Part shown: in pieces, positions 1-64,000 of the stretch
Layout: each line of letters opens with the position of its first letter
How positions within the stretch are numbered: the stretch's first letter is position 1
NCBI GenBank assembly: GCA_963712885.1
Contig: CAVQJT010000010.1
Span: 68,249-132,248, forward strand
Reading direction: 5' to 3'
DNA from: Calditrichia bacterium
GTDB taxonomy: Bacteria; Calditrichota; Calditrichia; JAJRVZ01
DNA: 64,000 nt
Program-made: the position numbers and the translations under genes
The notes under the pieces: model-generated
What the model saw: the letters and a program-made list of their open reading frames with translations, nothing else
What the model was told of the DNA's origin: nothing
Database searches by the model: none

Positions 1-560
1 TTTCCGGTTGCCGTTAATGATACGGTTTCGGTCAGACAGGATTCCGTAATCATTTTTGGCATCCTTGATAATGACACGGATCCGGACCGGCAGATAATCG
101 TTCTTGATACCCTGGGACAGGCTGCGCATGGTAAAGTCACACTCAATCCGGATAGTACAGTGACCTATAAACCGGAAACAGGTTTTTTCGGTACTGATTC
201 ATTCTTTTATACCATCAGAGATGAACTTGGCGCGGTTGACACCGGCTGGGTGATTATTACCGTAGAAATGATCAATAGCCTGATTAAAGATCCAACCACC
301 ACGATTGGCGGATATACCCTGTGGCAAAATTATCCAAACCCTTTTAATCCCTTTACTACCATTGAATTTAGTATATCAAAATCTGAATATGTAGAGACTA
401 AGGGTACTTGACCTGCTTGGCAAAGCTCTGATTACACTGGTATCAGGTAAACTGAATGCCGGGAATTATAGCTATCAGCTGGACGGCCGTAATCTGGCGA
501 GTGGCGTCTACTACTACCAGTCTGGTGGCAGGAGCGTACCGGGAAGTGAAGAAGATGGTT
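1..560 (+). CDS. 3' end of a secreted protein with a cadherin/Ig-like repeat (PVAVNDT..ILDNDTDPD..TYKPETGFFGTDSFFYTIRD) and a T9SS C-terminal sorting domain. The domain is read in three successive frames, so the gene is frameshifted or a pseudogene.
   Basis: Frame-1 ORF runs 1..411 and ends LWQNYPNPFNPFTTIEFS. The domain continues in another frame (LLGKALITLVSGKLNAGNYSYQLDGRNLASGVYYYQ), and a single extra T relative to the paralogous tail at 3600 shifts it again. Confidence 0.5.
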
Positions 561-918
561 TTACTAAAGTGATACGTTAAATATATTGTAACTAATTCTA
601 TATTTCTGACATAATTAACGGTACGTTATAGTAGTTTATGTTACTGTTATTATTAAGTATAGAGACGATTCGGGACCATGAGTCTCGTGAAACGGGATCT
701 CGCCCCGACTCATATCAAATTCGAAGCACGAAACTCGAAATCCGAAATAAATTCCAAACACCAAATCCCAAGCAAAATCCAAAATCTAAAATCATATCCA
801 ATATTCAAAATAATCTTCAATTACCAATTACCGATTACTAATTACTCGATTTTTTGTCATTCCGTAGGAATCTTCCTTCGTATACATTCAAGAAAGCAGT
901 AATTAAAAAGGTAATTGT
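492..918. repeat. Copy 1 of a direct repeat of about 430 bp (99% identical). It spans the last about 75 nt of a T9SS tail plus about 350 bp of downstream non-coding sequence. Weaker similarity continues to about 985.
   Basis: Compared base by base with 3586..4015; only about 5 differences, including the 1-nt indel in CCAG(T)CTGG. Confidence 0.9.
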
Positions 919-1116
919 CGAGGGCAAGATACTGCCCCACAGGCTGGGGCTGAATTCATGCGTATGGAGAGCCTGATCGTAAGAAAAAACTACATTGTCT
1001 CCTCAATTTAACGGTATATACGCTGCTTGGTAGAATAAAATTTGGTACATGGGACCTGATATCATATATTTATAATATATCCCTTTATTTCTATTCTTCT
1101 TGTAAGGAAATAAAAA

Positions 1117-3669
1117 ATGAAAAATTATGTTTGTGACCCGATCGCAATACTTTCTGTTCTGACAATTTTAGTAACGTCTGTTTCAGGTCAGGGGGTTCCG
1201 GACGATCCTGCCGGTGACATAAAAATGGAACGTGAAGCCTACATGAATGGTAACCGTGTTCTGCTCTATTTTCAGAATACCAGCGAAATGGCAAAATGGG
1301 CTGTGTCGACTATTGGTACAGGTTGGTCACGCTGGCCAAACACGATGGATGGTACACGCATGCTCGACGGTATGGCGTTTATGGTTGCAGCCAGGGTATA
1401 TCTGGAGAACGGCGACACCCCGGTGACCAGCCTCGAAGAGATCCGGAGCCGGAATGATCTGGATACTCTCTATTACCTCCAAACCAGCTATCGCGAGGAA
1501 ATGGACACGGACCCAACCGGGGCCATCGAGTGGGGATTTTATCCGGTTTATGGTTATTTCAACGAAAATAGTGAGTACCCGGCAATGAGTAATTTCCCTG
1601 TTTCCTGGCCACCTTCAGGATGGCCGGCACCGGGCAATACAACAAAATGGCCGGGTGAATGGAACGGCCGTTTTGGAAGAGGAGTGATCTACGCTGACCT
1701 GGAAACCTATTATGTTATTAACGATGCTCAGGATCAGGAATACCTGGGCCCGGATGACTCCGTAAAATATTACCCCAGACCAGGTGTTTATATCGGTGAC
1801 AAGAGACCAGACGTATCTATCCAATACGGTATGCCTTGGGGCGGGATCGGTCTGCGCGTTGAAGTACGTGGATTTCAATGGAATAATGAAGAAGCAAAAG
1901 ATATTATTTTTTGGGAATATACCTTATCCAACATTTCGGATTATGCCCTTCCGGAATTAGCCGTCGGTTTTTGGGTGGATAACGGAATTGGAGGTGAGAG
2001 TGACGACGAGAACGGATTCTATAATCTTGAGACCGAAATGACCTATTCATGGGATATCGATGGTATCGGCGCAGGTGGATTACCAACCGGTATCATGGGT
2101 TTTGCCATGCTCGAGTCACCGGCAATTTCCACAGACGGGATCGATAATGATAAAGACGGTCTGACCGATGAGCGAAAGGATAACAATGCTGGTATGCTCA
2201 TCGGACCCTACGATGGGATTAGCGATCTCAGTAAATTTCTTCAATTTTATAATATGAAAGAAGAAGACCTCAGGATGCATTTTGAAGGCGATGAAGACCA
2301 GGACTGGCTGGACGGTTTTGATAAAAATGGCAATGGATCTTATGCCTATTTTGACAGTACCGGCAATGGCTGGATGATTGAAAATGGTGAATTTGCCGGT
2401 GATGATGTAGGCCTCGATGGTGTGGGACCAGGTGATCTGAACTATAACGGTCCGGACCAGGGCGAGGGAAATCATAAGCCGGATTTAATTGCCGGCGTGG
2501 GTTGCGAGCCTAATTTCGGGTCAACCGATGCTAATGAAGGGGATATGATCGGAACAACAGCCTTCCGACTTTTTCCCGTACCTTCGCACCGCCCACCTTA
2601 TACATTCTGGTTCAAGAATGATAGATCGATGTGGGAATTGACCGGTGATAGTCAGATTGTCGAATATTCAGGTACTATCTCGAACTTGATAATGACTTTT
2701 GCCTCAGGTCCATTTACATTTTTCATGGGAACTACGGAAAGAATTTCTATAGCTGAGTTGCATGCCTATGACGAATTATCGGGATTGAACAGCGATGAAC
2801 ATCATGCCCCAAATCTTTATCAAACAAAAAAAAACGCGCAGAGAATTTATGAAAATGATTACCGCTTTAATATTCAATTTTCCAAAACGGTGGAAATTAC
2901 CGCCGGCCAAACAGATACGCTGGATGATATCGCCAATTCCGGTGCCTCGGTAAATGTGACGGCCGGGGATGATACGGTGACTGTTTCAATGATTTCCTAC
3001 CGTGATCATCCAATGTATACGGAGCCAATAGATCGGTCATTTATCACCGGGATTGGTAGATATATCGATGTTCTCGCTGATGGTGATATTTCATGGCCGG
3101 CAGAGATAAAAATATATTACACCGCTGAGGATCTTGCCCGTTCCGGTGTTCTAGAATCCGAACTACTGGGTATATATTATTGGGATAGTGACTATGAAGT
3201 ATGGAGATTATATTCGGGTTCAGGTGCGGATGATTTTGATCGCGGTACTTCAACAACCGGAATTGATACAAGGAATGCATATATCGAAAATCGTGAATAT
3301 GAGGGATTTGCCTGGACTAGCGCCTATCACTTGACGGCCATGCGCATCGGAACCGAAATTGATACGCTTGCCTCGGAAGTATGGGAAAGTATCCCGTTAA
3401 ATCCATGGAGTTATCGGTTGTATCAAAACTATCCTAACCCATTCAATCCAGCGACAGTGATCAGCTGGCAATTGGCAGTTGGCAGTCAGGTGGAACTGGC
3501 GGTATACAATCTGCTGGGGAAAAAAGTGGCAACTCTGGTATCCAAAAAAATGAATCCCGGGATCCATACCTATACATTCAACGGAAAAAATCTGGCGAGT
3601 GGCGTCTACTACTACCAGCTGGTGGCAGGAGCGTACCGGGAAGTGAAGAAGATGGTTTTACTAAAGTGA
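1117..3669 (+). CDS. Secreted 850-aa protein with a signal peptide, Asp/Gly-rich Ca-binding-like loops (DGIDNDKDGLTDERKDNN; DGFDKNGNGSY) and an intact T9SS C-terminal domain. Function unknown.
   Basis: Good RBS (AAGGAAA). N-terminal hydrophobic signal. C-terminus is LYQNYPNPFNPATVISWQLAVGSQVELAVYNLLGKKVATLVS...YYYQLVAGAYREVKKMVLLK. Confidence 0.8.
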   Translation: MKNYVCDPIAILSVLTILVTSVSGQGVPDDPAGDIKMEREAYMNGNRVLLYFQNTSEMAKWAVSTIGTGWSRWPNTMDGTRMLDGMAFMVAARVYLENGDTPVTSLEEIRSRNDLDTLYYLQTSYREEMDTDPTGAIEWGFYPVYGYFNENSEYPAMSNFPVSWPPSGWPAPGNTTKWPGEWNGRFGRGVIYADLETYYVINDAQDQEYLGPDDSVKYYPRPGVYIGDKRPDVSIQYGMPWGGIGLRVEVRGFQWNNEEAKDIIFWEYTLSNISDYALPELAVGFWVDNGIGGESDDENGFYNLETEMTYSWDIDGIGAGGLPTGIMGFAMLESPAISTDGIDNDKDGLTDERKDNNAGMLIGPYDGISDLSKFLQFYNMKEEDLRMHFEGDEDQDWLDGFDKNGNGSYAYFDSTGNGWMIENGEFAGDDVGLDGVGPGDLNYNGPDQGEGNHKPDLIAGVGCEPNFGSTDANEGDMIGTTAFRLFPVPSHRPPYTFWFKNDRSMWELTGDSQIVEYSGTISNLIMTFASGPFTFFMGTTERISIAELHAYDELSGLNSDEHHAPNLYQTKKNAQRIYENDYRFNIQFSKTVEITAGQTDTLDDIANSGASVNVTAGDDTVTVSMISYRDHPMYTEPIDRSFITGIGRYIDVLADGDISWPAEIKIYYTAEDLARSGVLESELLGIYYWDSDYEVWRLYSGSGADDFDRGTSTTGIDTRNAYIENREYEGFAWTSAYHLTAMRIGTEIDTLASEVWESIPLNPWSYRLYQNYPNPFNPATVISWQLAVGSQVELAVYNLLGKKVATLVSKKMNPGIHTYTFNGKNLASGVYYYQLVAGAYREVKKMVLLK

Positions 3670-4015
3670 TACGTTAAATATATTGTAACTAATTCTATAT
3701 TTCTGACATAATTAACGGTACGTTATAGTAGTTTATGTTACTGTTATTATTAAGCATAGAGACGATTCGGGACCATGAGTCTCGTGAAACGGGATCTCGC
3801 CCCGACTCATATCAAATTCGAAGCACGAAACTCGAAATCCGAAATAAATTCCAAACACCAAATCCCAAGCAAAATCCAAAATCTAAAATCATATCCAATA
3901 TTCAAAATAATCTTCAATTACCAATTACCGATTACTAATTACTCAATTTTTTGTCATTCTGTAGGAATCTTCCTTCGTATACATTCAAGAAAGCAGTAAT
4001 TAAAAAGGTAATTGT
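3586..4015. repeat. Copy 2 of the 430-bp direct repeat (partner of 492..918).
   Basis: Near-identical sequence. Both copies contain the A-rich AAATCC tract and the CCAATTACCGATTACTAATTACT heptad block. Confidence 0.9.
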
Positions 4016-4373
4016 CAAGTGCAGGGTGATTCCACCGGCTAGTGCAGAATTTATGCGGGTTGAAAGCCTGGTTGTTAAATGAATATATACTGGGAAGCTA
4101 ACTCCTCCCTTTATTTTATATAAAATTTGCCGTTATTATATTTTCCTTTGCACTTTTTATTTTAAATATTATATTCTTTCACATCCTACCTTATACTCAA
4201 AATGAGACAGACTTAGGTAAATTATTAAATACCGAAAAGCAAAAACAATAATTAATTAAAAATATAACTGCAAGACCAATGGTGTTGTATAAACAAATTA
4301 TATTTTATCGATTATGTTTTAAAAATCATGATGGTCAATCACGCTTTATGGACTAACCATGAAGGAGATTCAC

Positions 4374-4970
4374 ATGAAAATTTCACAGATGTTTAGTTTT
4401 ATCCTGATCATTTGTTTTTTCTCGGTGACTACCATATCTGCTCAAGGTCTTACGACCAAGGGATTGAAAGGCGGTCTCAGTCTGGCAAGTTTTATCGGTT
4501 CTGATGCCTCGATAGGGACTGTTGATCCCTCGATGGATGTAAAATTTGCGGTCGGCGGATTTTTGAATTTTGAAGTTAATGAGCAATTTTCAATCCGGCC
4601 AGAAGCATACTATTCATCCAAAGGGGCCAAATATGAGGAGGGGGGCGATAAACTGACTTTTACCATGAATTATATTGATATTCCGGTGCTCTTTGTTTTA
4701 AAGGCCGGTGACAATTTTGGGATTTTTGCCGGCCCTCAACTGGGAATTTATTTGAATGGGAAAATTAAGTCAGACGGTGCATCTGGAGATATCGAAAGCG
4801 ATAATGTAACCAGTCCTGAATTTGAACTGGTCTTTGGTGCGAATTATTTTTTTAATCAGTTCCATATCGACGCCAGATATGCAATGGGAATATCAAAGAT
4901 ATTCGATGTTTCCAGTAACGATGATGTAAGACATGGGGTCATTCAGATCCTTTTCGGAATAGCCCTTTAA
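4374..4970 (+). CDS. Outer-membrane beta-barrel protein of the OMP_b-brl_2 / PorT-like porin family.
   Basis: Signal peptide, alternating amphipathic beta-strands, aromatic-rich C-terminus. RBS AGGAG is 7 nt before the internal ATG at 4374, so the start was moved from 4359. Confidence 0.7.
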   Translation: MKISQMFSFILIICFFSVTTISAQGLTTKGLKGGLSLASFIGSDASIGTVDPSMDVKFAVGGFLNFEVNEQFSIRPEAYYSSKGAKYEEGGDKLTFTMNYIDIPVLFVLKAGDNFGIFAGPQLGIYLNGKIKSDGASGDIESDNVTSPEFELVFGANYFFNQFHIDARYAMGISKIFDVSSNDDVRHGVIQILFGIAL

Positions 4971-5344
4971 TTTAACAATCTTTTTCGAATCAGAAATTAT
5001 TTTCCTTCAGTCTTGTATCCGTTGGCGATACACTGAATTTACTATTTTACTCTCTATCTGAATACTTATATTCTAGTTCATCTTCTTCATAGTACGGTAT
5101 CCGACACATGTTCCAGTCATTAATTTTTGACCCTGCAAACAAACGACAGATCTTATTCTATTTATATGAGCAATTTACCGGAAGCCTGATGCCTATCAAT
5201 AGGGGCGACAGCATGCCGGATCGAATGACATTTTTTCTGAATTATTTGGTTCATGTGAAAACTTAATCTATTGATTTAATTAATGTGTAATAAATACCGA
5301 TAAGCCTGGAAGCTATCTTTAAATCGAATGCAAAAGGAGGTAAT

Positions 5345-6533
5345 ATGGTAAAGAAATTCATGCCATTTTTCATTTTTTGTAGTTCTATATTGGTCATCAT
5401 CGGAATCTTAAACGCGCAGGAAGGGAACACGGATTTCAATGATCTGGCAAAACGGCTTGTAAGTCAAAGTGCAAATGTCCAGGAAGGTGAGCACGTCCTG
5501 ATTTACGGAAGTGTGCGTGATATGGCACTAATGGAAGAGATTGCTCTTGAAGTGCGCAAAACAGGCGCCTTTCCGTTAATTCAGGTTGGTAGCGAACCAT
5601 TGAGTTGGCGGATGTTTAGTGAAACGCCTAAAAAATACGACAGCCAACCCCGGACATTGGGTCTTAAAATCAGCTGAAATATTTGATGTCCAGATCATGG
5701 TGAGCGTTGGTGATAACCTGAATCTGTTTGCCGAAGCCGATCCCGAACGGCTTGCGGCAAACGGCAAAGCATTTGAACCGGTGAATGCCCTTTATGTAAA
5801 ACGTAATGTCCGTGGTGTGTCTATCGGTAATGAGATGTACCCCACCAAAAATCTGGCCAAACGCTGGAATGTACCCTTTGAAAAACTGAAAAAAATGTTC
5901 TGGCAGGGAGTTACTGCCGATTATAAACAGGTCGAAGCAACAGGTATGCAATTCAGGAAAAAATTATCCACCGGCAAAGAACTTCATCTTATACACTCGA
6001 ATGGAACAGACCTTAAAATTAATATCGAAAATCGCCCGGTAATCGTAAGCGATGGAATTATTTCTCAAGATGATATGAAAGCCGGATATGCAGCGGTCCA
6101 GGTCTACCTGCCGGCCGGTGAGGTGATTGTTGCCCCGGTGCCTGGTACCGCCCAGGGAAAAGTCGTCATAGACCGGATGTTCTATTCAGGAAAGGAAGTC
6201 AACGGACTTACGCTGACCTTTGAAAATGGCAAACTGGTATCGATGACATCCGAATCGGATATTAGCCGTATCAAAGCAGATTATGATGCCGCCGGTGCAG
6301 GCAAAGAATCTTTCGGAGAAATTGATATAGGGATAAATCCGGATATCCAAATACTTCCCGACAGCAAAATGACATCCTGGGTACCGTCCGGGATGGTAAC
6401 CGTCGGAATTGGCAATAACACATGGGCCGGCGGTGATAACAATACCAGTTACGCATTGTTTGGACATATTGCCGGTTCGACGGTAAAAGTTGACGGAAAG
6501 ACTCTGGTCGAAGACGGTAAATTAAATCTCTGA
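5345..6533 (+). CDS. Secreted M29-family aminopeptidase (AmpS/aminopeptidase T-like), split by a frameshift near 5620-5680.
   Basis: Two overlapping ORFs, 5345..5677 and 5619..6533. The N-terminal part (LAKRLVSQSANVQEGEHVLIYG) and the long C-terminal part resemble M29 peptidases. Strong RBS AAGGAGG. Confidence 0.55.
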
Positions 6534-6948
6534 CACAGAGGAATACATCAAAAAGATGAGCTTCCTGTTTATCAGCATGATGTTTTCGTAAACAATTAAG
6601 AATATTTTCAGTTCTGACATTATTTTCGTGAATCTTCGGGACTTCGCGTGGTCCCTCGTGTAATTTTCATATATCCGCTTTATCCCGGCTAAAAATTTCT
6701 CTCGTAACACTATTACACTCCTGCATTGCATTGCACCGATCCATTTCAATTCAAACACGGCGGTGATGCAGATTTTTACCCGGGAGCCGGCTGATTCTGC
6801 GGGCAAACTGACTTTTAAGCCGAGATTTAAAAGTATTGATCCGATTTACAGATGAATGTAAATTAAAAGCTTTATCCGAATCGTGATTTAGACGATTTTA
6901 ATTCAAGAAAGGTAAACCGTCAGGGTTACAAGAGACCGGAGTCAATGA

Positions 6949-9417
6949 ATGTCTATTCCCGTAAAAAAAATAGAAAAAAAATGGAAAAAGTACTGGGAGG
7001 AGCATAAAACCTACCAGATTGACCTCGAAGATGCCCAGAATAAATGCTATTGTCTGGTCATGTTTCCGTACCCCTCGGCTGATAAACTCCATCTGGGTCA
7101 CTGGTTCAATTATGCACCGGCCGATACATGGGCCCGTTTTAAAAGGATGCGGGGGCTAAAAGTATTTCACCCAATGGGTTTTGATGCCTTTGGTCTTCCG
7201 GCGGAAAATTACGCGGTGAAGACCGGTGTGCATCCAAGCGAAACCACCAAAACAAATGTCGATTTCATCCGCAATCAACTTAAGGAAATCGGCGCCATCT
7301 ACGATTGGAACTATGAGGTCAATACCAGCCATCCCGATTATTATAAATGGACTCAATGGCTTTTCCTTCAGTTTTTCAAACACGACCTGGCATACAAACG
7401 GGAAGCGCCGGTGAACTGGGATCCGGTTGACCAGACCGTTCTGGCTAACGAACAGGTTCTGCCGGACGGCACCGCGGAGCGCTCCGGCGCAAAAGTAGAA
7501 AAAAAGATGATGTCACAGTGGTTCCTGAGCATCACAAACTATGCCGATCGTCTCCTCGAAGGGCTCGACCGGATCGACTGGCCTGAAAAGACAAAACTGA
7601 TGCAGAAAAACTGGATCGGTAAAAGCCACGGTGCCGAAGTGGACTTTATCATCGATACCCCTGAAAAGGAAACCGTAACCGTCTTTACCACCAGACCGGA
7701 CACCCTTTTTGGGGCAACTTATCTCGTACTGGCTCCGGAACACGTGTTGGTTGAAAAAATCACCACACCGCCCCGGAAAGCAGCGGTGGACAAATATATC
7801 AGAGAGAGTATGTCGGTCAGCGAAATTGAGCGGACATCCACGATTCGTGACAAAACCGGGGTATTTACCGGTGCATATGCAATCAATCCGGTAAATCAGG
7901 AGAAGATTCCGGTATGGATCGCCGACTATGTGCTGGTGACTTATGGCACCGGTGCGATTATGGCCGTTCCGGCCCATGATGAACGTGATTTTGAATTTGC
8001 CACCAAGTTCGAGTTGCCGATTAGAAAAGTGATTCTCGCTGAAGGATCTGATCCGGACGCCACCCTTAAAACTGCTTACTGTGATACAGGGATCATGATA
8101 AATTCGGGCACATACAATGGACTGAATTCAGACAAAGGAATTGAGAAAATCACCGATGATCTGGAAAAACGCGGTATCGGGAAGCGTTCCATAAAGTATA
8201 AATTCCGCGACTGGCTCATCTCGCGTCAAAGATACTGGGGTGTACCGATACCGATCATTTACTGCGAAACATGTGGAACCGTACCGGTGCCGGAAGAGGA
8301 TTTACCGGTGCTGCTGCCTGATGTGGTCGATTTCAAGCCCAAAGGGGTTCCGCCGCTGGCCACTGCCCGGGAGTTCGTCCATACCTCCTGTCCCCGCTGC
8401 AAGGGGCCGGGAAAGCGGGAAGTAGAGACCATGGATACATTCGTCGATTCTTCGTGGTATTTTCTGCGTTACACGAGCAATCGTGAGGCCGATCGTCCCT
8501 GGAATCCCACCTTGGTGAAAAAGTGGCTGCCGGTGGATCAGTATATCGGTGGGGTGGACCATGCCACCATGCATCTGCTGTATGCCCGGTTCTTTGTCAT
8601 GGCTTTATATGATATGGGGCATCTGCCGTTTGAGGAACCATTTAAAAACCTTGTACATCAGGGTATTATCAAGGGACCCGACGGCATGCGTATGTCCAAA
8701 TCCCGAGGAAATGTGGTCAATCCCGAGGAATATCTCAGCAAGTTTGGCAGTGATGTTTTCCGCTGCTACCTGATGTTTGGCTTTGATTTTAACGCCGGTG
8801 GCCCGTGGGATGATTCCGGTATTGCCGCACTGGATAAATTTATCCACCGTACCTGGCGCATTATAATGGATACTCTGGATCAGATCGAAAAACCGCAAAA
8901 TGAAAAAATATTCGATGAACCCGAGCAGAATCTGAATACCGTGATGCACAATTCCATAAAAGGGGCAACAATCGATATCGATCGCTTTCATTTCAATACC
9001 GCCATCAGCAGGATCATGGAACTGGTCAACGAATTATACCGGTATAACAACGATGTAGCTAAGGCCAGAAAGAACACCGTTTTATATCGCACAGCTATAA
9101 AAAACACCATATTGCTTCTTGCGCCTTTCGCACCGCATCTGGCAGAGGAAATGTGGGAGAAGATCGGGGGGAAACCGTCAATCTTTGACCAGTCCTGGCC
9201 CGAATATGATCAACATGCGCTGAGAAAAGATGTTCTGACCTGGGTCATCCAGATAAATGGCAAAATCCGGGAGAAAGCAGAAGGGAAGGCGGAAATGAGC
9301 AGGGAAGAGGCCGAACAATTTGCCCTGCAAACCGGCCGGATCCCGGAATTATTAAGCGGAAAAGAAATCAGGAAGATCATCATCGTTCCGAAGAAACTGA
9401 TCAATATTGTGATTTGA
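6949..9417 (+). CDS. leuS: Leucine--tRNA ligase.
   Basis: 822 aa. Class I HIGH-type motif ([11 protein letters not shown]), KMSKS motif (RMSKSRGN) and the editing-domain region. Confidence 0.95.
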
Positions 9418-10898
9418 TTGCGCTAATTCAAAATGTGCCTACCTCAGACTGGGCCACAGTTTTTGTGGCCTGCTGTTTTTTATTGCTGATCTTAATCTCG
9501 ATCGAACTGATCAATAAATGGTTTCAATGGAAAAGGGTCTACCTGCGTAAATTTGTCCATATTTTTGTCGGACTGCTGATCTGCATAACCTCGCTCCTGA
9601 TCGAAAATAAAATTCCAATCCTTCTGATCGCCGGGATATTTACCCTCTTTGACTGGTGGGCGGTCAGGAACCGGCACCTGAAAAGCATTCATCTCAACGG
9701 GCAATCCTATGGAACGGTTTATTATCCCATTTCCATATTTTTACTTGCCCTATTGCTCTGGGATGCACACAAGGCGATCTTTCTGGTGTCCATCCTGATC
9801 ATGATCGTACCGGACGCGCTCGCAGGATTAGCAGGGATGCGCTTTGCCAACAATCATTATGTTATCCTGACTGAAAAAAAATCGATTCCGGGCGCCCTTG
9901 CCATGTTCTTTTCCAGCACGATCATATTCTTTTTTGCCTATAACAGTTATTTTAATAAAGATATATGGTTCAGCATGTCCGCTGCTGTCCTTACCGGTAT
10001 CGCCATTTCAGCAGCCGAATTGTTATCCCATAAAGGCTCGGACAATTTATCGGTACCACTGTTGACTGCCATGGTGATGTATGCCTTTTTGCAGGACGAA
10101 GTCATGTATGCGCAGCTGTCTCTTGGCATCCTGATGGCCATGGTTGTCAGTATGCTCAGTTATCGGGTTAAATTTCTGGATCTCAGCGGGGCATTCGGGG
10201 CTTTTCTCCTGGGTCTGGTAATTTTTGGATTTGGTGGATGGTTGTTCACCATTCCGATTTTATTTTTTTATCTCTCTTCCAGTCTGTTGTCGAACCTGGG
10301 TAAACGGCAGAAGCAACGTTTTGAGGCCTCCTTCGAGAAAACCGGGACACGCGACGTATACCAGGTACTTGCAAACGGAGTTATTCCCGGCATACTTGTT
10401 CTGATTTATTATTTTTACCCGTTGCCATTGTACTTTTATATGTTTCTCGCCGCACTTGCGACCGCTACAGCCGATACCTGGGCAACTGAAATCGGCGTAT
10501 TCTCGGGATCTAATCCGAGGCTCATCACAACAATGGAAAGGGTAGAGCCGGGCAGATCGGGGGCCATATCTGTTAAGGGGCTGGTAGCTGCATTTGCAGG
10601 CAGTTTGGCTATTTCTTATACCGGTATATTAATGTTTTCTGGACCGATACAGACCTTTGTTGTCGTTGCATGGATAACAATAGCAGGATTTTTAGGTAAT
10701 ATATTCGACAGCATCGTTGGCGCCTCAATTCAGGCACAGTTCCGGTGCCGGATTTGTCTGAAGCACACAGAACGAAAAATACACTGTGGTAAAATAACCG
10801 ATCATATTTCAGGAAAATCATTTTTGAACAACGACTTTGTGAATTTTTTTTCGATATTATTTGGCGTTATAATACTGATCATTTTATACGGTTATTAA
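9414..10898 (+). CDS. Polytopic membrane protein fusing a CTP-dependent polyprenol/phytol/dolichol kinase-like domain (N-terminal half) with a DUF92/TIGR00297-type domain (C-terminal half).
   Basis: Many TM helices. N-terminal half has [11 protein letters not shown]-type motifs, like the VTE5/DolK kinase family. C-terminal half (GAFGAFLLG...[15 protein letters not shown]...RSGAISVKG) matches the DUF92 family to which VTE6 belongs. Overlaps leuS by 4 bp. Start codon (TTG/GTG) uncertain. Confidence 0.6.
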
Positions 10899-10996
10899 TA
10901 ACCGAAGCCTGATCCGGCCAGTTATCTTGTAAAAATTCCTAATTACTAATTCCTAATTTATTATATTAGAAGTATTAAAAATTGGACTGATCGATC

Positions 10997-11275
10997 ATGT
11001 GGTATGCATTAACAGAAAATCCGGTTCGGAGAACCAGAAAAGAAATGCGCAAGGAATTCATGGCTGCGCGATATGAGATCATTTTTTATGCGGAGACACG
11101 TGAATTACTGGAAGAAAAATTGAACAGGAACATAAATGAATTCCCGGAGAAGATGTCCAGATATCTTGAGGCGGGCATAAAGTTTGTTGAAGCGGAGAAT
11201 ACGGCCCAGGCCAAAAGGAGAGCACCGGCAGTTCATATCTATTTTGACCAGCGCGGCCAGTACAAATTTCTATAA
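10997..11275 (+). CDS. Hypothetical 92-aa protein.
   Basis: ORF only; weak RBS. Confidence 0.3.
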   Translation: MWYALTENPVRRTRKEMRKEFMAARYEIIFYAETRELLEEKLNRNINEFPEKMSRYLEAGIKFVEAENTAQAKRRAPAVHIYFDQRGQYKFL

Positions 11276-11657
11276 ACCGGTTTAAATTTCCCGTATAATT
11301 GTTATATAATATATATTATGTAAACTATAGTATTGATATAGTTTACGCCTATCTATTTGTTTATACTTTGGTTGTGTTTGTTGTTGTCCTGAGGGTTTTT
11401 CATTCTTTCACTCTCCTGCCATTTTGTCCGATATTATGCTTTTTGTTATATTTTGGACTTCCCTATAAATAAATAGAATACCCGCATCCATTAAAAAATC
11501 ATAACATGAATGATAATGTATTTAATCTTTTTTGTTGTTCTGTAAGGATGCGGGCCAAAAAGTTGATCGGTTTGGCGGCAAAGATAATAATCTGTTGCCC
11601 AAAATAATTGAAATACCGGATACATTTTTATAAATTTTATGAAACAAGGAGTGTTAT

Positions 11658-11870
11658 ATGGACAAAGATCAAATTGTATCCGAATATGTCAAGATATATT
11701 TTACGTGCCATCCCGGTGAATTACCAAAAGATCCGGATAAAGCTTTTGAACTGATGGGCCAATTGCATAAGAAATATAAAAATCGGTTTATCGATGATTT
11801 TAAGGCTAAAAGCGGTAAATTTGTTGATAAATTTATTGACGATGATGATAAAAAGGGACGGTATTACTAA
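11658..11870 (+). CDS. Hypothetical 70-aa lysine/aspartate-rich protein.
   Basis: Strong RBS (AAGGAG) at correct spacing. Convergent with csrA. Confidence 0.45.
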   Translation: MDKDQIVSEYVKIYFTCHPGELPKDPDKAFELMGQLHKKYKNRFIDDFKAKSGKFVDKFIDDDDKKGRYY

Positions 11871-11883
11871 TTCTTATAAGCGA

Positions 11884-12090
11884 TTATTTATTTTCGGGAG
11901 CATTTTTTCCTGAAACAGCAGGAAATTTTTGACCCTTTATTTTTTCATATAATTCTTCGCGGTATACTTCAACCGATCTGGGTGCTTCAATACCGATTTT
12001 GACCTGAGAAGCATCCAGATCAACTATGACTATTTTTATATTATCACCAATCGTAATCGCCTCCCCTAACCTCCTTGTCAATACCAGCAT
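11884..12090 (-). CDS. csrA: Carbon storage regulator CsrA (RNA-binding global regulator).
   Basis: MLVLTRRLGEAITIGDNIKIVIVDL...VKIGIEAPRSVEVYREELY is the canonical CsrA fold sequence. Confidence 0.9.
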   Translation of the reverse strand: MLVLTRRLGEAITIGDNIKIVIVDLDASQVKIGIEAPRSVEVYREELYEKIKGQKFPAVSGKNAPENK

Positions 12091-12103
12091 TGTTGCCTCC
12101 TAT

Positions 12104-12901
12104 CTACTTACCATTGACCCACTGCGGACTGCGCTTCTCTAAAAAAGATAATATCCCTTCCCGAAAATTTTGATGTAATCGGGTTTCCGCATTTAATTTT
12201 GCTGCATCATCCAATAATGTTTCTATGTCAATCATAACTATTTTGTTGCAAAATTCTTTTGTACTTTTTAAAGAAGATGGCGCGTTTAACTTTAAATTTT
12301 CAGCAATCTCCAGTGCTTTGGAGATCAAATCCTGACCTTTTTTTACAATAATATTGACCATGCCATAATCAAAGGCTTCTTTTGCAGATATGATCCGTCC
12401 GGTTAATAGCAGTTCTTTGGCCCTTTTTATTCCTATCGAAGCAATCAGAAATACAGAAACCAGTGCAGGGACAAAGCCAATTTTTACTTCAGGATATCCA
12501 AATTTGGCCTGATCACCCGCAATGACCAGGTCACAAACATTTGCCAGACCACAACCTCCCCCGATCGCCGGACCGTTTACCACGGCGATTGTGGGTTTTG
12601 GAAAGGTAAACAACTGAAAAAACATTTTTCGTAGAAGATCCGAATCCTTGTGATGTGCTACTATATCCTTTTCGAGTAATTCAGTCAGATGATTTAAATC
12701 TGCGCCCGCACAAAAGGCCGAACCATTACCGGTTAATATCAGCACTGATATTTCAGGCGCTGATTGATATTTAATCAATATCTCAAGTATTTCCCCAACC
12801 ATTTGGTCATTTAATGCATTCCGTTTATCAGGTCGATCTAATGTAATCGTTAAAATATTATTTCTGATATTCAGGAGGACAGATTTATATTTCTCGTTCA
12901 T
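12104..12901 (-). CDS. Enoyl-CoA hydratase/isomerase (crotonase) family; likely methylglutaconyl-CoA hydratase given its neighbour.
   Basis: Crotonase oxyanion-hole motifs (AFCAGADL, GGGCGLA). Translationally coupled (ATGA overlap) to the carboxyltransferase gene. Confidence 0.75.
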   Translation of the reverse strand: MNEKYKSVLLNIRNNILTITLDRPDKRNALNDQMVGEILEILIKYQSAPEISVLILTGNGSAFCAGADLNHLTELLEKDIVAHHKDSDLLRKMFFQLFTFPKPTIAVVNGPAIGGGCGLANVCDLVIAGDQAKFGYPEVKIGFVPALVSVFLIASIGIKRAKELLLTGRIISAKEAFDYGMVNIIVKKGQDLISKALEIAENLKLNAPSSLKSTKEFCNKIVMIDIETLLDDAAKLNAETRLHQNFREGILSFLEKRSPQWVNGK

Positions 12902-14574
12902 GTCTGAAGAATTCCGGGGTTAAACCGTTCGATATCGGAATTATTGCATACGATCCTGAGACTCTGGATCAATATCTCCCGGGTTTGATGCGGCATAATG
13001 ATCTCATCCAGCCACAATCTTGCTGCACCATATTTCGGATCGGTTTGATATGCGTAAGTTGCCTTGGTCTTTTCAAGTAAGGAATTTTTATCCTTCTCCG
13101 ACAATTTGTTGCCATCACGTTCCATTTGCCGGATCTTTATATCAACCAGCGTGTTGGCCGCCTGCGCGCCACCCATCACCGCATACCGTGCTGTGGGCCA
13201 GGCAAAAATAAAACGGGGTTCATAGGCTTTTCCACACATTGCATAGTGCCCTGCACCGAAGGTTCCTCCGATGATCAGACTTATTTTTGGTACAACCGAA
13301 TTTGAGACGACGTTAACCATTTTGGCCCCTTCCCGGATGATGCCGCTCTGCTCCGCGTCTCGTCCTACCATAAAACCGTTTACATCATGTATGAACAATA
13401 AGGGAATGGTGTTCTGGTTGCAATCCATTATGAAGCGTGTGGCTTTTGCTGCGCTTTCGCTATAGATAACCCCGCCAAATTCAGGAGGTCTGCCCTTCTC
13501 CATATAATGTTTTTTTTGATTGGCAATAATACCGACCGCATACCCTCCAATACTGGCGTACCCGCAGACAAGGGTACGTCCATAGTCTTTTTTATATTCT
13601 ATAAGTTCACTGTCATCAACCAGGCGGGCAATAATCTCGCGGATATCATAGTCCTTCAGCGGATCTGAGGGCATAATCTTTAGAATTTCCTCAGGCTTAT
13701 ACCTGGGTTCTTTCGGGGAATTCTTCTTAAAGATCATTTTTTCCCGGTTTCCCATATGGGCGACCAGTTTTCGGATTCTTGTGATCGCTGCTAAATCATC
13801 TTTTTCGAGAAAATCAACCGTTCCGCTGATGGACGAATGCATTTTAGCGCCACCCAGTTCCTCCGCATCAACAATCTGTCCGATCGCAGCCTTGACCAGA
13901 GCAGGTCCTGCCAAAAAAAGGCCGCTTCCTTCGGTCATCAATAATGAATCGCACATCACGGGTAAATATGCACCCCCCGCAACACACATCCCCATAATAG
14001 CGGTTATCTGAGGTATCCCCTTGGAGGACATGACCGCATTATAATAAAAAACCCGTCCGAAATCATCGGTATCGGGAAAGACATCTTCCTGCAGAGGGAG
14101 AAATATTCCGGCGGAATCGACAAGATAAATCGTAGGGATTCTGTTCTCCAGGGCAATCTTTTGTGCCCGAATGACTTTTTTTGAAGTCATCGGAAAGAAT
14201 GAACCGGCCTTTACGGTTGCATCGTTTGCAATAATCATGCACTCTCTGCCGCTGATCTGTCCGAATCCGGTTATGACCCCGCCGCATGGACAACCGCCCC
14301 ATTCTTCGTACATTTCATGCGCCGTAAACGTTCCCAGTTCAAATAAAACGGTTTCCGGATCGATAAGCTGCTTGATGCGTTCTCTGGCTGTCAGACGGCC
14401 CTTTTTGTGCTGTTTATCGATATTTTCAAGCCCGCCACCCAATTTTATCGTATTGATCAGCCCGGTGTATTCATCAAACACGTCACGCCAGTATTTATGA
14501 TATTTTTCACTGGCCGGTCCTTTGAGGGCTGTTTTAGAAATAATGGTATCTTCCTTATATTCAACAAATGTCAC
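12898..14574 (-). CDS. Acyl-CoA carboxylase carboxyltransferase (beta) subunit, probably the 3-methylcrotonyl-CoA carboxylase beta chain. Propionyl-CoA carboxylase beta is not excluded.
   Basis: 558 aa with two crotonase-like carboxyltransferase halves. N-terminal KGRLTARERIKQLIDP motif. Paired with a hydratase. Confidence 0.75.
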   Translation of the reverse strand: MTFVEYKEDTIISKTALKGPASEKYHKYWRDVFDEYTGLINTIKLGGGLENIDKQHKKGRLTARERIKQLIDPETVLFELGTFTAHEMYEEWGGCPCGGVITGFGQISGRECMIIANDATVKAGSFFPMTSKKVIRAQKIALENRIPTIYLVDSAGIFLPLQEDVFPDTDDFGRVFYYNAVMSSKGIPQITAIMGMCVAGGAYLPVMCDSLLMTEGSGLFLAGPALVKAAIGQIVDAEELGGAKMHSSISGTVDFLEKDDLAAITRIRKLVAHMGNREKMIFKKNSPKEPRYKPEEILKIMPSDPLKDYDIREIIARLVDDSELIEYKKDYGRTLVCGYASIGGYAVGIIANQKKHYMEKGRPPEFGGVIYSESAAKATRFIMDCNQNTIPLLFIHDVNGFMVGRDAEQSGIIREGAKMVNVVSNSVVPKISLIIGGTFGAGHYAMCGKAYEPRFIFAWPTARYAVMGGAQAANTLVDIKIRQMERDGNKLSEKDKNSLLEKTKATYAYQTDPKYGAARLWLDEIIMPHQTREILIQSLRIVCNNSDIERFNPGILQT

Positions 14575-14597
14575 GAATTATTTCCCCTTCTTTATAT

Positions 14598-15416
14598 TCA
14601 CCATGTAGCCGGTGACACCTTTTTTAGATACGCCATTACGGCCTCCAGCACCCCCCCGGAAATTGCAACAGATTTAGGCGGAATTTCTCTGATTTCCGGA
14701 TAAAATGATCCGGCTGTCTGGATTTCAACCAGAAACTGATGCCGTGCGACAAAATGACCGCTATGAAGTATTCCGGCGATGTATCCATTTTGTGGTGACA
14801 GGATATTGATTTCATTGATCATTCCAATATTCTGACGTTCTTTTACAGGCTCTCCTGCAGAGAGAGCGGCCACAAAAACGCCTTCAATCGGTGCCTTCAC
14901 GGCATCCCGTAAATCAACCTGGTCTGTGGTCTGATTATGCCGTTTATAATATACCCTTCCCTGATCTCTTCTTCCTTCACCGATGATGACATGGCCGTCA
15001 ATACCCACGTTATATTGTATACCAATCTTAACCACATATGGATATTCATGCCATAATAAGCTGGGTTCAGGATCATTCTCCCGGCAATCGATAACGATTT
15101 CCGGTTTTAGCTGATCTAATACTTCTGAAATGGTACCTGAAACGAGGGGTATGTTACGGTCATTGAATGCGAATCTGATGGACTCCGGATCAAATGCAGC
15201 GGAATTATCCATATTACCAAGATACCGCCCATTAATATCATCAACTTGTTTAGTACCACAATATACCAGATCTGAAAAATTCCTGAAATAATGAAGATCT
15301 GATGGATTTGAGGATTCTAAAAGCAGCGGTCTCAGGCCGGCACGATATACTCTGATAGCGGATGCGGTACCCCGGTCACCAGCCCCGAGTACTACGATTT
15401 TTGCATTCCATTGCAT
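14598..15416 (-). CDS. YqeB/EF2563-family protein (an XdhC-like Rossmann accessory protein of selenium-dependent molybdenum hydroxylase systems).
   Basis: N-terminal KIVVLGAGDRGTASAIRVYRAGLRPLLLE...VYCG pattern, as in the short YqeB family. About 270 aa. Confidence 0.5.
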   Translation of the reverse strand: MQWNAKIVVLGAGDRGTASAIRVYRAGLRPLLLESSNPSDLHYFRNFSDLVYCGTKQVDDINGRYLGNMDNSAAFDPESIRFAFNDRNIPLVSGTISEVLDQLKPEIVIDCRENDPEPSLLWHEYPYVVKIGIQYNVGIDGHVIIGEGRRDQGRVYYKRHNQTTDQVDLRDAVKAPIEGVFVAALSAGEPVKERQNIGMINEINILSPQNGYIAGILHSGHFVARHQFLVEIQTAGSFYPEIREIPPKSVAISGGVLEAVMAYLKKVSPATW

Positions 15417-15421
15417 TTTAT

Positions 15422-16150
15422 TTATTCAATAAGCTGAAACTGCGAATTGAACACACTTCCGATGATCACCCGATCAAATCCGGACTGTTTTACTTTTTTA
15501 CCAAAGGAGTGTGCCAGGTTCTGGGTAAATATATTTTCAACCTTGTTAAGAAAAAATGTTACCGGAGTATTTTTATTTTTTATTTTTTTAAAAATATCAC
15601 GTGAATCGATCCATTCAGCCAGATTGATCGGTGTCAGCATATCTTTGTTCAACCAGAAAGTATCCCGACTTTTTATCCATGTATCACTTTTTTGTTTATT
15701 GAAAGCGTCGGCGCCCATGATGTTGATCCAACGGTCCGCGTTATTTAGAACGGCATTTTTTACATACCCGCTAACCGATCTGCCATTTGTGGTATCCGCC
15801 TCGATAAATATACGATCTGCCGGTAATTCCAATTTAAGTAATCGTTGAATTTCATTATTAGAAAATGCTTCAAGCTTATCATTTTGCAGTTTTTTGCCCA
15901 CATAGACAACCGGTGATGATTTTAATTCAAGCTTTAACTGCGCTATAAAGTTTTTTTTATCGTCGGTGATCAGCGTATGCGCTTCCAGTGGTATGATCGA
16001 ATTAAACATTGAAAATATAGCCGCGGTTTGTCCTATAGAAATGCAATCTTTACTGAGATGATGGATCAGAGTCGATTTACCACCGCCACCGATAAAACAT
16101 ATCAATTTTTCATCCGGATCAAGAAACATGGAGGAAGAGGAATTTTTCAT
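15422..16150 (-). CDS. YqeC-family P-loop protein (selenium-dependent hydroxylase accessory protein).
   Basis: ICFIGGGGKSTL Walker-A-like motif near the N-terminus. Size about 240 aa. Adjacent to the YqeB-like gene. Confidence 0.5.
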   Translation of the reverse strand: MKNSSSSMFLDPDEKLICFIGGGGKSTLIHHLSKDCISIGQTAAIFSMFNSIIPLEAHTLITDDKKNFIAQLKLELKSSPVVYVGKKLQNDKLEAFSNNEIQRLLKLELPADRIFIEADTTNGRSVSGYVKNAVLNNADRWINIMGADAFNKQKSDTWIKSRDTFWLNKDMLTPINLAEWIDSRDIFKKIKNKNTPVTFFLNKVENIFTQNLAHSFGKKVKQSGFDRVIIGSVFNSQFQLIE

Positions 16151-16151
16151 C

Positions 16152-16574
16152 TCAGACCTGAGGCATTAAGGGAATACCAAATTGTTTCAGATGATCGTCA
16201 AAAGAAAAAATGAAGTTTATTTTTTTCTTGCGTACATCCTCAAAAATGGCACAATGTAAGACATTTATATCAGGATCTTTGATCGAGAAGAAATGTTTAA
16301 GCGTTGCCCTTCGCATTCGGCGGGTATACCAGGATATATGCAAATTGGATGATACCAGAGCATCGTCAATGATTTTACTAAAATCAATTGAAGTTGCCAG
16401 ATCGCAGTTTCTTTTTATATCCGAAATGGATGTGTTAATCTCCAGGATATTGGTATATAATTTCGCATTTGAATCGAGCAGGCTTTGATAATATTCCCTT
16501 GCGTACTGATGAAATTGGTGATCTCTGTTTACCAGAGCATGCCAGCCGGTGGCATCAATGAAGACCTTGATCAT
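16152..16574 (-). CDS. vapC: PIN-domain toxin, VapC family.
   Basis: MIKVFIDATGW...ALV start typical of PIN domains. Immediately downstream of a small AbrB-type gene. Confidence 0.7.
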   Translation of the reverse strand: MIKVFIDATGWHALVNRDHQFHQYAREYYQSLLDSNAKLYTNILEINTSISDIKRNCDLATSIDFSKIIDDALVSSNLHISWYTRRMRRATLKHFFSIKDPDINVLHCAIFEDVRKKKINFIFSFDDHLKQFGIPLMPQV

Positions 16575-16577
16575 GGA

Positions 16578-16781
16578 CTATATACTCCTGGGATCTGAGA
16601 GATCGAGAATTTTGGCCAGTGGATTGCGATCGATTTTTAATTCCAGGCGACGACTTCGAATCTTTTTGACCAGAACCTCCAGTTTATCACCTTCCATCAG
16701 ATTTAACCGGTCGCGGACTTCTTTCGGGATTGCAACCCTTCCCTCCGCATCACTTGCCGCAATAAATGTACCTGTTTTCAT
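16578..16781 (-). CDS. vapB: AbrB/MazE/SpoVT-family antitoxin (VapB-like).
   Basis: 67 aa, RVAIPKEVRDRLNLMEGDKLEV swapped-hairpin motif; 4-nt spacing to vapC. Confidence 0.7.
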   Translation of the reverse strand: MKTGTFIAASDAEGRVAIPKEVRDRLNLMEGDKLEVLVKKIRSRRLELKIDRNPLAKILDLSDPRSI

Positions 16782-16787
16782 TTCGGA

Positions 16788-17669
16788 TCAACCCTCCAGA
16801 TACCACTTTTTGAATTCCTGGGTATCAAATATACCATCCTCACAGATAATTTTAGATACATACTTCAGCGGAATGGATTCATAATAAAAATTCTCTGCTT
16901 TCAGTTTCCGTGTCTTTCCGGTATAAACTTCTTTTGGATCCTCCGGGTAAAACCTCACCGCAAAATCGGTTTCCTTCAAAATCTTACCGGTTTCGGCTGC
17001 CATATAAAAAGGTACCTTATACGCTGAAGCACCCAGGGCCAATGCCAGTGTGCCGGCTTTATTGATGTAGCTATCCTCGCATATCCGGTCAGCACCGGTG
17101 ATGATCAGATTCATTTTCTGTAAAGTACCCATTATTCCGGCATCCGTAATCAGAACACACTGAATGCCGTGCGAGGTTAACTCCTCCAAAAAACGCGTGC
17201 CCTCATTAAGGGGTCTGCTCTCGCTACAGTAGACCGTAAATTTCCGATTCAGCCGGTGTGCTTTGAGGAGAATATCTCTTATATTTGAACTGTAACTCAG
17301 CGTAAGTATCTTACTTTGATTGAGAATAATTTTTGCTCCCGCCTCCGATATCTTTTTCCGTGATTCGCCTATCGTATCAATCAATTCATCAATACGCATA
17401 ATGTTCTTTTTCCTGACATCTTTCAGATCCGCATCCGCTTTCGCGATTCGTTTGACGTAATAAACCACTGCGGTGACGTTATTTCGAACAGCCACATTAT
17501 TGGGATACATTTTTATGGCCTGTCGCCCGGTTTTACTGAGCCAATCCGAATAAGCCGGTGCTGTCCGGGATGTATCCTTATTAATATAGATTTTTAATTG
17601 TTCAAGAATGTCGATAGTCAGTAAAGAGGACCCTCTGAACGGTATATCCGTAAAATAATCTGCTGGCAT
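16788..17669 (-). CDS. eIF-2B alpha/beta/delta-family sugar-phosphate isomerase (methylthioribose-1-phosphate isomerase or ribose-1,5-bisphosphate isomerase-like).
   Basis: Family-typical C-terminal half (TVYCSESRPLNEGTRF...GADRI...NKAGT). Confidence 0.6.
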   Translation of the reverse strand: MPADYFTDIPFRGSSLLTIDILEQLKIYINKDTSRTAPAYSDWLSKTGRQAIKMYPNNVAVRNNVTAVVYYVKRIAKADADLKDVRKKNIMRIDELIDTIGESRKKISEAGAKIILNQSKILTLSYSSNIRDILLKAHRLNRKFTVYCSESRPLNEGTRFLEELTSHGIQCVLITDAGIMGTLQKMNLIITGADRICEDSYINKAGTLALALGASAYKVPFYMAAETGKILKETDFAVRFYPEDPKEVYTGKTRKLKAENFYYESIPLKYVSKIICEDGIFDTQEFKKWYLEG

Positions 17670-17671
17670 GT

Positions 17672-17993
17672 TTACTCCACGTTCTCAATAATCCAATCCA
17701 TATAGGCCTGAGATGCATTCTCTATCGGGGTAGCAATAATTTCAGGTACTGTATACGGGTGAACCATTTTAATCTCTTTTTCAAGTTGTTCATACCGTCT
17801 CGAGGTGGTTTTTATCAAAATCAGATGTTCCGTTGATTCCTTAACATGACCTTCCCAACGATAGACCGAGCCGATATTTGAAATGATATTACAGCAGGCA
17901 GCTGAATTTCTTCGACACCAACAATTGGGCAATATTTTTTGCACTGGAGATATCGGGTGCCGTGCAATAAACAAGTAATGCTGTTTCTTTCAT
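17672..17993 (-). CDS. cutA: Divalent-cation tolerance protein CutA, with a 1-nt frameshift near 17880.
   Basis: C-terminal HPYTVPEIIATPIENASQAYMDWI plus AACCNIISNIGSVYRWEG match CutA. The N-terminal MKETALLVYCTAPD is in a different frame. Confidence 0.6.
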
Positions 17994-18082
17994 GGTAAAA
18001 TCCCCGCCGGCATGCTTTTATACTACACATTCACCGCTTTCAAATCAAGATCATTTTCTTAAAAGTAAACCTCTTGGCCGGC

Positions 18083-18657
18083 TTATGTATCCAGAAACGA
18101 CTTGATGAAATACCGATGGATCCGGACATCTTCGGTTAGTTCGGGATGAAAAGTGCAGACCAGAATCTTTCCGGCAGCAGCCATTACTACATCCTGGCCG
18201 TGACGGCCGAGAATTTTTACGTCCCTTCCCATCCGGGTGATTTTTGGCGCCCTGATAAAAACACCTTGAAAATGATCGCTTTTACCGTTTAAGAATATGT
18301 TGATATCGTCATAGAAAGATTCTTTTTGCCGGCCATATGCATTACGTTCAACACCGATATCGATAAGACCTAATGGGGCTTGCTCCAATCTGTCCACGTC
18401 GCTTGCCAGAATAATTAAACCTGCGCAGGTACCCATTATGGGTTTGCTTTGAGCGAATTCTATGACCGCCTGATCGAATTTATTTAAGGCGAACAATTTT
18501 TGTAGCGTGGTTGATTCACCACCAGGAATGATTAAACCATCCACATCCTGCAGGCGCTCAGGTACCCGAATTTGTACGGCTTTATGCCCCAAACGATTGA
18601 TGACTTGCGCATGTTTGGCAAAGTCCCCCTGAAGGGCAAGCACACCTATATTTTTCA
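18083..18657 (-). CDS. pdxT: Pyridoxal 5'-phosphate synthase glutaminase subunit.
   Basis: IGVLALQGDF..GLIIPGGESTT..GTCAG..HPE motifs. Start trimmed to a TTG just after the pdxS stop. Confidence 0.85.
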
Positions 18658-18659
18658 AA

Positions 18660-19541
18660 TCACCAACCCCGGTTTTGCAGCAACGCTTCTTCAGGTAGAC
18701 TGGCGACATCGATACCTGGCATGGCATCACCCAGTTTTTCACTGGCTCTGGCGACCGTATCAGGGTCATTAAAATGGGTCGTAGAAATCACAATTGCCTT
18801 GGCTCTTTCTGCGGGATCGCTCGATTTAAATATCCCTGAGCCGACAAAGACAGATTCAGCCCCTAATTGCATCATAAGTGAAGCATCAGCCGGTGTGGCG
18901 ATACCTCCGGCTGCAAAATTTGGAACAGGAATTTTACCATTTTCCTTCACATATTGAACCAGTTCCAGTGGGCTTCCGATATGCTTGGCATAGGCTACCA
19001 ATTCGTCATCACCAAGCGTTCCGATACGTTTGATTTCCTTCTGGACCATGCGCATATGTCTTACCGCTTCTACGATATCCCCTGAACCGGCTTCTCCTTT
19101 CGTTCGAATCAGGGCTGCCCCTTCGCTTATCCGGCGCAAGGCTTCACCGATCTCCCGGCATCCGCATACAAAAGGAATCTTAAAATTATGTTTCCAGATA
19201 TGATTCTCCTCATCGGCCGGTGTCAATACCTCACTTTCATCGATAAAATCCACACCCAGCGATTCCAGTACCTGAGCTTCAGCAAAATGGCCGATGCGGC
19301 ATTTTGCCATTACGGGAATTGAAACGATTTTTTGTATTTCTTTTATCATTTTTGGATTTGACATACGTGCCACGCCGCCATCTGCCCTAATGTCGGCCGG
19401 AATACGTTCAAGCGCCATGACGGCAACCGCCCCTGCATCTTCAGCTATTTTTGCCTGCTCTGCATTGGTGACGTCCATAATGACTCCACCCTTTAACATT
19501 TCTGCTAAACCAACTTTTAACAGAAATTCTTTATTTAACAT
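18660..19541 (-). CDS. pdxS: Pyridoxal 5'-phosphate synthase lyase subunit.
   Basis: Highly conserved PdxS sequence ([31 protein letters not shown]). Confidence 0.95.
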
Positions 19542-19674
19542 CTATCTTTCTCCCTTTTCTTTACAGCATATTAATTTAGCAACTCATCCAGCTAAAATCA
19601 ATCAATTCAAACCGTTACATGTTCCACTGAGCGCAGCCGTCTTTCAATACTTCCGATCGTATCGGCAACATGTT

Positions 19675-20631
19675 TTATAAAACCGTGGATAAACAGACTG
19701 CCAAGCCGCCGATATAATAAAGGACCGCCAAAATAAAGATTATCCTCACCACGGGCAATCTCCCATTCGTATCGGTGAGCGGAAATTTTGTTTTTTTATC
19801 AATTGACAGGTTGAGTGTCCGCAAATGGCTGATTGTGGGCCGATACCCGGTGGCACAAATTATCGCATCTACTTTTAACACCTCATCATTGTAATATATT
19901 TGATCCCCATCGACACGTCTGATTTGGGCATTTGGTATATAACGGATCAGCTCCATCGAGATTAGTTCCTTAAGAAAACTTTCTGATATACCGCGAATAT
20001 GACAGAGATTTTTTGTTTTGCTAAAAAACTGTAATTCCCCGCGCGTCATCAGGAATACCTGAGAAAAACCGACAAGATCGATCGCAATCTCGGCCCCACT
20101 ATTTCCGCCGCCAATAACCAATACCCGTTTATTGTTATAGGGCATGCTGTCTTTATAGTGATGCGAATGTTTAGTAATTTTGTTGTCCTGCATACCCTGA
20201 ATTGCGGGTATAAAGGGATTGCCAAAAAATCCTGTAGCGTTATAAATAAAGGGTGCCTGATATAATCCTCTGTTGGTGTCTAATTCATACCGATCCGAAT
20301 TTTTGGTTATTTTTTTAACGGTTGTATTTGTCTCGACATTTAAGGCAAAATGCTCATAGTACTCCTGCAGGTAATAAACAAATTCGGCTGCGGAACAGTA
20401 AGGACGTGATATATTCAACCGCCAGATGGGAAATTCAGAAGAAATACTGGTCCAGTCTCGTTGCGGATGATTTGGTGATAGCATGGGCATGGATGGTCGT
20501 ATATCCCGCCAGGCTTGCGCAATATCACCCTTTTCAAGTATGAGATAGTCTAACCCTCTTTTTTGCGCAACTCTTCCAGCTTTCAACCCGGCAGGGCCAC
20601 TGCCAATGATAATCAGCTCAACCTGTTTCAT
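19675..20631 (-). CDS. FAD/NAD(P)-binding oxidoreductase (flavin-containing monooxygenase / pyridine nucleotide-disulfide oxidoreductase-like).
   Basis: Two dinucleotide-binding motifs, IIGSGPAG and VIGGGNSG. Confidence 0.6.
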   Translation of the reverse strand: MKQVELIIIGSGPAGLKAGRVAQKRGLDYLILEKGDIAQAWRDIRPSMPMLSPNHPQRDWTSISSEFPIWRLNISRPYCSAAEFVYYLQEYYEHFALNVETNTTVKKITKNSDRYELDTNRGLYQAPFIYNATGFFGNPFIPAIQGMQDNKITKHSHHYKDSMPYNNKRVLVIGGGNSGAEIAIDLVGFSQVFLMTRGELQFFSKTKNLCHIRGISESFLKELISMELIRYIPNAQIRRVDGDQIYYNDEVLKVDAIICATGYRPTISHLRTLNLSIDKKTKFPLTDTNGRLPVVRIIFILAVLYYIGGLAVCLSTVL

Positions 20632-20632
20632 C

Positions 20633-21572
20633 TCACTTTCCTGTTATAAATAGATACTTGGTTTCCAGGAGGGCCATTACTGATTTAATAATATCCTGCC
20701 CCACTCTTTCTTGAGATTCCTTAGTCGCAGCACCGATATGAGGTGTGACGATAACTTTTTCATGTTCAATCAGCGGATAACGTACAGGTGGTTCCTGTTC
20801 AAATACATCCAGAGCCGCTCCGGCTATCAGATTTTCATTCAGCGCCCGTAAAAGATCATCTTCATTCACAATTCCACCGCGTGCACAATTTATCAGAAAT
20901 GCCGATGGTTTCATCATAGACTAACCGTGAATATGTTATCATATTTTCGGTATTGACATTTTTCGGAACGTGCAGTGTAATAAAATCTGATTTCCGCAGT
21001 AATTCATCGAGTAGAACCAGTTCAAATTCATATCCCGGTGATCTTTGAATCGCAGAAGTTTTGTAGATTAACACCCGCATACCAAGCGCAGCGGCCATAC
21101 GACCGACCTTCTGCCCGATCGTTCCAAAACCGATCAACCCAATGGTCTTTCCGGAAATTTCACTGCCGGTTAGTTCCGATTTAAGCCAGTCATGCGATTT
21201 TAACGAATTTACCGCCTGGTGAATGTTTCGTGACAGTATGAAACAAAATCCGATCGTAAGTTCAGCTACCGCGTTCGCGTTACTTCCCGGGGTATTCAAA
21301 ATATCAATACCTTTTTCCCGGGCTGCCTCCGTGTCGATATTATCAAGACCGGAACCTGCCCGACCAATCACTTTTAGATTTTTCGCAGCTTCAATCACCC
21401 TGCGATTTACCTGTGTTTTGCTGCGCACGATTAAGGCATGATATGCACCAATAAGATCGATGAGCTTTTCAGCAGATAGATTCGTCTTAACCTGGACATC
21501 ATATTCTTTTTTCCCCACAATCAGTTCCAGTGCAGATTCAGGCAAATCGTCCGTAATCAATATTCTATACAT
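20633..21572 (-). CDS. D-isomer-specific 2-hydroxyacid dehydrogenase (phosphoglycerate dehydrogenase-like), frameshifted near 20900.
   Basis: N-terminal ORF 20862..21617 and C-terminal ORF 20633..20917 together give the family pattern [10 protein letters not shown]...CARGG..DE.AL. Start taken at [10 protein letters not shown]. Confidence 0.7.
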
Positions 21573-21585
21573 TTCACAACGCCAT

Positions 21586-22170
21586 TTATCTGTCGCCCGT
21601 GGCCACGCTGATAACACTTAAAATTTCATTCTTCCCCTCCCGTGTCTTTGAAGAGAAAGGAATCATTGGAATCGGCGAAAATGCGTTCCTGAAAACAGCA
21701 TATCTTTGAGCGAACTGGTTATTAGACAATTTATCTCTTTTCGTTAGGATGATCTGAAAAGGCCGGGCATATGTTTGCAGCCATTCGATCATCTGATAAT
21801 CAATTTCCTGCGGATCATGTCTGCAATCGATCAACAGGAAAATAAGTTTCAGGTATTCACTTCCTCGAAGATAACTTTCAATTAACGCGGGCCAATGACG
21901 GGTTGCCGAAGCAGAAATCTTTTTATAACCATACCCTGGCAGATCAACCAGATAGATATGATCTGAGATAACAAAAAAATTAATATACCGTGTTTTTCCG
22001 GGAACGGAACTTACTTTGGCGATATTTTTTCGGTTGAATAATGTGTTGATAAATGTTGATTTTCCAACATTTGATCTGCCGATCACCGCTATTTCAGGCA
22101 GTTTGATTTCCGGTATCTGACTGATATGGGCGACACTCTTCAGGAACCGAATACTGGTTAGTCGCATCAT
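21586..22170 (-). CDS. engB: Ribosome-biogenesis GTPase YihA/EngB.
   Basis: GRSNVGKSTFINTL G1 motif, DLPGYGY G3 motif, TKRDK G4 motif. Confidence 0.9.
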   Translation of the reverse strand: MMRLTSIRFLKSVAHISQIPEIKLPEIAVIGRSNVGKSTFINTLFNRKNIAKVSSVPGKTRYINFFVISDHIYLVDLPGYGYKKISASATRHWPALIESYLRGSEYLKLIFLLIDCRHDPQEIDYQMIEWLQTYARPFQIILTKRDKLSNNQFAQRYAVFRNAFSPIPMIPFSSKTREGKNEILSVISVATGDR

Positions 22171-22197
22171 CTCGGAAAGCGCTCGATCACTCCATGA

Positions 22198-22521
22198 TCA
22201 CATATGTTTTTCAAGACGCGATGCGATCATGGATTTTGGAACGGCACCAACCATCTGTTCAACCACTTCTCCGTTCTTAAATACAAGCAGCGTTGGAATT
22301 GACCGAATACTGTATTTTATTGCGGTCTGAGGATTGCTGTCAACATCGACCTTGGCAACTTTAAGTTTGCCTTCATGTTCTGCTGCCAATTCTTCTACAA
22401 TCGGTGCGATCATTCGACACGGTGCGCACCAGACAGCCCAAAAATCCACAAGAACTGGAACTTCTGAGCCAAGGACTTCCGTCTCAAAAGTCGAATCTGT
22501 CGCTTCAATATACTTACCCAT
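22198..22521 (-). CDS. trxA: Thioredoxin.
   Basis: WCAPCR active site; 107 aa. Confidence 0.95.
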
Positions 22522-22742
22522 TAAAACCTCCTGCCAAAGTATTAATCATTTGTAAAGTCATAAAATATAACCAGCAATCGTGAATTCTTCAAATCGAAAA
22601 CATGTGGATTTTTTTAATAAATCAGGTATAAAGAAATATAATATCAATAAGTTATACCGGATAAAACTATTTCGCTCAGCCCTCGATACCAATAGTTTTA
22701 TGCACATAATCTATTTTTTAGGAATTATAATAAAATTAAAGG

Positions 22743-23171
22743 TCAATCTCCGTTACCCAAACGCAATATTTCGATACGGACCTCCGCTACCCCGTCTCCT
22801 ATCATATCAATTTCTCTGGCTGCGCCGTATGACAGATCCAGGATTCTGCCTTCTTTAAAAGGGCCCCTGTCGTTTACCCGCACAATCACAGACCGGTTAT
22901 TTGATTTATTAGTGACTTTCAGCATTGTCTCAAATGGCAGTTCACGATGGGCAGCGGTCTTCTTGTACATATCGAAAACTTCACCATTGGCCGTTTTACG
23001 GCCATGAAATTTTTTCCCATAATACGAGGCGTTTCCTTCCAGCACTTTGGCTTGTCGAAAGTTTTTCTGGGATCTCAGGACCGGCCGGTCATCTTCGGCG
23101 GCGTAGCGCACCGATGGGGAGCAATTCAACTGAAACAAACAAATAATAGGCGCTAATCTAAAGTAGGACAT
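22743..23171 (-). CDS. rlpA: RlpA-like septal-ring lytic transglycosylase (double-psi beta-barrel domain).
   Basis: ASYYGKKFHGRKTANGEVFD...AAHRELPF...VRVNDRGPF is the DPBB signature. Start moved to an internal Met with a signal peptide. Confidence 0.7.
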   Translation of the reverse strand: MSYFRLAPIICLFQLNCSPSVRYAAEDDRPVLRSQKNFRQAKVLEGNASYYGKKFHGRKTANGEVFDMYKKTAAHRELPFETMLKVTNKSNNRSVIVRVNDRGPFKEGRILDLSYGAAREIDMIGDGVAEVRIEILRLGNGD

Positions 23172-23193
23172 TAAATTTGTTTGCAATAATGCG

Positions 23194-25233
23194 TTATTCT
23201 TTGGTTGCGCCTGAATCTTCCTGTGCCGGCTCCGGGTCATTACGCAAATTTTCCCGTTCAATTTTTTCTAATCTGTCATTAAATTCTACATCGATGGATG
23301 TCTTTATGCTGTCAGTATCAAGACTGTCACCACTTACCTGGGATATATCTGAAGAGACCGTATCGATAACAGCCACTGAATCCTGTTTCTCGGGCTCAGG
23401 TGGAGGTGGTTGTATTTTAAGTTTGGCAATTTTCCCGAAAGCCGTGTTCGGATATTCTTTGGCGACTACTTCATAGGCTGCAATCGCACTTTCAATTTCA
23501 TCTAGTTTATGCTCATAAATCCAGGCAATTGAATATCTGGATTTCTCAGCCCAGATGCTGCCTGAATCATTTTCAGCAATCTCCTCAAATAAGGACAAGG
23601 CGTCGGCATAATCTTCATCGAGCATTTGAGTTTCTGCTTCCTGGTACCTGATCTTCACGGAATCCAACGCAGTTTGATCCCCAAGATCTTCTAAGTCCAG
23701 TTTCATTATCTGTCGAGCGTAAGATGTTCCGGCATAATCTTCTAGTATGATTTTTTTTATTGAATCGGCTTTATTTTCGCGATTTAATTCAAAATCGTAA
23801 AGATAATAGAGGGCATAATATGACTTTGGTACCAGCGCCGTATCCTCATAAGTTGCAATGAACCGTTTATAGTTCACTTCAGCACTATCGAAATTTTGCA
23901 TGGATAAAAGAAAGAATTCTGCCAGCGCAAAATTATTTTTTATAAGTGATTGTTTTATTACCTCAGGTTCCCTCTTTTTTACCGGGCGGGATGGTGCATT
24001 GGGTTGCGTTGCGGTAGATATTTGTGTTGAATCTGATATTTCTTCGATAACATTCGGTGCAGCCTCCCCTTCGTCCCCGTTGGCAGTCGCCTGGGATTCG
24101 GCAAGAGAATCAGGATTCAGTTCCTGCAGATCTAATCTGATATTTTCCTTCAGTTTCAGGTATTGCTCAAGGACAACGGCCCTTGGGCCGGCCTTGATAT
24201 TAAGCTCCGAATTCCGGTCCTCCTGCTTAACCCTCAGGTATAATTTGCGGGCAGAATCGTATTCGGCATATGTATGTTCAAGAATTTCAGCCATCCCAAA
24301 GGCAGCTCTGGCAGATCCGGACGTTCGTGGATAGATTCTCATCGTATAATCATACTGCTCCAGCGCCTGATCCAGAGTTCCGTCGTAAACCATACAGTCT
24401 CCTATTTTCGACTGAATCAGGTGCTGGTATTGAAAAAACCGGGTCTCCCTGCCCATGAGTTTTAGTACAAAAAGGGCTTCATCAGGATCATCGAGCTTCA
24501 GAAGCGCATCGATCCTGAGCATTTGTGATTCGAAGATGATACCAATCGGTTCGTCATAATCATATAACAATTTAAGTTGTTCCGCAGCAGGCTCATATTC
24601 TTTTTGTTCAAAATATATCAGACCGATCATGTACCGGGCTCTAGACACCAGCAAGTCATCCTCTGCATATTCTATGCTGGTTTCGAATTTATCAATGGCC
24701 TCTTTCGTTTGTTCCCGTTGATGATACAATTCGCCAAGACTGAACCAGGCTCTTGATCTGAGATCATCATCGGCATCCGAATCGATGATGGCATTCAGAG
24801 ACGCGATGGCCTCATCACCGCGATTTAATTTGACCAGTGATTTCGCCAGCCATAGGTTTCCTTCCGGGACCAGTTCACTCTCCGGATATTTAAGGATCAT
24901 CTGTCGTGCAAACCGTTCTGATTTTGTATACTCCTGCAAATTGAAATGGGACTTGGCAATCAGAAGTAGTGCATCATCGGCATAATTGCTGTCCTCACCA
25001 TAAATATTTATCAGTTTCCAGCATTTATCGATGGCTAATTCAAAGTCTTTGCGAATATCCTGCGGCATTTCGATATTGGTGGATTGATTCAGCCTCGTTA
25101 ACGCCGAATCATATTTTTCCAAAGCATTAAACATGGTATTATAATAAGCACATCCGCCAAATAGAAATAGGCTGATGATAATCAGCACACCACGTTTTAC
25201 ATCCGGAATATTTAGGCGTTTTCTACGATGCAT
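23194..25233 (-). CDS. Large TPR-repeat lipoprotein with an acidic, Pro-rich C-terminal tail.
   Basis: Lipobox (LFGGC), multiple TPR-like helices, PPPPEPE tail. Confidence 0.6.
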   Translation of the reverse strand: MHRRKRLNIPDVKRGVLIIISLFLFGGCAYYNTMFNALEKYDSALTRLNQSTNIEMPQDIRKDFELAIDKCWKLINIYGEDSNYADDALLLIAKSHFNLQEYTKSERFARQMILKYPESELVPEGNLWLAKSLVKLNRGDEAIASLNAIIDSDADDDLRSRAWFSLGELYHQREQTKEAIDKFETSIEYAEDDLLVSRARYMIGLIYFEQKEYEPAAEQLKLLYDYDEPIGIIFESQMLRIDALLKLDDPDEALFVLKLMGRETRFFQYQHLIQSKIGDCMVYDGTLDQALEQYDYTMRIYPRTSGSARAAFGMAEILEHTYAEYDSARKLYLRVKQEDRNSELNIKAGPRAVVLEQYLKLKENIRLDLQELNPDSLAESQATANGDEGEAAPNVIEEISDSTQISTATQPNAPSRPVKKREPEVIKQSLIKNNFALAEFFLLSMQNFDSAEVNYKRFIATYEDTALVPKSYYALYYLYDFELNRENKADSIKKIILEDYAGTSYARQIMKLDLEDLGDQTALDSVKIRYQEAETQMLDEDYADALSLFEEIAENDSGSIWAEKSRYSIAWIYEHKLDEIESAIAAYEVVAKEYPNTAFGKIAKLKIQPPPPEPEKQDSVAVIDTVSSDISQVSGDSLDTDSIKTSIDVEFNDRLEKIERENLRNDPEPAQEDSGATKE

Positions 25234-25272
25234 GTTCCTTTAACGCTGCTATACGAAAACGGTTCAGTAGCC

Positions 25273-26004
25273 TCAACGATTCATAAAAAATTTATCAAGA
25301 AGGATCGCCATCTGGGGTAATATCTTTCCCGTAGATCCGCGGAGTGATTCATTGGCATGGATAGACAAAGGGGTTTCTTCGATATTGATCTCCATAAGAT
25401 ATGCGCCGTTCGCTTTAGCCAGATAAGGAAGAGAGGCGGCGGGTTCGACAACCGATGATGTACCAATTGAGAAAAAGACCTCGCAGACTGCGGCGGCTTC
25501 CTGCGCTTTTTTGAGTATCTGGTCCCCTAAATTTTCGCCATACAGTACGACATCGGGACGAATCGGTTCAGCACATTTTTCGCAATTTGTTCTGCTTTCA
25601 TCAGGATCCTGAAGGTTACCGCATTTGGTGCATCTGTCCCGGTAAATATTTCCATGGAGTTCGATTATATTTTTTGAACCGGCCTTGCGGTGCAGATCAT
25701 CTATATTTTGTGTGATCAGCGTAAAATCTTCAAAATGGCGCTCGATATCAACCAGTGCGAAATGACCAAGATTGGGTTCAATCTGTTTCAGTTTTGCACG
25801 GCGATCGTTATAAAACTGCCAAAATTCAGCAGGATTGTTATTCATTGTGTCGGATGTTGCCAGCTCTTCGACTTTTTTATTTTTCCAGATGCCATCCTTG
25901 CCGCGAAAGGTTGGGACTCCGCTCTCAGCAGAAATACCGGCACCGGTTAAAACCGCAATTGACGATGCATTCCGTAGTCGAATAAACAATTTTTCTGAAA
26001 ACAT
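25273..26004 (-). CDS. cobB: NAD-dependent protein deacylase (Sir2/CobB family).
   Basis: GAGISAESGVPTFRG, Zn-binding CxxC...CxxC, FGE motif. Confidence 0.9.
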   Translation of the reverse strand: MFSEKLFIRLRNASSIAVLTGAGISAESGVPTFRGKDGIWKNKKVEELATSDTMNNNPAEFWQFYNDRRAKLKQIEPNLGHFALVDIERHFEDFTLITQNIDDLHRKAGSKNIIELHGNIYRDRCTKCGNLQDPDESRTNCEKCAEPIRPDVVLYGENLGDQILKKAQEAAAVCEVFFSIGTSSVVEPAASLPYLAKANGAYLMEINIEETPLSIHANESLRGSTGKILPQMAILLDKFFMNR

Positions 26005-26067
26005 TACTACTCTTTTACTTGTTGAAAAATATGAAGTTAACCTTTCATGATACGGATGTCAATATCT

Positions 26068-26838
26068 TTATCTTGGAATATCGTTTAAAGACCAGTCATA
26101 GTCGGTAAACGACAATTCATACGTATACCATTCCGGGTCGAATTTATCCCTATAATACATTTTTATATAATCAAGTAACTGTGGATTTTCTATTTTCCGG
26201 CTGTTTTTAAGCCAATCCAAAAAATCATCTTCATACCAGTCAAAAATCGAACTTAGTTCAATCCGTCGATTTCCACTGTCGACACTGAAATTTTCTTTGG
26301 CATTGATAAAATCACCGGTACCTTCATCAAGTTGTTCATCGAGATTTTCTGGCCGAAATGCCTCCTTTCGCAAGGGCGGACAGCTGTAAGATGCGCAATT
26401 TATGGCAAAATGTATGCGCGGATCATTAAACCGATTACGAATAATATCATCTTCCAGTTTTTTAAAAGAAATTTGAGTACCACCGATCAAATTTTCACTC
26501 AACCAGACGGTGAAACCGATGAAATTGATGTCTTTTATGCTCTCTACCGGATAGTTGTCAATAATTTTTTTTAAAATAAAGGCATTGTATGTATTAATCC
26601 AATAGGCCAGCCGGTCATTTCGATTTGGGAATAGTTCCGGGTTAGAGTCGGGAGAAATCAACCCGAGCTGCTGAGTAAAATCATCCAGCACCGCTCGTGT
26701 GTTTATCAAGGATTGGTAATCCACCTCATTACCAACAACAAATTTCGCAAGCATTTGATCATAAGGGGCATAGTCTATCTGGGCAAAACCGGAAGATAAC
26801 AGGTAAAAAAGTGAAATAAGTGCAAAAGATCGTATCAT
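26068..26838 (-). CDS. Secreted DUF547-domain protein.
   Basis: HFAINCASYSCPPL is the hallmark of DUF547. Signal peptide. Confidence 0.6.
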   Translation of the reverse strand: MIRSFALISLFYLLSSGFAQIDYAPYDQMLAKFVVGNEVDYQSLINTRAVLDDFTQQLGLISPDSNPELFPNRNDRLAYWINTYNAFILKKIIDNYPVESIKDINFIGFTVWLSENLIGGTQISFKKLEDDIIRNRFNDPRIHFAINCASYSCPPLRKEAFRPENLDEQLDEGTGDFINAKENFSVDSGNRRIELSSIFDWYEDDFLDWLKNSRKIENPQLLDYIKMYYRDKFDPEWYTYELSFTDYDWSLNDIPR

Positions 26839-26862
26839 TTAAATTCCTGTCTTTTATCCATA

Positions 26863-27967
26863 TTAAACGGTCTTTTTCATAGAAAATGTCGTTTTTCTAT
26901 CAAAAAAATGAACTTTGAGCATATTGATGTACAGGGTGACCTCCTGGCCTACTTCCGGAGTCCAAACAGATTCGCTCCGCATAATAAAATTCTGTTCATG
27001 CCCTTTAAGGTATACGATCAATTCATTCCCCATGGGTTCGACAACTTCAATTATGGCCTTCATCTCGCAGGAGGGGCCATTTGGGGGCGGCTGCAGCAGA
27101 AAGTGTTCCGGGCGGACACCGAGTGTGACTTCCCGGTTGGTGAGATCCGTAAACATGTCTGCCACTGAATCCTGGATATTGAATTTGAAATCCGTCGTCT
27201 GAAATTTCAGACCACCGTTTTTTTGTACAATACCATCAAAAAAGTTCATGGCAGGACTTCCGATAAAACCAGCGACAAACTTGTTCTGAGGTTCATTATA
27301 AAGCGTGAGTGGTTTATCAACCTGCTGGATGACGCCATCCTTCATGACGGTTATCCGGTCACCCATGGTCATTGCTTCAACCTGATCATGGGTGACATAG
27401 ATCATGGTCGTTGCTAAATGTTGATGTAGTTTACTGATTTCTATGCGCATCTGGACCCGAAGTTTTGCATCCAGATTAGAAAGGGGTTCATCAAAGAGAA
27501 ATACTTTCGGTTTTCGTACGATCGCCCGACCAACAGCGACACGCTGCCTTTGCCCGCCGGAAAGTGCTTTAGGACGCCGATCAAGATAATCTGTTAAGTC
27601 CCAGGATTTCAGAGGCTTCATGTACACGCACCTTTATTTCTTCACGTGGATATTTTCGAAGTTTCAAACCAAAAGCCATATTATCATAGACCGTCATATG
27701 TGGATATAGCGCATAATTCTGGAAGACCATGGCAATATCGCGGTCCTTTGGTGGAACGTCGTTGACCCGGCGGTCATCGATAATAATCTCCCCCCCACTG
27801 ATTTCTTCAAGACCGGCGATCATTCTCAGGGTGGTAGACTTTCCGCAACCCGACGGGCCTACCAGCACCATAAACTCCTTATCCGCAATGTGCAGGTTAA
27901 TATCTTTGACAACCTTATTCCCTTTGTCAAATATTTTAGACAAATCTTTGAGTATAACCTGTGCCAT
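26863..27967 (-). CDS. Sugar ABC transporter ATP-binding protein (MalK/UgpC type), frameshifted near 27600.
   Basis: Walker A (GPSGCGKST) and Q-loop in ORF 27581..27967. Signature LSGGQRQR, Walker B and MalK-type C-terminal regulatory domain in ORF 26863..27627. Confidence 0.75.
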
Positions 27968-27988
27968 TTTAAAATTTCCTTACATCAG

Positions 27989-28942
27989 TTAGAAGATATC
28001 TATAAGCTGCGGAATGATGAGCAGGATCATGGACAATATCAAACAGATAAACCCCAGTTTGATATATACCAGTGAAATACCCTTTGCCTTTCCGCTCTGA
28101 TTGAAAAGATCACGTATGCGTAAGAATATACTGCTACCGATGGTATAGAATAATGCCAAAATTGTTAGTGAAATCAGAATCCAACCCAAAAATCCATAGT
28201 CCCAGGACAGTAATTGTGTTCTTGTGCGAATCGATGTGTTCCAGTCAATCATTTGCCCAGGAATAAAAGTTGCATATAGTAGAATTGAAAAATAGCTCAC
28301 ACTAAACATGATCCAATATTGACGGAGACTGTAGCTGGAACGACGCAGAATAAAGAAAAAAAAGGCGCCCGAACAGAGAAGCATAGTGATTGCAAGCAGT
28401 CCCATCATCGCACCCGGGGATATACCACTCAAATCGTGCTGAATTTGCAATGACCAACTGTTCAGATTAAAGATTTGCTTCAGGCCCAGAATGAATAATC
28501 CCATTGATATAAATAAGACGATAAGCGTCAGATTTCGACTGAAATTTAGAACGGAGACACGATAGTTATCCCGTTCAGAGTCTTTTAAAAATCTCCACAA
28601 ACGAAAAAAATAGGCAAAAAACAGTCCCAAAATAACCGCAATTATGTTGAAAATATTAAAATAAATGAGATATCCCGCAGAAATTCCGGCGCGAACCAGT
28701 AATCCGGGCATAATCAGGGCGGAAATGGTTGAAGCAAGCATATAGAATATAAATAGAATGCCTAAAAGTACCAGGTATATCCGATATTTCAAACTTCCCT
28801 TGGCTTGTTGGGTTTTAAGCACCTGTGGTCGTCCGGTCCTGGCCTCCAGCGTTTTACGCTCTATGATATATATTCTCGACAGCAGGACATACAGAAGAAC
28901 CAGGCTCCAAAAGACCGAAAAAACAAAATATTCATGTATCAA
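27989..28942 (-). CDS. Polytopic membrane protein, unknown function.
   Basis: About 8 hydrophobic segments; no recognisable motif. Confidence 0.45.
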   Translation of the reverse strand: MIHEYFVFSVFWSLVLLYVLLSRIYIIERKTLEARTGRPQVLKTQQAKGSLKYRIYLVLLGILFIFYMLASTISALIMPGLLVRAGISAGYLIYFNIFNIIAVILGLFFAYFFRLWRFLKDSERDNYRVSVLNFSRNLTLIVLFISMGLFILGLKQIFNLNSWSLQIQHDLSGISPGAMMGLLAITMLLCSGAFFFFILRRSSYSLRQYWIMFSVSYFSILLYATFIPGQMIDWNTSIRTRTQLLSWDYGFLGWILISLTILALFYTIGSSIFLRIRDLFNQSGKAKGISLVYIKLGFICLILSMILLIIPQLIDIF

Positions 28943-28974
28943 ATATTTCCCCCAGCAATTGCTGCAGGTTCAAT

Positions 28975-29649
28975 TTATTTTGAAAGCAATGTCAATTGTA
29001 TTTCAGCATCCCGTGATGATTTTGGAGATTTCGCATGCTCTTTGAGATGTTCAAAAATCCGGCGTGCAGCATCGGTATCACCCGCTTTATTATAACATAG
29101 GCCGCTGAGATAGGCATAATTGTCTGATTCTGTATAATCAGGCGCTTGTTTTGACGCTTTTTCATATAATTTGGCCGCCTCCTCAAATTCTTTCTTCACT
29201 TCAAGACATGCTGCCAGACCGGCATATCCGGACGCCAGGAGAATATCACTACCGGAATACGAATCGGTGAATTCCCGGAAATAGCGCTCGGCATTTTCGT
29301 AATCCTGTTCATTATAATATATATTTGCCAGGATCAGGCGGCCCTGTTCCGCTTCATCCGTATTTCCAAAATTCTCAATCAGTCGTTGCAATCGTGTGCG
29401 GGCTTTATCAAAATTTTCGTTATTGTATTCGATTTGGGCTATGCCCAGTTGCCCCTGGGCCTCTTTTTCACTTTCGCCGGAGAACTGACCATATACGATT
29501 AAAAGTACTATTCCGGCAAAAACCGAGAGTACGACGGTCATTACCTGCTTATAATTTTGATCAACATAGTTTTTGACCTGCAGGGTTGTTTTTACAAATT
29601 TATCTTCCTTGAGTTCATGTTTGGTCAATTTCTTTTTTGGTTTGAGCAT
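28975..29649 (-). CDS. Membrane-anchored TPR protein (YfgM-like architecture).
   Basis: N-terminal TM helix followed by TPR repeats. Confidence 0.5.
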   Translation of the reverse strand: MLKPKKKLTKHELKEDKFVKTTLQVKNYVDQNYKQVMTVVLSVFAGIVLLIVYGQFSGESEKEAQGQLGIAQIEYNNENFDKARTRLQRLIENFGNTDEAEQGRLILANIYYNEQDYENAERYFREFTDSYSGSDILLASGYAGLAACLEVKKEFEEAAKLYEKASKQAPDYTESDNYAYLSGLCYNKAGDTDAARRIFEHLKEHAKSPKSSRDAEIQLTLLSK

Positions 29650-29750
29650 TGTGTCACCTATTCCTGTTTCGATGATTGGTTCCGATTGGTTCGATATAAA
29701 TTATTAATTTATAAAAACTATGATTTTGAAACAAGACAAGCGAATCAACC

Positions 29751-30627
29751 TTACAGTATGGATTTATCCTTCAGCAGTTTTTCCAGATACTGCCTGAAAG
29801 ATTTTCCCAGATCCTTTCTATGCAAAGCAAACTCTACGTTTGTTTTGAGAAAGTCAATTTTTTCTCCGAGATCAAACCGCTTTCCCTCGATTAATCTGCC
29901 AGATATTGCTTCCCTTCTCAGGAGATTCTGCAAAGCATCGGTCAATTGAAGTTCTCCGTGTGCATCCGGCTTGGTCTGATCAATTGATTTAAAAATTTCC
30001 GGTGTTAATATATACCGACCTGCGATAGCTGAAATTCGATGGGCTTTCACTTTTTTTGGGTTTTTCGATCAATTCGCTTACGCGCCATAATGTATCGCCA
30101 ATACGTTCACCGCCGATGATGCCAAAACGACCAAATCTTTCCGTTGTGACTTCTTCAAGTGCTACGATGCTATGTTTATACTGTTCATAGATGTCAATCA
30201 ACTGCTGGGTCACCGGAATAACCGATTGAATGAGTGTATCTCCCAGAAGTACCGCGAACGGTTCGTTACCAATGTGATGCCGGGCATAAGAAATCGCAGC
30301 ACCGAGACCGGTCTGTTCACGCTGCCGGATAAAATGAATATTCGCCATATCGGCGATTCGGCGCATTTCATTATAAGTATTCATGAGTTTGGATTGCCGG
30401 AGCATCGCCTCCAGATCCGGACTCCGGTCAAAATGATCTTCAATGGCCCGTTTGCCTCTGCCAATGATGATCAGAATATCCTCTATGCCGGAATCCACGG
30501 CTTCTTCCACAACATATTGAATAGCGGGCTTATCGATGATCGGAAGCATTTCTTTGGGCTGGGCTTTTGTAGCTGGCAGAAACCTTGTACCAAGCCCCGC
30601 AGCCGGTATAACCGCTTTTCGCACCAT
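29751..30627 (-). CDS. galU: UTP--glucose-1-phosphate uridylyltransferase, frameshifted near 30040.
   Basis: AVIPAAGLGTRFLPATKAQPKEMLPIIDKP in ORF 29989..30627; the C-terminal part is in ORF 29751..30050. Confidence 0.8.
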
Positions 30628-30789
30628 AATCTTACGCCTTTATTTATAATGATTGAATTTTCCGCTGGTCCATCGGTAATCAGGGATAAGAAATTGAGTA
30701 AGCAGTAGGCCGCGCCTTCGGCGGGCAAGCATTAGGCAGGAAACTTGGATGGGTTGAATTAAGATGCAAGATTATGTAAATTAAAAACT

Positions 30790-30905
30790 TATATTATCCT
30801 AATTCCTAATTCCTAATTCCTAATTCCTAATTCCTAATTCCTAATTCCTAATTCCTAATTCCTAATTCCTAATTCCTAATTCCTAATTCCTAATTCCTAA
30901 TTACC
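30790..30905. repeat. Perfect tandem heptanucleotide microsatellite, (TAATTCC) x about 17.
   Basis: Read directly in the intergenic region between the GHMP-kinase gene and galU. Confidence 0.95.
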
Positions 30906-30927
30906 AATCTCTAATCCCATCCCCAAT

Positions 30928-31923
30928 TTACATCACGTATGGCTTTATCACTCTTGCTTTTAACTTTTTAAGGGTGACGAACAGGTGGTTTAGCATTTCA
31001 TCATTTTTAAAGATCCCGATGATCGACCCCCCCGATCCGCAGAACTTAGCAGAAGCACCGCATGATCTTGCGGCTTCAACCAGGGAGAGATTCTCAGAAC
31101 TGATTGTCATGATCTTTTTTCTTATATCAAAATTTTCATTGATCAAGGCATCCAATATTTCATAACGCCGGTTGACCAGGGCATCCCTGCCTTCCTGTGC
31201 AATAGTGGCAATACGCTCCAGACTGGAGATAACTTCCTGATCTCCCTTTTCAAAACGCATACGCAGATCATTCAGGACAAAACCGGAAACTTTGCTCAGA
31301 TCGGTTCGATAGGCAATATAGAGATTAGGCAGCAAACCCGGATCTATTGGTTCATACCGGCCATGTCCCTTTTCTTCCATCATGCTGCGTCCGAAATCCA
31401 TAAACACACAACCTTCATAAACCTGGATCACCCGGTCCTGAAGTCCGGCATTTATGCCCAATTCCTCGCTTTCGGCTGCCAGTATCAGGGAAGGCAATAT
31501 TTCACGTGGGATATCAATGTGAAAGAACAGGGCTAAGGCGCGCATCGTAGCTGTTATGATCGCACTCGAGCCCGCCAGTCCAACCTGTCGCGGTATATTT
31601 GAATTATAGCGGACGGTAAAATTATTACTCTCCAGTTTAAGGCCGTTCCTGACCGTATATTCATAGAATTTTTTTATCGCTGCTTTGATCAGGCGGTCTC
31701 CGCCATAATAACTATGCAATTCGATCGAATCAATCAGTTCATGAATACTGCGGTATTGATTTTGATCCTGGACCTGAGGCTCAATTCGCAGCTCCGGTGA
31801 AGCGTACAGTGAAATTTGTGCGCCAAAATTACGCACGCTGATGGATATGGTCTTACCAAAATAACCGTCCGAAGGATTTCCAAGCAATCCGGCACGGGCA
31901 AAGGAGCGCGTTTCAATAATCAT
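30928..31923 (-). CDS. GHMP-family sugar kinase (anomeric sugar-1-kinase-like; possibly glucuronokinase/galactokinase-like).
   Basis: GHMP motif NIPRQVGLAGSSA, C-terminal GSGGS motif. N-terminal RSFARAGLLGNPSDGYFG resembles sugar-1-kinase members. Confidence 0.6.
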   Translation of the reverse strand: MIIETRSFARAGLLGNPSDGYFGKTISISVRNFGAQISLYASPELRIEPQVQDQNQYRSIHELIDSIELHSYYGGDRLIKAAIKKFYEYTVRNGLKLESNNFTVRYNSNIPRQVGLAGSSAIITATMRALALFFHIDIPREILPSLILAAESEELGINAGLQDRVIQVYEGCVFMDFGRSMMEEKGHGRYEPIDPGLLPNLYIAYRTDLSKVSGFVLNDLRMRFEKGDQEVISSLERIATIAQEGRDALVNRRYEILDALINENFDIRKKIMTISSENLSLVEAARSCGASAKFCGSGGSIIGIFKNDEMLNHLFVTLKKLKARVIKPYVM

Positions 31924-31935
31924 AGGCTGTGGTCT

Positions 31936-33201
31936 TTATTTCTCATTAGATACGACCCATAAATTAAGCCATAAACGGAAAGAATCATAGCGCATTTTAA
32001 TTGTTTCTGGATTCCGTTCTGACATCCGCATTTTATATAGCTGCAGGTAACCTGCATCCGGATATCGCATCCCGGCGAAGGCAAGACTGGATAGTTCGGC
32101 ATTGTTTTTTTCAGTAATCTGCTGAGCGGTCCATTTATCCGGATCTTCAAGATATGGAACCATATAATCCAGCGCTTTTTTTACACTGCCCCCTTTGTCG
32201 TTTGTCCATTCCCACAGATCAACACCCTGTCGTTCAAATATGCGGCAAATCAGACCAAAAGCCTCTAAATTGAACAAAGTATAATCAAAGGAGCGGGTGC
32301 GTTTTTCTTCCTCCGGAAAGCATCCGTTCCCTTCGATCTGATTCCGGATCAGAATATTTTTTGTGTGATTCTCCAATATTGGCAAAATGTCCGTACGACC
32401 TGTATATACGGCCAAAGCTGCAACCTGGGCTGTCCACCAGGTGGCATGATTATTCAAGGTTTTCTTTTCCTGCTGGCCGTTTTCACTGGTCAGCAGCCAA
32501 TCAAGATAATCGGCAAACCATTGAAGGAGTCTTTTCCGTTCATCCATTTGCCATACGCCGCTTTTTTCAAGGAGATCAAGCGCAGCAAACCATTTACTCC
32601 AGTTATGTGTATCGATTATCCCAAAACAACGACCCGGACTCCGGTTAGGGATCGCCTGGGCATAGTCCAGGTTGGGATTCATTCTGGTTGGTTTATCGAG
32701 AAACCAGATGCGGAGCAGTTCCGTTGCCCGTTCTGAATACGACGGATTATGCAGAAAATACCCGGCCATGCTGAGAACCGAAACAGCAGCGGTCATTTCG
32801 ACCAGTGACTCCTTGTGGGCCAGGAATCGGTCCGGATTGCGCAAGCCATCCCTGCGGATATAGGGTGCTCCGGGGTTACCGGGATCCGGCCACCAATAAG
32901 GAGCTTCACTATAGTAATCATGCGGATCTCCGCTAATCGCCATACCGGGCTGAAAGGTAATGCTCCATGGTCCCTTGTTCAAATAATGATCCGCAAATTC
33001 CCGTAATTCAGTCAGATAAGGCTGAATGGCATCATTATTTTCCAGAACAGAATGATCCATCACCTCCAGCTGCATTCTGGTGAAAAATAGTGTCTGTGTT
33101 CGCCCCGTTTTTGTCAGACACAAGATCATTCCAAATATCAGAATTGCCGTTTTTACAAAAATTTTTCCCATTCCGGATTTATTTATTCTCTTGATGGTCA
33201 T
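31936..33201 (-). CDS. Alginate-lyase-family protein (Pfam Alginate_lyase-like (alpha/alpha) toroid).
   Basis: Signal peptide. DYYSEAPYWWPDPGNPGAPYIRRDGLRNPD motif. Paralog of 36989..38149. Confidence 0.5.
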   Translation of the reverse strand: MTIKRINKSGMGKIFVKTAILIFGMILCLTKTGRTQTLFFTRMQLEVMDHSVLENNDAIQPYLTELREFADHYLNKGPWSITFQPGMAISGDPHDYYSEAPYWWPDPGNPGAPYIRRDGLRNPDRFLAHKESLVEMTAAVSVLSMAGYFLHNPSYSERATELLRIWFLDKPTRMNPNLDYAQAIPNRSPGRCFGIIDTHNWSKWFAALDLLEKSGVWQMDERKRLLQWFADYLDWLLTSENGQQEKKTLNNHATWWTAQVAALAVYTGRTDILPILENHTKNILIRNQIEGNGCFPEEEKRTRSFDYTLFNLEAFGLICRIFERQGVDLWEWTNDKGGSVKKALDYMVPYLEDPDKWTAQQITEKNNAELSSLAFAGMRYPDAGYLQLYKMRMSERNPETIKMRYDSFRLWLNLWVVSNEK

Positions 33202-33333
33202 TTATCCTGATCTATTCACATAACACAGAGTTGGTATATTCTTAACCCGAATCAACAATTGAACACAAATAGTTTATGTCTGGCTTAATGCCTAATTTTT
33301 CTCCGGACTGAAACCGGGTCTTCAATCTTCGGT

Positions 33334-35731
33334 TCAACAATTCAACAGAATATACCGTCCACTACCTAATTTCCGTCTATGACCACATCGCCTCCCTTTA
33401 AAATTCTGATTTCGTGCCTCAATGACCGTTTTGCCATCCGGAACCGGTTTAAATTCAATTAGGGCCCGTCCGTTGGCGGTTTCTATAATCTGGCTGCGCG
33501 TTGGCGTTCCCCAGTTGGTCAGTAGCCGGCCCGGGCCGTCCGATGCAAAATATATCCTATCCCGGTAATCTAGACACCGGTTTCCGGCCGCATCCCTTAC
33601 AGTGGCTTCAATCAGATAATTTCCCGAGATCATTTTATTTACTTTTAGTTCAATTATATCCGGTTTGCCGTGTTTTGTATAGGTATAACTCAATTCAAGT
33701 GTATCGTTCGTCACCTGCTCACTGCCTTTAAATCCCGACGCGATAAGGGTATTGACCCCTTCCCGGAACGAAAGCGTCCAGCGTAGCCCCTGAGCGGGGA
33801 AATCGGCGGGATCCCTTGTACATCTTCCGAGCAGTTCCCCATTTAACGATAATTCAACCGATTCTGCGTTGCTGTAAACACAAACCTCTCTGGGCATATT
33901 CGGGGGACCGGATCGTTCCTGCCAGGTATGCGACTCAATATAACAGAAAACCGGCTCTCCCGTCCAGAAACTCTTAAAAACATAGTACGCATCTTTTGGA
34001 TTTCCGGCGCGATCCATAACCCCTTTTTGATTAAGATACGGAATTGCATTTTCCGGGCGCAAAGGCGTACCAAAATCCTTGAATGCCCATTGTGCATTTC
34101 CGGTAAACCATTCTGCTTTCTCAGCAACGGACAGGTGCCAGTCAAACAGGTCGACAATATAATTTTCACTCCAGTCACCCTGACTGGCAATATTTTTCAC
34201 CTGAACCTGGTTGACCGCTTCTTCCCAGCCTTCGGGATTGATAAGGCCTTTTCCATCGATCGGATTTTCAACGTGGCGACCGATATGACTCGATCCGCCA
34301 TATTCGGCATGAAAAAAGCGGATATATTTGTCCTTCGCATCCCGAATGGCTTTTTCATAATTGGTATAAACCCCGGAATACCATCCTGCCCATATCGAAG
34401 GAGAAAATACATCGACAATATCAGCCCCTTCATAAAATTTCCGGATAGCCGTTACCCGCCCAGGGTCCATTTCATGCGCAAGAGTATTTAATTTGCCAAG
34501 GAAAGCGCGGAGTGAATCAACATTATCACCGCCGGGAAAATCAGGCAGCCAGTATACTTCGTTACCCAGCGACCATATGATGATGCTCGGGTGGTTGATA
34601 TTTTGACGGATCATTTCCCGCAGCACGTTCTGCGTATTTTTCTGCCAAACCGCTGGCCCGACCCCACCACGACACCATGGCAGTTCATCCCAAACCAGGA
34701 GTCCAAGTTCATCACACGCTTTATACACCTCCGGATCCTGCGGATAATGGGCCAGGCGAACAAAGTTTGCCCCCATGGCCTTGATCATTTCCATATCTCT
34801 CCGGTGGAGACTGTCCGGCATGGCGGCACCATACCCGGCGTGTTCTTCATGCCGGTGTGTACCTCGCAGCAGCAACCGTTTGCCGTTGAGATAAAACGGT
34901 CCGTGTTCACGAAATTCAAACCACCGGCAACCGAATCGTGTATTCAGGGAATCGATGGGTTTTTCTCCGGATAAAACGGTTGTCACCAAAGTATAAAGAT
35001 CGGGATGATCTGGTGACCATAACTGCGGCTTTTTTATGCTTCCCAATGAAATAGAAGTAGATTTACCAGTAACTTTGGCCGTTGAAGCGGTAATTTTCTT
35101 ACCGGCCGGATCAAGAATAACCGCTCGTATCTGTATATCATCAAGACTTTTTAATTCTGACAGTTCAATTTCAGCGATTGTTTGGGCGAGCTCATTCGAT
35201 ACGACCGGCGTCCTGATGGCAACATTTTTGATATGCACAGCCGGAACGATTTTCAGCCAGACATCCCGGGTAAGCCCACCGTAAATAAAAAAATCGGATT
35301 TTTGAGAAGGGACAATGAACGGATCATGGCCGTTGTCCACCCTGACCAGAATGGTGTTATCCTGATCATAATTGACCAGATCCGTAATATCGGTCTCGAA
35401 CCCCAGATAACCGCCGGTATGTTCGCCGGCAAGCCTCTTATTTATGTAAACGCGCGCGGATATATTTGCGCACTCGAAATAAAGGATTATCTTTTCCGGA
35501 TCCCCACTGGACCTGGGTACATAAAGACTGTTTCTGGTACCAGCCGGCATCACGACGATACCCCGGGGTGATATCGGTGGCATCCCACTGATTCCAGGTA
35601 TGTGGCAGGTTTACCTGCAGCCACTTTTTTGAAGATGTATGCAGCTGGGAAACTTCCTCAATGCCATCTTCCAGATAATACCAGCCGGCATTGAGGTTGA
35701 TCAGCCTGCGGCCGGTCCCGTCTGAGAGCAT
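33334..35731 (-). CDS. Glycoside hydrolase family 2 (beta-glucuronidase / beta-galactosidase type), frameshifted near 35440-35590. Its N-terminus is in the same frame as the upstream GH88 ORF.
   Basis: GH2 sugar-binding N-terminal domain (NAGWYY...NLPHTWN...AGWYQK; KIILYFECANISARVYINKRLAGEHTGGYLGFETDIT) and catalytic WSLGNEV motif. Confidence 0.7.
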
Positions 35732-36928
35732 ATGCCTGTTTTTCAGGTGGTTCCAATATTTATAAATGGTCTCCATAAAATAAAAATCACCGGCAGGAAA
35801 TGATTCATCAACACCCCAATTTTTGTGAAAATGATATATGGTGTGCAGAAGAAGCCCCTGCTCCGAGGAGCGCCGGCTGGATTCAAATCTGTAATTTTTG
35901 ATCAGACTCTGGGTCATTTTTATTGCCGCGGCGCGATACGTCTCGATGGACAGGCGTTCTTCGAGTTGTTCTGCCAGCAGGAACAGCCCGGAAGCGGCTA
36001 TGGCTGCGGCTGACGCATCCCGGAGGGTCTCGGGATCTGTCAGATCCAGATCCCAGAATGGTACCATATCTGGCGGAAGATGCGCCAGAAAATAATCGGC
36101 CATTCTGCGTGACGTTTCCAGAAAACGACGGTCGCCGGTATGACGGTAGGCATTGGCAAAACCGTAAATACCCCATGCCTGGCCCCGTGCCCAGGTTGAG
36201 GAGTCGCTGTATCCCTGGTGGGTGCTTTTTTTTAATACATTACCTGCTTCCGGATCGAATTGAATCACATGAAAGCTGGATCCGTTATCGCGAATACTTT
36301 GTTTCATGGCGGTAATGGCATGCCCATAAGCGATATCATAAAAAGAAAGATTACCGGTATATTTCCAGGCCCAGAACAGCAACTCGAGATTCATCATGGT
36401 GTCGATGATCATCCACCCGGCGCGGTCCTCACTGCCCAGTTTTCCCCAGGCCCGGATAAACTTTCCTTTCTGATTATAGCGTTTGGCAAGCATTTTTGCC
36501 GCCTGCACCGCACCCCGGGCAAAACGTTTATCACCGGTATGTGTATAGGCCGTTACAAGCGTCGGTATAAAAATAAATCCCATATCGTGCGTATAATCGA
36601 TTTCGGCGAATGGAAGCATATTTTCCGCATGGTGTAAGGCACGGGAACTTAGATCAGGATCTCCGGTCATATCCCAACAATACCAGAGTTCCCCGCCCAG
36701 AAAACCGGAAAGCCAGTTGACTTTGTCCCTGAATTGCCACAGCCCATCTGCCGTATATTCAGGAAACTGGTCCTTTATAACTTCATCCTTTTTTACCAGC
36801 TGATCTTTTAATCCGGAGATGAATGCCGTTTCCAAATCCTGCGAAATAGCTGATTTAAATACAATTATTACACCAAACAGAATTATTATTGAGGTAGATT
36901 TCATAAGACTCTTCTCCCCTTGTATCAT
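35732..36928 (-). CDS. Glycoside hydrolase family 88/105 (unsaturated glucuronyl / rhamnogalacturonyl hydrolase).
   Basis: TWARGQAWGIYGFANAYRHTGD signature, signal peptide, about 400-aa domain. No stop codon separates it from the GH2 N-terminus in this frame. Confidence 0.7.
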
Positions 36929-36988
36929 GCTAGTGGCGCTTTATCCAATAAACGTATCGGGGCTATGGTTTCTGATAAAATTGAATTA

Positions 36989-38149
36989 TCAATTTAACCA
37001 GATGACTGGTTGCCTTATCGGAAAATTTCGGATTACCTCATCATTTTCAGGATCCGGATCCAGGTTTTTCCATACATCAATATATTTTGATTCTTTAAAT
37101 GCTAGGCCGGCAAACAATAATGCCGGGTGCCGCACAGGCCAAAGATCAAAATACATTACATCAGGAGGATAAGGCCATTCTGACTTGTCTTTTATGAATG
37201 GAAACATAAAATCCACGGCCAATTTGATATTTCTTCCATCGTTTGTGCTGTACATCCACAGATTGTCCTTATTATCTGAGAGAATCTGGCAGACCATGCT
37301 CATGGCATCCAGATTGAATAATGAGTAATTATAAGGCTTTGTGCGGTTGAGTTCCTTCGGATACCCGCCATTCTGATCCATCTGATCGGGTATGAGAACG
37401 GTTTTGTAGAAGTTCCTGACAAATTCTTTTTGATCTTCGGCACCGACAAGATCGGCAAAAGCGGCAACCTGCATCGCCCAGCAGGTGCTATGGTTATTCC
37501 CGTTATCACGTTCGCTGATACCAAATTCATGGGTTGTCATCCATTCCAGGTAAGTATCAAACCAATCTTTTATCGTTTTCAGATCCAGCTCTTCAATGGC
37601 ATTGTATTTTTCAAGCATTTGCACAGATCTGGCGATTTCAACCAGGTGGATCGTATCAATAATGCCTATTCCTCTTCCGGTAACCCTTCCTTTGATCGCC
37701 TGTGCGTATAGCAGGTTTGGGCTCATTCGCGTATCCGGGACGATAAACCAGGCCTTCAGATGCCGGACGGCGGCCCGGGCATATTTTTGCTCACCGGTTA
37801 TGATATAGGCGGAGACAAGTGCGGGGACCTGGATACTGAATCGACGCATGACTTCTCTGTGTTTGATAAAATTATCCGGATTGGTCATTCCGTCTTTACG
37901 GATATAGGGTCCATCCGGATTCTCAGGATCCGGCCACCAATAATCGCCTTCAGAGTAAAAATCATGGATGCCGCCCGAACTTCGGCTCGCCGCAAATGCG
38001 GTGATGGTAACAGGTTCTTCATCAAGAAAGCGTTCAGCCATTGATAATACGCGTTCGCGTTCTATCGCATTAATGTCAACTGTCCCGGATGCATTGCATG
38101 ACAACAGGAACACAATAGAAACATAAAGCATTACTTTAAATATTAACAT
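36989..38149 (-). CDS. Alginate-lyase-family protein, paralog of 31936..33201.
   Basis: DFYSEGDYWWPDPENPDGPYIRKDGMTNPD. Lipoprotein-like signal (LLSC). Confidence 0.5.
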   Translation of the reverse strand: MLIFKVMLYVSIVFLLSCNASGTVDINAIERERVLSMAERFLDEEPVTITAFAASRSSGGIHDFYSEGDYWWPDPENPDGPYIRKDGMTNPDNFIKHREVMRRFSIQVPALVSAYIITGEQKYARAAVRHLKAWFIVPDTRMSPNLLYAQAIKGRVTGRGIGIIDTIHLVEIARSVQMLEKYNAIEELDLKTIKDWFDTYLEWMTTHEFGISERDNGNNHSTCWAMQVAAFADLVGAEDQKEFVRNFYKTVLIPDQMDQNGGYPKELNRTKPYNYSLFNLDAMSMVCQILSDNKDNLWMYSTNDGRNIKLAVDFMFPFIKDKSEWPYPPDVMYFDLWPVRHPALLFAGLAFKESKYIDVWKNLDPDPENDEVIRNFPIRQPVIWLN

Positions 38150-38165
38150 TATCTCATGCCTTGCT

Positions 38166-38895
38166 TTAATTATTATTGCCCATAGCATATATTATGCCGC
38201 CAAATAGATGATTCAGGAAAAGCGTGTCCTGATAACTTTCTGGTGTGTGGCCTCCGGCCGTATACCAGGCACGCCCCTTGCCTACATCGTGATACCAGCT
38301 GAGAGGGTGATCCGCACCATTCCCCCCGCCTGTATATGAAGATTCATCAAGTGTGATCAATACCTTTATTCCCGGATCGAGCGGGGTTCTGAAATTATAC
38401 CACTCGTCTGTCCGTTCCCAGATATCCGGTAAATGTCTTGTCGACGGATGGTTTTTATCCCGTATAATCAGTCTGGCCGGCTGGACTTTTGGGTGATCCC
38501 TAAAATAGGTCCCCAGGAGTTTGCCATACCATTCCCAATCATATTCCGTATCACTGGCACCATGGAATCCCGGCGAAACCACCGCCATTTTCAATATATG
38601 TCCGCAGCGCCTGCTTCCCACCCGGACCAAGGACATTGCCACTGGTGTTCAGAAATACGACCGCGGCATAATTTTTCAGGATCTCATCGGTAAAAATCAG
38701 TGAATCTGCCATCGAATTCACAAGAATATTCTGTTCTTTGCCAAATTTTTTAATGGCGATCAGAGCCTGCGGAATACTCTTGTGGATATATTCATTGGTT
38801 TTAGTAAATACGAGGATGGATTGTGGTGTCTGGTCTTTTGTGCAACTCATTATCCAGATCGGAAAGAAAATAAGCATTAAAGATCGGCGCGTCAT
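38166..38895 (-). CDS. ThuA-like (trehalose-utilisation, class-I glutamine-amidotransferase-like fold) secreted protein, frameshifted near 38600.
   Basis: ILVFTKT..AVVFLNTSG..ENGGGFAGIH in ORF 38551..38895; ITLDESSYTGG...WYTAGGH in ORF 38166..38642. Confidence 0.5.
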
Positions 38896-40800
38896 CTTAC
38901 GAATAACATTTTTATTGAATGGGATAACTTTCCGTCAACCGTCATCGTACAAAAATACATACCTGAAGAAGATATAACGCCCTGCCCGTTGCGTCCGTCC
39001 CATCCAACCCGTTTTGTACCGGCCGGCTCACGGCCGTTGGACAGGGTGATGATCATTTCGCCGGATGTATTGTAAATTTGCAGGACAACATGTGCGGGTT
39101 TGCCGATACTAAATGTTATGATCGTGGATGGATTGAACGGATTCGGATAATTTTGTCTGAGGACATAAGATCGGGGTGCCTCAGGCACGCTCTCCCCATC
39201 GATCGAGGCAGCAGGCCCGAGTCGATCTTCCAGTTGTGCCAGATAAAGCGATCTGGGCTCCAGACCTGCCTGATTTGTACCTTCGATGTAGCCTTCCGGC
39301 ACCGGAAAAGGCGCCGGTGGGCTGATTCCGGTTATATCACCTGAGCAGCCGATGGCATAATTTTGTCCGGTCGGCGGTTTCTGGATGGTCAGGTTGCCTG
39401 CTGCGACATCACAATTCCAGGCCACACCATGTACCAGCGCCCAGCCGTGGCTTGTCCCGTAATGTCCCCGGTTGTATAATCCCAAGAGACGAGGATTATA
39501 GCCCGGACGGGGTCCATCCAGTTCAACGACATTGTCATATAAAAGTGCCTGACTCCATTGGCGATGCCCCTCGCTGCTGGCATATGCTCCTGATGAGGTG
39601 CAGTCCAGAAATACACAACCGGAAGTCCAGCTGGTGCCGTTTGACATATAATGATGCCTTCCATTGGTGGCATGGCAATCCCTGACCAGAATCTGCTGTG
39701 ACGCATTATACAGACTGGAAATTGTACATGTTGCCACCGTCGATTGGTGCAACCGGATCCAGTGCCTGGCAATTCTGAATGGTAATGCGGGTGGCGGTAT
39801 TCGTTCTGAAACCGGACAGTCCAAAATGCAGTACGGTGCAATTGCGTACCCAGGCATCCTCGATCTGAAAGAGATCGATGGCGTTCCAGGCATGATTCTG
39901 ATCAACACCGCCGGCGGTTACAATATCAATCCGCAAATTTTCAATACCGATGTGATTCCGGATTCCCAGACGTCCGTAACGATAAATAAAGGATTGTGAC
40001 AGTGAACGAATCAAATGGTTGTATACGGGAACATCTATGGTGATGGTATTTCCCTCGATGGCAGTAATATACCGGTTGAACACGACAGGCTGGCTGTTTA
40101 TGGCCCAGGGCAGATCCACACCGGGTTCTGCAGCCGGGAGATACCAGAATGTACCTCCGGTATCAACCGCAGATAACCAGGCTGCTGTGCAGGGATGATA
40201 AATTATAATATTGTCACCAACATTATAACCTGATGCATCCGCAACCTCAAAGGTTTTTTCACCAATCAATACCGTATCAGAAATAATGTTAACGTTCGAA
40301 CCGGCATCACCGTCGGACCATTTGGTTTGTGCCCCGCCGCCGGCGACTAAAACCGTCCTTTTTGTTGGCGAATTACCGGTCGCTTTCAGGATCGTATTTG
40401 TTAATGGGTTGTCACCATCTCCCTCACCTCTCAGAACAACACCATCGAAGCCAATTTTAATTGTACCGTTGATTTCATACTCCCCTGCTTTAAGCAATAG
40501 TGCGCCATGAAACCCGTTGCTGTCCGGGGGCATCATGGCCACTTCAAACAGGGCATTTTGAATCAGGGTCGTATTGTCGCCTGAGACGGGTTCAAGGATC
40601 TTAACAACGGGTACGTCCGGAATCCTTTCGGCTGAATTTTTATACCCGGCATAACTGAAATCAGGGATGCGGTTGCCGCTGGAATCGGCAACGTAAACCA
40701 GTTTCTCATCATTGCCGCGATACACGATCTTCGACTCCCAGGCAGACAGATTTGTGCCAAAGACCAGTACCGCGAGGCAAAATAGTATTACATTTTTCAT
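38892..40800 (-). CDS. Right-handed beta-helix (pectate-lyase-fold) secreted protein with a T9SS C-terminal domain; frameshifted near 39700-39900.
   Basis: Signal peptide and beta-helix repeats (NCTVLHFGLSGF..) in ORF 39706..40800. C-terminal ORF 38892..39908 ends with LRQNYPNPFNPSTIITFSI... Confidence 0.6.
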
Positions 40801-40804
40801 TCAA

Positions 40805-41002
40805 TTCACCTGTTTTTGTGGATTTCGACAGGATAACAGGATTGACAAGATATACAATTTTCACGAAGTACCACGAAGAATAGCGAAGATCCACGAAGTA
40901 ATTTCAGTGAAAACAAATCAATTAATTTATGTTTTCTTCGTGACATTTTTCGTGTTCCTTCGTGTAATATCTTCAGAATCCTGTTTATCCTGTTATCCTG
41001 TC
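40805..41002. repeat. Intergenic palindromic element of about 200 bp, bounded by inverted repeats (GACAGGATAACAGGAT ... ATCCTGTTTATCCTGTTATCCTGTC). Its interior is made of CACGAAG / CTTCGTG arms. MITE- or REP-like.
   Basis: Inverted repeats and internal palindrome read directly from the sequence. Confidence 0.7.
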
Positions 41003-41010
41003 AAAAAAAA

Positions 41011-43713
41011 TTACTTTACCAGGATCATTTTTTTCACTTCCCGGTACTCACCCGCGGCAAGTTGATAATAATACACCCCGCTGGTCAGGTTTTTACCGTT
41101 AAAGGTAATGGTGTAACTCCCCGGATTCATTCTCCCTGATACCAGGGTTGCGACCTTCTTTCCCAACAGATTGTAAACCGATAATTCCACATGGCTGCTA
41201 ATTGCCAACTGCCAGCTGATGACGGTCGATGGATTAAAGGGATTGGGATAATTCTGATCCAGTGACGCGTAGACTGTCGGAACTGTATGCCTAACCGTAT
41301 CGTAATTTATATTTGTTACCGGGGCCCAGCCAAGGTCCCCCATCGCTTTACCGTCATCGGCCTTACCAATGGCCGGTGAGTTGACTGCCAGCGCAAAATT
41401 ACCATCCTCACGGTTACTGTAAAGCGGATCTACAGAAAGCATTCCGGCACCTATTTTCGCAGAACGAGAGACGCTTACCGTTCCGACCTGAAACGTATCA
41501 CAATAGGAAACAGATGCGGTTAACCCGTATAAACGAATTGATTCCTGACCGCTGCTGTTGCTGAAGATACTGTTTTTTATGGTGGTAAAATCACATTCCC
41601 AGGCATTGATTATGGCAGCATCGGGATTGCCGCATTCGTCAACCGTGACATGGTCGATCACGACAACGGGACTTGGGGTAAAGGGAATCTCATCACCACC
41701 ATAAATGAATATCGCTTCCAAGCCTGTTTTCCAGAACGTACAATTTTCGATGATCATTTGATCGACATTGAATTTGCCGCTTCCCACCGCCTCATCGGCC
41801 AGTTTTATTCCAAAACTGTCGGCACGATAGAATTTACTATTTGTAACGTATATAGTGTCTGCGACCGATCCCTGGTGCCCATACAGAATACTGCCCTCAA
41901 CATCGTGGAAAAAGCAACTGTCAATGTGCAGTGTATACTTCTTTGTCATCATTTCCGTCTGGGTCGCAATCAATTTGCGCGCCGGTGTTGCTGTACCAGC
42001 CATACCATCCAGTTCAAGTCCGATAAGCCTCAGGTTTGTTCCTTCGTTCAGTTGAATGAGTAAGCGATCGGGTGAATCACTTTCAGTGTTCCGGATCACC
42101 GGCTGGCTGACCAGACCTGTTGCGGCACGTATGGTGACTTTTTTATCGATGATCAAAACCGATGAATTTTCGTATATCCCACCACCGGTAATCAATTCAA
42201 TAATTGCATTATCATTCACGTTTTCCAGCGCTATTTTCAGGGAATCGGGTCCGGCCTGGACATAAACGATATCTGGTGGCTTGGGTCCCGGAATTTCCCA
42301 GTCCGGTCCCACATCTTCTGCTGTAAGCGGACGTCTGGTAATTGGATCGGTCGAGGCCTCATCAGCGCCGATATCCTTTTCTGTCAAACGATTCTGGCCA
42401 TCCATATCCATCGAAACTGCCGGATAATTGTCTGCCGCCGCACCGATTACCGGGCTTTCCGGCAGCGGACGCCACAATCCGTCTTCGGCTACCGCCATCA
42501 GCGGATCGACTTCCAGAATACCACCCGGATTTTCAATACCAAGGATCCCATACATGATGTTGGCTTCCCAGAACATATTTATTGGCTGGTCCTCTTCATA
42601 AATCATTTTCACGGTCGATTTGCCAAGATTGTTTGCAATAATGCAGTCTTCCGGGGGAAGCGAAAGTTCGGCATTTTCACCAGCACCAATGACGATCGTA
42701 TTGTTGCAATCAATAATCGTATTGTACAATACCTGAGCCCGTTTTACCTGAAAATACCGGTTCAGAGGCGAATTGGGCACGCCGTTCATGATCGAAATGG
42801 CTGCTCTAAGGCCGGTCCCGGCCAGATCCTGAAAGTAATTGTTGTACACCACATGATCCTCGCCGATGATCCGGACACCGCCGGTTCCACTTTTGAAATT
42901 GCCGATAAAAAAATTTCCTTCCACTGTGGCAAAATTCCCGTGTCGCATGGTCAGTGTCCCGTCACATTCGTAAAAGGTATTTGACCGGAAGGTATTATGT
43001 CCTGATTTATTGGAAATGATTTCCGTTTCGCCGTCACAGTGTTCAAAATAATTATATTCAACTACAGAATACGAATCGGACATGGAATAATCGCTGGTTC
43101 CGATGCGGATCGTTTCGCCGCCGTTGAATCCAAGTGGTGGCCGATGACCAAAATAATTATGATCGATCTGGTGATAATGTGCCGGGGGATTGTACATCCG
43201 GTCAAACCAGATCACCAGCGTTGTCCCGGAATGGTTTTTACCGGCAAAGTAGCAATGATCGACTCGGTTATTTGCACCGTATAATGATATCCATTTATAG
43301 TCGGTATTTATGCTCTTCGGATTGTAATTGAGGATCACTGTATTGGATAAACGGCAATAATGACTATCGCCGGCGCCCGAGCGAAATTCAATTACCGCCC
43401 CCGATATGGCATATCCATCCCTGAAAAACAGGCCGTCAGCAACCAGATAAGTTCCGCCGATTCGCAGGGTTGAAGTCCCGGTGAGTACAACCTGTCCGGG
43501 TTCACCGGCACGCAAAAGAATGGGCTGTTCCTCGGTTCCATTTGCTTCAAATATAATTTGCTGATTGATCCATTCCCCGCTGGTCATTGTTAGCGTGTCT
43601 CCCGGCTGGATACCGGTCAGTACAGCGGTTATTTCCGCGCTGGAAGAAACAATGAATTCACTGGCCTGTAAGGATAGTGAAACTAAGATAGCGATCCAAA
43701 CAACAATTTTCAC
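41011..43713 (-). CDS. PL6-family polysaccharide lyase (alginate / chondroitinase-B-type beta-helix) with a second beta-helix domain and an intact T9SS C-terminal domain.
   Basis: PL6 catalytic-region pattern EYNYFEHCDGETEIISNKSGHNTFRSNTFYECDGTLTMRHGN...GGVRIIGEDHVVYNNYF...MNGVPNSPLNRY. C-terminus is LDQNYPNPFNPSTVISWQL... Confidence 0.75.
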   Translation of the reverse strand: MKIVVWIAILVSLSLQASEFIVSSSAEITAVLTGIQPGDTLTMTSGEWINQQIIFEANGTEEQPILLRAGEPGQVVLTGTSTLRIGGTYLVADGLFFRDGYAISGAVIEFRSGAGDSHYCRLSNTVILNYNPKSINTDYKWISLYGANNRVDHCYFAGKNHSGTTLVIWFDRMYNPPAHYHQIDHNYFGHRPPLGFNGGETIRIGTSDYSMSDSYSVVEYNYFEHCDGETEIISNKSGHNTFRSNTFYECDGTLTMRHGNFATVEGNFFIGNFKSGTGGVRIIGEDHVVYNNYFQDLAGTGLRAAISIMNGVPNSPLNRYFQVKRAQVLYNTIIDCNNTIVIGAGENAELSLPPEDCIIANNLGKSTVKMIYEEDQPINMFWEANIMYGILGIENPGGILEVDPLMAVAEDGLWRPLPESPVIGAAADNYPAVSMDMDGQNRLTEKDIGADEASTDPITRRPLTAEDVGPDWEIPGPKPPDIVYVQAGPDSLKIALENVNDNAIIELITGGGIYENSSVLIIDKKVTIRAATGLVSQPVIRNTESDSPDRLLIQLNEGTNLRLIGLELDGMAGTATPARKLIATQTEMMTKKYTLHIDSCFFHDVEGSILYGHQGSVADTIYVTNSKFYRADSFGIKLADEAVGSGKFNVDQMIIENCTFWKTGLEAIFIYGGDEIPFTPSPVVVIDHVTVDECGNPDAAIINAWECDFTTIKNSIFSNSSGQESIRLYGLTASVSYCDTFQVGTVSVSRSAKIGAGMLSVDPLYSNREDGNFALAVNSPAIGKADDGKAMGDLGWAPVTNINYDTVRHTVPTVYASLDQNYPNPFNPSTVISWQLAISSHVELSVYNLLGKKVATLVSGRMNPGSYTITFNGKNLTSGVYYYQLAAGEYREVKKMILVK

Positions 43714-44037
43714 GTTTGTACTTTTCCTTATATTACCTTCTGTCTCAAATGTTATACAGTAGGAATCTTCCTTTGTGTAGATTCAGATTTTGAACGAAAG
43801 AAGATCCTTCCAGGATGACCGGGTGGTATATTTTATCCAAAAATCTCAGTGCCAGTTGTCATTGCGAGGAAATCGCCGGAGGCGGCTGACGAAGCAATCT
43901 ATTGTAAATATTTACATAATGAGATTCCTTCGCTACGCTCGGATGACAAAAATACATATTTTTCAGAAGCACCAACCAAGAAAAAAATAGCCGAATAGCA
44001 TAACGCCTATCCGGCTATTTAGGATTAACCCACCAAT

Positions 44038-45490
44038 TTATTTTACAAACATCATCTTTTTGACCAGCGTATTGCCGGCAGTTTGAAGCCGATAAAAATA
44101 TACACCCGTAGCCGCATTTGTGGGCTGCCAGTTGACCGCGTGGGTACCGGCATTTCTGAAACCGTTGGCCAGCTGCGCAACACGGGATCCGGTAATATCA
44201 TAAATTTCCAGGATCACATCTCCCGGTTCAGCCAAGGAGAACGCTATCGTTGTTGAAGGATTGAATGGGTTCGGATAGTTCTGGTACAAGACTAAATTCA
44301 TTTGGAGTCAGGTTATCGGTATCAGATCCAATGCTGACCATTGGATCCACCCAGCGCAGATCTCCCAGAGGCCCACCGTCATGCCCTTTTCCGTAAGCCG
44401 GGGATCCTGGAGTCAGTGTATAATCCATATTGACGGCATCGGCATAAAGCGGATCGAATCCATAAATCGTGGTTGTATCGACTGTCCCTCCTTTTACACA
44501 ACTGATACGGCCTGATTCCGGAGAAGGTACTCCAAAAATCATATTTATGGTATCTACGTGACTTATGAATGAACCAACACCCTGCAATTGAACAACATAA
44601 TCCGCCCGCTCGGCACGGGTGAGTTTGGGCAGGCGGCTGTTGGTGACAAGAACATCCCTGAAGATTGCTCCGGCATTATTCTTAATATAAGCCATACGGG
44701 TTCCGGAATTATTTACCGTGAGATTCTCGATCAATACATAAGCGTCTTCCGTTTCGGTATTCGTATCGGCATAAAACCGGATACATTCGGAAGAGATATT
44801 TGTGAACGTACAATTACGAACAATCAAACTATCCACGACCCTTTCGACGGCATACTTTTCTGTTTCACTCATACGTATCGCTTCATCACCTATGTCATAA
44901 AAAGTGCAATTTTCCATGCGAACAGTACCCGCTTTTAATATGGGTTCGCCGGATCCGGGGGCAAGAAAATACAGGGCATGGCCTTCGGCCTCTCCTTCCT
45001 TATCACCGTTATCATAAAAATTGCGGAATACACAATTCTTGACAATGATATTCAAACCTTCCTTCGCGTAGACCCGCGGTACCTGAGAATCAGGTCCATG
45101 ACCTAAACGAATACCGTGTTTGAGGCCGCGTGTGGCTGCCGGGTGCATGCCATCGAAAATGATACCTTCAAAGGTCACATCATCATGACAGCGAAACATC
45201 TCAATAGTTCCGGAATCGGCATCACTATGTGTAAGGATTGGCATTTCGGCCAGCCCCGGCTTCGCCATGATAACGACCGGCTTTTTGATCTGAAAATAGA
45301 CCGTATCGGATGTTGTATAGACACCGCCTGAAGTGGAAAGCAATAAGGTATCGATATTGTTACTGGCTGCATAATCCAGGGCCAGTTTGAAGTCATATAT
45401 GTCCTCCACTTCAATTTTGCTGGCAAGGACCGTCTGTCCGATAAAAGCAAACATTAAGATAATCAGTAACGGTAACAAAATTCTCTGCAT
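44038..45490 (-). CDS. Beta-helix T9SS cargo protein, frameshifted just before the C-terminal domain near 44230-44300. Family unassigned.
   Basis: Signal peptide, NCTF/NCVF beta-helix repeats. C-terminal motif GFDPLYADAVNMDYTLTPGSPAYGKGHDGGPLGDLRW is shared with the giant protein at 60031..64000. Sorting domain is in ORF 44038..44301. Confidence 0.6.
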
Positions 45491-45613
45491 TTGTTCTCTC
45501 CTTTTATTGGTTCTGATGAATATTTGTTATTTGATTCAATTTCTCAGGCAAAAGGTTAAAGGCAAAAGGATAAAGCTGAATTACAGCATAACCCTACCTT
45601 TTACCTTTTGCCT

Positions 45614-47122
45614 TTAAAACGCATATGTAAACGCCACTGCAAAATTACTCAGACTCTCAGTCACATAGTTCGTGTTGGAATAATACGAGTCATAATACTT
45701 CAACTTCTGGTATTCATACCCCAGATCAAGCCGGCCGAACCCAAAAGCATCCAGGCTGGCTCCAAATGTGTAGCCAGTGGCTGAAGGTCCGGCATCGGTT
45801 ATAGCGGAACCGTCAGGTATAAAAGTTGCCGGGATATCCCGGTAACCTGCCATGAGCGTCAGAAAATCCAAGGCCTGGTATTCAGCTCCGAATCTCAATA
45901 TGTGCTGATCCGGCCACGTGCGCTCGGTGGGCGCATCCCGATCAAAGGAAAACTTGCTTTCGCTCAAGCCCGTATACTGATAATCAAAGGCGATCCTGAA
46001 CCGGTCAACGGGATTTACGATTATGCCCACGGTAAATGATAAGGGTACATCCATTTTGTCAATGCCACTGAGGTTATTTGTTGAAGTTTGCCCCAGTGTA
46101 TCAAGGTCAGTACGGGTGTAAGCCCACTCTCTTTCCAGGATATACGGTAATATAAGGTTTACGCCAAGAGAAATACGTGATATTTGTCCCTGAATCCCTA
46201 GATTGAAATTTGTAGCGCTGAATTTGGAGGTACCACCGATAAAGATGTTGACCGTATCATAGCTAAAGCGGAACCGGTTGTCTTTGGCGATATCGAAATT
46301 ACCTACCCGTACGAGGGATTGGTAGTCATCGGTCTCTCCGGATATGAAATTCACGCCAACACCTACGTTCAGATCTTCCGTTATATTATAGGCAAGCGCA
46401 CCGGCGATGCGGTCCGAGGAACCTTGCCGGTCGCGTTCAAAACGGGACCAGCGGAATGCGACCGTATCGGTTACGACCCGTGGCACCCATCCATATTCAT
46501 CAAATCCGATATGGGGATCCAGATAGGTATCATTACGATCATAATCGTACACCTTAAACCGGTTATATGCTGCAGATACAATAAACTTTTGTTCTGCCAG
46601 TTCAACCGGGACGGCGACAGCAATATTGTTCAGACCCAGTTTATCCAGGGTTTTTTGCCAATCGGCTGCTTCCTCCGTATAGGGCTCCAGACCCATTACA
46701 GGCTCCTGGACAATGTAACTCGAATCCTGGGCAAGTTCATAATCCCATACCCCGTTATTCGCCGGATCTGGTATATATAGCCCTTCGAGATAGAATGCCA
46801 GGGTCCAGTAGATCCGGTTTGGCCGGTAATTCTGATTTTCACGCCAGAGATGCGTGGAGGCATTTGCGGCTACGGAGATCTGAAATTTATCAATCGCTGC
46901 CAGTCCGGCCGGATTATAAAATATACTGGATACATCACCCGTATAAGCCGTAAAGGCGCCGCCCATGGCCATTGCTTTTACCCCGGGATCATTCTGGGTA
47001 AAAAATCCCTGAAAGGACAGATCATCCCCGCGATGCTGCGCCATCGCCAAAACCGGTATCAGAAGAAAAACAGCAACAGAGTGACAAAGTGACAAAGCGA
47101 CAAAGCGACTGAAATCTCTCAT
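45614..47122 (-). CDS. PorV/FadL-like outer-membrane beta-barrel (large paralog).
   Basis: Signal peptide. N-terminal motif AMAMGGAFTAYTGDVSSIFYNPAGLA typical of the PorV/UPF0164 family. C-terminal ...FTYAF. Confidence 0.6.
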   Translation of the reverse strand: MRDFSRFVALSLCHSVAVFLLIPVLAMAQHRGDDLSFQGFFTQNDPGVKAMAMGGAFTAYTGDVSSIFYNPAGLAAIDKFQISVAANASTHLWRENQNYRPNRIYWTLAFYLEGLYIPDPANNGVWDYELAQDSSYIVQEPVMGLEPYTEEAADWQKTLDKLGLNNIAVAVPVELAEQKFIVSAAYNRFKVYDYDRNDTYLDPHIGFDEYGWVPRVVTDTVAFRWSRFERDRQGSSDRIAGALAYNITEDLNVGVGVNFISGETDDYQSLVRVGNFDIAKDNRFRFSYDTVNIFIGGTSKFSATNFNLGIQGQISRISLGVNLILPYILEREWAYTRTDLDTLGQTSTNNLSGIDKMDVPLSFTVGIIVNPVDRFRIAFDYQYTGLSESKFSFDRDAPTERTWPDQHILRFGAEYQALDFLTLMAGYRDIPATFIPDGSAITDAGPSATGYTFGASLDAFGFGRLDLGYEYQKLKYYDSYYSNTNYVTESLSNFAVAFTYAF

Positions 47123-47188
47123 TTCTAATCCCTAATTACTAATTACTAATTAATTTTCTGCACAGGGCAAGATCACCCGCTCTGGTAT

Positions 47189-48238
47189 TTAATCAATCGC
47201 GAAACCGATCGAAAACCGGTGCACCGGATCCAGAAAATCCCCATAATCACTATAGGCGTAATCGACCCGGTACTGATCATAGGCCAGGCCGAAACCGGCG
47301 GAAAAACTTTCCGAATCATAATTGATCTTATATCCGCCGCGCAGGAATAGGATGTTCTGGAATCCATATTCCAGACCGATATTATACTGCTGATCGAAAT
47401 CCCGGGGTTGTACCATATCAAAAGCCACCAGTAATGTCTGATTCTGTGAGTCAAAAATCATGCTTTCGCTGGATCCGATCAGATACGTCGAAATGCCGAT
47501 ATTAAAGGTCTGAGGAAGCGGATATCCTTTTCCACTGTACTTCTGATAATAGGTTACATTGTTAACGGGGTCGTATCTTGCCAGATCAACCTCATCATAA
47601 AATTTTACTTCCGGACCGAAATGACGGATGACAGCTGAGATTCTCAGCGACCGGAATCCCGTATCATACAGCAATCCGCCATCGAAAGCGACATTTCCGG
47701 TGCTTCTCACACCCAGATCTTCATGGGCATATTTTACAGTCAGACCAAAACTGAATTTTTCGGTCAAGCCGCGGGCATAAGTCAAGCCAATCACCGTGGC
47801 GCGCGGTTCGATCACCTCGCCGGTATATCCGAGATAAGTGTCGCCGACGAAACCCAGGGCATCCACCGTTGTCACTTTTATCTCCCCGGCATCGGTCCGC
47901 AAGCCCTGCAATCCAAAAGTACCGATACCCGGCACCGTATAGGCCGCTGAGATGGCAGTGTGGTAAATATCCAGGAACCAATCAAGATAAGCGGCTGAAA
48001 AATCCATATTTTTTACACCTACAATAGCAGCCGGATTGTAAAATAATCCTTCAGAATTATTGGCAACTGCGGTAAACGCCTCTCCCATCCCGGCTGCGCG
48101 CGCATTTGTGGTCACCTTCAGAAACTGAAATGAGGTGGTACCTACTTTTTCGAATCCCCATACCTGAATGGAGCCAATCAGTATTAAAACAATAATGGGT
48201 ATGCTGTATCTTTTTCTAAGTGACATGTTTTTCCTCAC
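47189..48238 (-). CDS. porV: PorV-family outer-membrane beta-barrel (T9SS shuttle-protein family).
   Basis: ARAAGMGEAFTAVANNSEGLFYNPAAI matches the PorV/LptO N-terminal signature. About 350 aa. C-terminal aromatic residue. Confidence 0.6.
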   Translation of the reverse strand: MRKNMSLRKRYSIPIIVLILIGSIQVWGFEKVGTTSFQFLKVTTNARAAGMGEAFTAVANNSEGLFYNPAAIVGVKNMDFSAAYLDWFLDIYHTAISAAYTVPGIGTFGLQGLRTDAGEIKVTTVDALGFVGDTYLGYTGEVIEPRATVIGLTYARGLTEKFSFGLTVKYAHEDLGVRSTGNVAFDGGLLYDTGFRSLRISAVIRHFGPEVKFYDEVDLARYDPVNNVTYYQKYSGKGYPLPQTFNIGISTYLIGSSESMIFDSQNQTLLVAFDMVQPRDFDQQYNIGLEYGFQNILFLRGGYKINYDSESFSAGFGLAYDQYRVDYAYSDYGDFLDPVHRFSIGFAID

Positions 48239-48245
48239 TACCCGA

Positions 48246-50492
48246 TTATTTAATTACGATGAATTTTCCGCTGGTTTGGTCCCCTTCCGGAGTAGTAACA
48301 ACATAAAGATACAGCCCGGAAGCGATTTCCTGATCATTACGGGTTACCTGAAACCATTCTGTTGTATAAACCGGATCATTATGTTCGATGGTTTCCACCA
48401 GTTGCCCGGAATAAGTAAATATCCTGATGGTAGCCCTTTTGGGTAAACCATAAAATCCGATTTTATCGGCTGCACCGGCGGCACCACCAAATCCTGATTC
48501 GATTACAAACGGATTTGGTACAACAAAAACCTCCCCCAGCTGCTCAACGGCACCGACATTTTTCGCATGTGTGGTAATATTGGTCCTGCCACTCTGAATC
48601 CAATTCTCATCAACGGATGTTACCGAATAGTAGCGTGTTTCGCCGATCTTGAATACCGGATCATCATCAAAATATTCATAAATACCGTCTGTGTTGACAT
48701 CACCTACTTCAAGTGAATCTAATAGCTGCCATGGACCCATTCCCGCATCGCTGCGATAAATATAGAATTTACGAAGCTCCCCGGTCAGACGTGGATGGGT
48801 AAAACTTTCTACCTCACGATTCCAGGTCAGCCGGATCCGCCCATCGGCGGTATTAATCACCTCTATGACCGGTGCCGGAACCGGTGCCGGGAGCTTATAA
48901 TCACCATTGCTGGGATGATCTTCCGGCCATACCGGCGCAACCGGCTCATATCCCAGGTATGCTTCAAATGCTTTTTGTGTAACCTGGGTAACGGTCCTGA
49001 CCTCAGAATTGACATAATCGGGATAACCAAAATCATCGAGATATTTGTTGGTCAGGATCGTACCGTCCTTTGCCTTCACCTGCCGGTTCCAGCTGGGGGT
49101 GTTTGACCACTGGGTAAGCGTTTGACCGCCCTCCAAGCGTTTTCCTGCCTGGGCACCATACCCGACCACCTCCGCCAACGCATATTTCAGCCGGTCTCCC
49201 GGATTCAAGGTATAAGGACCAAATACAATGTGTTTTTGTCCGGCGTCAACACTTTGACGATAGTTATAGGCCGCTCTCCCGATCCAGGTTTCTGTTGGAT
49301 GGCTGGGGGGTTCAGGCCATGTTGTACTGCCGTCGCTGTAAACCCCGCTCCAGCGTTTGTTCGGATTGATGCTTTCTACTTTCATCTTACTGCTGCGCGT
49401 ATTACCGGTACTGACCTTATTTGACCAGGGCTGTTTTATGTGATTATTTTCATCCAGTTCATAGTATTCTCCAAAACTGGTTCGGAGAACATCGCTCACT
49501 TCTGACTCATTTTGCGGACTGTCGATCGTATCAACAAAAGCCAGATGATTGACGTCATAATATAGCACGGCAAATCCCGGTGCTTGCGGTGAGCATAATC
49601 CCCCGCCATTTTTACCGGTGTTGGCGAATTCCTGAAATAACTCCTTGTTCGGCTCAGGTTTTGCCCACAAGGATTCGTCGGTAATATTTGTCCGGAGATT
49701 CATATTAAAGGACAACCAGTAGTCAGCATCCCAGAAATTGTTCTGATCCCCACGATAGATACCGCTCTCGTATTTCCATTCCTGGTAGTGACGCTGATAG
49801 CCATACATGGAAGGAGCAAAACCGTAGATAAACAGCACCATAAAATCCTTTAGTGTACCCGTTTGTTCAATGGTTGCCGCATTTCCGTCCGTATCACCGG
49901 TGTATTCCAGCTCATACTCGTAGATGATCATGTCATCATAATCGGGATGGCTCCATGCCCGTGATACCCGGGTGACCTTGATGCCCAGGGGCGTTGTCCA
50001 GGAAGCGGTGATAATTTCTTCCGCCTCATCGGGATCATAATCGGGATTCAGGGTACCGTCAGGCAGCAATGGAAAATTTTCAACTTCTTCGATGAAATAC
50101 GGGAAGCTCCAACGACCGATAATGACCTCAGATCCGCCGCCCTCTCCGACACCACCGCACAGGGCATAAATGCGTTTTTCCATCCCCGGCTGGCCGTCCG
50201 GATTGGCAGCCATATACAGCCCGCCACCGAGTAAATTATGCTGCCCGCTGTAAACGGTTCCCTGCACAATGGTTTTTGACCGGGAAGGCCACTCCATTAA
50301 GGGCAAATTGGTCTTATTACCTTCATCCCCGGTTGTCCAGGGTCGGCCAATGTCACCTGAATTAAAGACCGTTTCATGCAGCATACCACGATCATGCACC
50401 CTGAATTCAAGCAGCTGAGGTGTGACCACAGAGGTTAAAACTAAGACCAGTACGAGAACGGATGAAATTTTTATATGTTCTGAGACAATCAT
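48246..50492 (-). CDS. Secreted 748-aa protein of unknown function with an FN3-like domain and a T9SS C-terminal domain.
   Basis: Signal/TM at N-terminus. FN3-like block (RIRLTWNREV...FYIYRS...YYSVTSVD). C-terminus is VFVVPNPFVIE...ATIRIFTYSGQLV...GLYLYVVTT. No recognisable catalytic motif. Confidence 0.55.
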   Translation of the reverse strand: MIVSEHIKISSVLVLVLVLTSVVTPQLLEFRVHDRGMLHETVFNSGDIGRPWTTGDEGNKTNLPLMEWPSRSKTIVQGTVYSGQHNLLGGGLYMAANPDGQPGMEKRIYALCGGVGEGGGSEVIIGRWSFPYFIEEVENFPLLPDGTLNPDYDPDEAEEIITASWTTPLGIKVTRVSRAWSHPDYDDMIIYEYELEYTGDTDGNAATIEQTGTLKDFMVLFIYGFAPSMYGYQRHYQEWKYESGIYRGDQNNFWDADYWLSFNMNLRTNITDESLWAKPEPNKELFQEFANTGKNGGGLCSPQAPGFAVLYYDVNHLAFVDTIDSPQNESEVSDVLRTSFGEYYELDENNHIKQPWSNKVSTGNTRSSKMKVESINPNKRWSGVYSDGSTTWPEPPSHPTETWIGRAAYNYRQSVDAGQKHIVFGPYTLNPGDRLKYALAEVVGYGAQAGKRLEGGQTLTQWSNTPSWNRQVKAKDGTILTNKYLDDFGYPDYVNSEVRTVTQVTQKAFEAYLGYEPVAPVWPEDHPSNGDYKLPAPVPAPVIEVINTADGRIRLTWNREVESFTHPRLTGELRKFYIYRSDAGMGPWQLLDSLEVGDVNTDGIYEYFDDDPVFKIGETRYYSVTSVDENWIQSGRTNITTHAKNVGAVEQLGEVFVVPNPFVIESGFGGAAGAADKIGFYGLPKRATIRIFTYSGQLVETIEHNDPVYTTEWFQVTRNDQEIASGLYLYVVTTPEGDQTSGKFIVIK

Positions 50493-50525
50493 AGAAACCT
50501 CATACCTAATTGGTTAATCCTTCAA

Positions 50526-53368
50526 CTAAAATTTAAAAATCACACCTATACGATAATGGCGCGGTTCATTGGCCAGGAGATAAATATCCTGACGTGTCAC
50601 ATAGGGGGCATAAAAATCTTCGATCAGGATATCCTCCTGATTTTCCAGCGTTGACCAGCGTACAACGTTGCGGTCGTTGTTAAATGTGCGCGAGTAACTA
50701 TAAGTAAACTCATTAAGCAGATTGAATCCTTCAAAGTAAAGGGTCATGTTTGTTTTGGCGATATCGAATCCTTTTTCGATACGCAAGCGTAATTCGTTCT
50801 CGCGCGGCGTGCGCTGATTGAACTTGAGTCCCTGTCCCGATTCATCCCAGGTGTATGGCCGACCGGTGGCATAGCGATAGGTCAGGCTGACAGAAATATT
50901 TTGAAAGATATCTGAACCGCGCGGGGTAAGGTAACGCATATTAAACACGGCTTTGTGTGTACGATCGTAATCGAGGTAGACATCTTCAGGAAATCGTCCG
51001 CTTAATCCCTCATCATCAGCATTTCCGGATTCGGTATAAATCGGAGCAACATCAAGGTTATCGGCATTGGCACTCTTACCAGTGGCGGCCTCATAATTAT
51101 AGCGGATATACCCTCTGATCGTACCGATATTTCGCTCCAGACTGACGTGAAAACCTTTGATATCGGCATAATCGAGATTAACATATGTCGCATAGGTTGT
51201 TCCGCTGGTGTTTTGATAATAGGCGGATTGAATGAGATCTTTCACATCCTTGTAGTATGCGCTGACATCCAGCTGTAAACCGGTCGTCACCTTATGTACG
51301 ATCCCAATATCATATGCCTTTGTATTCTCCGGCTTAAGTTCAGGATTGCCCAATGTCAGAATGCTGACTGCCCCTTCATCCACATTGATCTGATTATAAT
51401 AGAGCTGATTAAAATTGGGCCTCTGGGTAAATGTGCCATAGTTGAGATGGAATACAGTCAGTTCTGATACAGGGAAAGGAGAATCCGATGCGGGGCTGGA
51501 TGCGGGTATAGAATTTGGTATCGGAAACCGCATTCGGATCAAGCAGAGGATTAAACTTATTAATATAGTAGGTCGTATTTCAGTCTGATAAAAGTCGAAC
51601 CGCATCCCGATATTGGCGATCATGCCCTCATATTCCATTTTATCCTGCAGATACACCGCGCCCTCAAAGGGATTTGCGCTAAATATCAGATCCTGGATAC
51701 TACTGGGCCCTGTGACATTATTCTGATATTTTACATCGAGTCGATAAAAATAAAATTGCAGGCCCGCTTTCAGCAGATTAAACCGGTCGATCTGGCTGGT
51801 TAAGCTGCCGGATGTATAATAAGTTATGGTTTTTCGGTTACCGCGATCATCACTCAGGCGACCTACCCGGTGATTGGAGGGGCCTGTATAGTCCACCCAG
51901 TTGCTACCGTTGCTGTAATCTTCCAGCACCTGATCATCTTTGAGCAGATCAATCCGGTCCTCTTCTTTGGTATTCAGAATACTCAGCGTAAAATCTGCAT
52001 AAGTGGATGGCGTAAAAACATATTTATATTCCAGACTGCCCTGCCATGTACGGTTGGTTCGTTTGATTACACTGAAGGTACGATCGAAAAGCCAGCGCCA
52101 CCAATTGCTGTCAAGGACATTCTCAAAATTGTAATCATAAACAAAAGATAGTTTAAACTTTTGATTTGGTGTGGGATTGAATGTAAGGTTACTCATGAGC
52201 TGCCGCTGCAAATCCGGCTGGGCCATTGGAACTTCGGGATACACAACATTCTGGCGTACTGCCATAAAAATATTTGTATTTTTAGCAATTGGCCCACCGG
52301 TGGTGAAATCGACCCGATAATCCATTGTATTGTCGTACTCCATGCCCAGTTCACGAACCGATTGCATCCATAATAACCGTCCCAGATTGGCAATTTTTAA
52401 CGAATCCTCGCGGGTTAACGGATTAGGTGGCCAAACATCGCGCGGCGGGAGGTACTTTGTGACACCATAACCTCGATCCCATAATGGTTTACCGGGATCA
52501 AGCGGATTTTCTTCCAGCCATTCCTCCGGGTTCATCAAAGAACCGGCAAAAATCAGATTGGCAGGATCATAGGGACTGCCATCTGTTCCATCAGCCCAAC
52601 TTTTGTAATAAGGAAGTGTACCGGATATTTCAGCACGGGTCTGCCAGACAGATGTCCCTTCCTTTGTAACCATATTGACCACACCGGACTGGGCATTACC
52701 ATATTCCGCACTGAATCCCGACGTGTATACTTCAACCTGCTCGAGTCCCGTTACAATCGGATTAAATGCGCGTCTGTTGTCAAGGGGATTGGTGATGGCC
52801 GTACCGGCCATTAAATAAGAGGACTCCCCGACACGACCTCCGCGGAAATGGTCGTCGACCACATCTGCCTGCAATTCAAGAATATCCGTAAGATCCGCCA
52901 CACCTGCAATGCTCTGAACTTCCGATATATTATACACCTGTTTGGTGGCCGTAAGATCTTTCTCAACAGTGGTTTCGGTATAGGCGGTTACAACAATTTC
53001 CTCGGTTTCCAGCAATTGCTCATTCATTTCATAATTGATTTCTGTGGTCTTATCAACAAACACCTTTACCTCGGTTTTCATCATTTCGGTGTAACCGATA
53101 TACGACTCGCTTTAACCGTATAGGACCCTGGTCGCAGATTTAGAATAAAATATGCCCCATCCAGATCGGTGGATGCACCCGCCGGGATATCCAATGGTAT
53201 CTCACGGTAATTTTCCCACCGGGAGATGACGATCACGTTCGCCCCCGCAAGCGGTTCACCCGTTCGCTGATCGATTACCACCCCGGCAATTTTACCTGTG
53301 TTACCGGCATGCAGAGTGGAAAGAAATAAAAACAGGGAGATCAAAATAAAAATTGAAATCGCTTTCAT
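50526..53368 (-). CDS. TonB-dependent outer-membrane receptor with an N-terminal carboxypeptidase-regulatory-like domain. Frameshifted near 53085, and possibly again around 51480-51600.
   Basis: N-terminal ORF 53081..53368 (GKIAGVVIDQRTGEPLAGANV...SYTVKA). Plug domain and 22-strand barrel in the 852-aa ORF. Terminal aromatic ...GVIFKF. Confidence 0.7.
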
Positions 53369-53510
53369 AGTGGCAAAGCTCCTTTAGATAAGCGATGGAA
53401 TTTTTAGGAAAGGCACATCAAAAACGTCAACCTAATTTGTATCATGTATTACAAATTAAAATAATCATTAAATACTTTTCTGTCAAGCATTTTATTTGTC
53501 ATAATGGCTG

Positions 53511-55790
53511 TCAATGTTTAATCAAATATAGGTTGCCGGGCCGGACTTCAAGCGTCGGGAACCATTGGTCCAATCCGAGATCTGCGGATTTTATTGGTGG
53601 TTCTGAACTTAACTTCTGTAATGATCTTCCCAGATACTGAATTATATCACCGGAAACAGCGAAATTTGTGGGTTTCTCAAAACTGAAATGTGCCCCTTCA
53701 CGATGATATTCTTTTGTGTTCAGGAAAATACTGCCCCAGGCATCATGTCTGGCGACCCAGCCTTGACCTTCTTTTTGCCGGTCCGAGATTGGTGTAATTC
53801 GCCAATCACCAATTTGAACTTTACCATCACCACTCTGAACAACAGATTTTCTTTCTGAATTCTTATAAGGCACAATTAACGTGAGAAATGAAAAATTATC
53901 CTGCTCGCAACACTCAATGATTGTGCTGGATTTTTCCCGAAATCGCAATTCACGACGGGACAAATCCGAATCTCCAAGTTGAATGAGTTTTACACCACTC
54001 CCATCCTCATATTGCTTATCCCAGATATTCTCTGCGTGATCGTCAAAATTACCCTGCCAGACCTGCTGATAAGTATGGCGCAGACCCGATTCAAAATGAT
54101 CGACCAGGATCCAGAATCCCTCATGAAAATAAATGATCTCCCGGTAGTAAGTCACATCGAGCGAATCAAAACCGTTATGGGTGCCGATAAAATGCTCAAA
54201 CCGTTCCATTTTGGACCATGAAATGACTTTTGGTTGCGGAAGAGATTTCCATTTACCAAAACCAGATTTTCCTTCATTCTGTTGCCAGCCCTGCCCCTGG
54301 ACGTGATTATCCACAAGAGCAACATTTTTCACCCAGGAATTTTTGAAAAAGGCATAATCTTCCGCATTGTATTTTACCTGGTAATTCGGAAGTATTTCAT
54401 GACCGTTGGCATAGCCGACGATGCCGAGCATATCACCATGCTGATGATCCGGTTTTTTTTCAGATAAACCTGCGGTTACGGTCAGATAAACCGCGTCGTC
54501 ACCCCAGCCGTTTCGCATGATATAATAGCCGGTTTCGGGTAGCTCACAAGAGAGCATTTCAGGTTTAGATGGTTTAAGATCCTGTGTCGCACCTAATTGC
54601 ACCGAACGCAATAACCAATATACCTCAGCGTTAATCCGATCACCTGAGAAGTATTTAAATACCGGATCGTTAAAAACAATCGTACCAAGGATCATGACCT
54701 CATCCATGGCATTATTCTCCGCGAATGGTTTATCGGTATCATCCTGCAGCACCGGAAGACGGCGGTTTGGTTGGGCTAATTTAACCAAAGATTCAAAGAG
54801 TTTACGAAATTGCTGTTCATATATTTCAGGCAGCGGGATATTATTGATCCGGGCCAGCTGAAAAACACGAAAATAATTGTCCACATCACCTTTATGGTAG
54901 TGGACCGATCGTTCAAATTGAAAACCATCGGGATTGACCTCATTGGTCAGATGCCAGACCAGGCCGTTGATGGCATGCCTGAGCCAGATATCTGTTCCCG
55001 AAAACTCCGGAAAAAGGACAGCAATTTCAAACAGTGCCACCAGACCGCGGGTATGATGATTGCCATAACGCATTTTTTTTGAGCGTTTATACAACTGGGC
55101 CCCATGATGCAAAAACGTACGTATCAGAAGACGTTGTTCTTCCGGATTATAGGCTGGTGAAGCCAGAAAGGCATGATGACAAAACAACCAGTTTTGTATC
55201 CGTCTCCCACCCCTGTAGACCTCATAGATACCGTTACCGGCATCGTCATAGGCATCTTCTGCAAAGGCGCGGTTCAAATCTGCGACCTGTTTTACAAAAT
55301 AATCCAGATAAACCCGTTTTTCATTTTCATAGTAATATGTGAGCGCCATATCGAATGATTTCTGCTGGCGGGCAAGATGGCGTAATTCATATGCCGTAAC
55401 CTCATCGCCGCGCAGATTTTTGAAAGGAAGTATCCATTTGGTCTCCGGCGCAAAGCGATCCATCTGATCCCGGGCAAGTTTAAGATGATCTTCCTGCTTG
55501 TCTGGATATTCATGAAGATATTGGGAAAAACGCTCCCGAAAGAAGTGCCAGTCAAAATAATACCTGTCCGAAGATTTTTCCTTCAAAAAGCTGGTCAGTT
55601 TATCCAGCGCCTCTTTTGTTTGTCCGGCATCCCTCAGGTCATATACTTCTTGAAGAGCGGCAATCGAATCTTTTAAGGCATATATCAATTCCATTTCATC
55701 GGGCACTCTGTCCAATTTGATATGGTCACCGGACCATAGGGTTGCGGTCAATAATAGAATTATGATTATAAAATATATCTTCATTATCAT
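53511..55790 (-). CDS. Heparinase II/III-like polysaccharide lyase (PL12/PL15/PL17-type toroid plus beta-sandwich).
   Basis: 759 aa, signal peptide. DHQHGDMLGIVGYANG resembles the conserved His/Asp region of heparinase II/III-like domains. Length and alpha-then-beta organisation fit. Confidence 0.55.
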   Translation of the reverse strand: MIMKIYFIIIILLLTATLWSGDHIKLDRVPDEMELIYALKDSIAALQEVYDLRDAGQTKEALDKLTSFLKEKSSDRYYFDWHFFRERFSQYLHEYPDKQEDHLKLARDQMDRFAPETKWILPFKNLRGDEVTAYELRHLARQQKSFDMALTYYYENEKRVYLDYFVKQVADLNRAFAEDAYDDAGNGIYEVYRGGRRIQNWLFCHHAFLASPAYNPEEQRLLIRTFLHHGAQLYKRSKKMRYGNHHTRGLVALFEIAVLFPEFSGTDIWLRHAINGLVWHLTNEVNPDGFQFERSVHYHKGDVDNYFRVFQLARINNIPLPEIYEQQFRKLFESLVKLAQPNRRLPVLQDDTDKPFAENNAMDEVMILGTIVFNDPVFKYFSGDRINAEVYWLLRSVQLGATQDLKPSKPEMLSCELPETGYYIMRNGWGDDAVYLTVTAGLSEKKPDHQHGDMLGIVGYANGHEILPNYQVKYNAEDYAFFKNSWVKNVALVDNHVQGQGWQQNEGKSGFGKWKSLPQPKVISWSKMERFEHFIGTHNGFDSLDVTYYREIIYFHEGFWILVDHFESGLRHTYQQVWQGNFDDHAENIWDKQYEDGSGVKLIQLGDSDLSRRELRFREKSSTIIECCEQDNFSFLTLIVPYKNSERKSVVQSGDGKVQIGDWRITPISDRQKEGQGWVARHDAWGSIFLNTKEYHREGAHFSFEKPTNFAVSGDIIQYLGRSLQKLSSEPPIKSADLGLDQWFPTLEVRPGNLYLIKH

Positions 55791-55892
55791 TTACTTATCA
55801 ACATGAGTGTCCGGTTTAATAAAAATTTAGTGTATTTTAAAAAATTCATCTTTTAATCTACATTTGTTGACCCTCCCCTGGCCCGCCGAAGG

Positions 55893-55919
55893 GGGCCTAT
55901 CCCCTCCCTAATGCGATTA
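55893..55919. other. Perfect GC-rich hairpin (CCCCTCCCTAAT gcg ATTAGGGAGGGG) in an AT-rich intergenic region. REP-like or terminator-like.
   Basis: 12-bp perfect stem and 3-nt loop read directly. No clear U-tract. Confidence 0.5.
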
Positions 55920-56189
55920 GGGAGGGGACTAAGGGGTGGGTAATTTCCAGGAAACTCAAATCGAGTAACTCTTTTCCGGTCGTGTTAAAATGCTTCCTGA
56001 TGAAGTTCTGTAAGGTGTGTATGCTTTTTTAACCGGACACTTGTGATTTATCCAATGGTTCAATTTTATCCATCATACCTTCCTTTTATGTTTACAAGAG
56101 ATTGCTTCGTTACTCCGCACCTACTCGAGTGCGAGTAGGTGAAGGATTCCTCGCAATGACAGCGTAGACTGAATTAATCAAAAGTCTCA

Positions 56190-57954
56190 TCATTTTAATA
56201 TAAAAATTTTCATAACCGCTGAGGCATACGCAGATTTCACACTCAATAAATAAATCCCGGTCGATAATTTATCCGAACCAATTGAGAACAGATGTGAACC
56301 AACGGAATATCCCCTAAAAATCTTCCTGAAGGCCTGCCTTCCCAGAACATCATAAATGATGATCTCGATATCCGATGCCGCTTTTAGATCGACATGAACC
56401 GAGGCAGTGGAATTGAACGGGTTTGGTGTAATACGCATCGAAAGATCGAGCTGCATTTCGCCTTTCAATACCCTTTTCCGGAATAGCATCTATGATATCT
56501 CTGGCAAAGGGTCCGACATCTGCTTCACTAAGAATTGTGCGGATCACGGGATCATCGCTATACTCATCTGCACCGATATCGGTCGGCAGGCTTCTCTTCT
56601 GCCCTTCAATATCATCCGAAACATAATCAAAATCACCGGATGCGGCATCGATTGCCGGACTTTTCGCATCAGGATGCCAGAATCCATCTGTTTTGATCAT
56701 CAATGGATCACTTATCAGAATCGAAGCAGAATCAACACCAATACCTACGGTACCCGCATTGCCGGGATAAGCCAGATTTGTCTGCCATATCATGTTGACC
56801 GGGTCGGTAAATGTGTTTATAAGGGTAGTCGAATCGGAAACGATAAGATTGTGTGCCATGATGACATCACGGGGTGGTTTGGTGTATGCGCCGTTATTCG
56901 TATATCCGATCTCGATCGGATGGTCGTTTTGTATCAGTGTGTTGTGGACAATTTCAGCCCGATTGATACGAAAATGGCGGCTTAAATTGGTACCACTGTC
57001 ATAATCACCATTGGTAAGGGTCAACCCCGCATCCCATTTTGTACCGGTAAGACGGGTAAAATAGTTGTTGTAAATTTTATGATCATCTCCGTATAGACGC
57101 ACGCCTCCTGTTCCGGTCTTTTCCTCGCCCAGGAAAAAATTGCTTTCGACCACCGATCCGTTTCCATGACGCAAACAGAGCGAACCCTGACATCGTCTGA
57201 AAGTATTATATCTGATGGTATCGGCGCAGGTTTTTACGGAAATGATTTCCGGGTCACCATCACAATTTTCAAAAAGATTGTATTCAACAACCGTAAATCC
57301 ATTGGACATTGACATTTCACTCCAACCGACCCTGATCGCCTCCATTCCGTTCTCTATCCTTGGGCCCGTATTCCGTAAATGGTTATGGTCAATACGATCG
57401 TATTTTGATGACTGGTAAGTTGGTTCAGGTGAGCCATCGATCGTAATAAAATTTCCGGGTTGATGTTTCTCTTCAAAGAGATTATGATCGATCCGGTTAA
57501 ATGCCGATATGGCATTAGGATCATTCCAAATGCCCCCGATCACGATCCATTTTGATGATTCAGACTCAGTTAAGCGAAATGTATTCCGTGTCACCCGAAT
57601 ATTATCGCATGCTTCCATTTTGATGGCCGAATATGATGCTGTCGTGATCAAAAACCCCTGAATAATCACATGGCTGGCCTGTTTGAGGCCAAAATAGGTG
57701 TCACCAGCCAGTTCGACTTTACCAATATCTGCGGCGGTAATTACAACCGGTTGCTCGGTGGTGGCCTTAACCGTGATGGTCATGTTTCCTGGATCATATA
57801 CACCCGCGGCGACTTCGATACGATCACCCGGCAGAGCCATCTGGACAGCAGATTTTAATTGCGAAGCGGTCGAAACACGAATCAGGCGCAAATACGGCCA
57901 ATCTTCACCGAGCAGAATAGAACCATATAGCAGGATTGATAGAATTGTTTTCAA
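56190..57954 (-). CDS. PL6-family polysaccharide lyase with a T9SS C-terminal domain; frameshifted at the catalytic-domain/sorting-domain junction near 56350-56490.
   Basis: EYNLFENCDGDPEIISVKTCADTIRYNTFRRCQGSLCLRHGN..GGVRLYGDDHKIYNNYF..TNGDYDSGTNLSRHF. Sorting domain in ORF 56190..56489. Confidence 0.7.
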
Positions 57955-58271
57955 TATTCTAGATCAAAGATTGAGTAGACTCGAAAAAGCCCCGATTACG
58001 AAGTTATCATCCCGAACTCGTTTCGGGATCAACTGTTTTTACCGGACTTACAGATGCTGAAATGAATTCAGCATGACAATATTGCACTATTCAGAGTGCA
58101 TTCAAGATTAAAGATTTACTGTTTACAGAGCAAAATAGCGTAAGAAAGCGACCGGGGGCAACGCGCAGGTTTCTTATATTACGCCTGCTCTTAAATTCCT
58201 AATTTCTAATTTCTCATTCCTCATTTCGCATCCCTGCCAACTGCTTGCCCGCCGGAGGCGTGGCCAACTGC

Positions 58272-59297
58272 CTACCGCTGAACCCTGCCTGAAATATCTC
58301 CTTTTACAATCGAAAGCACTTCATCTTCACTGACCAGATTCATATCACCGGGAATAGTCTGCTTTAGTGCCGATGCCGCCACGGCAAACTCCAGCGCCCT
58401 TTGTTTGTCCCAGCCCTCCAGCAAGCCGTGAATCAGGCCGGCACCAAATGAATCGCCCCCACCGACACGGTCCACAAGATGTATTGGATACTTGCGGCTT
58501 AAAAAGTATTCATTTCCATCATATAACATGGCTGACCAGTTATTATCTGAAGCGGAGAGACTTTCTCTCAAAGTAATGGCAACATCTGAGATCTCAGCCA
58601 GATCTTTCACCTTTGCAGCCACTTCCTGAAAGTGATCGGTCGAAAGGTGACCGCTTGTTACATCCGTCGTATCGGCTTTGATGCCAAATACATCGGCAGC
58701 ATCCTCTTCGTTGGCGATTACAACGTCAATATACTGAATGATCTCACTCATGGTCCGTTTTGCCTGGTCGCGGCTCCACAGTTTTTTACGATAATTCAAA
58801 TCACAACTGATCCGGAGGTCCGATTTTTTTGCGATCCGCACCGCGTCAAGACAGGTTGCTGCGCTGCCTTCAGATAAGGCAGGGGTGATTCCCGTGATAT
58901 GGAACCACGCCGCATTTTCGAAGATCTTCGGCCAATCAAACATCTCAGGTTGAATTTCTGCCATCGCCGAACCGGAGCGGTCATAAGTCACTTTCGAAGG
59001 TCTGATCGATGCGCCATGTTCCAGAAAATAGATTCCGATCCGTTCCCCGCCCCTGATAATAAAAGCGGTATCAACCCCATATCCGGCAATCGTTTTAATA
59101 GCCGCATCACCCAGCGGATTATCCGGAAGACGGGTAACAAAAGAAACATCATTCCCATACTGCGACAGCGAAACGGCAACATTCGCTTCCCCGCCCCCAT
59201 ATGTTGCCTGAAACGTATTGGTTTGCAAAATACGTTCGTAATTGAACGGTGCCAGGCGTAACATGATTTCGCCAAAAGTCACTATTCTTTTTTTCAT
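58272..59297 (-). CDS. kdgK: 2-dehydro-3-deoxygluconokinase (PfkB family).
   Basis: PfkB motifs (GGGEANVA; DRVGGGDSFGAG). KdgK-like length. Adjacent to eda. Confidence 0.8.
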   Translation of the reverse strand: MKKRIVTFGEIMLRLAPFNYERILQTNTFQATYGGGEANVAVSLSQYGNDVSFVTRLPDNPLGDAAIKTIAGYGVDTAFIIRGGERIGIYFLEHGASIRPSKVTYDRSGSAMAEIQPEMFDWPKIFENAAWFHITGITPALSEGSAATCLDAVRIAKKSDLRISCDLNYRKKLWSRDQAKRTMSEIIQYIDVVIANEEDAADVFGIKADTTDVTSGHLSTDHFQEVAAKVKDLAEISDVAITLRESLSASDNNWSAMLYDGNEYFLSRKYPIHLVDRVGGGDSFGAGLIHGLLEGWDKQRALEFAVAASALKQTIPGDMNLVSEDEVLSIVKGDISGRVQR

Positions 59298-59312
59298 TTT
59301 TGCTTCAATAAC

Positions 59313-59972
59313 CTATTTTGATCTACCCTCTTTTACGGTTGTCACAAATTCAGAAGCCCGTATTGTAAGCTGCTCCCATTCTGATTCCGCAATCATTTTC
59401 TTATCGAGCAATGCGGTTCCGACACCAAGGCAGCAGGCACCGGCCCTGATAAACTCTGAAGCGTTTTCCAAGGATACACCCCCTGTTGGTGTCAGTCTGA
59501 CCTGCGGCAGAGGTCCATGAATATCTTTAAAATACTTTGGACCGAGCGCGGTCGCGGGAAATACTTTTACCACGTCGGCACCGTTTTCCCATGCGCACAG
59601 TATCTCTGTGGGTGTAAATGCGCCTGAAATCATTAACCGGTCATACCGATGCACAAGCCGGATCATGTCAGGATTGAGAACCGGACTTACCACGAATGTG
59701 GCGCCGGCCTGAATAACCATCCTGGCTGTTTCCGTATCCAGAACAGTTCCTGCACCGATCAGAAATTCACCATTATATCGATGCGATAATTGACTGATGA
59801 TCTCAGGTGCATTGGGGGTGGTCATGGTTATTTCTAATGCATGAATGCCGCCTTTGGTGAGCGCACCGATGATGCCCTCCAGTTTTGAAATATCTGCCAG
59901 ACGGATTACCGCAATGATGCCGCATTCCTCAATTTTTGCAAGGACTTCCGTTCTGTTCATGGCACGATTCAA
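59313..59972 (-). CDS. eda: 2-dehydro-3-deoxyphosphogluconate / 4-hydroxy-2-oxoglutarate aldolase.
   Basis: GIIAVIR..ALEITMTTP..GAGTVL...FVVSP...KVFPA Eda pattern; 219 aa. Confidence 0.85.
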   Translation of the reverse strand: MNRAMNRTEVLAKIEECGIIAVIRLADISKLEGIIGALTKGGIHALEITMTTPNAPEIISQLSHRYNGEFLIGAGTVLDTETARMVIQAGATFVVSPVLNPDMIRLVHRYDRLMISGAFTPTEILCAWENGADVVKVFPATALGPKYFKDIHGPLPQVRLTPTGGVSLENASEFIRAGACCLGVGTALLDKKMIAESEWEQLTIRASEFVTTVKEGRSK

Positions 59973-60030
59973 CTCCGATTTCGAATGAATAAAACGTTGC
60001 CGGCCGGATGACCGGCAACGTTGAAAGCGG

Positions 60031-63000
60031 TTATTTGATCATCATCATCTTCTTAATGTCACTGAATTCTTCTGATTGAATGCGATAAAAGTATAATCCG
60101 GTAGCAAGTTCCGGATGATTAAAGACCAGTTTATGTTTACCGGCCGGCATCTGTTGATCGACGAGTGTAAATATCTCGCGGCCAAGAATGTCATAAACTT
60201 TAATCGTCGTTTTGCCTGCTTTTTTCAGATCAAATCGAATCGTCGTCTGTGGGTTGAACGGATTCGGATAGTTCTGATACAGGGTATATTCGGTTGGGAT
60301 CCCATTGAGGTCTTCGATAGCATCTACCATCTGGAATTTTACACCAACCGTTTTATTTCCATCCATGGTAATGGTCTGCGGGTTGACAGCACCGGTCAGA
60401 TCTCCCGTCCATTCAACGAACTCATAGGAGGTATCCGGTACAGACTGTCAGGGTAACTACCTGGTCCGGATCAAAGGTTTTACCTACAGGAGCCGGGTCA
60501 AAAACAACTTTTCCTTCACCTTCAATGGTTACCGCCACCAGAAAATGCGTTGGTGTGTTGGTTGCCCATCTCAGATCGCCTGCCGCTTCACCATCGTCGC
60601 CAATATCGTAAGCATGGGAGGCCGATAAAAGCGTATAATTCCTGTCCCCCGGTGCTTCGAACAGCGGATCGAATTCCCAGATCAGAGTAGTATCCAGTGT
60701 CGCACCGACTTCCAGGTCAATATTCGTACTGGCATTATTGATAACCAGATGCGAGGCTGATGATGCTTCACCGTACAATCTGATCACATCGTTATGACGT
60801 GCAGACAGGAACATCTGATTTGTAATAATGCAGTTCTTTATCTCAGCATTCAGTACACCTTCGGGATAAAGGACGCGGTAATTCTGATTCCAACTCGCAG
60901 AGTCAATCGTGCAGTGATTGATCATGAGCACCATGTCATTATTATCACGCACTCTCACAGCTTCCCGACCTGATCGGATAAAGGTTGTGTTTTCAATTCT
61001 GGCATACTTAACCGTGTTGGGATCTCTCATATAGATGCCTTCGTTTTTGCATTCCCTGAACATGCTGTTGGTAATGATCAGTGTATCCACAAATGACCCG
61101 GCATAGATCTTTACCCATACCTCGCCTGAATTGTAGATATAACAATCGTTAATCCTGATCTCTGTTTTTACCGTATCGTCATCTGTCCTTAAAGCATACT
61201 TGGCATCATACATTTCAATACCATCCAGTGAGAGACTGGTACCACCGACTCTGATCTGGAAAATACCATCTGAATAACCCAGATCCGGATTACCTTCAAT
61301 TTTTGGCCGTTCCGCAAGCCCTTCTTTCGCCATTATGGACAACGGAAAATCAACATCGATGTTCTCATGTGCCTTATATACGCCACCCGAGGTGGTCAAT
61401 ACAATATGTTTTACCTGACTGTTGTTGCGGGCAAAATCAACAGCCTCAGCCAGGCTTTGGGTGGTATCGATCTCAAGTATGCCGCCGGGGACAGAGATCT
61501 CACTGAAGGTAACCGTTACATTCACATCACTGTCCATTGTCACGATCGCCGTGTCATTCGCACTGGTAATATCACCAGACCAGCCGTCAAATTTAAAACC
61601 ACCAAGCGGCATGGCAACCATCGTTACTACAGTGGAAGAATCGTAACTTTCATAGTAGGGATAGGGTTCAGGATCGTAGCTGACCTCTCCTTTACCTACG
61701 ACCGTAAGATTGATCTTAAATTGTGTTTCAATCGGTGTAAAATTGGCGGTAACGCTTAGGTTTGATGTTACCGATATGGTATCCGGATTATTTGATCCGG
61801 TAAGATCACCTGTCCACTCGGTGAATACCATCGCAGACGTATCAGACACGGCGGTCAGGGTGACATCGGTACCATCATAATAGGAAAATATACCGGCCGC
61901 GCTGTCGGCCTGAGCTGGCGCCGGTGCCAGATCCACATGACCGATCCCGATTGCCGAGACCGTCAGGGTAAACAGATCCTTCAAGGGGACAAAGAAAACT
62001 GTAACGGTCAGATCGGAGTTCATGGTGACCGTTCTTACCTCTGTATCCGGCGGAAAAGCAGCCGGTTCCCACTTGGATACCTTTGAATCAGCCCCAGGTT
62101 TTGCGGTCAGGGTAACAACCGTTCCCGGATCATAATAGGGGCCGGCCGGACTTGCCTCTACAGTTCCGTTTCCGTCCGTAAGAAGCGTTAACAAAAATTG
62201 ATTCGGATCTGTTTCCCAGCGCAGATCGCCCATCGCTTTGCCGTCATCCGCAGCACCACGGGCCGGGGATGTCAGGGCAAGACGATAATCACCACTTGAC
62301 GGATCCTTGTACAGCGGATCTTCGTCGATCATACCTCCACCGATTGAAGACGATTCACCTGTATCGACCGGTCTTACATTAAAGGTATCGGTGTAGGAAA
62401 TTGTGGATGTGCCGTAAAGATCAACGGATTCCGTATTCGTACCCATTTGATTTGACATGATGCAATTCGTAATGGTGGCATTGGTGACATACAGGTCGCC
62501 CCCGTCCATACGGATTACACGATCGTTCTCAATGGTTGCAGTTGAATCCATGGTAACATGATTGATAATTACTTCTGGATTATAGCCAACCGCAGCACTA
62601 CCGAACTGTATCGCCTCACGTCCGGTATTGGTAATGGTAACATTTTCAAACAGTACGTAGTTCATTGCAGGGCCGTCACCGCCAGTATCATAGAAATTAA
62701 ATCCTTCCCGTAAAGCATTTCTGGCAATTGAGTTTGTTACAATACATGTATCGACAACAGTTTTCAAATAGCCCCGTACAAAGTTTTCGGTATAATCGTG
62801 AAAATAACAGTCATCGACCTTCAGAAACATGTAGGTGGAATCACCGGCAATCAGACGGACAGCCTGTTTGGAATAGGGAGTTCCGCTGCCATCGCCGCTA
62901 CCATCAAACTCCAGGCCGATCAGGGTTAGACTACCGCCGGAGAGCACCTCGAAATTACGGGTGTTGGAACTACTAGTTGGCCGAAGATTCCGGATAATTG

Positions 63001-64000
63001 GTCTCTGGGTCAGCCCTTCCCGCGCTCGGATTGTAAGAACTTTATCAATTTCAATCTTATCGAACTCTTGCGTGTATACGTAAACACCACCATTGTCCAT
63101 CAATTCAAGAATATCACCACTCTCGGCTGCCTGTACGGCATCATAAAGCGTATTATCCCCGGCATACACCTTATGAACGGTTGGCCCCTGAGCGTACGGA
63201 TCCCAGCGCAAATCGCCCATGGCTTTGGCGTCATCCGCCATGCCAAGTGCCGGTGATCCTTCCTGAAGTGTATAGTCAAGATTAGCCGGATCTGTATACA
63301 ACGGATCTCCACTGATCATACCGCTGCCGATGGCTGCAGATTCGTTTAAATCGACAGGCCTTACATGAAAGGTATCACTATAGGAAACCGTGGAGGTACC
63401 GTACAACTGAAGCGAATACTGGTAAGCACCCATCTGATTGGATATAATGCAATTTTTTATGGTTGCATTTGCAACAGCTATGGTGCCGGGGTTTAACCTG
63501 ATCACCCGATAATCACCCCCCTGGGAGGTGGAATCCATGGTGACATGGTTGATAATCACTTCCGGGTTATATCCTACATCAGCACTGCCGATCTTTATCG
63601 CTTCACGGCCGACATTTGTAATCGTAACGTTCTCAAACAGGGCGTAATTCAAAGCCGGCCCACCACTGTTGGTGTCATACAGCATCCAGCCTTCCCGTAC
63701 AGAGCCGGTACTGACCGAGTTTTGAATGATAAAAGTATCGACGACGGTTTTGGTATAGCCTCTGAGGAAATTTTCGGTATAATCATGAAAATAGCAGTCG
63801 AATATTTTCAGGACCATTGAGGTGGAGTCGCCGGCAGTGAGACGAATTGCCTGTTTGGAATATGGGGTCCCGCTGCCATCGCCGCTACCGTCGAATTCAA
63901 GACCGATTAGGGTCAGAGTGCCCCCGGATAGCACTTCGAAATTACGTGTGTTGGTACTCGAAGTCGGACGAAGACTACGGATAACCGGTTTCTGTGCCAA
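60031..64000 (-). CDS. Giant multi-module beta-helix T9SS cargo protein; 1192 aa are visible and the N-terminus lies beyond the window edge. It has three beta-helix modules plus Ig-like spacers. A frameshift near 60430 separates the body from its sorting domain.
   Basis: ORF 60422..64000 is open to the window edge. Modules 1 and 2 are about 70% identical at protein level. The C-terminal domain in ORF 60031..60366 is LYQNYPNPFNPQTTIRFDL.... Confidence 0.65.

Follow-up and report, generated by a model that had tools for sequence, protein, structure and literature searches.

In plants, the kinases VTE5 (phytol kinase, AT5G04490) and VTE6 (AT1G78620) catalyze consecutive CTP-driven steps in which phytol is converted to phytyl phosphate and then, by VTE6 with CTP, to phytyl diphosphate (PMC5745509). 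In archaea, arCOG02245 (COG1836/pfam01940) includes proteins with an N-terminal Sec59-like dolichol kinase domain, such as Mbar_A3310 of Methanosarcina barkeri, and a conserved Asp dyad, and HHpred comparisons placed DUF92 as a distant relative of PF01148 (Makarova, Galperin & Koonin 2015, PMC5898192). PF01148 has its structural prototype in the CDP-diacylglycerol synthase CdsA (TmCdsA, PDB 4Q2E/4Q2G), a cytidylyltransferase and not a kinase. Bacteria also have stand-alone members of the SEC59-DGK1-VTE5 group, of about 215-240 amino acids (e.g., P0123 of Chloroflexus), whose names stem from automated COG/KO assignment and not from experiment. The clustering or fusion of bacterial COG1836 and phytol kinase genes was reportedly used to predict VTE6.

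Here we describe a gene (9414..10898) from a stretch of 64,000 nucleotides of a Calditrichia bacterium contig, hereafter the window, in which all features discussed are on the forward strand. Its uninterrupted ORF (494 codons plus stop, with a TTG start) codes for a polytopic membrane protein of two domains, in which DUF92 follows a VTE5-like kinase domain. Going by the published description of Mbar_A3310, both proteins carry the polyprenol-kinase-like domain at the N terminus and DUF92 at the C terminus, both consist of halves that are remotely related to the cytidylyltransferases (PF01148 superfamily) and have conserved Asp pairs, and both are predicted kinases of isoprenoid metabolism. However, the archaeal fusion is linked to uppS, whereas the one in the window comes from a bacterium of the FCB group, has leuS and further housekeeping genes as neighbors, and contains a CxxC...HC cluster. 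VTE5 is homologous to the N-terminal half over the whole catalytic core and VTE6 is in the DUF92 family of the C-terminal half, but the plant and cyanobacterial enzymes are separate proteins while the two halves are fused in the window. Furthermore, plant VTE5 and VTE6 are plastid proteins acting on chlorophyll-derived phytol, an unlikely substrate for the hosts of the fused protein, which are mostly non-phototrophic.

The N-terminal domain (residues 1-236, 9414..10121) is a VTE5/SEC59/DGK1-type domain that resembles CTP-dependent polyprenol kinases, as indicated by hhalign, BLASTP, and PF01148 matches in orthologues. With VTE5 as the kinase comparator, the profile of this domain aligned with that of 16 plant VTE5 orthologues at a probability of 99.67% (E 1.6e-25) over 219 columns, i.e., the whole N-domain and catalytic core. 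These comparators are database entries under their source names, and the plant VTE5 sequence used as bait matched a database protein named phytol kinase at 100%. BLASTP against plant phytol kinase 1 (P0290) gave an E value of 2e-8 over residues 45-223, with ca. 23% identity to VTE5. By contrast, the control with Escherichia coli CdsA reached a probability of only 1.9% (E 0.025), confined to the motif region. Since the match to VTE5 is strong and the CdsA control negative, the profile comparisons place the N-terminal half in the VTE5-type branch, distinct from the cytidylyltransferase (CdsA) branch; by homology, it is a genuine VTE5-type polyprenol-kinase-like domain and a divergent member of the PF01148 superfamily. 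This bears out the resemblance to CTP-dependent polyprenol kinases proposed from the sequence-only reading, and the domain is thus more than a set of extra transmembrane helices on a DUF92 protein. The label "DgkA-like", also proposed there, is imprecise, and PF01219 (bacterial DgkA-type diacylglycerol/undecaprenol kinases) matched neither the whole protein nor the N-terminal half at E<=10. The kinship is with the CTP-dependent SEC59/DGK1/VTE5 family and not with bacterial DgkA; the "DGK" of relevance is Dgk1 of yeast, a CTP-dependent enzyme from another family than DgkA.

General domain models pass over this half completely in the window protein and its stand-alone relatives. Neither Pfam nor NCBIfam matched it at E<=10 when scanned alone, and CTP_transf_1 (PF01148) had no match in the window protein at the same threshold. 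PF01148 was matched at E<=1 in 6 of 47 aligned family members, and three orthologues (35-42% identical) exceeded its gathering cutoff of 24 with 26.5-30.1 bits. The possibility that the latter matches arise from the DUF92 half, which is distantly related to PF01148, was rejected by their positions (residues 14-208). The N-half profile also retrieved stand-alone proteins of 212-247 amino acids (E 1e-46 to 1e-21), the closest unfused relatives, which lack a DUF92 half and are about 25-38% identical to the N-terminal half where the two align. They are named by their sources as dolichol kinase, phytol kinase, or SEC59/DGK1/VTE5 family, with dolichol as frequent as phytol, and ten of them scanned with Pfam and NCBIfam gave no match either. 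These blanks reflect models that are too narrow and are not evidence of absence.

This domain has three conserved motifs. The first, R45-K46-x-V-H49-x-x-x-G53 (RKFVHIFVG, 9546..9572), is invariant in the family and aligns with SRKLVHILSG of plant VTE5. The second, D134-x-x-A137-x-x-x-G141 ... K156-S157-x-x-G160 (9813..9893), is a putative nucleotide- and metal-binding core whose counterpart in VTE5 is GGDGIADIMGR...KSWAGS; its alignment with ADTWATEIG...GIS..G of the DUF92 half is weak. The third, E202-x5-G208-S-D210-N211-L212-S-V-P215 (10017..10058), includes a second conserved acidic site and corresponds to VESLP...DDNISVP of VTE5; the profile alignment pairs E202 with the VTE5 glutamate, which is one column off in pairwise BLASTP. 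R45, K46, H49, G53, D134, A137, G141, K156, S157, G160, E202, D210, N211, and P215 are invariant or nearly so, and in the BLASTP alignment R45, K46, H49, G53, D134, K156, S157, G160, D210, N211, and P215 are identical in VTE5. The motifs align with residues invariant in plant VTE5 (RK.VH...G, D..A...G...K(S/T)..G, E...DN..VP), and the N-terminal half, with 11 invariant residues, is as conserved as the C-terminal one. CdsA shares the aligned D-x-x-A...K-x-x-G region, but in place of its C-terminal signature the window protein has E...GSDNLSVP.

The AlphaFold2 model of the whole protein has a pLDDT of 92.2 and a pTM of 0.90; its confidence is also high where the domains join, and it predicts one compact two-domain protein. 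Foldseek searches of the PDB with the full model and with the N-half model gave nothing significant; TmCdsA alone recurred with both as a specific solved fold, and with the N-half model it occupied ranks 1-3 (4q2e/4q2g, probability 0.85-0.97, E about 0.1, TM 0.35), which weakly suggests a CdsA-like fold. An HMM profile of the N-terminal half against all PDB sequences found a chance match to LHCI (E 0.09) and did not recover CdsA.

The C-terminal domain (residues 241-484, 10134..10865) belongs to DUF92 (PF01940, COG1836), with a Pfam E value of 1.3e-68 and 231.6 bits against a cutoff of 27.5, covering profile positions 2-250 of 251; the same family was matched in all 47 aligned homologues. Of the earlier assignment to DUF92/TIGR00297, the first part holds, whereas TIGR00297 scored 142.6 bits, under its equivalog cutoff of 205.85 (residues 239-441, stopping short of the Cys-cluster loop). 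The membership of VTE6 in DUF92, likewise claimed beforehand, can be traced through the literature: AT1G78620 is VTE6 (PMC5745509), VTE6 is COG1836 (PMC3223725), and COG1836 is pfam01940 (PMC5898192), which puts the C-terminal half in the family of VTE6. A second VTE5-like domain was considered for this half and rejected, as DUF92 against VTE5 gave a probability of 0.4%.

Two aspartates are invariant in the 47 homologues, and the pair has been proposed to bind a metal center. D354, the putative first catalytic aspartate, is in the motif A353-D354-T-W-A-T-E359-I-G361 (10470..10496), of which D354, T355, W356, T358, E359, and G361 are invariant, and D432 is in D432-S-x-x-G436-A437-x-x-Q440 (10707..10733). 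When both halves were compared by hhalign, they aligned weakly but in register at the Asp motifs (P 1.8e-4), with D354 paired to D134, in agreement with the published HHpred evidence that DUF92 is distantly related to PF01148 (PMC5898192). A beta-hairpin loop of this domain contains the cluster C445-x-x-C448-x8-H457-C458 (10746..10787), nearly invariant in the alignment of homologues, variable between lineages, and probably a structural zinc knuckle. It is found in 59 of 78 related loci and is absent from the versions of Chlorobiaceae, Heliophilum, Chloroflexia, and Clostridia; some family members have weak zinc-ribbon Pfam matches.

A search for the same fusion in other genomes showed that 71 of the 78 related loci, from many phyla, have the two domains together in a single ORF of about 490-540 amino acids, while in an Anaerolineales genome the two domains are adjacent separate genes, a Rosetta-stone pattern. 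The family comprises 960 representative clusters at E<=1e-30, and of the best 150 relatives of the N-domain in a set of 1.84 billion representatives, about two-thirds have a length of 430 amino acids or more. The fusion, already described in archaea, is widespread and very common in bacteria, and the idea that it is telling for this bacterium specifically does not stand. Most hosts are non-phototrophs, among them Calditrichota, KSB1, Marinimicrobia, Ignavibacteriota, Bacteroidota, and some Clostridia and Myxococcota.

The neighbors of the fusion across the 78 loci are housekeeping genes (leuS, eno, ftsB/DivIC, holA, and DUF502), with leuS directly upstream in six of them. No isoprenoid, quinone, or pigment gene was linked to it in these neighborhoods, nor in the window among the 25 commonest of the 65 families matched by a Pfam survey of ORFs of at least 100 amino acids. 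Context therefore gives no clue to the substrate, and the assignment to a pathway rests on homology and on the logic of the fusion. In the window, leuS (6949..9417) codes for a leucyl-tRNA synthetase of 822 amino acids, and the coordinates confirm the 4-bp overlap reported earlier between its stop and the start of the fusion gene (9414-9417, ATT-TGA / TTG-ATT); therefore, the two genes are probably cotranscribed and translationally coupled.

Taken with the catalytic-looking residues kept in both halves, the identities of the domains, the occurrence of the fusion across phyla, and the adjacent genes in Anaerolineales support, as the best explanation and a probable one, that a single fused enzyme phosphorylates an isoprenoid alcohol consecutively to the monophosphate and the diphosphate. 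This is the standard and best-supported reading of such proteins, in which the kinase activity of each half, the order of the reactions, the nucleotide donor, the channeling of the intermediate, and the substrate are inferred. The protein would be a single polytopic inner-membrane enzyme made up of two modules that are distant relatives within the CdsA/CTP_transf_1 superfamily. The VTE5/SEC59-type module (residues 1-236) would convert a free isoprenoid alcohol and CTP (or another NTP) to the monophosphate, which the VTE6-family DUF92 module (residues 241-484) would convert to the diphosphate, a product that could re-enter chain elongation or prenyltransferase reactions such as those that make quinones, carotenoids, or pigments. 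As parts of one chain, the modules would be present at a 1:1 stoichiometry, and a membrane-embedded intermediate could pass directly between sites. The most plausible substrates are C15-C20 prenols (farnesol, geranylgeraniol, phytol), since a diphosphate is useful only for prenyl transfer or elongation; phytol is unlikely in most hosts, which are non-phototrophs.

Several observations weigh against this two-step model. The only experimental anchor of DUF92 is plant VTE6, and the DUF92 half in the window falls under the TIGR00297 equivalog cutoff; the neighbors are housekeeping genes with no isoprenoid gene linked to the fusion; most hosts lack phototrophy; and Foldseek gives the CdsA-like fold weak support. 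In the literature searched, no enzyme assay of any fused kinase and DUF92 member was reported, and papers of 2024-2026 name only VTE5, FOLK, VTE6, and Plasmodium PolK as characterized enzymes of the pathway. More tentatively, and at somewhat less than even odds in our judgment, the protein might be a constitutive, self-contained prenol salvage module of non-phototrophs, in which the monophosphate is passed between two CdsA-fold sites and farnesol, geranylgeraniol, or longer prenols are returned to the diphosphate pool.

The main competitor of the two-step model, though an unlikely one, is that both domains act on long-chain carrier lipids, the N-terminal half as an undecaprenol- or dolichol-type (Sec59-like) kinase and DUF92 in a related phosphotransfer on the same lipid. 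The first of these would maintain the pool of polyprenyl phosphate carriers for envelope glycan synthesis. A location among housekeeping and cell division genes (leuS, ftsB/DivIC, eno) fits a constitutive envelope function, the prevalence of non-phototrophic hosts and the dolichol kinase names of the nearest stand-alone relatives, as frequent as phytol kinase ones, point the same way, and the only conserved context of archaeal DUF92 is the cis-prenyltransferase UppS (PMC5898192). However, the carrier cycle needs the monophosphate and not the diphosphate, leaving a second kinase step without obvious use, and the only DUF92 protein assayed acts on a C20 phosphate (PMC5745509). As to chain length, the comparison of the N-terminal half, with VTE5 as its only kinase comparator, favors neither carrier lipids nor C15-C20 prenols.

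We consider very improbable a glycerolipid route, in which the N-terminal half is a DGK1-like CTP-dependent diacylglycerol kinase producing phosphatidate and the C-terminal half a CdsA-like cytidylyltransferase or pyrophosphate-forming enzyme, as might be suggested by the presence of yeast Dgk1 in the SEC59/DGK1/VTE5 family after which stand-alone relatives are named and by TmCdsA being the only specific solved fold recovered. Bacteria normally already possess DgkA and CdsA, which counts against this route, and so does the full-length match of the N-profile to VTE5 next to the negative CdsA control. The distant relationship of DUF92 to cytidylyltransferases, with the metal-binding Asp dyad kept (PMC5898192; the in-register alignment above), would suit it, but the single characterized member of DUF92 is a prenyl-phosphate kinase (PMC5745509).

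As regards the gene model, the start could be GTG 9435 (codon 8) instead of TTG 9414, since an orthologue (P0001, 79% identical) is called from the position equivalent to the former; the domains are unaffected by the choice. A public record with identical sequence (P0002) is called as only 353 amino acids, from M142, and no contig record encoding this deposited protein was found. In an independent Logan assembly the gene call is the identical 494 amino acids, with the same overlap with leuS. Although the shorter P0002 call, the TTG start overlapping leuS, and an M29 peptidase gene nearby in the window with at least one apparent frameshift could be taken to suggest a fusion artefact (missed stop, frameshift, or wrong start) or generic transmembrane helices on a DUF92 protein, this reading is refuted by the continuous frame, the independent assembly, the 71 loci with both domains in one ORF, and the conservation and VTE5 homology of an N-terminal half that the 353-amino-acid call would truncate right behind the D134 motif.

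The fused proteins appear in public records only as "DUF92 domain-containing protein" or "TIGR00297 family". The window protein is under-annotated; its architecture and presumed role were previously published for archaea and are no conceptual surprise. With the N-terminal half recognized, a large family of broad distribution acquires a function that can be put to the test. In reviews of 2022-2026, the prenol and prenyl-phosphate kinases of organisms other than plants and Plasmodium are still treated as unidentified. A bacterial enzyme in which both are naturally fused would lend itself to biochemical and structural studies of the two steps, and could be used as a one-gene module to supply engineered isoprenoid pathways with farnesol or geranylgeraniol. 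If the fusion does act as a prenol salvage module, such a route would for the first time be identified at the gene level in bacteria other than cyanobacteria, and a bifunctional enzyme would be at hand for the polyprenyl-phosphate kinase step that is still "missing" in animals.

The gene that joins a polyprenol-kinase-like domain to a DUF92 domain occupies positions 9414..10898 on the forward strand (494 codons, TTG start), exactly where the sequence-only reading had placed it, and the proposed 4-bp overlap with leuS (6949..9417) was found as well, with the TTG lying inside the terminal leuS codons ATT GTG ATT TGA. The exact start is uncertain by seven codons because an orthologue of 79% identity (P0001) is called from the position equivalent to GTG 9435, the next in-frame start-like codon (codon 8), but the TTG aligns with an ATG in another homologue (P0003). 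This choice is irrelevant to the domains, since conservation begins only at D12 and W13. In an independent Logan assembly (ERR15459714), a 494-aa PF01940 gene comes after an identical LeuS and overlaps it by the same 4 bp. A public NCBI/ENA record of the identical sequence (P0002) has only 353 aa called, from M142 (window 9837-10898, forward strand), cutting the N-terminal domain just past the D134 motif and removing most of the kinase-like domain; this call is best regarded as a gene-calling error. Public records name members of the family only "DUF92 domain-containing protein" or "TIGR00297 family".

The C-terminal half (residues 241-484) matched the whole Pfam model of DUF92 (PF01940; E 1.3e-68, 231.6 bits, cutoff 27.5). 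Its earlier assignment to DUF92/TIGR00297 thus stands for DUF92; TIGR00297 was matched but with 142.6 bits, below the equivalog cutoff of 205.85, and the match stops at residue 441. Plant VTE6 does belong to DUF92, as had been stated: the phytyl-phosphate kinase AT1G78620, which converts phytyl-P and CTP to phytyl-PP (PMC5745509), is classified in COG1836, "phytol-phosphate metabolism" (PMC3223725), and COG1836 is pfam01940 (PMC5898192). A beta-hairpin loop of this half carries a C-x-x-C-x8-H-C cluster (residues 445-458; 10746-10787, forward strand) that looks like a zinc knuckle. The cluster is found in 59 of the 78 relatives with a callable gene, DUF92-only proteins among them; in Chlorobiaceae, Heliophilum, Chloroflexia, and Clostridia, a Cys-free loop takes its place. 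We found no mention of it in the literature searched.

Scans of the whole protein and of the isolated N-terminal half (residues 1-236) against Pfam and NCBIfam gave no match in this half, even at E<=10, so its identity was a claim in need of a test. Conservation, Pfam hits of orthologues, stand-alone relatives, and direct comparison with the plant phytol kinase VTE5 show that this half is a genuine polyprenol-kinase-type domain, in agreement with the resemblance first proposed. Across 47 aligned full-length homologues, which share 34-79% identity with the window protein, conservation of the N-half is on a par with that of the DUF92 half, with R45, H49, G53, G100, T101, D134, A137, G160, E202, G208, and D210 invariant and K46, G141, K156, S157, N211, L212, and P215 nearly so. 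Six of these 47 homologues themselves matched PF01148 (CTP_transf_1), three of them above the gathering cutoff (26.5-30.1 bits versus 24), and the matches of these three map to residues 14-208, that is, to the N-half and not to the DUF92 half. The N-half profile also finds stand-alone proteins of 212-247 aa (E 1e-46 to 1e-21), whose source names are dolichol kinase, phytol kinase, SEC59/DGK1/VTE5 family protein, or phosphatidate cytidylyltransferase. For the direct comparison, a plant VTE5 fragment served only as bait (100% identity to a database protein named phytol kinase and ca. 90% to Brassicaceae "Phytol kinase 1" entries), and 16 of the source-named orthologues that it returned were aligned as comparators. 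Profile-profile alignment with these orthologues covered the entire domain (219 columns, probability 99.67%, E 1.6e-25), and BLASTP against Cardamine phytol kinase 1 gave E 2e-8 over residues 45-223. In both, the motifs RK.VH...G, D..A...G, KS..GS..MF, and DN.SVP match VTE5 residue for residue; E202, the glutamate of the last motif, faces its VTE5 counterpart in the profile alignment and is offset by one column in BLASTP. As a control, the DUF92 half gave a probability of 0.4% against VTE5.

The stand-alone bacterial VTE5-like family is sizeable (P0122-P0148, for example the 236-aa Chloroflexus protein P0123). Automated pipelines name its members dolichol kinase or phytol kinase, and none matched current Pfam and NCBIfam models, which have a coverage gap here.

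AlphaFold2 modeled both the whole protein (pLDDT 92.2, pTM 0.90) and the N-half (pLDDT 94.9) confidently. Foldseek searches of the two models against the PDB returned nothing significant; ranks 1-3 for the N-half were TmCdsA (4q2e/4q2g; probability 0.85-0.97, E ~0.1, TM 0.35), and the predicted structures are only weakly supportive of a kinase-type domain. With hhalign, the two halves aligned weakly with each other (P 1.8e-4, probability 49%) and in register, D134-x-x-A...G...KS..G facing D354-TWATEIG...GIS..G. This agrees with the published HHpred link, in which DUF92 is a distant PF01148 relative that keeps the metal-binding aspartate pair (PMC5898192). Taken with the invariance of D354 and D432 among the 47 homologues, the in-register alignment and the HHpred result point to a tandem of two CdsA-superfamily modules, anciently diverged, each with an intact acidic pair.

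The best-supported reading, to which we give a moderate probability, is the one first proposed, a two-step prenol kinase. In the first step, the N-half would convert a free isoprenoid alcohol to its monophosphate at the expense of CTP or a different NTP; in the second, the DUF92 half would make the diphosphate, which could go back into prenyl-transfer or elongation reactions. The two activities and the order in which they act are inferred, as are the nucleotide donor, the substrate, and possible channelling. A rival is a role in long-chain polyprenol or carrier lipid, in keeping with the linkage to uppS in archaea (PMC5898192) and with the "dolichol kinase" names of stand-alone relatives. We favor C15-C20 prenols as the substrate because a diphosphate serves only prenyltransferases and synthases, whereas it is the monophosphate that a carrier-lipid cycle requires. 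In hosts that are phototrophic (Chlorobiaceae, Heliophilum, and Chloroflexia), such a prenol kinase could act on pigment-tail alcohols; the majority of hosts are non-phototrophs. A glycerolipid pair, DGK1-like plus CdsA-like, would suit the CdsA kinship but is disfavored, since the N-half profile that aligns so well with VTE5 gave a probability of only 1.9% against the control E. coli CdsA, from the cytidylyltransferase branch of PF01148.

That the fusion is an artefact is refuted by the 494-aa call in ERR15459714 and by its spread in other genomes, where we sought it. A scan with one genome per species found more than 596 DUF92 relatives; the best 80 loci were fetched, the gene was callable in 78, and 71 of these encode both domains in a single ORF, about 490-540 aa long. 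Among the hosts are Calditrichota, KSB1, Neomarinimicrobiota/Fidelibacterota, Ignavibacteriota, Bacteroidota, Chlorobium/Chlorobaculum, Heliophilum, Chloroflexia, Clostridia, and Tepidanaerobacteraceae, and an Archangium locus (L067) was matched across residues 40-487. DUF92 stands alone in five of the 78 loci (Melioribacter-like and Latescibacterota). In an Anaerolineales MAG (L049; CAYZGO010000006.1, 6001-7569), two neighboring genes that share a frame encode the domains separately: one the kinase-like domain (220 aa), which ends directly after its DNLTVP motif, the other DUF92 (273 aa). Between them lie a stop codon and 84 nt of spacer that bear no relation to the linker of the fused proteins. 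Set against the fused loci, this is a classic Rosetta-stone pattern, shown by the analysis as are the domain identities and the conserved putative catalytic residues of both halves. When the N-half profile was run exhaustively with HMMER over 1.84 billion representative proteins, 8,928 clusters matched at E<=1e-3 and 960 clusters at E<=1e-30, and about two-thirds of the best 150 matches are at least 430 aa long, i.e., fused.

No neighbor is conserved family-wide. The commonest, an unnamed family without a Pfam match, is found in 13 of the 78 loci, and enolase, FtsB/DivIC, DUF502, HolA, cyclophilin, and M16 peptidase are other frequent ones (the range being 6-13 loci); LeuS is directly upstream in six, the window included. 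The remaining window ORFs that reach 100 aa were surveyed with Pfam; the listing gave the 25 commonest of 65 matched families, among them T9SS-sorted proteins, alginate lyases, chondroitinase B, acyl-CoA carboxylase, and enoyl-CoA hydratase, and none related to isoprenoids, quinones, or pigments. Because of this, the context suggests that the gene has a housekeeping role in a polysaccharide degrader of the FCB group, and it gives no hint of the substrate.

Elsewhere in the window (e.g., 1117-3669, forward strand, and ORFs between 41000 and 58000, reverse strand) are genes for proteins with T9SS C-terminal sorting domains, ThuA, KDPG aldolase, a PfkB kinase, and two each of alginate lyases and chondroitinase-B-like proteins. 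They point to a polysaccharide-utilisation region of an FCB-group bacterium, which appears unrelated to the fusion gene. Directly downstream of the latter is a 92-aa ORF (10997-11275, forward strand), rich in charged residues and without a Pfam match, that the Logan assembly also calls. The M29 aminopeptidase gene (5345-6533, forward strand) is broken into two overlapping ORFs, 5345-5677 (110 aa) and 5619-6533 (304 aa). Since its span of 1189 nt is not a multiple of 3 and ERR15459714 has one intact 395-aa ORF, a 1-nt indel is suggested, probably at the A6 run near 5628-5633 and either an assembly error or a real frameshift.

Clustering or fusion with phytol kinase genes is reportedly part of the argument by which VTE6 was predicted. 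That prediction came through comparison with prokaryotic COG1836 genes (PMC9782597). Makarova, Galperin and Koonin (2015) had reported several archaeal COG1836/pfam01940 proteins, such as Mbar_A3310, in which the N-terminal domain is most similar to the dolichol kinase Sec59; for these fusions they predicted that a step of isoprenoid metabolism is catalyzed by a kinase (PMC5898192). The window protein is of the same type, a polyprenol-kinase-like N terminus on a COG1836/pfam01940 protein. We found no paper on the bacterial fusion in the literature searched, and according to the papers from 2022-2026 that it contains, prenol kinases are identified only in plants and Plasmodium. The protein is an under-annotated new example of an already known architecture; its identification as a fusion is correct and, while no surprise to a specialist, is useful for annotation and as an experimental target.

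Follow-up and report, generated by a model that had tools for sequence, protein, structure and literature searches.

A gene island predicted to serve polyuronate breakdown, with a putative SusD-less import cassette, in an uncultured FCB-group bacterium

Background

Which acidic polysaccharide does an uncultured FCB-group bacterium degrade with a run of lyase genes, and where in the cell do the enzymes act? The question is raised by a gene island of about 33 kb, at 30.9-64 kb of the 64,000-nucleotide stretch of DNA analysed here (the window), which is predicted to be devoted to the breakdown of acidic (uronic-acid) polysaccharides, e.g. alginate or glucuronan. The nearest relatives of the host are MAGs labelled Caldithrix/Calditrichota and KSB1, and since the same genes recur there in the same order, their clustering is not due to chance.

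A first-pass annotation had already described a uronate-polysaccharide island with nearly all genes on the minus strand. The island is real and was correctly identified as such, but its anatomy differs from that description, and all of its genes proved to lie on the minus strand. The families named at that time (two PL6, two Alginate_lyase, Hepar_II_III, GH88, GH2, ThuA, a TonB receptor, KdgK and Eda) were matched by Pfam, whereas a PorV-family barrel, a FadL-like barrel, a 748-aa CTD protein and a GHMP kinase had been overlooked. Every lyase family represented here acts on uronates, none having an unrelated specificity. We regard the locus as a PUL-like polyuronate utilisation island organised in three tiers, a reading to which we give a probability of about 0.72.

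Predicted surface proteins and T9SS domains

HMM searches found a T9SS CTD on six proteins, namely P750 of the cassette described below and the following five:

41011..43713, minus strand: PL6long, PL6 catalytic beta-helix with a second beta-helix domain (DUF4957/DUF5123) and a T9SS CTD
56193..57954, minus strand: PL6short, single-domain PL6 with a T9SS CTD; frameshift near 56415
44041..45490, minus strand: BH466, free-standing PL6 C-terminal beta-helix domain with a T9SS CTD; frameshift near 44280
60034..64000, minus strand: Giant, surface protein of >1300 aa with a T9SS CTD, N-terminus outside the window; frameshift near 60437
38892..40800, minus strand: BH640, secreted protein of ~640 aa with a T9SS CTD; frameshift near 39711

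PL6long scores 343 bits with Chondroitinas_B and 39.5 bits with Por_Secre_tail (Pfam). In its catalytic core it hardly differs from solved alginate lyases, and the active-site region shares ~70% identity with an alginate lyase; matches in the PDB are the alginate lyase 7o7a/7o84 (4e-118) and also AlyGC, BcAlyPL6 and BoPL6, and PL6long keeps the arginine that is replaced in the AlyGC R241A entry. Members of PL6_1 act as endo-alginate lyases (PMC5966431). The body ORF of PL6short (56350-57954) gives 169 bits with Chondroitinas_B, with the CTD in another frame (56193-56489); its orthologue in the related locus L001 (572 aa, with CTD) matches the alginate lyases 8bwk and 5gkd at ~1e-45, and the gene is missing from L052, a 92%-identical relative.

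Three beta-helix proteins had been left unassigned before. Two of them (44228-45490 and 60422-64000) are beta-helix/DUF5123 proteins, and the third (38892-40800) stays unassigned. BH466 (body ORF 44228-45490, CTD in another frame at 44041-44307) aligns with the C-terminal domain of PL6long at a probability of 99.9% (hhalign, E 1e-33); it is unbroken, with its CTD, in L001, L052 and L053. Giant contains at least three such PL6-C-terminal-like modules (DUF5123) and three InlB B-repeat-like domains, which Pfam reports in the body ORF 60422-64000 as DUF5123 and Flg_new_2, three times each; the CTD lies in ORF 60031-60366 (49 bits), and the orthologues in relatives are unbroken at 1402-1420 aa, with CTD. 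The C-terminal domain of BoPL6 works in trans (PMC12992946). BH640 is colinear by tblastn, in frame -2 and then -3. It had no PDB match by sequence, and a profile search returned 7chu, a 'putative pectin lyase', alone (5e-4). There is a BT3328-family match at 1e-4, and hhalign found it unrelated to the PL6 domains. We consider it a candidate for a new lyase or hydrolase family.

The CTDs are clear in PL6long, Giant, BH640 and BH466 and borderline in PL6short (local HMM E 2e-11; L001 orthologue 22.8 bits against a 23-bit cut-off) and P750 (TIGR04183 24 bits, cut-off 23); those of BH466, PL6short and Giant are out of frame with the protein body in the present assembly. No CTD was found on the two PL38-like lyases, the PL12-like, GH88-GH2 and ThuA proteins. 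Lipobox-like signals are present in PL38-like B (..FLLSC) and ThuA (..IMSC) and possibly in PL38-like A, and plain signal peptides in GH88-GH2 and the heparinase-like protein, so that all five would be periplasmic proteins of the Sec or lipoprotein type. The distribution of the CTDs matches the predicted location, as they occur on exactly those proteins expected to be extracellular and nowhere else; T9SS would thus mark the surface tier only. The earlier view was that at least six enzymes end in a T9SS domain rather than carrying lipoprotein signals and that the enzymes are T9SS cargo. Six CTD proteins do exist, but only two of them (both PL6) are recognisable enzymes, and two or three CTD-less proteins look like lipoproteins; the cargo status applies to the surface tier, i.e. 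two PL6 and four accessory or binding proteins, but most recognisable enzymes are of the Sec/lipoprotein type. Core machinery of T9SS was not observed in the window, only the PorV-family barrel.

The CTDs suggest that the two PL6 endo-lyases, BH466, Giant, BH640 and P750 leave the cell by type IX secretion; once on its surface they would bind the polymer and cleave it. BH466 and Giant are beta-helix proteins made from the non-catalytic PL6 C-terminal domain.

A probable import cassette

Four further genes precede BH466, the fifth, in a cassette:

50526..53368, minus strand: TonB-dependent receptor with an N-terminal CarboxypepD_reg domain; frameshift near 53100
48246..50492, minus strand: P750, candidate surface protein of 748 aa, beta-supersandwich, Fn3 and a long atypical T9SS CTD
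47189..48238, minus strand: PorV/PorQ-family outer-membrane barrel, 7 bp downstream of P750
45614..47122, minus strand: FadL/Toluene_X-like outer-membrane beta-barrel (PF03349, 45 bits)

The receptor ORF 50526-53084 matches PF00593 (79 bits), with the signal peptide and a CarboxypepD_reg-like segment in another frame; in L001 and L052 the receptor is unbroken, with this domain, at 949-951 aa. P750 always comes next after the receptor. Its fold, predicted at moderate confidence (pLDDT 68), is a beta-sandwich with Fn3 and not SusD-like. The third protein scores 180 bits with NCBIfam PorV_fam (cut-off 90), and 75 bits with PorQ and 64 bits with PorV, each under its own cut-off; the fourth has weak NCBIfam matches to BamG and to the N-terminus of PorV_fam.

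This order (receptor, P750, PorV-like, FadL-like, BH466) is kept in ~33 of 43 related loci, where each barrel retains its position in 38 and PL6long is present in 27. Their source MAGs bear the labels Calditrichota, KSB1, Ignavibacteria/Melioribacteraceae and Marinimicrobia/Fidelibacterota, and recurrent neighbours of the cassette in relatives are GntR regulators, TRAP/MFS transporters, SDRs and KduI. The strict gene order suggests an import unit, in which oligomers would enter by a SusC-like TonB-dependent receptor without SusD, its fixed partners being P750, the PorV/PorQ-family barrel and the FadL-like barrel.

Predicted periplasmic enzymes and sugar-acid catabolism

31936..33201, minus strand: PL38-like lyase A (Pfam Alginate_lyase PF05426, 279 bits), signal peptide, no CTD
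36989..38188, minus strand: PL38-like lyase B (PF05426, 276 bits), no CTD
33334..36928, minus strand: GH88-GH2 fusion, ~1180 aa, Sec signal peptide, no CTD; frameshift near 35535
38166..38895, minus strand: ThuA-like protein, lipobox-like signal (IMSC); frameshift near 38570
53511..55790, minus strand: heparinase II/III-fold lyase, distantly PL12-like, Sec signal, no CTD
58272..59297, minus strand: 2-keto-3-deoxygluconate (KDG) kinase-like PfkB kinase (KdgK), cytoplasmic (PF00294, 138 bits)
59313..59972, minus strand: KDPG/KHG aldolase (Eda; PF01081, 153 bits)
30928..31923, minus strand: GHMP kinase, glucuronokinase orthologue group, 12 bp downstream of PL38-like A
29989..30627, minus strand: NTP_transferase (PF00483, 77 bits), 212 aa against 291-293 aa in relatives

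The two PL38-like lyases are paralogues (37% identity). In the PDB, A matches 3nfv (1.6e-63) and 8bdq/9fi1 (~1e-53), with PL5 AlgL 4ozv at 3e-6 only, and B matches 3nfv (8e-55) and 8bdq (1.4e-46). Both alginate and polyglucuronate lyases are included in PL38 (PMC11890756). GH88 and GH2, listed separately before, are both present but form a single fused gene, the GH88 frame (ORF 35438-36928) running into the N-terminus of GH2 (ORF 33334-35583). Unbroken fusions of ~1180 aa were found in at least 120 protein clusters, and in 120/120 fusions the N-x-K motif does not vary, nor does either catalytic Glu motif. The GH88 part matches UGL 2zzr (1.6e-69), the GH2 part 6d1p (1.6e-174) and 6d7j, 'Beta-Glucuronidase' (2e-166), and the best NCBIfam match is a beta-glucuronidase; the fusion thus resembles an unsaturated glucuronyl hydrolase joined to a beta-glucuronidase-like GH2. 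The module PL38-[GH88-GH2]-PL38 is conserved in the window and three related loci examined (L049, L050, L053). ThuA is covered by two ORFs (profile positions 2-85 and 84-209; frame switch by tblastn) and unbroken in L001 and L053 (245-247 aa). The heparinase-fold protein scores 91 bits with Hepar_II_III_N and 40 bits with Hepar_II_III_C; its sole PDB sequence matches are heparinase III (8e-13 to 2e-10), and NCBIfam HepC models reach 56-74 bits, far under their cut-offs. Judged by sequence, neither this protein nor BH640 can be placed in a family with confidence.

KdgK matches best the NCBIfam KHG/KDPG aldolase-kinase fusion (543 bits) and KDG/KDGal kinase (249 bits), both under the equivalog cut-offs. 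Eda adjoins it in L001, L010, L050 and L052. The pair might have been a separate hexuronate operon, but it remains inside the island in relatives even when relocated (in L001/L052 it lies between Giant and the lyases, whereas in L050 it follows the PL38 module) and is therefore part of it. The GHMP kinase (Pfam GHMP_kinases_N/C) has homologues of 65-84% identity with the JGI annotation 'glucuronokinase'. The NTP_transferase, probably truncated or frameshifted, is its partner and abuts the island without belonging to the core; the two recur as a pair in unrelated contexts and, besides, in the syntenic relative L053.

In the periplasmic tier, defined by signal peptides or lipoboxes without CTD, the PL38-like and PL12-like lyases would shorten the oligomers, GH88 would take off the unsaturated end residue and GH2 would trim saturated beta-glucuronate, and KdgK and Eda would pass KDG to central metabolism. 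The intermediate steps (KduI/KduD or DEH reductase, UxaC/UxuA, inner-membrane transporter) would be located elsewhere: no DEH reductase, KduI/KduD, UxaC/UxuA/UxuB, inner-membrane transporter or regulator was found within the window, and in one relative the genes for intermediate steps are encoded ~7 kb from the island.

Substrate and integrity of the island

The substrates are likely to be 1,4-linked polyuronates, with the PL6 core speaking for alginate and the PL38/GH88-glucuronidase module for glucuronan or a glucuronate-rich polymer; the evidence for the two resides in separate genes. GH88 had been suspected to be unusual for alginate, which is borne out by its glucuronidase-like GH2 partner, the PL38-like flanks and the neighbours of the module in L049 (KduI, UxaC, UxuA, SDRs, TRAP DctPQM and GntR), a context indicating glucuronate-containing substrates.

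A plain alginate locus, in which PL6, the PL38-like lyases and the heparinase-fold protein (as exo-oligoalginate lyase) yield DEH and then KDG, with GH88-GH2 as a passenger or for another substrate, is a possible but rather improbable alternative. It would account for the PL6long core, for the nearest chains of the PL38-like proteins being deposited as alginate lyases, for KdgK/Eda and, in relatives, GntR regulators, which are typical for alginate loci, and PL6 and PL38 occur together in the alginate PUL of B. ovatus CP926 (PMC11381880). However, in the window, as in all three related loci examined, GH88-GH2 is wedged between the PL38-like genes; in L049 it is tied to KduI, UxaC and UxuA, which alginate catabolism can dispense with, and neither the window nor the recurrent neighbours across the 43 scanned loci showed any PL7, PL15, PL17 or KdgF.

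Slightly less probable still is a locus for glucuronan or a glucuronate-rich exopolysaccharide only, with PL6 acting on beta-1,4-glucuronan, the C2 epimer of mannuronan, instead of alginate. The GH88-glucuronidase fusion speaks for it, as do KduI, UxaC and UxuA beside the module in L049, and glucuronan lyases are found among the PL38 members (PMC11890756). The glucuronokinase-like gene adjoining the island agrees with this, as does the lack of hexosaminidases and sulfatases, by which the residue following the GH88 step is probably again a uronate. PL6 enzymes are not known to act on glucuronan, however, the active-site region of PL6long shares ~70% identity with an alginate lyase, and the glucuronokinase and NTP transferase genes form a unit of their own.

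At least seven island genes are frameshifted by tblastn (BH640, the receptor, BH466, PL6short, Giant, ThuA and GH88-GH2). These, together with the position of the examined sites outside long homopolymer runs, could speak for a decaying island whose strain no longer uses the substrate, which we consider unlikely: housekeeping genes are split too (e.g. the MalK-like ATPase and the NTP transferase), the frames are open beyond single switches with 50-65% identity to orthologues, and all genes are intact in relatives at 73-92% identity, every split gene being whole in the close relatives L052 and L053. Errors of the assembly are most likely, since relatives are intact and housekeeping genes are also hit.

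Very improbable is a glycosaminoglycan or heparosan-type locus with PL12-like lyase and GH88, on the pattern of the heparin/heparan and chondroitin PULs of Bacteroides, for although heparinase III is the only solved relative of the heparinase-fold protein and the GH88 part is nearest to glycosaminoglycan-active unsaturated glucuronyl hydrolases, the resemblance to PL12 is weak (51 bits), the island is dominated by PL6 and PL38, and Pfam found no GH20/GH89-type hexosaminidase or PL8 in the island ORFs scanned and, as noted before, no sulfatase domain in any ORF scanned.

Conclusion

T9SS-tagged CAZymes outside Bacteroidota are already known (PMC3534657, PMC5596340); the more distinctive feature of this polyuronate island is its conserved SusD-less cassette, which probably serves import.

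Gene content and boundaries of the island

From 30.9 kb to the end of the window every substantial open reading frame (ORF) lies on the minus strand, and Pfam assignments agree with the gene list of the first-pass annotation, which was essentially right. It was also right that sulfatases are absent: the ORFs scanned with Pfam across the window contain no sulfatase domain.

Features of the island (coordinates, strand, description and source of the assignment)
30928-31923, minus: GHMP kinase (Pfam)
31936-33201, minus: PL38-like A, Alginate_lyase, PF05426 (Pfam)
33334-35583, minus: GH2, part of a GH88-GH2 fusion (Pfam)
35438-36928, minus: GH88, part of the same fusion (Pfam)
36989-38188, minus: PL38-like B, Alginate_lyase, PF05426 (Pfam)
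38166-38895, minus: ThuA, in two pieces (Pfam)
38892-39908, minus: end of BH640, with a T9SS sorting domain at its end (Pfam)
39706-40800, minus: body of BH640, no family (Pfam scan)
41011-43713, minus: PL6long, 900 aa, PL6, DUF4957/DUF5123 and sorting domain (Pfam)
44228-45490, minus: BH466, beta-helix/DUF5123 (Pfam)
45614-47122, minus: FadL-like barrel (Pfam)
47189-48238, minus: PorV-like barrel
48246-50492, minus: P750, 748 aa, no family (Pfam scan)
50526-53084, minus: TonB-dependent receptor (Pfam)
53511-55790, minus: PL12-like protein, Heparinase II/III N- and C-terminal domains (Pfam)
56350-57954, minus: PL6short, a second PL6 (Pfam)
58272-59297, minus: KdgK, PfkB kinase (Pfam)
59313-59972, minus: Eda, KDPG aldolase (Pfam)
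60031-60366, minus: ORF with a sorting domain only, belonging to Giant (Pfam)
60422-64000, minus: Giant, more than 1190 aa, with DUF5123 and InlB-B-repeat-like domains (three of each), extending beyond the window end (Pfam)

Within 60422-64000, Giant has two tandem modules that are almost identical (..RPTSS.NTRNFEVLSGG.LTLIGLEFDGSGDGSGTPYSKQA..), which indicates a recent internal duplication of a unit resembling the PL6 C-terminal domain. KdgK (PfkB, 138 bits) has KDG kinases as its best matches, its specificity being predicted from these, and Eda matches PF01081 with 153 bits. Both genes are adjacent and are found inside the island in its relatives even where they have been relocated, which supports their assignment to the island rather than to a separate operon.

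The window from 1 to 30.6 kb is occupied by housekeeping genes (LeuRS, PdxS/T, a carboxyltransferase, Sir2, an ABC ATPase and TPR proteins). The GHMP kinase at the island's edge belongs to an orthologue group named 'glucuronokinase' by JGI, but an NTP transferase always follows it, and this pair, 65-70% identical in MAGs and genomes labelled KSB1, Cyclobacteriaceae and Chitinispirillaceae, recurs in unrelated neighbourhoods. The glucuronokinase-like gene was therefore ruled out as an island gene, the pair being a separate two-gene unit that abuts the island. In the zebrafish UDP-glucuronate salvage enzyme these two activities are fused (PMC3938481), and the two genes may serve UDP-GlcA salvage in bacteria as a so far uncharacterised pair.

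Split genes

A tblastn comparison of the window with intact orthologues from L001, a syntenic locus, gave colinear alignments with a single frame switch each, located at ~39711 in BH640, ~53100 in the receptor, ~44280 in BH466, ~56415 in PL6short, ~60437 in Giant and ~38570 in ThuA; the switch in GH88-GH2 lies near 35535. All genes frameshifted in the island are intact in L053, a locus with the gene order of the window extending through the neighbouring housekeeping genes (identity ~87% for the P750 orthologue and 73% for the GH88-GH2 fusion). Real decay of the island would account for these breaks, and the sites examined are indeed not at long homopolymer runs. Housekeeping genes are however affected as well: a MalK-like ABC ATPase at 26863-27967 is broken, its two parts lying in overlapping ORFs, and the NTP transferase at 29989-30627 has 212 aa as compared with 291-293 aa in its relatives, both being intact in L053. 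This suggests indel errors throughout the assembly, which are thus a likelier cause of the frameshifts than decay.

Lyase families

Both PL6 proteins match PF14592, a chondroitinase-B-type beta-helix, with 343 bits for PL6long and 169 bits for PL6short. The N-terminal domain of PL6long matches solved alginate lyases with 4e-118 (7o7a/7o84, Pedsa0632) as well as AlyGC, BcAlyPL6 and BoPL6; its 170-residue catalytic core is nearly identical to the solved enzymes, and when aligned to AlyGC it keeps both the Lys of EIISNKS and the Arg that is replaced in the R241A entry of that enzyme. PL6short is more divergent (~1e-45 to alginate lyases) and, judged by eye, retains the catalytic Lys and Arg. Like AlyGC, BcAlyPL6 and BoPL6, PL6long has two beta-helix domains, of which the N-terminal one is catalytic. 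In contrast to them it was found in a Calditrichota/KSB1-like genome and carries in addition a T9SS C-terminal sorting domain (CTD), and the island also encodes the C-terminal domain in free-standing form (BH466 and Giant). Two-domain PL6 enzymes have been reported from Pseudomonadota and Bacteroidota only (PMC12992946).

PL38-like A and B are paralogues with 37% identity. They match 3nfv and 8bdq/9fi1 with 1e-46 to 1e-63, as compared with just 3e-6 for the PL5 enzyme AlgL, and would on sequence group with BoPL38, a member of the (alpha/alpha)7-barrel family PL38 that we take 8bdq to be. The PL38 family includes alginate lyases and polyglucuronate lyases (PMC11890756).

The PL12-like protein has fold-level Pfam domains, its matches to heparinase III in the PDB are weak (just 43-51 bits), and its NCBIfam HepC scores of 56-74 bits are far under the cut-offs of 600-700. 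BH640 gave no PDB match by sequence search, a profile search yielded just a 22-bit pectin-lyase-like N-terminal cap, and hhalign found no relation to either PL6 domain; the one other match was a faint one to a BT3328-family lyase. Its orthologues (L001, L011, L013, L040, L050, L052, L053) show a mean column identity of 79% with many invariant His, Asp and Arg residues, and where the gene occurs it follows PL6long. BH640 is a candidate for a new lyase or hydrolase family and, as a secreted protein outside the assigned families, worth characterising.

A GH88-GH2 fusion flanked by PL38-like lyases

The GH88 and GH2 genes had been listed separately; both are present, but they encode one fused protein, since the GH88 frame reads into the GH2 N-terminus without a stop and intact fusions exist elsewhere. 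A query with the reconstructed fusion retrieved at least 120 clusters of intact ~1180-aa proteins with both domains, including MAGs named as Fidelibacterota, Melioribacteraceae, Ignavibacteriales, Marinimicrobia and Caldisericaceae. The GH88 half matches PF07470 (54 bits) and, over the whole domain, PDB entries 2zzr, 3anj and 1vd5 (1e-65 to 1.6e-69). The GH2 half matches the beta-glucuronidases of gut Bacteroidota, 6d1p (1.6e-174) and 6d7j (about 1e-170), and its best NCBIfam model is beta-glucuronidase LacZ4, with 352 bits against a cut-off of 950. Across 120 orthologues of the fusion the NE and EYG (catalytic Glu) motifs and an N-Q-K motif do not vary, the latter presumably being the N-x-K carboxylate-binding motif, placed by comparison with E. 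coli UidA. Both halves are thus close to known unsaturated glucuronyl hydrolases and beta-glucuronidases (1.6e-69 and 1.6e-174), whereas the island has both predicted activities in one chain of ~1180 aa with PL38-like lyases on either side.

The unit PL38-[GH88-GH2]-PL38 is kept in L049, L050 and L053. Its companions in L049 are KduI, UxaC, UxuA, SDRs, DUF4861, a further PL6, a TRAP transporter and a GntR regulator; taken together, these genes cover the whole route for glucuronate, unsaturated as well as saturated. The widespread fusion with its flanking paralogues possibly represents a glucuronan pathway and is among the enzymes worth characterising.

Secretion signals

A local HMM built from the CTDs of the window and run over the island recognised five clear CTDs and a weak one in P750, the bearers being PL6long, PL6short, BH466, BH640, Giant and P750. 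With TIGR04183/PF18962 the extreme C-termini score 39.5 bits for PL6long and 49 bits for the Giant CTD ORF, and in orthologues 36-45 bits for BH466 and 30 bits for BH640. P750 reaches 24 bits with TIGR04183 against an NCBIfam cut-off of 23, and the PL6short orthologue is borderline with 22.8 bits (local HMM E 2e-11). PL38-like A and B, GH88-GH2, the PL12-like protein and ThuA have a signal peptide and no CTD, PL38-like B (FLLSC) and ThuA (IMSC) having lipobox-like signals; none of KdgK, Eda and the GHMP kinase has a signal. The view that the enzymes of the island are T9SS cargo therefore holds for a surface tier of six proteins and not for its enzymes in general: the T9SS tag is the mark of that tier, and the secretion signals split it cleanly from a periplasmic one.

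As for the T9SS machinery (PorK/L/M/N, Sov, PorU), only a PorV-family barrel is present in the window; the system may occur in other FCB phyla (PMC11285876). Two more CTD proteins are encoded on the plus strand at the window start (1-577 and 1117-3669), of which one has a frameshift within its CTD and the other, of 850 aa, has no further recognisable domain.

Pathway and substrate

A three-tier model is best supported. Lyases and binders displayed by the T9SS would act at the surface, import would be TonB-dependent and SusD-less, and the imported oligomers would be trimmed in the periplasm by the PL38-like lyases, the PL12-like lyase and the GH88-glucuronidase, with KdgK and Eda forming the predicted end of the pathway.

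The PL6 core argues for alginate and the PL38/GH88-glucuronidase module for glucuronan or a glucuronate-rich polymer; the island may serve either two substrates or a single heteropolymer. Neither hexosaminidases nor sulfatases are found in the window, and the residue exposed after GH88 action is thus probably a uronate again, which would explain the fused beta-glucuronidase and favour glucuronan-type oligomers. Of the substrates originally proposed, alginate and glucuronan stand, whereas ulvan is unlikely in view of the lack of sulfatases, rhamnosidases and ulvan-lyase-like proteins, and a glycosaminoglycan in view of the lack of sulfatases and hexosaminidases.

Alginate loci of Bacteroidota, such as the PL6, PL17 and PL38 locus of Bacteroides ovatus CP926 and marine flavobacterial loci, likewise combine a PL6_1-type endo-lyase with a PL38-type lyase (PMC5966431, PMC11381880), a TonB-dependent importer, KdgK/Eda for KDG and a GntR-type regulator, the last found in relatives of the island. 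Loci with PL6 and PL38 are thus already known in Bacteroides (PMC11381880). The island differs from them by the lack of PL7 and PL17, by surface proteins that, to judge from their CTDs, are T9SS cargo and not lipoproteins, by the embedded fusion, by a host outside Bacteroidota, and by the lack of SusD, the receptor being paired instead with a beta-sandwich protein that has a CTD and with two barrels of the PorV/FadL family.

A conserved receptor cassette

We compared 43 related loci with a P750 orthologue (the scan loci together with L001, L002 and L052). The order receptor, P750, PorV-like barrel, FadL-like barrel, BH466 is held wherever the contig permits, with the receptor found in 42 loci, each of the barrels in 38, BH466 in 33 and PL6long in 27. 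The genes beside this cassette vary, including the heparinase-fold lyase, KdgK/Eda, PL38-like lyases, BH640, GH2, SDRs, KduI and TRAP and MFS transporters. The commonest extra gene is a GntR/FCD regulator, present in 11 loci (L004, L005, L007, L009, L011, L013, L038-L041, L049); within the window the island shows no regulator.

The receptor is SusC-like, with a TonB_dep_Rec barrel clustered with CAZymes and a CarboxypepD_reg domain, seen in orthologues whose gene is intact and, in the window, in the frameshifted N-terminus; no island ORF has a SusD Pfam domain. P750 belongs to no Pfam family and is 58-92% identical across MAGs labelled Caldithrix/Calditrichia, KSB1, Melioribacteraceae/Ignavibacteriales and Marinimicrobia/Fidelibacterota. 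Its family is small, with 49 clusters at E<=1e-30 among 1.84 billion representatives, and ~470 more distant relatives mostly share the Fn3 and CTD half alone. The AlphaFold model (pLDDT 68, pTM 0.71) has three parts, a beta-sandwich, an Fn3 domain and the CTD, and differs from the helical SusD fold.

P750 has a long atypical CTD that matches the PorZ C-terminus with 30 bits and is encoded beside a PorV/PorQ-family barrel, in analogy to PorZ-PorQ and PorU-PorV of Porphyromonas gingivalis. PorZ and PorU retain their CTD after secretion (PMC11285876). P750 resembles PorZ in the CTD alone, however, and is encoded in a nutrient-uptake locus, its pairing with the barrel being putative. That it is a housekeeping component of the T9SS was rejected: BH466 nearly always follows it, PL6long is present in 27/43 loci and the family is small.

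BH466 is a free-standing version of the PL6long C-terminal beta-helix domain (hhalign probability 99.9%, E 1e-33). Because the C-terminal domain of BoPL6 can work in trans on its own catalytic domain (PMC12992946), BH466 and Giant may by analogy be binding or specificity modules, and such free-standing domains are candidates to characterise.

One KSB1 MAG (L036 and L026) and one Marinimicrobia MAG (L037 and L027) each have two P750 paralogues, one copy with 50-56% and the other with ~60% identity to the P750 of the window. The L036 paralogue has a receptor and barrels of its own beside it in a second cassette, so that the system has been duplicated and diversified within genomes. In L002 (Fidelibacterota CP070638.1) the cassette adjoins a flagellar export operon; PL6, KdgK and Eda are missing within 10 kb, and the transport and binding core alone is kept.

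We put at roughly one in four the probability that the cassette is a distinct T9SS-dependent machine for glycan capture and import, which replaces the SusC/SusD lipoprotein 'utilisome' in FCB phyla other than Bacteroidota, with P750 tethered to the surface, its PorZ-like CTD remaining uncleaved and bound by the adjacent PorQ-like barrel, and serving the receptor as a substrate-binding lid or feeder.

Earlier reports describe T9SS-tagged CAZymes from hosts other than Bacteroidota (PMC3534657, PMC5596340), and those of Melioribacter roseus, SAR406/Marinimicrobia and cellulolytic Bacteroidota have the same Por/T9SS CTD on polysaccharide-degrading enzymes (PMC3534657, PMC5596340, PMC5831590); in the island, by contrast, the CTD proteins share a fixed cassette of five genes with a TonB receptor of their own and barrels of the PorV/FadL family. 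A limited literature search on Calditrichota, Marinimicrobia and Ignavibacteria returned general statements on CTD-bearing CAZymes and no such cassette. On the same limited search the fixed cassette of receptor, P750, PorV-like and FadL-like barrels and PL6 C-terminal domain appears to be undescribed, as do the widespread GH88-glucuronidase fusion flanked by PL38 paralogues and two-domain PL6 proteins outside Pseudomonadota and Bacteroidota (cf. PMC12992946).

How polysaccharides are captured and imported without SusD in Calditrichota, KSB1, Ignavibacteria and Marinimicrobia is poorly understood. Uncultured degraders of these lineages are abundant in sediments, digesters and the dark ocean. 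The cassette provides a concrete conserved unit for this question, a testable module made up of a receptor, a binding protein predicted to be displayed by the T9SS and barrels of the PorV/FadL family.

Follow-up and report, generated by a model that had tools for sequence, protein, structure and literature searches.

The three adjacent genes for secreted beta-helix proteins described here (A, B, and C) are an ordinary, evolutionarily conserved part of an alginate-degrading gene cluster in an uncultured Calditrichota bacterium. With a probability of roughly 0.8, the region is read as a vertically conserved alginate (polyuronate) utilization locus of Calditrichota, in which the spacers have been colonized by hairpin repeats and the apparent frameshifts are artefacts at AGCT sites. 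In the window (the whole 64-kb stretch of DNA that was analyzed), the genes lie head-to-tail and co-oriented on the minus strand, and the spans given for them in the first-pass annotation proved exact:

44038..45490, minus strand: gene C, which encodes a T9SS cargo of 483 aa once one inserted base is removed (signal peptide, beta-helix body, type A sorting tail 44038..44283)
41011..43713, minus strand: gene B, an intact 900-aa, two-domain putative PL6 alginate lyase with a GTG start (signal peptide, residues 1-17; PL6 catalytic beta-helix, residues 22-388; second beta-helix with DUF4957/Beta_helix/DUF5123, residues about 490-800; sorting tail 41011..41256)
38892..40800, minus strand: gene A, which encodes a T9SS cargo of 635 aa once one inserted base is removed (signal peptide, right-handed beta-helix, sorting tail 38892..39155)

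The description of all three products as T9SS beta-helix cargo was supported, and each was confirmed to have its own signal peptide and sorting domain. By inspection, the N-terminal leaders (MKNVILFCLAVLVFGTNLSA, MKIVVWIAILVSLSLQA, and MQRILLPLLIILMFAFIGQTVLA) combine a short basic/polar end, a hydrophobic core, and an A-x-A-like cleavage site, as in Sec signal peptides, and a T9SS type A tail (QNYPNPFNP...) was found at each C-terminus. The tail of B scored 39.5 bits against PF18962 (Por_Secre_tail; cut-off 27) and 36.1 bits against TIGR04183 (cut-off 23), and that of C scored 39.2 bits against PF18962 on a separate open reading frame, the tail being out of frame in the window through an AGCT indel. 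The tail of A reached 19.8 bits against PF18962, which is below the cut-off, and 31.9 bits against FlgD_ig; its 86% identical ortholog (P0002) passes TIGR04183 at 30.2 bits. Secretion of A, B, and C by the T9SS, with tail cleavage or surface attachment, is predicted from these features.

The host phylum was assigned from LeuS, every named match of which belonged to Calditrichota. The locus also encodes two Alginate_lyase genes, a GH88-GH2 fusion, Hepar_II_III, a second PL6, a PfkB kinase, a KDPG aldolase, a TonB-dependent receptor, and a PorV/PorQ-family protein (47189..48238; 180 bits against NF033709, cut-off 90), and none of the T9SS core genes porK/L/M/N and sov was found within the 64-kb window. 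The gene order TBDR-748aa-PorVQ-FadL-C-B-A-ThuA-AlgL-GH88GH2-AlgL-GHMP was recovered in the three close relatives L013/L014, L037, and L038 (70-92% identity), the L038 locus being shorter, with the upstream part of the order missing, and in these relatives the C-B-A order and its flanks are kept at approximately 80% protein identity. The backbone also occurs in four loci of Ignavibacteria-like MAGs (L001-L004); C-B-A, with extra modules, is present in three of them, and the fourth (L002) has C and B, with A absent. The L004 locus stops within B.

According to the preferred reading, A, B, and C would be secreted by Sec and subsequently by the T9SS through their C-terminal sorting tails, and would depolymerize alginate at the cell surface. 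Their partners would be the TonB-dependent receptor, the PorV/Q-like and FadL-like outer-membrane proteins, the periplasmic and cytoplasmic lyases, and KdgK/Eda, so that the breakdown products may feed KDG metabolism. The substrates of the locus are presumably polyuronates. Because classical alginate catabolism needs neither GH88 nor GH2, a substrate other than pure alginate, such as a mixed or glucuronate-containing polyuronide, is conceivable. The arrangement resembles the alginate PULs of marine Bacteroidota, in which PL6 and other alginate lyases, a TonB-dependent receptor, KdgK, and KDPG aldolase are likewise united in one locus and extracellular lyases bear type A sorting tails. It differs from them in its Calditrichota host, in that no SusD-like gene was seen beside the receptor, in the conserved PorV/Q-like, FadL-like, and 748-aa cargo proteins that precede the lyases, and in the presence of the GH88-GH2 fusion and the uncharacterized A family.

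The identification of B as a two-domain PL6 protein of about 900 aa was borne out by Pfam and PDB matches, including Chondroitinas_B (PF14592; 343 bits, cut-off 24) and the alginate lyases 7o84, 8bwk, AlyGC (5gkd), and BcAlyPL6 (7dmk), with E-values from 3.6e-118 to 6.6e-99. The segments GETEIISNKSG and TLTMRHGN of B align with GEVEIISNKSG and TLTLRHGN of AlyGC, the Ala of the AlyGC R241A mutant chain standing opposite an Arg in B. The catalytic Lys and Arg and the Ca-site motif thus appear intact in the alignment, and the conserved Lys and Arg are taken here to have the roles of Lys220 and Arg241 in the AlyGC literature. Homology and locus context together point to alginate lyase activity of B. 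As in AlyGC and BcAlyPL6, both beta-helix domains are matched and the EIISNKSG motif and the R241-equivalent Arg are kept; unlike these enzymes, B carries a T9SS sorting tail, and its second domain is mosaic among close orthologues and has a free-standing paralogue, C, next door.

Gene C matches Beta_helix, DUF5123, and DUF4957 in Pfam, shares 30% identity with residues 492-900 of B (E = 2e-44), and shows a weak PDB match to residues 450-644 of BcAlyPL6. It is a stand-alone homologue of the second beta-helix domain of B and of PL6 lyases, and probably serves for substrate binding or in an accessory role rather than in catalysis.

Gene A, the stop codon of which overlaps the start of the ThuA-like gene, belongs to a family with 1290 homologues, mostly of about 635 aa with Por_Secre_tail, and wherever A was found in a related locus, it adjoins the PL6 gene. 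An AF2 model of P0002 (pLDDT 87.4) gave beta-helix tailspike and capsule lyases as the best Foldseek matches (E = 1e-12 to 1e-9), and the family is accordingly modeled as a right-handed parallel beta-helix with a tailspike-depolymerase-like fold. The NCBIfam model of BT3328 (PL29) was weakly matched by 35 of 38 family members (best E = 2.7e-11). Membership of A in the PL29/BT3328 family was considered and rejected, as P0002 scored 18 bits over profile positions 408-618 of 840, far below the equivalog cut-off of 1100 bits, which leaves it as a distant relative only. Like BT3328 of Bacteroides thetaiotaomicron (PMC6994673), A is a predicted surface-exposed beta-helix protein from a uronic-acid polysaccharide locus, but it is without the N-terminal spacer region of ~300 aa, and it differs in T9SS anchoring instead of a lipoprotein and in an alginate instead of a glycosaminoglycan context. 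A is probably a further polyuronate lyase.

A different explanation is a cassette system, in which cargo genes are gained, lost, and recombined via shared tail sequences and the repeat-rich spacers behind them; the first-pass annotation had suggested such an array, built by recombination at the tails. For the three genes, this was not supported. The C-B-A order is the same in the three close relatives and in all the distant MAG loci except L002, and the tails of A and C track those of their orthologues (clades with 97% and 76% bootstrap), congruent with species relationships. Nucleotide identity among the three tails is 48-59%, with exact matches of 8 nt at most, and they therefore offer no substrate for recent mutual homologous recombination. 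Because the spacer elements vary from one spacer to the other and from relative to relative, they do not constitute common sites of recombination in the array. On the other hand, domain shuffling was partly supported. The histories of sorting tails and protein bodies are not fully congruent in the case of B, the tail of which groups not with its orthologues but with that of an unrelated cargo gene 37 kb away (92.5% bootstrap), and a nearly identical tract was found in two cargo genes:

3424..3669, plus strand: tail of the unrelated 850-aa cargo gene 1117..3669, nearest relative of the tail of B (81-83% amino-acid and 74% nucleotide identity)
491..926, plus strand: copy 1 of a 436-bp, 99% direct repeat
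3589-4023: copy 2 of this repeat

The 436-bp repeat comprises the 27 terminal codons of a sorting tail and 355 bp of downstream spacer, and is common to two cargo genes with unrelated bodies. Between two ortholog groups of B, the second domain is 55% and the tail 42-46% identical, far less than the PL6 domains (86-88%); B is without its second domain in L002-L004, and the number of C-like modules between C and B varies in distant relatives. Recombination-driven domain rearrangement of T9SS cargo has also been documented for the gingipains/HagA of Porphyromonas gingivalis (PMC5266723). The present cases are similar in that C-terminal modules of T9SS cargo genes seem to have been swapped by recombination with paralogous or unrelated partners, but the exchanged unit here would be the sorting tail itself, plus downstream spacer or a beta-helix domain, and the host is an environmental Calditrichota bacterium with carbohydrate-active genes. 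The C-terminal half of B with its tail is best described as a mosaic indicative of recombination, and for this reason "purely vertical" is too simple for B. As an account of the locus, a cassette system is nevertheless unlikely, and vertical conservation of the C-B-A block is preferred.

Under this preferred reading, the spacers would be intergenic DNA under little constraint, where small repeats able to form hairpins, namely a MITE-like palindrome and REP-like GTCAT hairpins, were inserted in a lineage-specific manner, the terminator after C being the only conserved part. The following elements were distinguished:

40815..41010, unstranded: MITE-like palindrome of ~185 bp, filling the B-A spacer
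6605..6685, unstranded: diverged half-copy (one arm) of this palindrome, following the gene 5619..6533
43982..44024, minus strand: intrinsic terminator of C identified by a terminator scan, a 14-bp stem followed by a U-run (-19.4 kcal/mol, z = -5.0)
43855..43952, minus strand: REP-like compound hairpin of ~95 nt (-29.2 kcal/mol, z = -4.2)
43745..43825, minus strand: weak inverted repeat, GTCATCCTGGAAGGATCTTC ... GAAGATTCCTAC (z = -0.7, no fold support)

The palindrome that had been noticed at 40805..41002 is real. Its arms of 29 nt (40823-40851 and 40978-41006) are 86% complementary, its terminal inverted repeats are the outer 9-nt ACAGGATAA repeats, and the whole ~185 bp folds as a single hairpin (-71.8 kcal/mol as RNA versus -38.1 for shuffled sequences, z = -8.2). 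Inside, CACGAAG/CTTCGTG heptamers are phased every 10-11 nt around an AT-rich center, six heptamer pairs being observed against 0.2 expected. Independent Logan contigs have the same 324-nt (C-B) and 210-nt (B-A) spacers, and thus the palindrome is not an assembly artefact. Full palindromic relatives were detected in six metagenome loci (L017, L018, L025, L032, L033, and L035) and a family member in the C-B spacer of L037, and the B-A palindrome is thus one member of an element family that is widespread. The second spacer, in which GC-rich hairpin repeats had been described, is not rich in GC (39% versus 44% for the window), and of the hairpin repeats claimed at 43745..43960, the one at 43855-43952 was substantiated and that at 43745-43825 folds no better than chance. 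The former consists of two inverted copies of the motif GTCAT(Y/T)(S)CGAG...CGAAG(S)AATCT, with a related single copy at 56098-56160 and a similar pair in L015, and the latter matches 855-890 and 3952-3987 (83% over 36 nt). The spacer elements are consequently not unique to this locus, with copies or relatives at these four additional sites in the window (including the half-copy at 6605-6685), in L037, and in 22 metagenome loci.

Bacterial genomes contain MITEs and REP/BIME-type extragenic palindromes, such as the Correia, ERIC, and REP elements. The spacer palindrome resembles these in being small, non-coding, and intergenic, with inverted termini and a strong hairpin potential, and in having several related copies that differ in presence and absence among close relatives. 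It is unlike them in that no target-site duplication was identified (the flanks TTTTTTTT and GAAATCC contain no direct repeat, and the empty sites in relatives are not alignable), in that no cognate transposase/RAYT was identified (no transposase among the open reading frames scanned, which were part of those in the 64-kb window), and in its unusual build of outer ACAGGATAA repeats and inner heptamers at 10-11 nt. No published description of this architecture was found, and the modular palindromic repeat family seems to be undescribed. The spacer elements are presumably mobile.

It could also be proposed that the spacer hairpins are functional cis-regulatory RNAs (attenuators, processing sites, or mRNA stabilizers) rather than selfish repeats. 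The folds of the palindrome and the GTCAT hairpin are indeed very stable, the hairpins sit between co-oriented genes, and in unrelated copies the heptamer variants of the two arms still match (CACAAAG/CTTTGTG in L032 and L035, for instance). However, the hairpins lack conservation at orthologous positions. The B-A spacer (210 nt in the window) measures 41 nt in L013, about 430 nt in L037, and 427 nt in L038, and the palindrome is absent from all three, the sequences in L037 and L038 being unrelated; the family member of L037 lies in the other spacer. The C-B spacer is 333 nt in L013, 468 nt in L037, and 79 nt in L038, where it holds the terminator only, and this terminator is all that the C-B spacers of the window and these three loci have in common. 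It directly follows the stop codon as a stem-loop with a U-run, and L013, L037, and L038 likewise have this AATAGCCG...CGGCTATT hairpin behind C. Moreover, the spacer elements had no match in Rfam, and no U-run follows the palindrome on the sense strand. A regulatory role for the spacer hairpins is therefore quite improbable, and their insertion as lineage-specific repeats is preferred.

In the deposited sequence, neither A nor C is a single open reading frame, each being split by a frameshift that the first-pass annotation had missed:

39712..39716, plus strand: insertion site breaking A in the middle of the beta-helix (AGACT versus AGCT)
44289..44293, plus strand: insertion site breaking C at the boundary of its sorting tail (AGACT versus AGCT)

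Gene A is represented by 39706..40800 and 38892..39908 (+1 frame) and gene C by 44228..45490 and 44038..44301, the junction detaching its sorting tail. Eight 1-nt insertions at AGCT sites were found in the window, and eight of nine detected frameshifts lie at AG(A/T)CT. Removal of one base per site gives proteins of 635 aa (A) and 483 aa (C), and these are also the lengths called in two independent assemblies whose B is 100% identical; in the Logan contigs, A and C each span exactly 1 nt less, and C is an intact 483-aa protein with Por_Secre_tail. Intactness in these contigs was judged by gene lengths, identical spacer lengths, and Pfam calls, and the exact corrected sequences of A and C had no match in the protein collection. 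Because independent assemblies with an identical B have intact genes, the breaks are most likely artefacts of a systematic 1-nt insertion at AGCT in the assembly, presumably with a sequencing-platform cause. Although the frameshifts are present in the deposited assembly, where a 364-aa fragment is called as such in NCBI/ENA, and the adjacent ThuA-like gene carries a frameshift at about 38565 that is also seen in independent short-read contigs, it is very unlikely that A and C are genuine pseudogenes of a locus decaying in this strain, since eight independent 1-nt insertions all in AG^CT would be extremely improbable under random decay, no further disabling mutations were present, the intact genes accompany an identical B, and the copies of the 436-bp repeat show exactly this kind of difference, CAGTCTGG versus CAG-CTGG (AGTCT in one copy and AGCT in the other).

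The value of these results is mainly cautionary and incremental: an apparent shuffled cassette array turned out to be a conserved alginate-utilization block. For users of this assembly, and probably of similarly made ones, AGCT indels would inflate pseudogene counts and detach sorting tails from cargo proteins; two "broken" genes of a public MAG are most likely intact. With regard to biology, T9SS-linked alginate degradation is extended to Calditrichota, the A family (>1,000 members) emerges as a candidate new lyase family, and concrete cases of sorting-tail exchange between unrelated cargo genes are provided. A more speculative proposal, which we hold to be doubtful, is that the 3' end of the sorting-tail coding sequence and the repeat-rich spacer downstream of it serve as a portable handle for recombination in Calditrichota and perhaps more widely in the FCB group, with the ACAGGATAA/CACGAAG palindromes as an undescribed, widespread mobile family marking the junctions. 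If true, such a handle would allow tails, tail-plus-domain modules, or entire cargo genes to be exchanged or duplicated among secreted proteins that are unrelated to one another.

The minus strand carries three co-oriented genes of type IX secretion system (T9SS) cargo, designated C, B and A in order of transcription:

44038..45490, minus strand: gene C, present as two overlapping ORFs in different frames (44228..45490 and 44038..44301)
41011..43713, minus strand: gene B, a single ORF of 900 aa
38892..40800, minus strand: gene A, present as two overlapping ORFs in different frames (39706..40800 and 38892..39908)

In Pfam searches, B combines a Chondroitinase-B (PL6) domain (343 bits) with another beta-helix (DUF4957/Beta_helix/DUF5123), followed by a Por_Secre_tail domain. 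It matches solved alginate lyases with E = 1e-118 to 1e-99, including the two-domain enzymes AlyGC and BcAlyPL6, and retains EIISNKSG as well as the Arg that lines up with R241 of AlyGC. Gene C could be aligned with residues 492-900 of B (30% identity, E = 2e-44), and a PDB sequence search with C returned a weak match to the second domain of BcAlyPL6 only. Judged by these alignments, C is the accessory beta-helix of PL6 enzymes encoded as a separate protein with a sorting tail, and probably lacks catalytic activity. As for A, no catalytic domain was found in Pfam and no meaningful match in a PDB sequence search, and an AlphaFold model of its 86%-identical ortholog (pLDDT 87) is a right-handed beta-helix; the first-pass label of an unassigned pectate-lyase fold was therefore fair. 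Phage tailspike and capsule lyases come closest to this model in fold; alginate epimerases rank lower. A total of 1290 homologues of A were detected, mostly of about 635 aa with sorting tails, and 35 of 38 A-family members weakly matched the NCBIfam model BT3328, a PL29 surface lyase of B. thetaiotaomicron (PMC6994673). "Distant PL29-like" is thus a more precise label for A, whose family is uncharacterised.

The breaks in A and C, where the downstream ORF lies in the +1 frame in both genes, fall in the same plus-strand pentamer, AGACT (39712-39716 and 44289-44293), and a tblastn search with an 86%-identical 636-aa homologue placed the break in A at 39713-39718. Deleting the middle base yields proteins of 635 aa (A) and 483 aa (C), neither of which had an exact match in the protein collection. 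Two independent Logan assemblies, in which B is 100% identical, have A and C called at precisely these lengths; each span is smaller than its counterpart in the window by 1 nt, and the spacers are the same, at 324 and 210 nt. Every AGACT and AGTCT in the window was then scanned for ORF fusion upon removal of the middle base, which joined ORFs also at 18697, 20918, 35525 (a GH88-GH2 gene) and 60442. The gain was smaller at 395, a site confirmed by rebuilding the tail of gene G0, which required removal of the middle base of AGTCT at 519 as well.

One-nucleotide insertions at AG^CT (reading AGACT or AGTCT), each splitting an ORF
395-399
519-523
18697-18701
20918-20922
35525-35529
39712-39716
44289-44293
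60442-60446

Such insertions separate gene C and a giant cargo gene (60031..64000+) from their sorting tails and break the GH88-GH2 gene. The segment holding site 519 is duplicated, reading CAGTCTGG at this site and CAG-CTGG in the other copy. Of the 9 frameshifts found in the window, 8 coincide with a single palindromic tetranucleotide, a pattern indicative of a systematic error of assembly or base calling at AGCT. An insertion bias tied to the sense strand was rejected, because site 395 is oriented the opposite way. Programmed ribosomal frameshifting was likewise rejected as an explanation of the breaks in A and C, since the codon phase of the motif differs from site to site, the motif also occurs in the middle of domains in unrelated genes, and the independent assemblies are 1 nt shorter. 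The AGCT insertions are probably a motif-specific assembly error, for which a methylated motif in long-read data would be a plausible cause. The only other frameshift found, in a ThuA-like gene (38166..38895; junction near 38565, ATTCCATGG), lies off this motif; the Logan contigs share it, and a 114-aa fragment is called there. A, C and the ThuA-like gene are all intact in the close relatives (L013/L014, L037 and L038), the last at 241-245 aa in L013, L037 and L038; over its N-terminal part, the window's copy shares only 48-55% identity with the relatives. The ThuA-like gene looks like a genuine pseudogene in the species of the window.

The first-pass annotation had read the trio as a cassette-like array, possibly assembled by recombination at shared sorting tails. 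Gene order is the same in the three close relatives, at 70-92% protein identity, and the backbone is retained in four distant metagenome-assembled (MAG) loci, belonging to Melioribacteraceae (L001), Ignavibacteriaceae (L002) and unclassified MAGs (L003 and L004); the trio is thus an old block rather than a recent assembly. Among the distant loci, L001, L003 and L004 have additional C-like modules between C and B, B is without its second domain in L002-L004, A is missing from L002, and the L004 locus ends inside B. The module family of C and the second domain of B grows and shrinks across lineages, with loss from B in L002-L004. Fusion of an upstream C-like gene to PL6 was rejected as the origin of this domain, because the C-like genes lie upstream of B, yet the domain is C-terminal. 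In the distant relatives, a multi-module gene between C and B (L001 6362-9331, L003 7322-9256, L004 8294-9256) repeats the C/B-second-domain beta-helix in tandem, two or three times over, and is accompanied there by a second C-like gene.

As the first-pass annotation had proposed, the histories of sorting tails and bodies were compared across four genomes by using a neighbour-joining tree of the tails. The tails of A (97% bootstrap) and C (76%) form own-gene clades, both with the topology (L013,(W,(L037,L038))), where W is the window's sequence. The tail of B is discordant: with 92.5% bootstrap support, its partner is the tail of the cargo gene at 1117..3669, which encodes an unrelated protein of 850 aa (the two tails share 74% identity in nucleotides and 81-83% in amino acids), and the B tail of L013 falls outside this group. 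The C-terminal half of B is discordant as well, as seen when two close ortholog groups, {W, L037, L038} and {P0244, L013}, and 13 more distant orthologues were compared by domain.

Identity across B orthologues by domain
PL6 domain: 86-88% between the close groups (86-91% among all five close orthologues); about 65% for the 13 distant orthologues
Second domain: about 55% between the close groups; 44-47% for the 13 distant orthologues
Sorting tail: 42-46% between the close groups; 27-47% for the 13 distant orthologues

Hence the C-terminal half of B was replaced in one lineage. Furthermore, a 436-bp tract of 99% identity is common to two cargo genes whose bodies are unrelated (a cadherin-like protein and the 850-aa protein of unknown function); it forms a direct repeat (491-926 and 3589-4023) flanking gene 1117..3669. 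The tract begins 27 codons before the stop and reaches 355 bp into the downstream spacer; immediately before it, nucleotide identity between the two tails is about 72%. Gene conversion could account for the repeat, as could recombination in the tail and spacer that inserted a cargo gene. Together with the mosaicism and tail pairing of B, the repeat implies that tail-level recombination occurs in this genome. For the array itself, the tails of A, B and C are only 48-59% identical to each other in nucleotides, with exact runs of at most 8 nt, and nothing in these alignments indicates that C-B-A arose in this way. The first-pass interpretation is supported in part. In L002 and L004, sorting tails often have their closest relative in another tail of the same genome (58%) rather than in that of the orthologous gene, a pattern that, in a small sample, may reflect homogenisation within each genome or co-adaptation to the host T9SS.

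The spacers vary widely in length among these close relatives, and the terminator hairpin after C (43982-44024) is the sole feature conserved in those of the window, L013, L037 and L038.

Spacer lengths
C-B spacer: window 324 nt; L013 333 nt; L037 468 nt; L038 79 nt
B-A spacer: window 210 nt; L013 41 nt; L037 about 430 nt; L038 427 nt

The palindrome of the B-A spacer (about 40815-41010) is real, with a fold of -71.8 kcal/mol (z = -8.2). Its inverted termini are the outer ACAGGATAA repeats, and CACGAAG/CTTCGTG heptamers phased at 10-11 nt lie inside (6 found, 0.2 expected). Relatives occur elsewhere, namely a related copy in the C-B spacer of L037, a half-copy at 6605-6685 of the window, and 22 metagenome loci recovered with one terminus and one heptamer as query, 6 of which hold full palindromes including the complementary arm, which was not part of the query; none of the three orthologous B-A spacers (L013, L037, L038) has a copy. 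Neither a target-site duplication nor, among the ORFs scanned, a transposase was identified. Rfam searches (gathering thresholds on the whole window, permissive on the spacers) returned nothing relevant and no family for the palindrome, and literature searches with the element sequences gave unrelated primer matches only; the repeat family is apparently undescribed. In the C-B spacer, a pair of inverted GTCAT...GAAGSAATCT motifs makes up a hairpin with fold support (43855-43952, z = -4.2), and relatives of the motif occur at 56098-56160 and in locus L015; the spacer also has an inverted repeat without fold support, related to 855-890 and 3952-3987. At 39% GC, this spacer is not GC-rich as first described, although the three co-oriented genes at their spans, the two-domain PL6 enzyme and the palindrome of that description all stand. 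A regulatory role of the hairpin elements is possible and is disfavoured by their lack of positional conservation; most simply, they are selfish or neutral insertions in unconstrained spacers.

Several other repeats were observed in other loci. L031 (1186-1534) has two short tandem ACAGGATAA palindromes 122 nt apart, each followed by ATCCTGTAA repeat arrays. The B-A spacers of L037 (12683-13120) and L038 (4406-4832) carry other short hairpin repeats (TGTCCCGGAGGGACA, CAGCCCCTCCGGGGCTG, TATCCGGAGGGATAA), unrelated to the window palindrome. In the Calditrichota contig L006 (10255-10285), TTTGACAGGATAAACAGGATGTTATAAT lies immediately past the stop codon of a T9SS cargo gene, and the element terminus overlaps a promoter-like TTGACA-N15-TATAAT arrangement. 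A different conserved non-coding sequence of about 150 nt, beginning with the same ACAGGATAAACAGGAT motif followed by ...CACACGAAGCGGCGACAAGACCATTCGGC..., lies upstream of a gene in seven metagenome contigs (L022, L023, L024, L027, L028, L030 and L034) and may be a separate conserved element.

With regard to the host, named LeuS homologues are Calditrichota without exception, and a scan of genome contigs found no genome of the same species (best match 57% identical). The trio lies among the following genes:

Upstream of C: TonB-dependent receptor, 748-aa T9SS cargo protein, PorV/PorQ-family protein (180 bits), FadL-like protein
Downstream of A: ThuA-like gene, two PF05426 alginate lyases, GH88-GH2 fusion, GHMP kinase
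53511..55790, further upstream: heparinase II/III-type lyase
56350..57954, further upstream: second PL6, single-domain
58272..59297, further upstream: PfkB (KDG-type) kinase
59313..59972, further upstream: KDPG aldolase
60031..64000+, further upstream: giant cargo protein (>1192 aa) with DUF5123 and Flg_new_2 repeats

The genes at 53511..64000 round out an alginate-to-KDPG pathway, and the region amounts to a full utilisation locus for alginate or polyuronate. Signals for both Sec export and T9SS sorting are present, B has its catalytic motif, and the genes of the pathway are in place. C, B and A would be displayed on the cell surface or released from it, where B, and probably A, would cut polyuronate chains by beta-elimination and C might bind or present the substrate. 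Oligomers may then be taken in via the TonB-dependent receptor and finished by the PF05426 and heparinase II/III-type lyases, with KdgK and Eda presumably completing catabolism. T9SS-secreted alginate lyases are well known from the alginate loci of Bacteroidota; this T9SS-linked alginate utilisation locus is of a known kind, now found in Calditrichota.

Follow-up and report, generated by a model that had tools for sequence, protein, structure and literature searches.

The window analyzed here, a 64,000-nucleotide stretch of a Calditrichia bacterium assembly (GCA_963712885.1 CAVQJT010000010.1:68249-132248), harbors four co-directional genes on the minus strand between positions 45614 and 53368. 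In the order of transcription, these encode a TonB-dependent receptor (50526..53368) with signal peptide, CarboxypepD_reg extension, plug, and barrel; a 748-aa protein (48246..50492), hereafter X, with signal peptide, supersandwich, FN3-like domain, and T9SS CTD; a PorV/PorQ-family outer-membrane barrel (47189..48238; 349 aa from a GTG codon, 345 aa from the ATG at 48226); and a 502-aa FadL/TodX-family outer-membrane barrel (45614..47122) with a Pfam Toluene_X match and an N-terminal FYNPA hatch motif. The original prediction had placed three genes behind the receptor with spacers of 8-45 bp. Their co-directional order held, whereas the gaps measured 33 nt between receptor and X, 7 nt between X and the PorV-like gene (19 nt with NCBI's ATG start), and 66 nt between the two barrel genes. 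A beta-helix/DUF5123 gene with a T9SS CTD (44041..45490, minus strand), frameshifted near 44290, is probably the fifth gene of the operon. Pfam matched Beta_helix and DUF5123 in its product, the intact orthologue has 475-481 aa with a Por_Secre_tail, and a homologue comes after the FadL-like gene in most loci reaching far enough. At the end of this five-gene unit stands a terminator-like minus-strand hairpin with a 14-bp stem followed by a T run (43985..44020), which is weak evidence, the regional total of such hairpins not exceeding that of shuffled controls. A promoter-like site on the minus strand (TTGACA, 17 nt, TATTTT; 53458..53486) precedes the receptor start codon by about 90 nt; it is no more than a consensus match, such sites being no commoner than in shuffled sequence. 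The cassette lies within an alginate/uronate locus running entirely on the minus strand over 31936-64000, with two PL6 and two Alginate_lyase (PL5-type) genes alongside heparinase II/III-like (PL17-type), GH88-like, KdgK (PfkB kinase), and Eda (KDPG aldolase) genes, and orthologous loci carry the same set. With its transporter co-oriented with single-glycan enzymes and sugar-acid catabolism genes, the region is a PUL in the broad sense.

The receptor was found at the predicted limits and strand, but as sequenced it does not form one ORF: it reads as a 95-aa piece (53081..53368; signal peptide and CarboxypepD_reg) and an 852-aa piece (50526..53084) in different frames, with the frameshift placed near 53106. 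Inside the 852-aa piece, a stretch of ~100 nt (about 51584..51481) is out of frame before the frame is restored, and orthologous receptor sequence is readable there in frame 2. In tblastn searches, residues 7-94 and 92-948 of intact orthologues mapped to two different frames of the window, and the extra bases were located by DNA alignment to the closest orthologous locus, L159 (92% identity for X), which like the other orthologues has a single intact receptor gene (948-963 aa). These indels are probably assembly errors, since other genes of the window are likewise broken by small indels; taken as sequenced, the disrupted receptor gene speaks against the reading favored below. Pfam matched TonB_dep_Rec_b-barrel (78.8 bits) and CarboxypepD_reg (43.2 bits) in the receptor, and the CarboxypepD_reg-like extension before the plug is matched by PF13620 and PF13715 both in the 95-aa piece and in intact orthologues. 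A SusC/RagA identity was rejected, scores with TIGR04056 being far below the cut-off of 368.25: the N-terminal piece of the window receptor obtained 16.7 bits, the intact orthologue from L008 gave no match at E<=0.001, and the best score, 58.7 bits for the divergent-branch receptor of L081, covered the N-terminal extension and plug only.

The premise of the original prediction, that in Bacteroidia such a transporter is always followed by a SusD-family lipoprotein, does not apply here. The closest relatives turned out to be Calditrichota, KSB1, Ignavibacteriota, and Marinimicrobia MAGs rather than Bacteroidia. As the receptor, too, is of a type other than SusC/RagA, the missing SusD is no anomaly. 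In their record titles, the cassette loci are assigned to Calditrichia, Ignavibacteriales/Melioribacteraceae, KSB1, Neomarinimicrobiota, and Fidelibacterota. A canonical SusCDE operon is also present in at least one organism from these phyla, Melioribacter roseus (PMC3534657), so simple substitution for an absent SusCD does not account for the cassette.

The structure model of X is almost all beta and comprises a galactose-mutarotase-like beta-supersandwich of ~500 aa, an FN3-like domain (about residues 540-645), and the T9SS CTD (about residues 655-748), with a terminal beta-sandwich at 678-746. The two domains attributed to X beforehand were both recovered, the FN3-like one as a beta-sandwich in the model, although Pfam fn3 had no match to X, and the sorting domain marginally, with 24.0 bits against a cut-off of 23 for TIGR04183 (T9SS type A). 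At this C-terminus, PF18962 (Por_Secre_tail) gave no match, PF13585 (CHU_C) reached 17.8 bits against 27, and the motifs PNPF and terminal GKFIVIK are present. A SusD/RagB identity was rejected for X: the SusD Pfam domain was found neither in X nor in any window ORF of at least 400 aa, the model is all-beta, and the signal peptide lacks a lipobox cysteine, the N-terminus MIVSEHIKISSVLVLVLVLTSVVTPQLLEF containing no cysteine. X also matches no known enzyme family, in that Pfam and NCBIfam searches matched the C-terminal sorting domain alone and a PDB sequence search returned zero matches. Between phyla, X retains about 60% identity, and dozens of its Asp, Glu, Arg, His, Trp, and Tyr residues are invariant. 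Across one set of 13 loci, identity is 68% in the CTD of X and 66% in its body, whereas the PL6 lyase shows 34% in its CTD and 62% in its catalytic domain. SusD proteins are not as conserved as X, an observation that counts against a SusD-like role and could mean a catalytic site or a recent horizontal transfer of the whole locus. A profile search yielded 89 clusters (50% identity) at E<=1e-30 and 1589 at E<=1e-10, many of the weaker ones matching only the FN3 and CTD part of X. We found no paper describing X or its cassette.

Two barrels bearing the PorV N-terminal signature had been anticipated. The motif ARAAGMGEAFTAV...FYNPAA is present in the 349-aa protein, which scored 180.3 bits with NF033709 (PorV_fam; cut-off 90) over residues 34-347; the 502-aa protein contains a related motif, AMAMGGAFTAY...FYNPAG (also SIFYNPAGL, the NPA hatch motif), but belongs to the FadL family by HMM, reaching 45 bits with Toluene_X (PF03349) against a gathering threshold of 29.7. 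PorV-family and BamG assignments of the 502-aa protein were rejected by the HMM cut-offs (PorV_fam, 37 bits; BamG NF053685, 46.8 against 250). The AlphaFold2 model of the 349-aa protein (pLDDT 89.4) was closest in Foldseek to F. johnsoniae PorV in 8gl6_F (E 3.4e-16, TM 0.71), a translocon structure with a substrate CTD bound, followed by 6h3i_F (TM 0.69), with FadL at a TM of about 0.53; its sole significant PDB sequence match was also PorV (E 5.5e-15). The structural comparison suggested at the outset, carried out on models of X and of the 349-aa protein, therefore places the latter closest to PorV and shows X to be unlike the alpha-helical SusD. The 349-aa protein falls below the equivalog cut-offs for PorV (NF033710, 63.6 against 250), PorQ (NF033711, 75.2 against 220), and PorV2 (43.5 against 325), and the PorV-like partners of divergent X genes, at 160-172 bits with PorV_fam, reach none of the three either. 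These scores, the pairing with X in well over 100 loci, and the occurrence of several cassettes per genome (L003 and L068 on one contig; L045, L066, and L075 in one MAG; two each in L124 and L137) led us to reject the identity of these genes as a sole housekeeping porV or porQ.

The order receptor, X, PorV-like, and FadL-like was conserved in 72 of 80 species-level genome loci, always on one strand and with median spacers of about 18 nt; the remaining eight are cut by contig ends or masked. A PL6, PL5, or PL17 homologue (at least 200 bits) occurs nearby in at least 56 of the 80. A divergent branch of X (28% identity; homology over 630 columns, hhalign probability 100%) preserves the arrangement to a large extent, the PorV-like gene directly following X in 61 of 86 full-length X genes and the receptor preceding it in 55 of 83. 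Loci of this branch contain sulfatase, PhyH, ceramidase-like, GDPD, and SSF symporter genes, so that the glycan specificity originally ascribed to the module was not borne out, while the clades of X track the content of the loci. The FadL-like gene, which follows the PorV-like gene in the 72 complete loci, is missing from the divergent branch and so belongs to the alginate-type branch only. Across 109 cassettes, pairwise distances correlated at 0.98 between receptor and X, 0.91 between X and the PorV-like barrel, and 0.94 between receptor and PorV-like barrel, values without an independent control, given that co-inherited genes correlate anyway. Solo copies of X, lacking a barrel or receptor of their own, lie 2-4 kb downstream in many marine loci, a point against the reading favored below.

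Since X matches no known enzyme family, the PorV-like genes are not the sole housekeeping ones, and synteny is kept in relatives, the evidence best supports a transporter partner delivered to the surface by T9SS and equipped with a PorV paralogue of its own. On balance we lean toward X being a transporter accessory that is exported by T9SS and kept in place by a dedicated PorV-like barrel, with the cassette acting as the outer-membrane uptake module of an alginate-utilization locus. That T9SS exports X is suggested by its signal peptide, by the match to the CTD model, and by the presence of further CTD proteins in the operon. The CTD would then be kept and docked on the co-encoded PorV/PorQ-family barrel, so that X would be tethered next to the receptor in the outer membrane, much as PorZ is by PorQ and PorU by PorV; this we infer from the one-to-one gene pairing and the unusually conserved CTD. 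In the original prediction, the PorV paralogue was a shuttle; a stable anchor in the style of PorQ-PorZ fits this CTD conservation better. The supersandwich and FN3 body may capture substrate, here alginate fragments released by the CTD-bearing lyases of the locus, and X may present it to, or cap, the receptor, which would import it with TonB energy. We propose this capture and hand-off only because of the fold of X, its unvarying position next to the receptor, and the correspondence between X clades and locus content. X would in this way fill the role of SusD or of other transporter lids without being a lipoprotein. More speculatively, the FadL-family barrel of the alginate branch may tether another CTD protein of the operon or join the same complex.

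The conservation of X and its invariant residues, in a lyase-rich locus, would also suit a surface enzyme of a new family (e.g., a lyase, epimerase, or hydrolase) on the supersandwich fold, pre-processing substrate at the mouth of the transporter with the barrel as a mere anchor. We regard this as unlikely. The most conserved block of X, AEEII.S.W.T..GITVTR...AWSYPDYDD.II.E, is common to the alginate branch and the sulfatase or ceramidase/GDPD branches, which argues for a substrate-independent role (interface or core) rather than for one chemistry. Moreover, X accompanies the receptor and barrel and not any enzyme family, and its top structural matches are non-catalytic N-terminal domains of GH enzymes with 5-12% identity.

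Equally improbable, in our judgment, is that X and the PorV-like barrel act in T9SS sorting or attachment as a sub-complex specific to this locus. As an analogue of PorQ-PorZ, the pair would attach or process further CTD-bearing proteins of the locus (lyases, beta-helix protein) and would not bind substrate on behalf of the transporter. A stable pair of PorQ and PorZ is known (PMC5562754). The C-terminus of X matches that of PorZ (NF052228, 30 bits), and the PorZ structure 5m11 is present in the Foldseek list for X; this sequence similarity is, however, confined to the sorting domain, and X has no PorZ-like beta-propellers. PorQ is the highest-scoring equivalog for the PorV-like barrels (75-87 bits), and the operon and marine loci are rich in CTD proteins, with Por_Secre_tail in 17 of 129 neighboring ORFs. 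Nonetheless, X is most constantly accompanied by the receptor gene directly upstream of it rather than by a CTD cargo, and several cassettes per genome, each with a different transporter, are hard to explain by a sorting function. Decay of the locus into a pseudogene cluster, leaving a cassette functional in relatives but not here, is very unlikely. In its favor, the receptor has at least three small insertions, uncompensated or compensated only locally, and two further locus genes are frameshifted relative to intact orthologues. Against it, an M29 peptidase gene ~40 kb away, outside the locus, is split by a similar frameshift; the genes for X, both barrels, and most of the lyases are intact and closely resemble their orthologues; and insertions of 1-2 nt at scattered places are consistent with assembly or consensus error in a metagenome-assembled genome.

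Returning to X as a tethered transporter accessory, the cassette is best explained as a widespread, undescribed class of TonB-dependent transporter cassettes in non-Bacteroidia FCB (Fibrobacterota-Chlorobiota-Bacteroidota) phyla. A broader proposal, which we put at a little below an even chance, is that Calditrichota, KSB1, Ignavibacteriota, Marinimicrobia/Fidelibacterota, and, by protein or MAG labels, Latescibacterota and Gemmatimonadota share a general, hitherto unrecognized nutrient-uptake architecture in which a subunit sits permanently on its own PorV-family barrel via an uncleaved CTD, an independent solution to the problem solved by the SusD lipoprotein that would serve alginate, sulfated glycans, and apparently lipid-derived substrates in the ocean. 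TonB-dependent transporters and their surface partners are central to the dominance of Bacteroidota in polymer degradation, and the SusC/SusD pair is the marker used by PUL prediction tools, which are for that reason blind to equivalent systems elsewhere. Should the trio function as a unit in uptake, it would offer a genomic marker for substrate-utilization loci in abundant sediment and ocean phyla that are for the most part uncultured, such as those of the carriers among Marinimicrobia, Calditrichota, and KSB1. It would also assign a new role to T9SS and the PorV family, the permanent tethering of a transporter subunit in place of cargo shuttling, and X would define a large, highly conserved family of unknown function.

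Among known systems, the N-terminal supersandwich domains of GH15, GH65, GH94, and GH116 differ from X in that the 5-12% identity amounts to no sequence-level relationship and that the catalytic (alpha/alpha)6 domain of those enzymes is missing from X. Parallels come from T9SS itself, in whose attachment complex proteins bearing a CTD are anchored through PorU:PorV and PorQ:PorZ sub-complexes (Glew et al. 2017, PMC5562754). Here too a PorV/PorQ-family FadL-like barrel is paired with a CTD-bearing surface protein, the barrel being nearest to PorV and the CTD of X resembling that of PorZ. In contrast, the cassette barrels remain under the PorV and PorQ equivalog cut-offs, X has neither propeller nor peptidase domains and its CTD retention is inferred, and the pair, present in multiple copies, is encoded in catabolic loci beside a TonB-dependent receptor. 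In the type B CTD proteins and their cognate PorP/SprF-like barrels, namely SprB-SprF and PG1035-PorP (Gorasia et al. 2022, PMC9143113), a T9SS cargo gene likewise stands beside its dedicated barrel gene, the barrel being a proposed surface anchor. The cassette departs from them in having a PorV/PorQ-family rather than PorP/SprF-family barrel, in the transporter, which is absent from the known cases, and in the CTD of X, marginally type A with CHU_C/type B below cut-off. In Bacteroides, BtuG on BtuB and XusB on XusA are beta-propeller lipoprotein lids of TonB-dependent transporters. They resemble X as beta-rich, non-SusD surface proteins encoded beside a TonB-dependent transporter, whose ligand BtuG and XusB capture, whereas X is a supersandwich with a T9SS domain and a dedicated barrel. 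With SusC/SusD (RagA/RagB), the cassette shares a large CarboxypepD_reg-extended TonB-dependent transporter followed at once by the gene of a surface partner, the location of the pair within a degradation locus dedicated to one substrate, the presence of several paralogous pairs in a genome, and partner clades that track locus content. It differs in a receptor that falls short of the SusC/RagA model (58.7 bits at best, cut-off 368), in an all-beta X with a T9SS sorting domain and no lipobox where SusD is alpha-helical and TPR-like, and in an obligatory third gene, the PorV-family barrel, which SusCD does not have. The trio of importer, secreted beta-sandwich surface protein, and PorV-type anchor barrel probably does the job of SusC/SusD with different parts.

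Along the minus strand from 45614 to 53368, we observed co-directional frames encoding, in order of rising coordinate, a FadL/TodX-family barrel of 502 aa (45614..47122; 45 bits with Pfam Toluene_X, cut-off 29.7), a PorV/PorQ-family barrel of 349 aa (47189..48238; 180 bits with NCBIfam PorV_fam, cut-off 90), the 748-aa protein X, which ends in a putative T9SS C-terminal domain (CTD; 48246..50492), and a TonB-dependent receptor. This four-gene arrangement, hereafter the cassette, is the one claimed in the original prediction, and the N-terminal motifs quoted there for both barrels were found in the 349-aa and 502-aa sequences. The receptor, predicted as a single ORF, proved to occupy two frames of the minus strand, a 95-aa piece with the signal peptide and CarboxypepD_reg (53081..53368) and, in a different frame, an 852-aa piece with the plug and barrel (50526..53084); its orthologues are a single gene of 948-963 aa. 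A strong terminator-like hairpin with a 14-bp stem and a T run (43985..44020, minus strand) directly follows the gene of a beta-helix CTD protein and suggests a five-gene transcription unit from 53368 to 44041. We regard these limits as suggestive because the counts from the promoter and terminator scan were not above those of shuffled controls.

The region from 31936 to the window end constitutes an alginate/uronate utilisation locus, with two PL6-type lyases (one bearing a T9SS tail), two PF05426 alginate lyases, a heparinase II/III-like (PL17-type) protein, GH88-like and GH2 enzymes, a PfkB kinase and a KDPG aldolase, and it encodes several T9SS-CTD proteins. At its end, a very large protein with DUF5123 and Flg_new_2 repeats (60422..64000) runs off the window; its orthologue in L159, the closest relative among the loci of other genomes and metagenomes (L numbers), has at least 1402 aa, DUF4957 and a T9SS tail. 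The nearest X homologues were found in MAGs labelled Caldithrix/Calditrichota, KSB1, Ignavibacteriales/Melioribacteraceae, Neomarinimicrobiota and Fidelibacterota. No SusD-family match was detected among the window ORFs of at least 400 aa, and with the SusC/RagA model the receptor scored 16.7 bits in the window and up to 58.7 bits in relatives (cut-off 368). The Bacteroidia premise from which the original prediction set out, namely that such a receptor is followed by SusD, does not apply here: the relatives point away from Bacteroidia and the receptor fails the SusC/RagA model, and the missing SusD is therefore no anomaly.

A scan of one genome per species detected relatives of X in 236 stretches, and 80 loci were examined; X relatives of the window type are called the alginate branch below. 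The order receptor, X, PorV-like and FadL-like on one strand, a synteny expected in relatives, was kept in 72 of these 80 species-level loci with median spacers of ~18 nt, well above what chance would give; the remaining eight were masked or cut by contig ends. In most loci of sufficient length, the beta-helix CTD protein comes next in the unit; after it stands a PL6 lyase or else a large protein with DUF5123, which in many loci replaces the PL6-CTD lyase behind the cassette. A PL6, PL5 or PL17 homologue (≥200 bits) was present in 56 of the 80. Some genomes or contigs carry more than one cassette (L003 and L068; L045, L066 and L075); with this multiplicity and scores below the equivalog cut-offs, the barrels could be rejected as the sole housekeeping PorV/PorQ of the organism. 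A different arrangement adjoins a canonical cassette in L036 (1748-5947, minus strand): there, another TonB-dependent receptor is immediately preceded by a PorV-like gene, and X is missing between the two.

X has a signal peptide and no lipobox cysteine. Its AlphaFold2 model (pLDDT 84.7, pTM 0.86) is nearly all beta: a large domain at the N-terminus is followed by a sandwich resembling FN3 (~540-645) and, at the end of the chain, by another sandwich (~678-746). The terminal domain matched the type A T9SS model marginally (24.0 bits, cut-off 23), and the C-terminus matched that of PorZ with 30 bits. Beyond this end of the protein, annotation was scarce: Pfam at E≤10 returned a weak CHU_C match only, NCBIfam matched the C-terminus and nothing else, a profile search of the PDB gave no match at E≤1, and Foldseek found no global match of the whole model in the PDB. 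Among 23 members of the divergent branch scanned with Pfam, CHU_C was detected in five and nothing else in any. The Pfam, NCBIfam and PDB searches thus assigned X to no known enzyme family, and the names given to it in databases are limited to "hypothetical protein" and "T9SS type A sorting domain-containing protein".

A profile search with X across 1.84 billion representative proteins retrieved 89 clusters at E≤1e-30 and 1589 at E≤1e-10; among the weaker clusters, many matched in the FN3 and CTD part only. Full-length relatives at ~28% identity form a divergent branch with other locus content; in hhalign, one of them, P0175, matched the alginate branch with 100% probability and 28% identity along 630 aligned columns, and the block AEEII.S.W.T..GITVTR...AWSYPDYDD is common to both. 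In five look-ups and 73 metagenome loci, the usual order in this branch was a small OMP barrel, the receptor, X and the PorV-like gene. The PorV-like gene directly followed X in 61 of 86 full-length X genes and the receptor preceded X in 55 of 83, and where this trio of receptor, X and PorV-like was incomplete, the X in question was usually a second copy lying a few kb downstream. Every partner barrel tested passed PorV_fam (160-172 bits) and none reached the PorV, PorQ or PorV2 equivalog cut-offs; the FadL-family barrel is limited to the alginate branch. The small barrel (~205-245 aa, OMP_b-brl-type), which neither the alginate branch nor the window has, lies directly upstream of the receptor in most divergent cassettes (L081 6090-6707; L083 1562-2272; most of L090-L156). 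A second full-length X, lacking its own receptor or barrel, was seen 2-4 kb downstream of the PorV-like gene (L102/L103, L106, L111-L113, L119-L121, L125, L127, L130-L133, L145), and L083 and L092 each hold two extra X genes. The trio is often followed by such a second X, by a large DUF6785/DUF6784 protein (L081 14875-16782; L084 13875-15881; many L09x-L15x) or by a recurrent GWxTD-domain protein.

The neighbors of the divergent branch are not alginate enzymes and include sulfatases, PhyH dioxygenases and LacI regulators. In the marine loci (L086-L158), the most frequent among 129 neighboring ORFs were 18 ceramidase-like proteins, 17 CTD proteins, 13 GDPD phosphodiesterases and 11 sodium:solute symporters, the neutral-ceramidase-like, GDPD and symporter genes being seen, for instance, in L102, L106, L111 and L120. 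This content suggests that the marine members take up lipid-derived or head-group substrates and not glycans. Judging from these comparisons, the trio is older and broader than its alginate use. Over 109 non-identical cassettes, the distances of the three proteins were strongly correlated (Pearson r of 0.98 for receptor and X, 0.91 for X and PorV-like, 0.94 for receptor and PorV-like), a co-divergence that would fit duplication and transfer as a unit; computed with no unlinked control, the correlation represents consistency and not proof.

The model of the 349-aa barrel (AlphaFold2, pLDDT 89.4) came closest to PorV of F. johnsoniae in translocon structures, including the substrate-CTD-bound 8gl6 (E 3e-16, TM 0.71), with FadL, TodX and BamG ranking below it, and PorV was also its sole significant sequence match in the PDB. 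Anchoring of this kind has experimental precedents: PorU:PorV and PorQ:PorZ sub-complexes keep CTD-bearing proteins at the surface (PMC5562754), and CTD proteins of type B are bound by cognate PorP-like barrels whose genes lie beside theirs (PMC9143113). Were the CTD of X no more than an export signal that is cleaved off, it would be expected to diverge as other CTDs do. Across 13 loci in which orthologues of X and of the PL6-CTD lyase could both be clearly recognized, identity to the window was 68% for the CTD of X (66% for its body) and 34% for the CTD of the lyase (62% for its catalytic domain), and the CTD of X is therefore under extra constraint. Such constraint fits a durable and specific interaction, for instance if the CTD docks on the barrel encoded with it. 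The FadL-family barrel may tether another CTD protein of the operon.

What the analysis shows is how the genes are arranged and conserved, to which families and folds their products were assigned, and that the CTD is constrained; in the best-supported reading, toward which we incline modestly, X is a substrate-capturing or lid subunit of the transporter. X would be exported by the T9SS, held through its CTD on its own PorV-family barrel beside the receptor, and would there contact the receptor and bind ligand. The extreme conservation of X would favor a new surface enzyme, which we consider improbable since loci that serve substrates of unrelated chemistry share this conserved block. Comparably doubtful is the reading that X and its barrel act as a T9SS attachment module specific to the locus, in the manner of PorQ-PorZ, since the constant neighbor of X is the receptor and not cargo.

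The split receptor bears on the state of the locus itself. Compared with L159, whose X is 92% identical, the window receptor carries extra bases (two near 53106 and one each near 51584, 51580 and 51481), and ~34 residues within the 852-aa piece are out of frame relative to orthologues. At least five window genes are split by small insertions of 1-2 nt relative to intact orthologues (~53106, ~51584-51481, ~44290, ~39713, ~5619-5677), none of them within homopolymer runs. Besides the receptor, these include the beta-helix CTD protein downstream of the cassette (minus strand, near 44290), a 640-aa protein (39706..40800 and 38892..39908, near 39713) and an M29 peptidase (5345..5677 and 5619..6533, near 5650) ~40 kb away, far outside the locus. 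Because genes other than the receptor are split likewise, the peptidase among them, the pattern looks like consensus error in the assembly, and a locus decaying in this genome, with the receptor as a locus-specific pseudogene, is the least probable of the alternatives. The overlapping ORFs at 18083/18660 were rejected as a frameshift, being separate PdxT and PdxS genes. A ThuA-family ORF (38166..38642) spans only profile positions 84-209 of 209, and its L159 orthologue has at least 241 aa, continuing past the locus end; the window ORF probably lost its N-terminus through another indel or a mis-set start.

Together, the comparative evidence is strong and the X family is large and widespread; as to function, we infer that the cassette would pair a TonB-dependent transporter with an accessory subunit at the surface. 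A literature search, including a 2026 glycoside-transporter review, returned no description of it, an absence that is no proof of its being unpublished. A canonical SusC/SusD/SusE operon has been reported in Melioribacter roseus (Ignavibacteriota; Mros0761-0759; PMC3534657), and SusCD and the cassette may therefore coexist within this phylum. The T9SS attachment complex shares with the cassette what is probably the same PorV/PorQ-plus-CTD anchoring principle, although the cassette barrels are distinct paralogues. As in SusC/SusD, a surface partner adjoins a large, N-terminally extended transporter, and the cassette, too, is found several times per genome within loci dedicated to particular substrates; in contrast, its receptor fails the SusC model, its partner X is neither SusD-like nor a lipoprotein, and it has an obligatory third gene. 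The cassette functionally resembles SusC/SusD but is not a member of that family.
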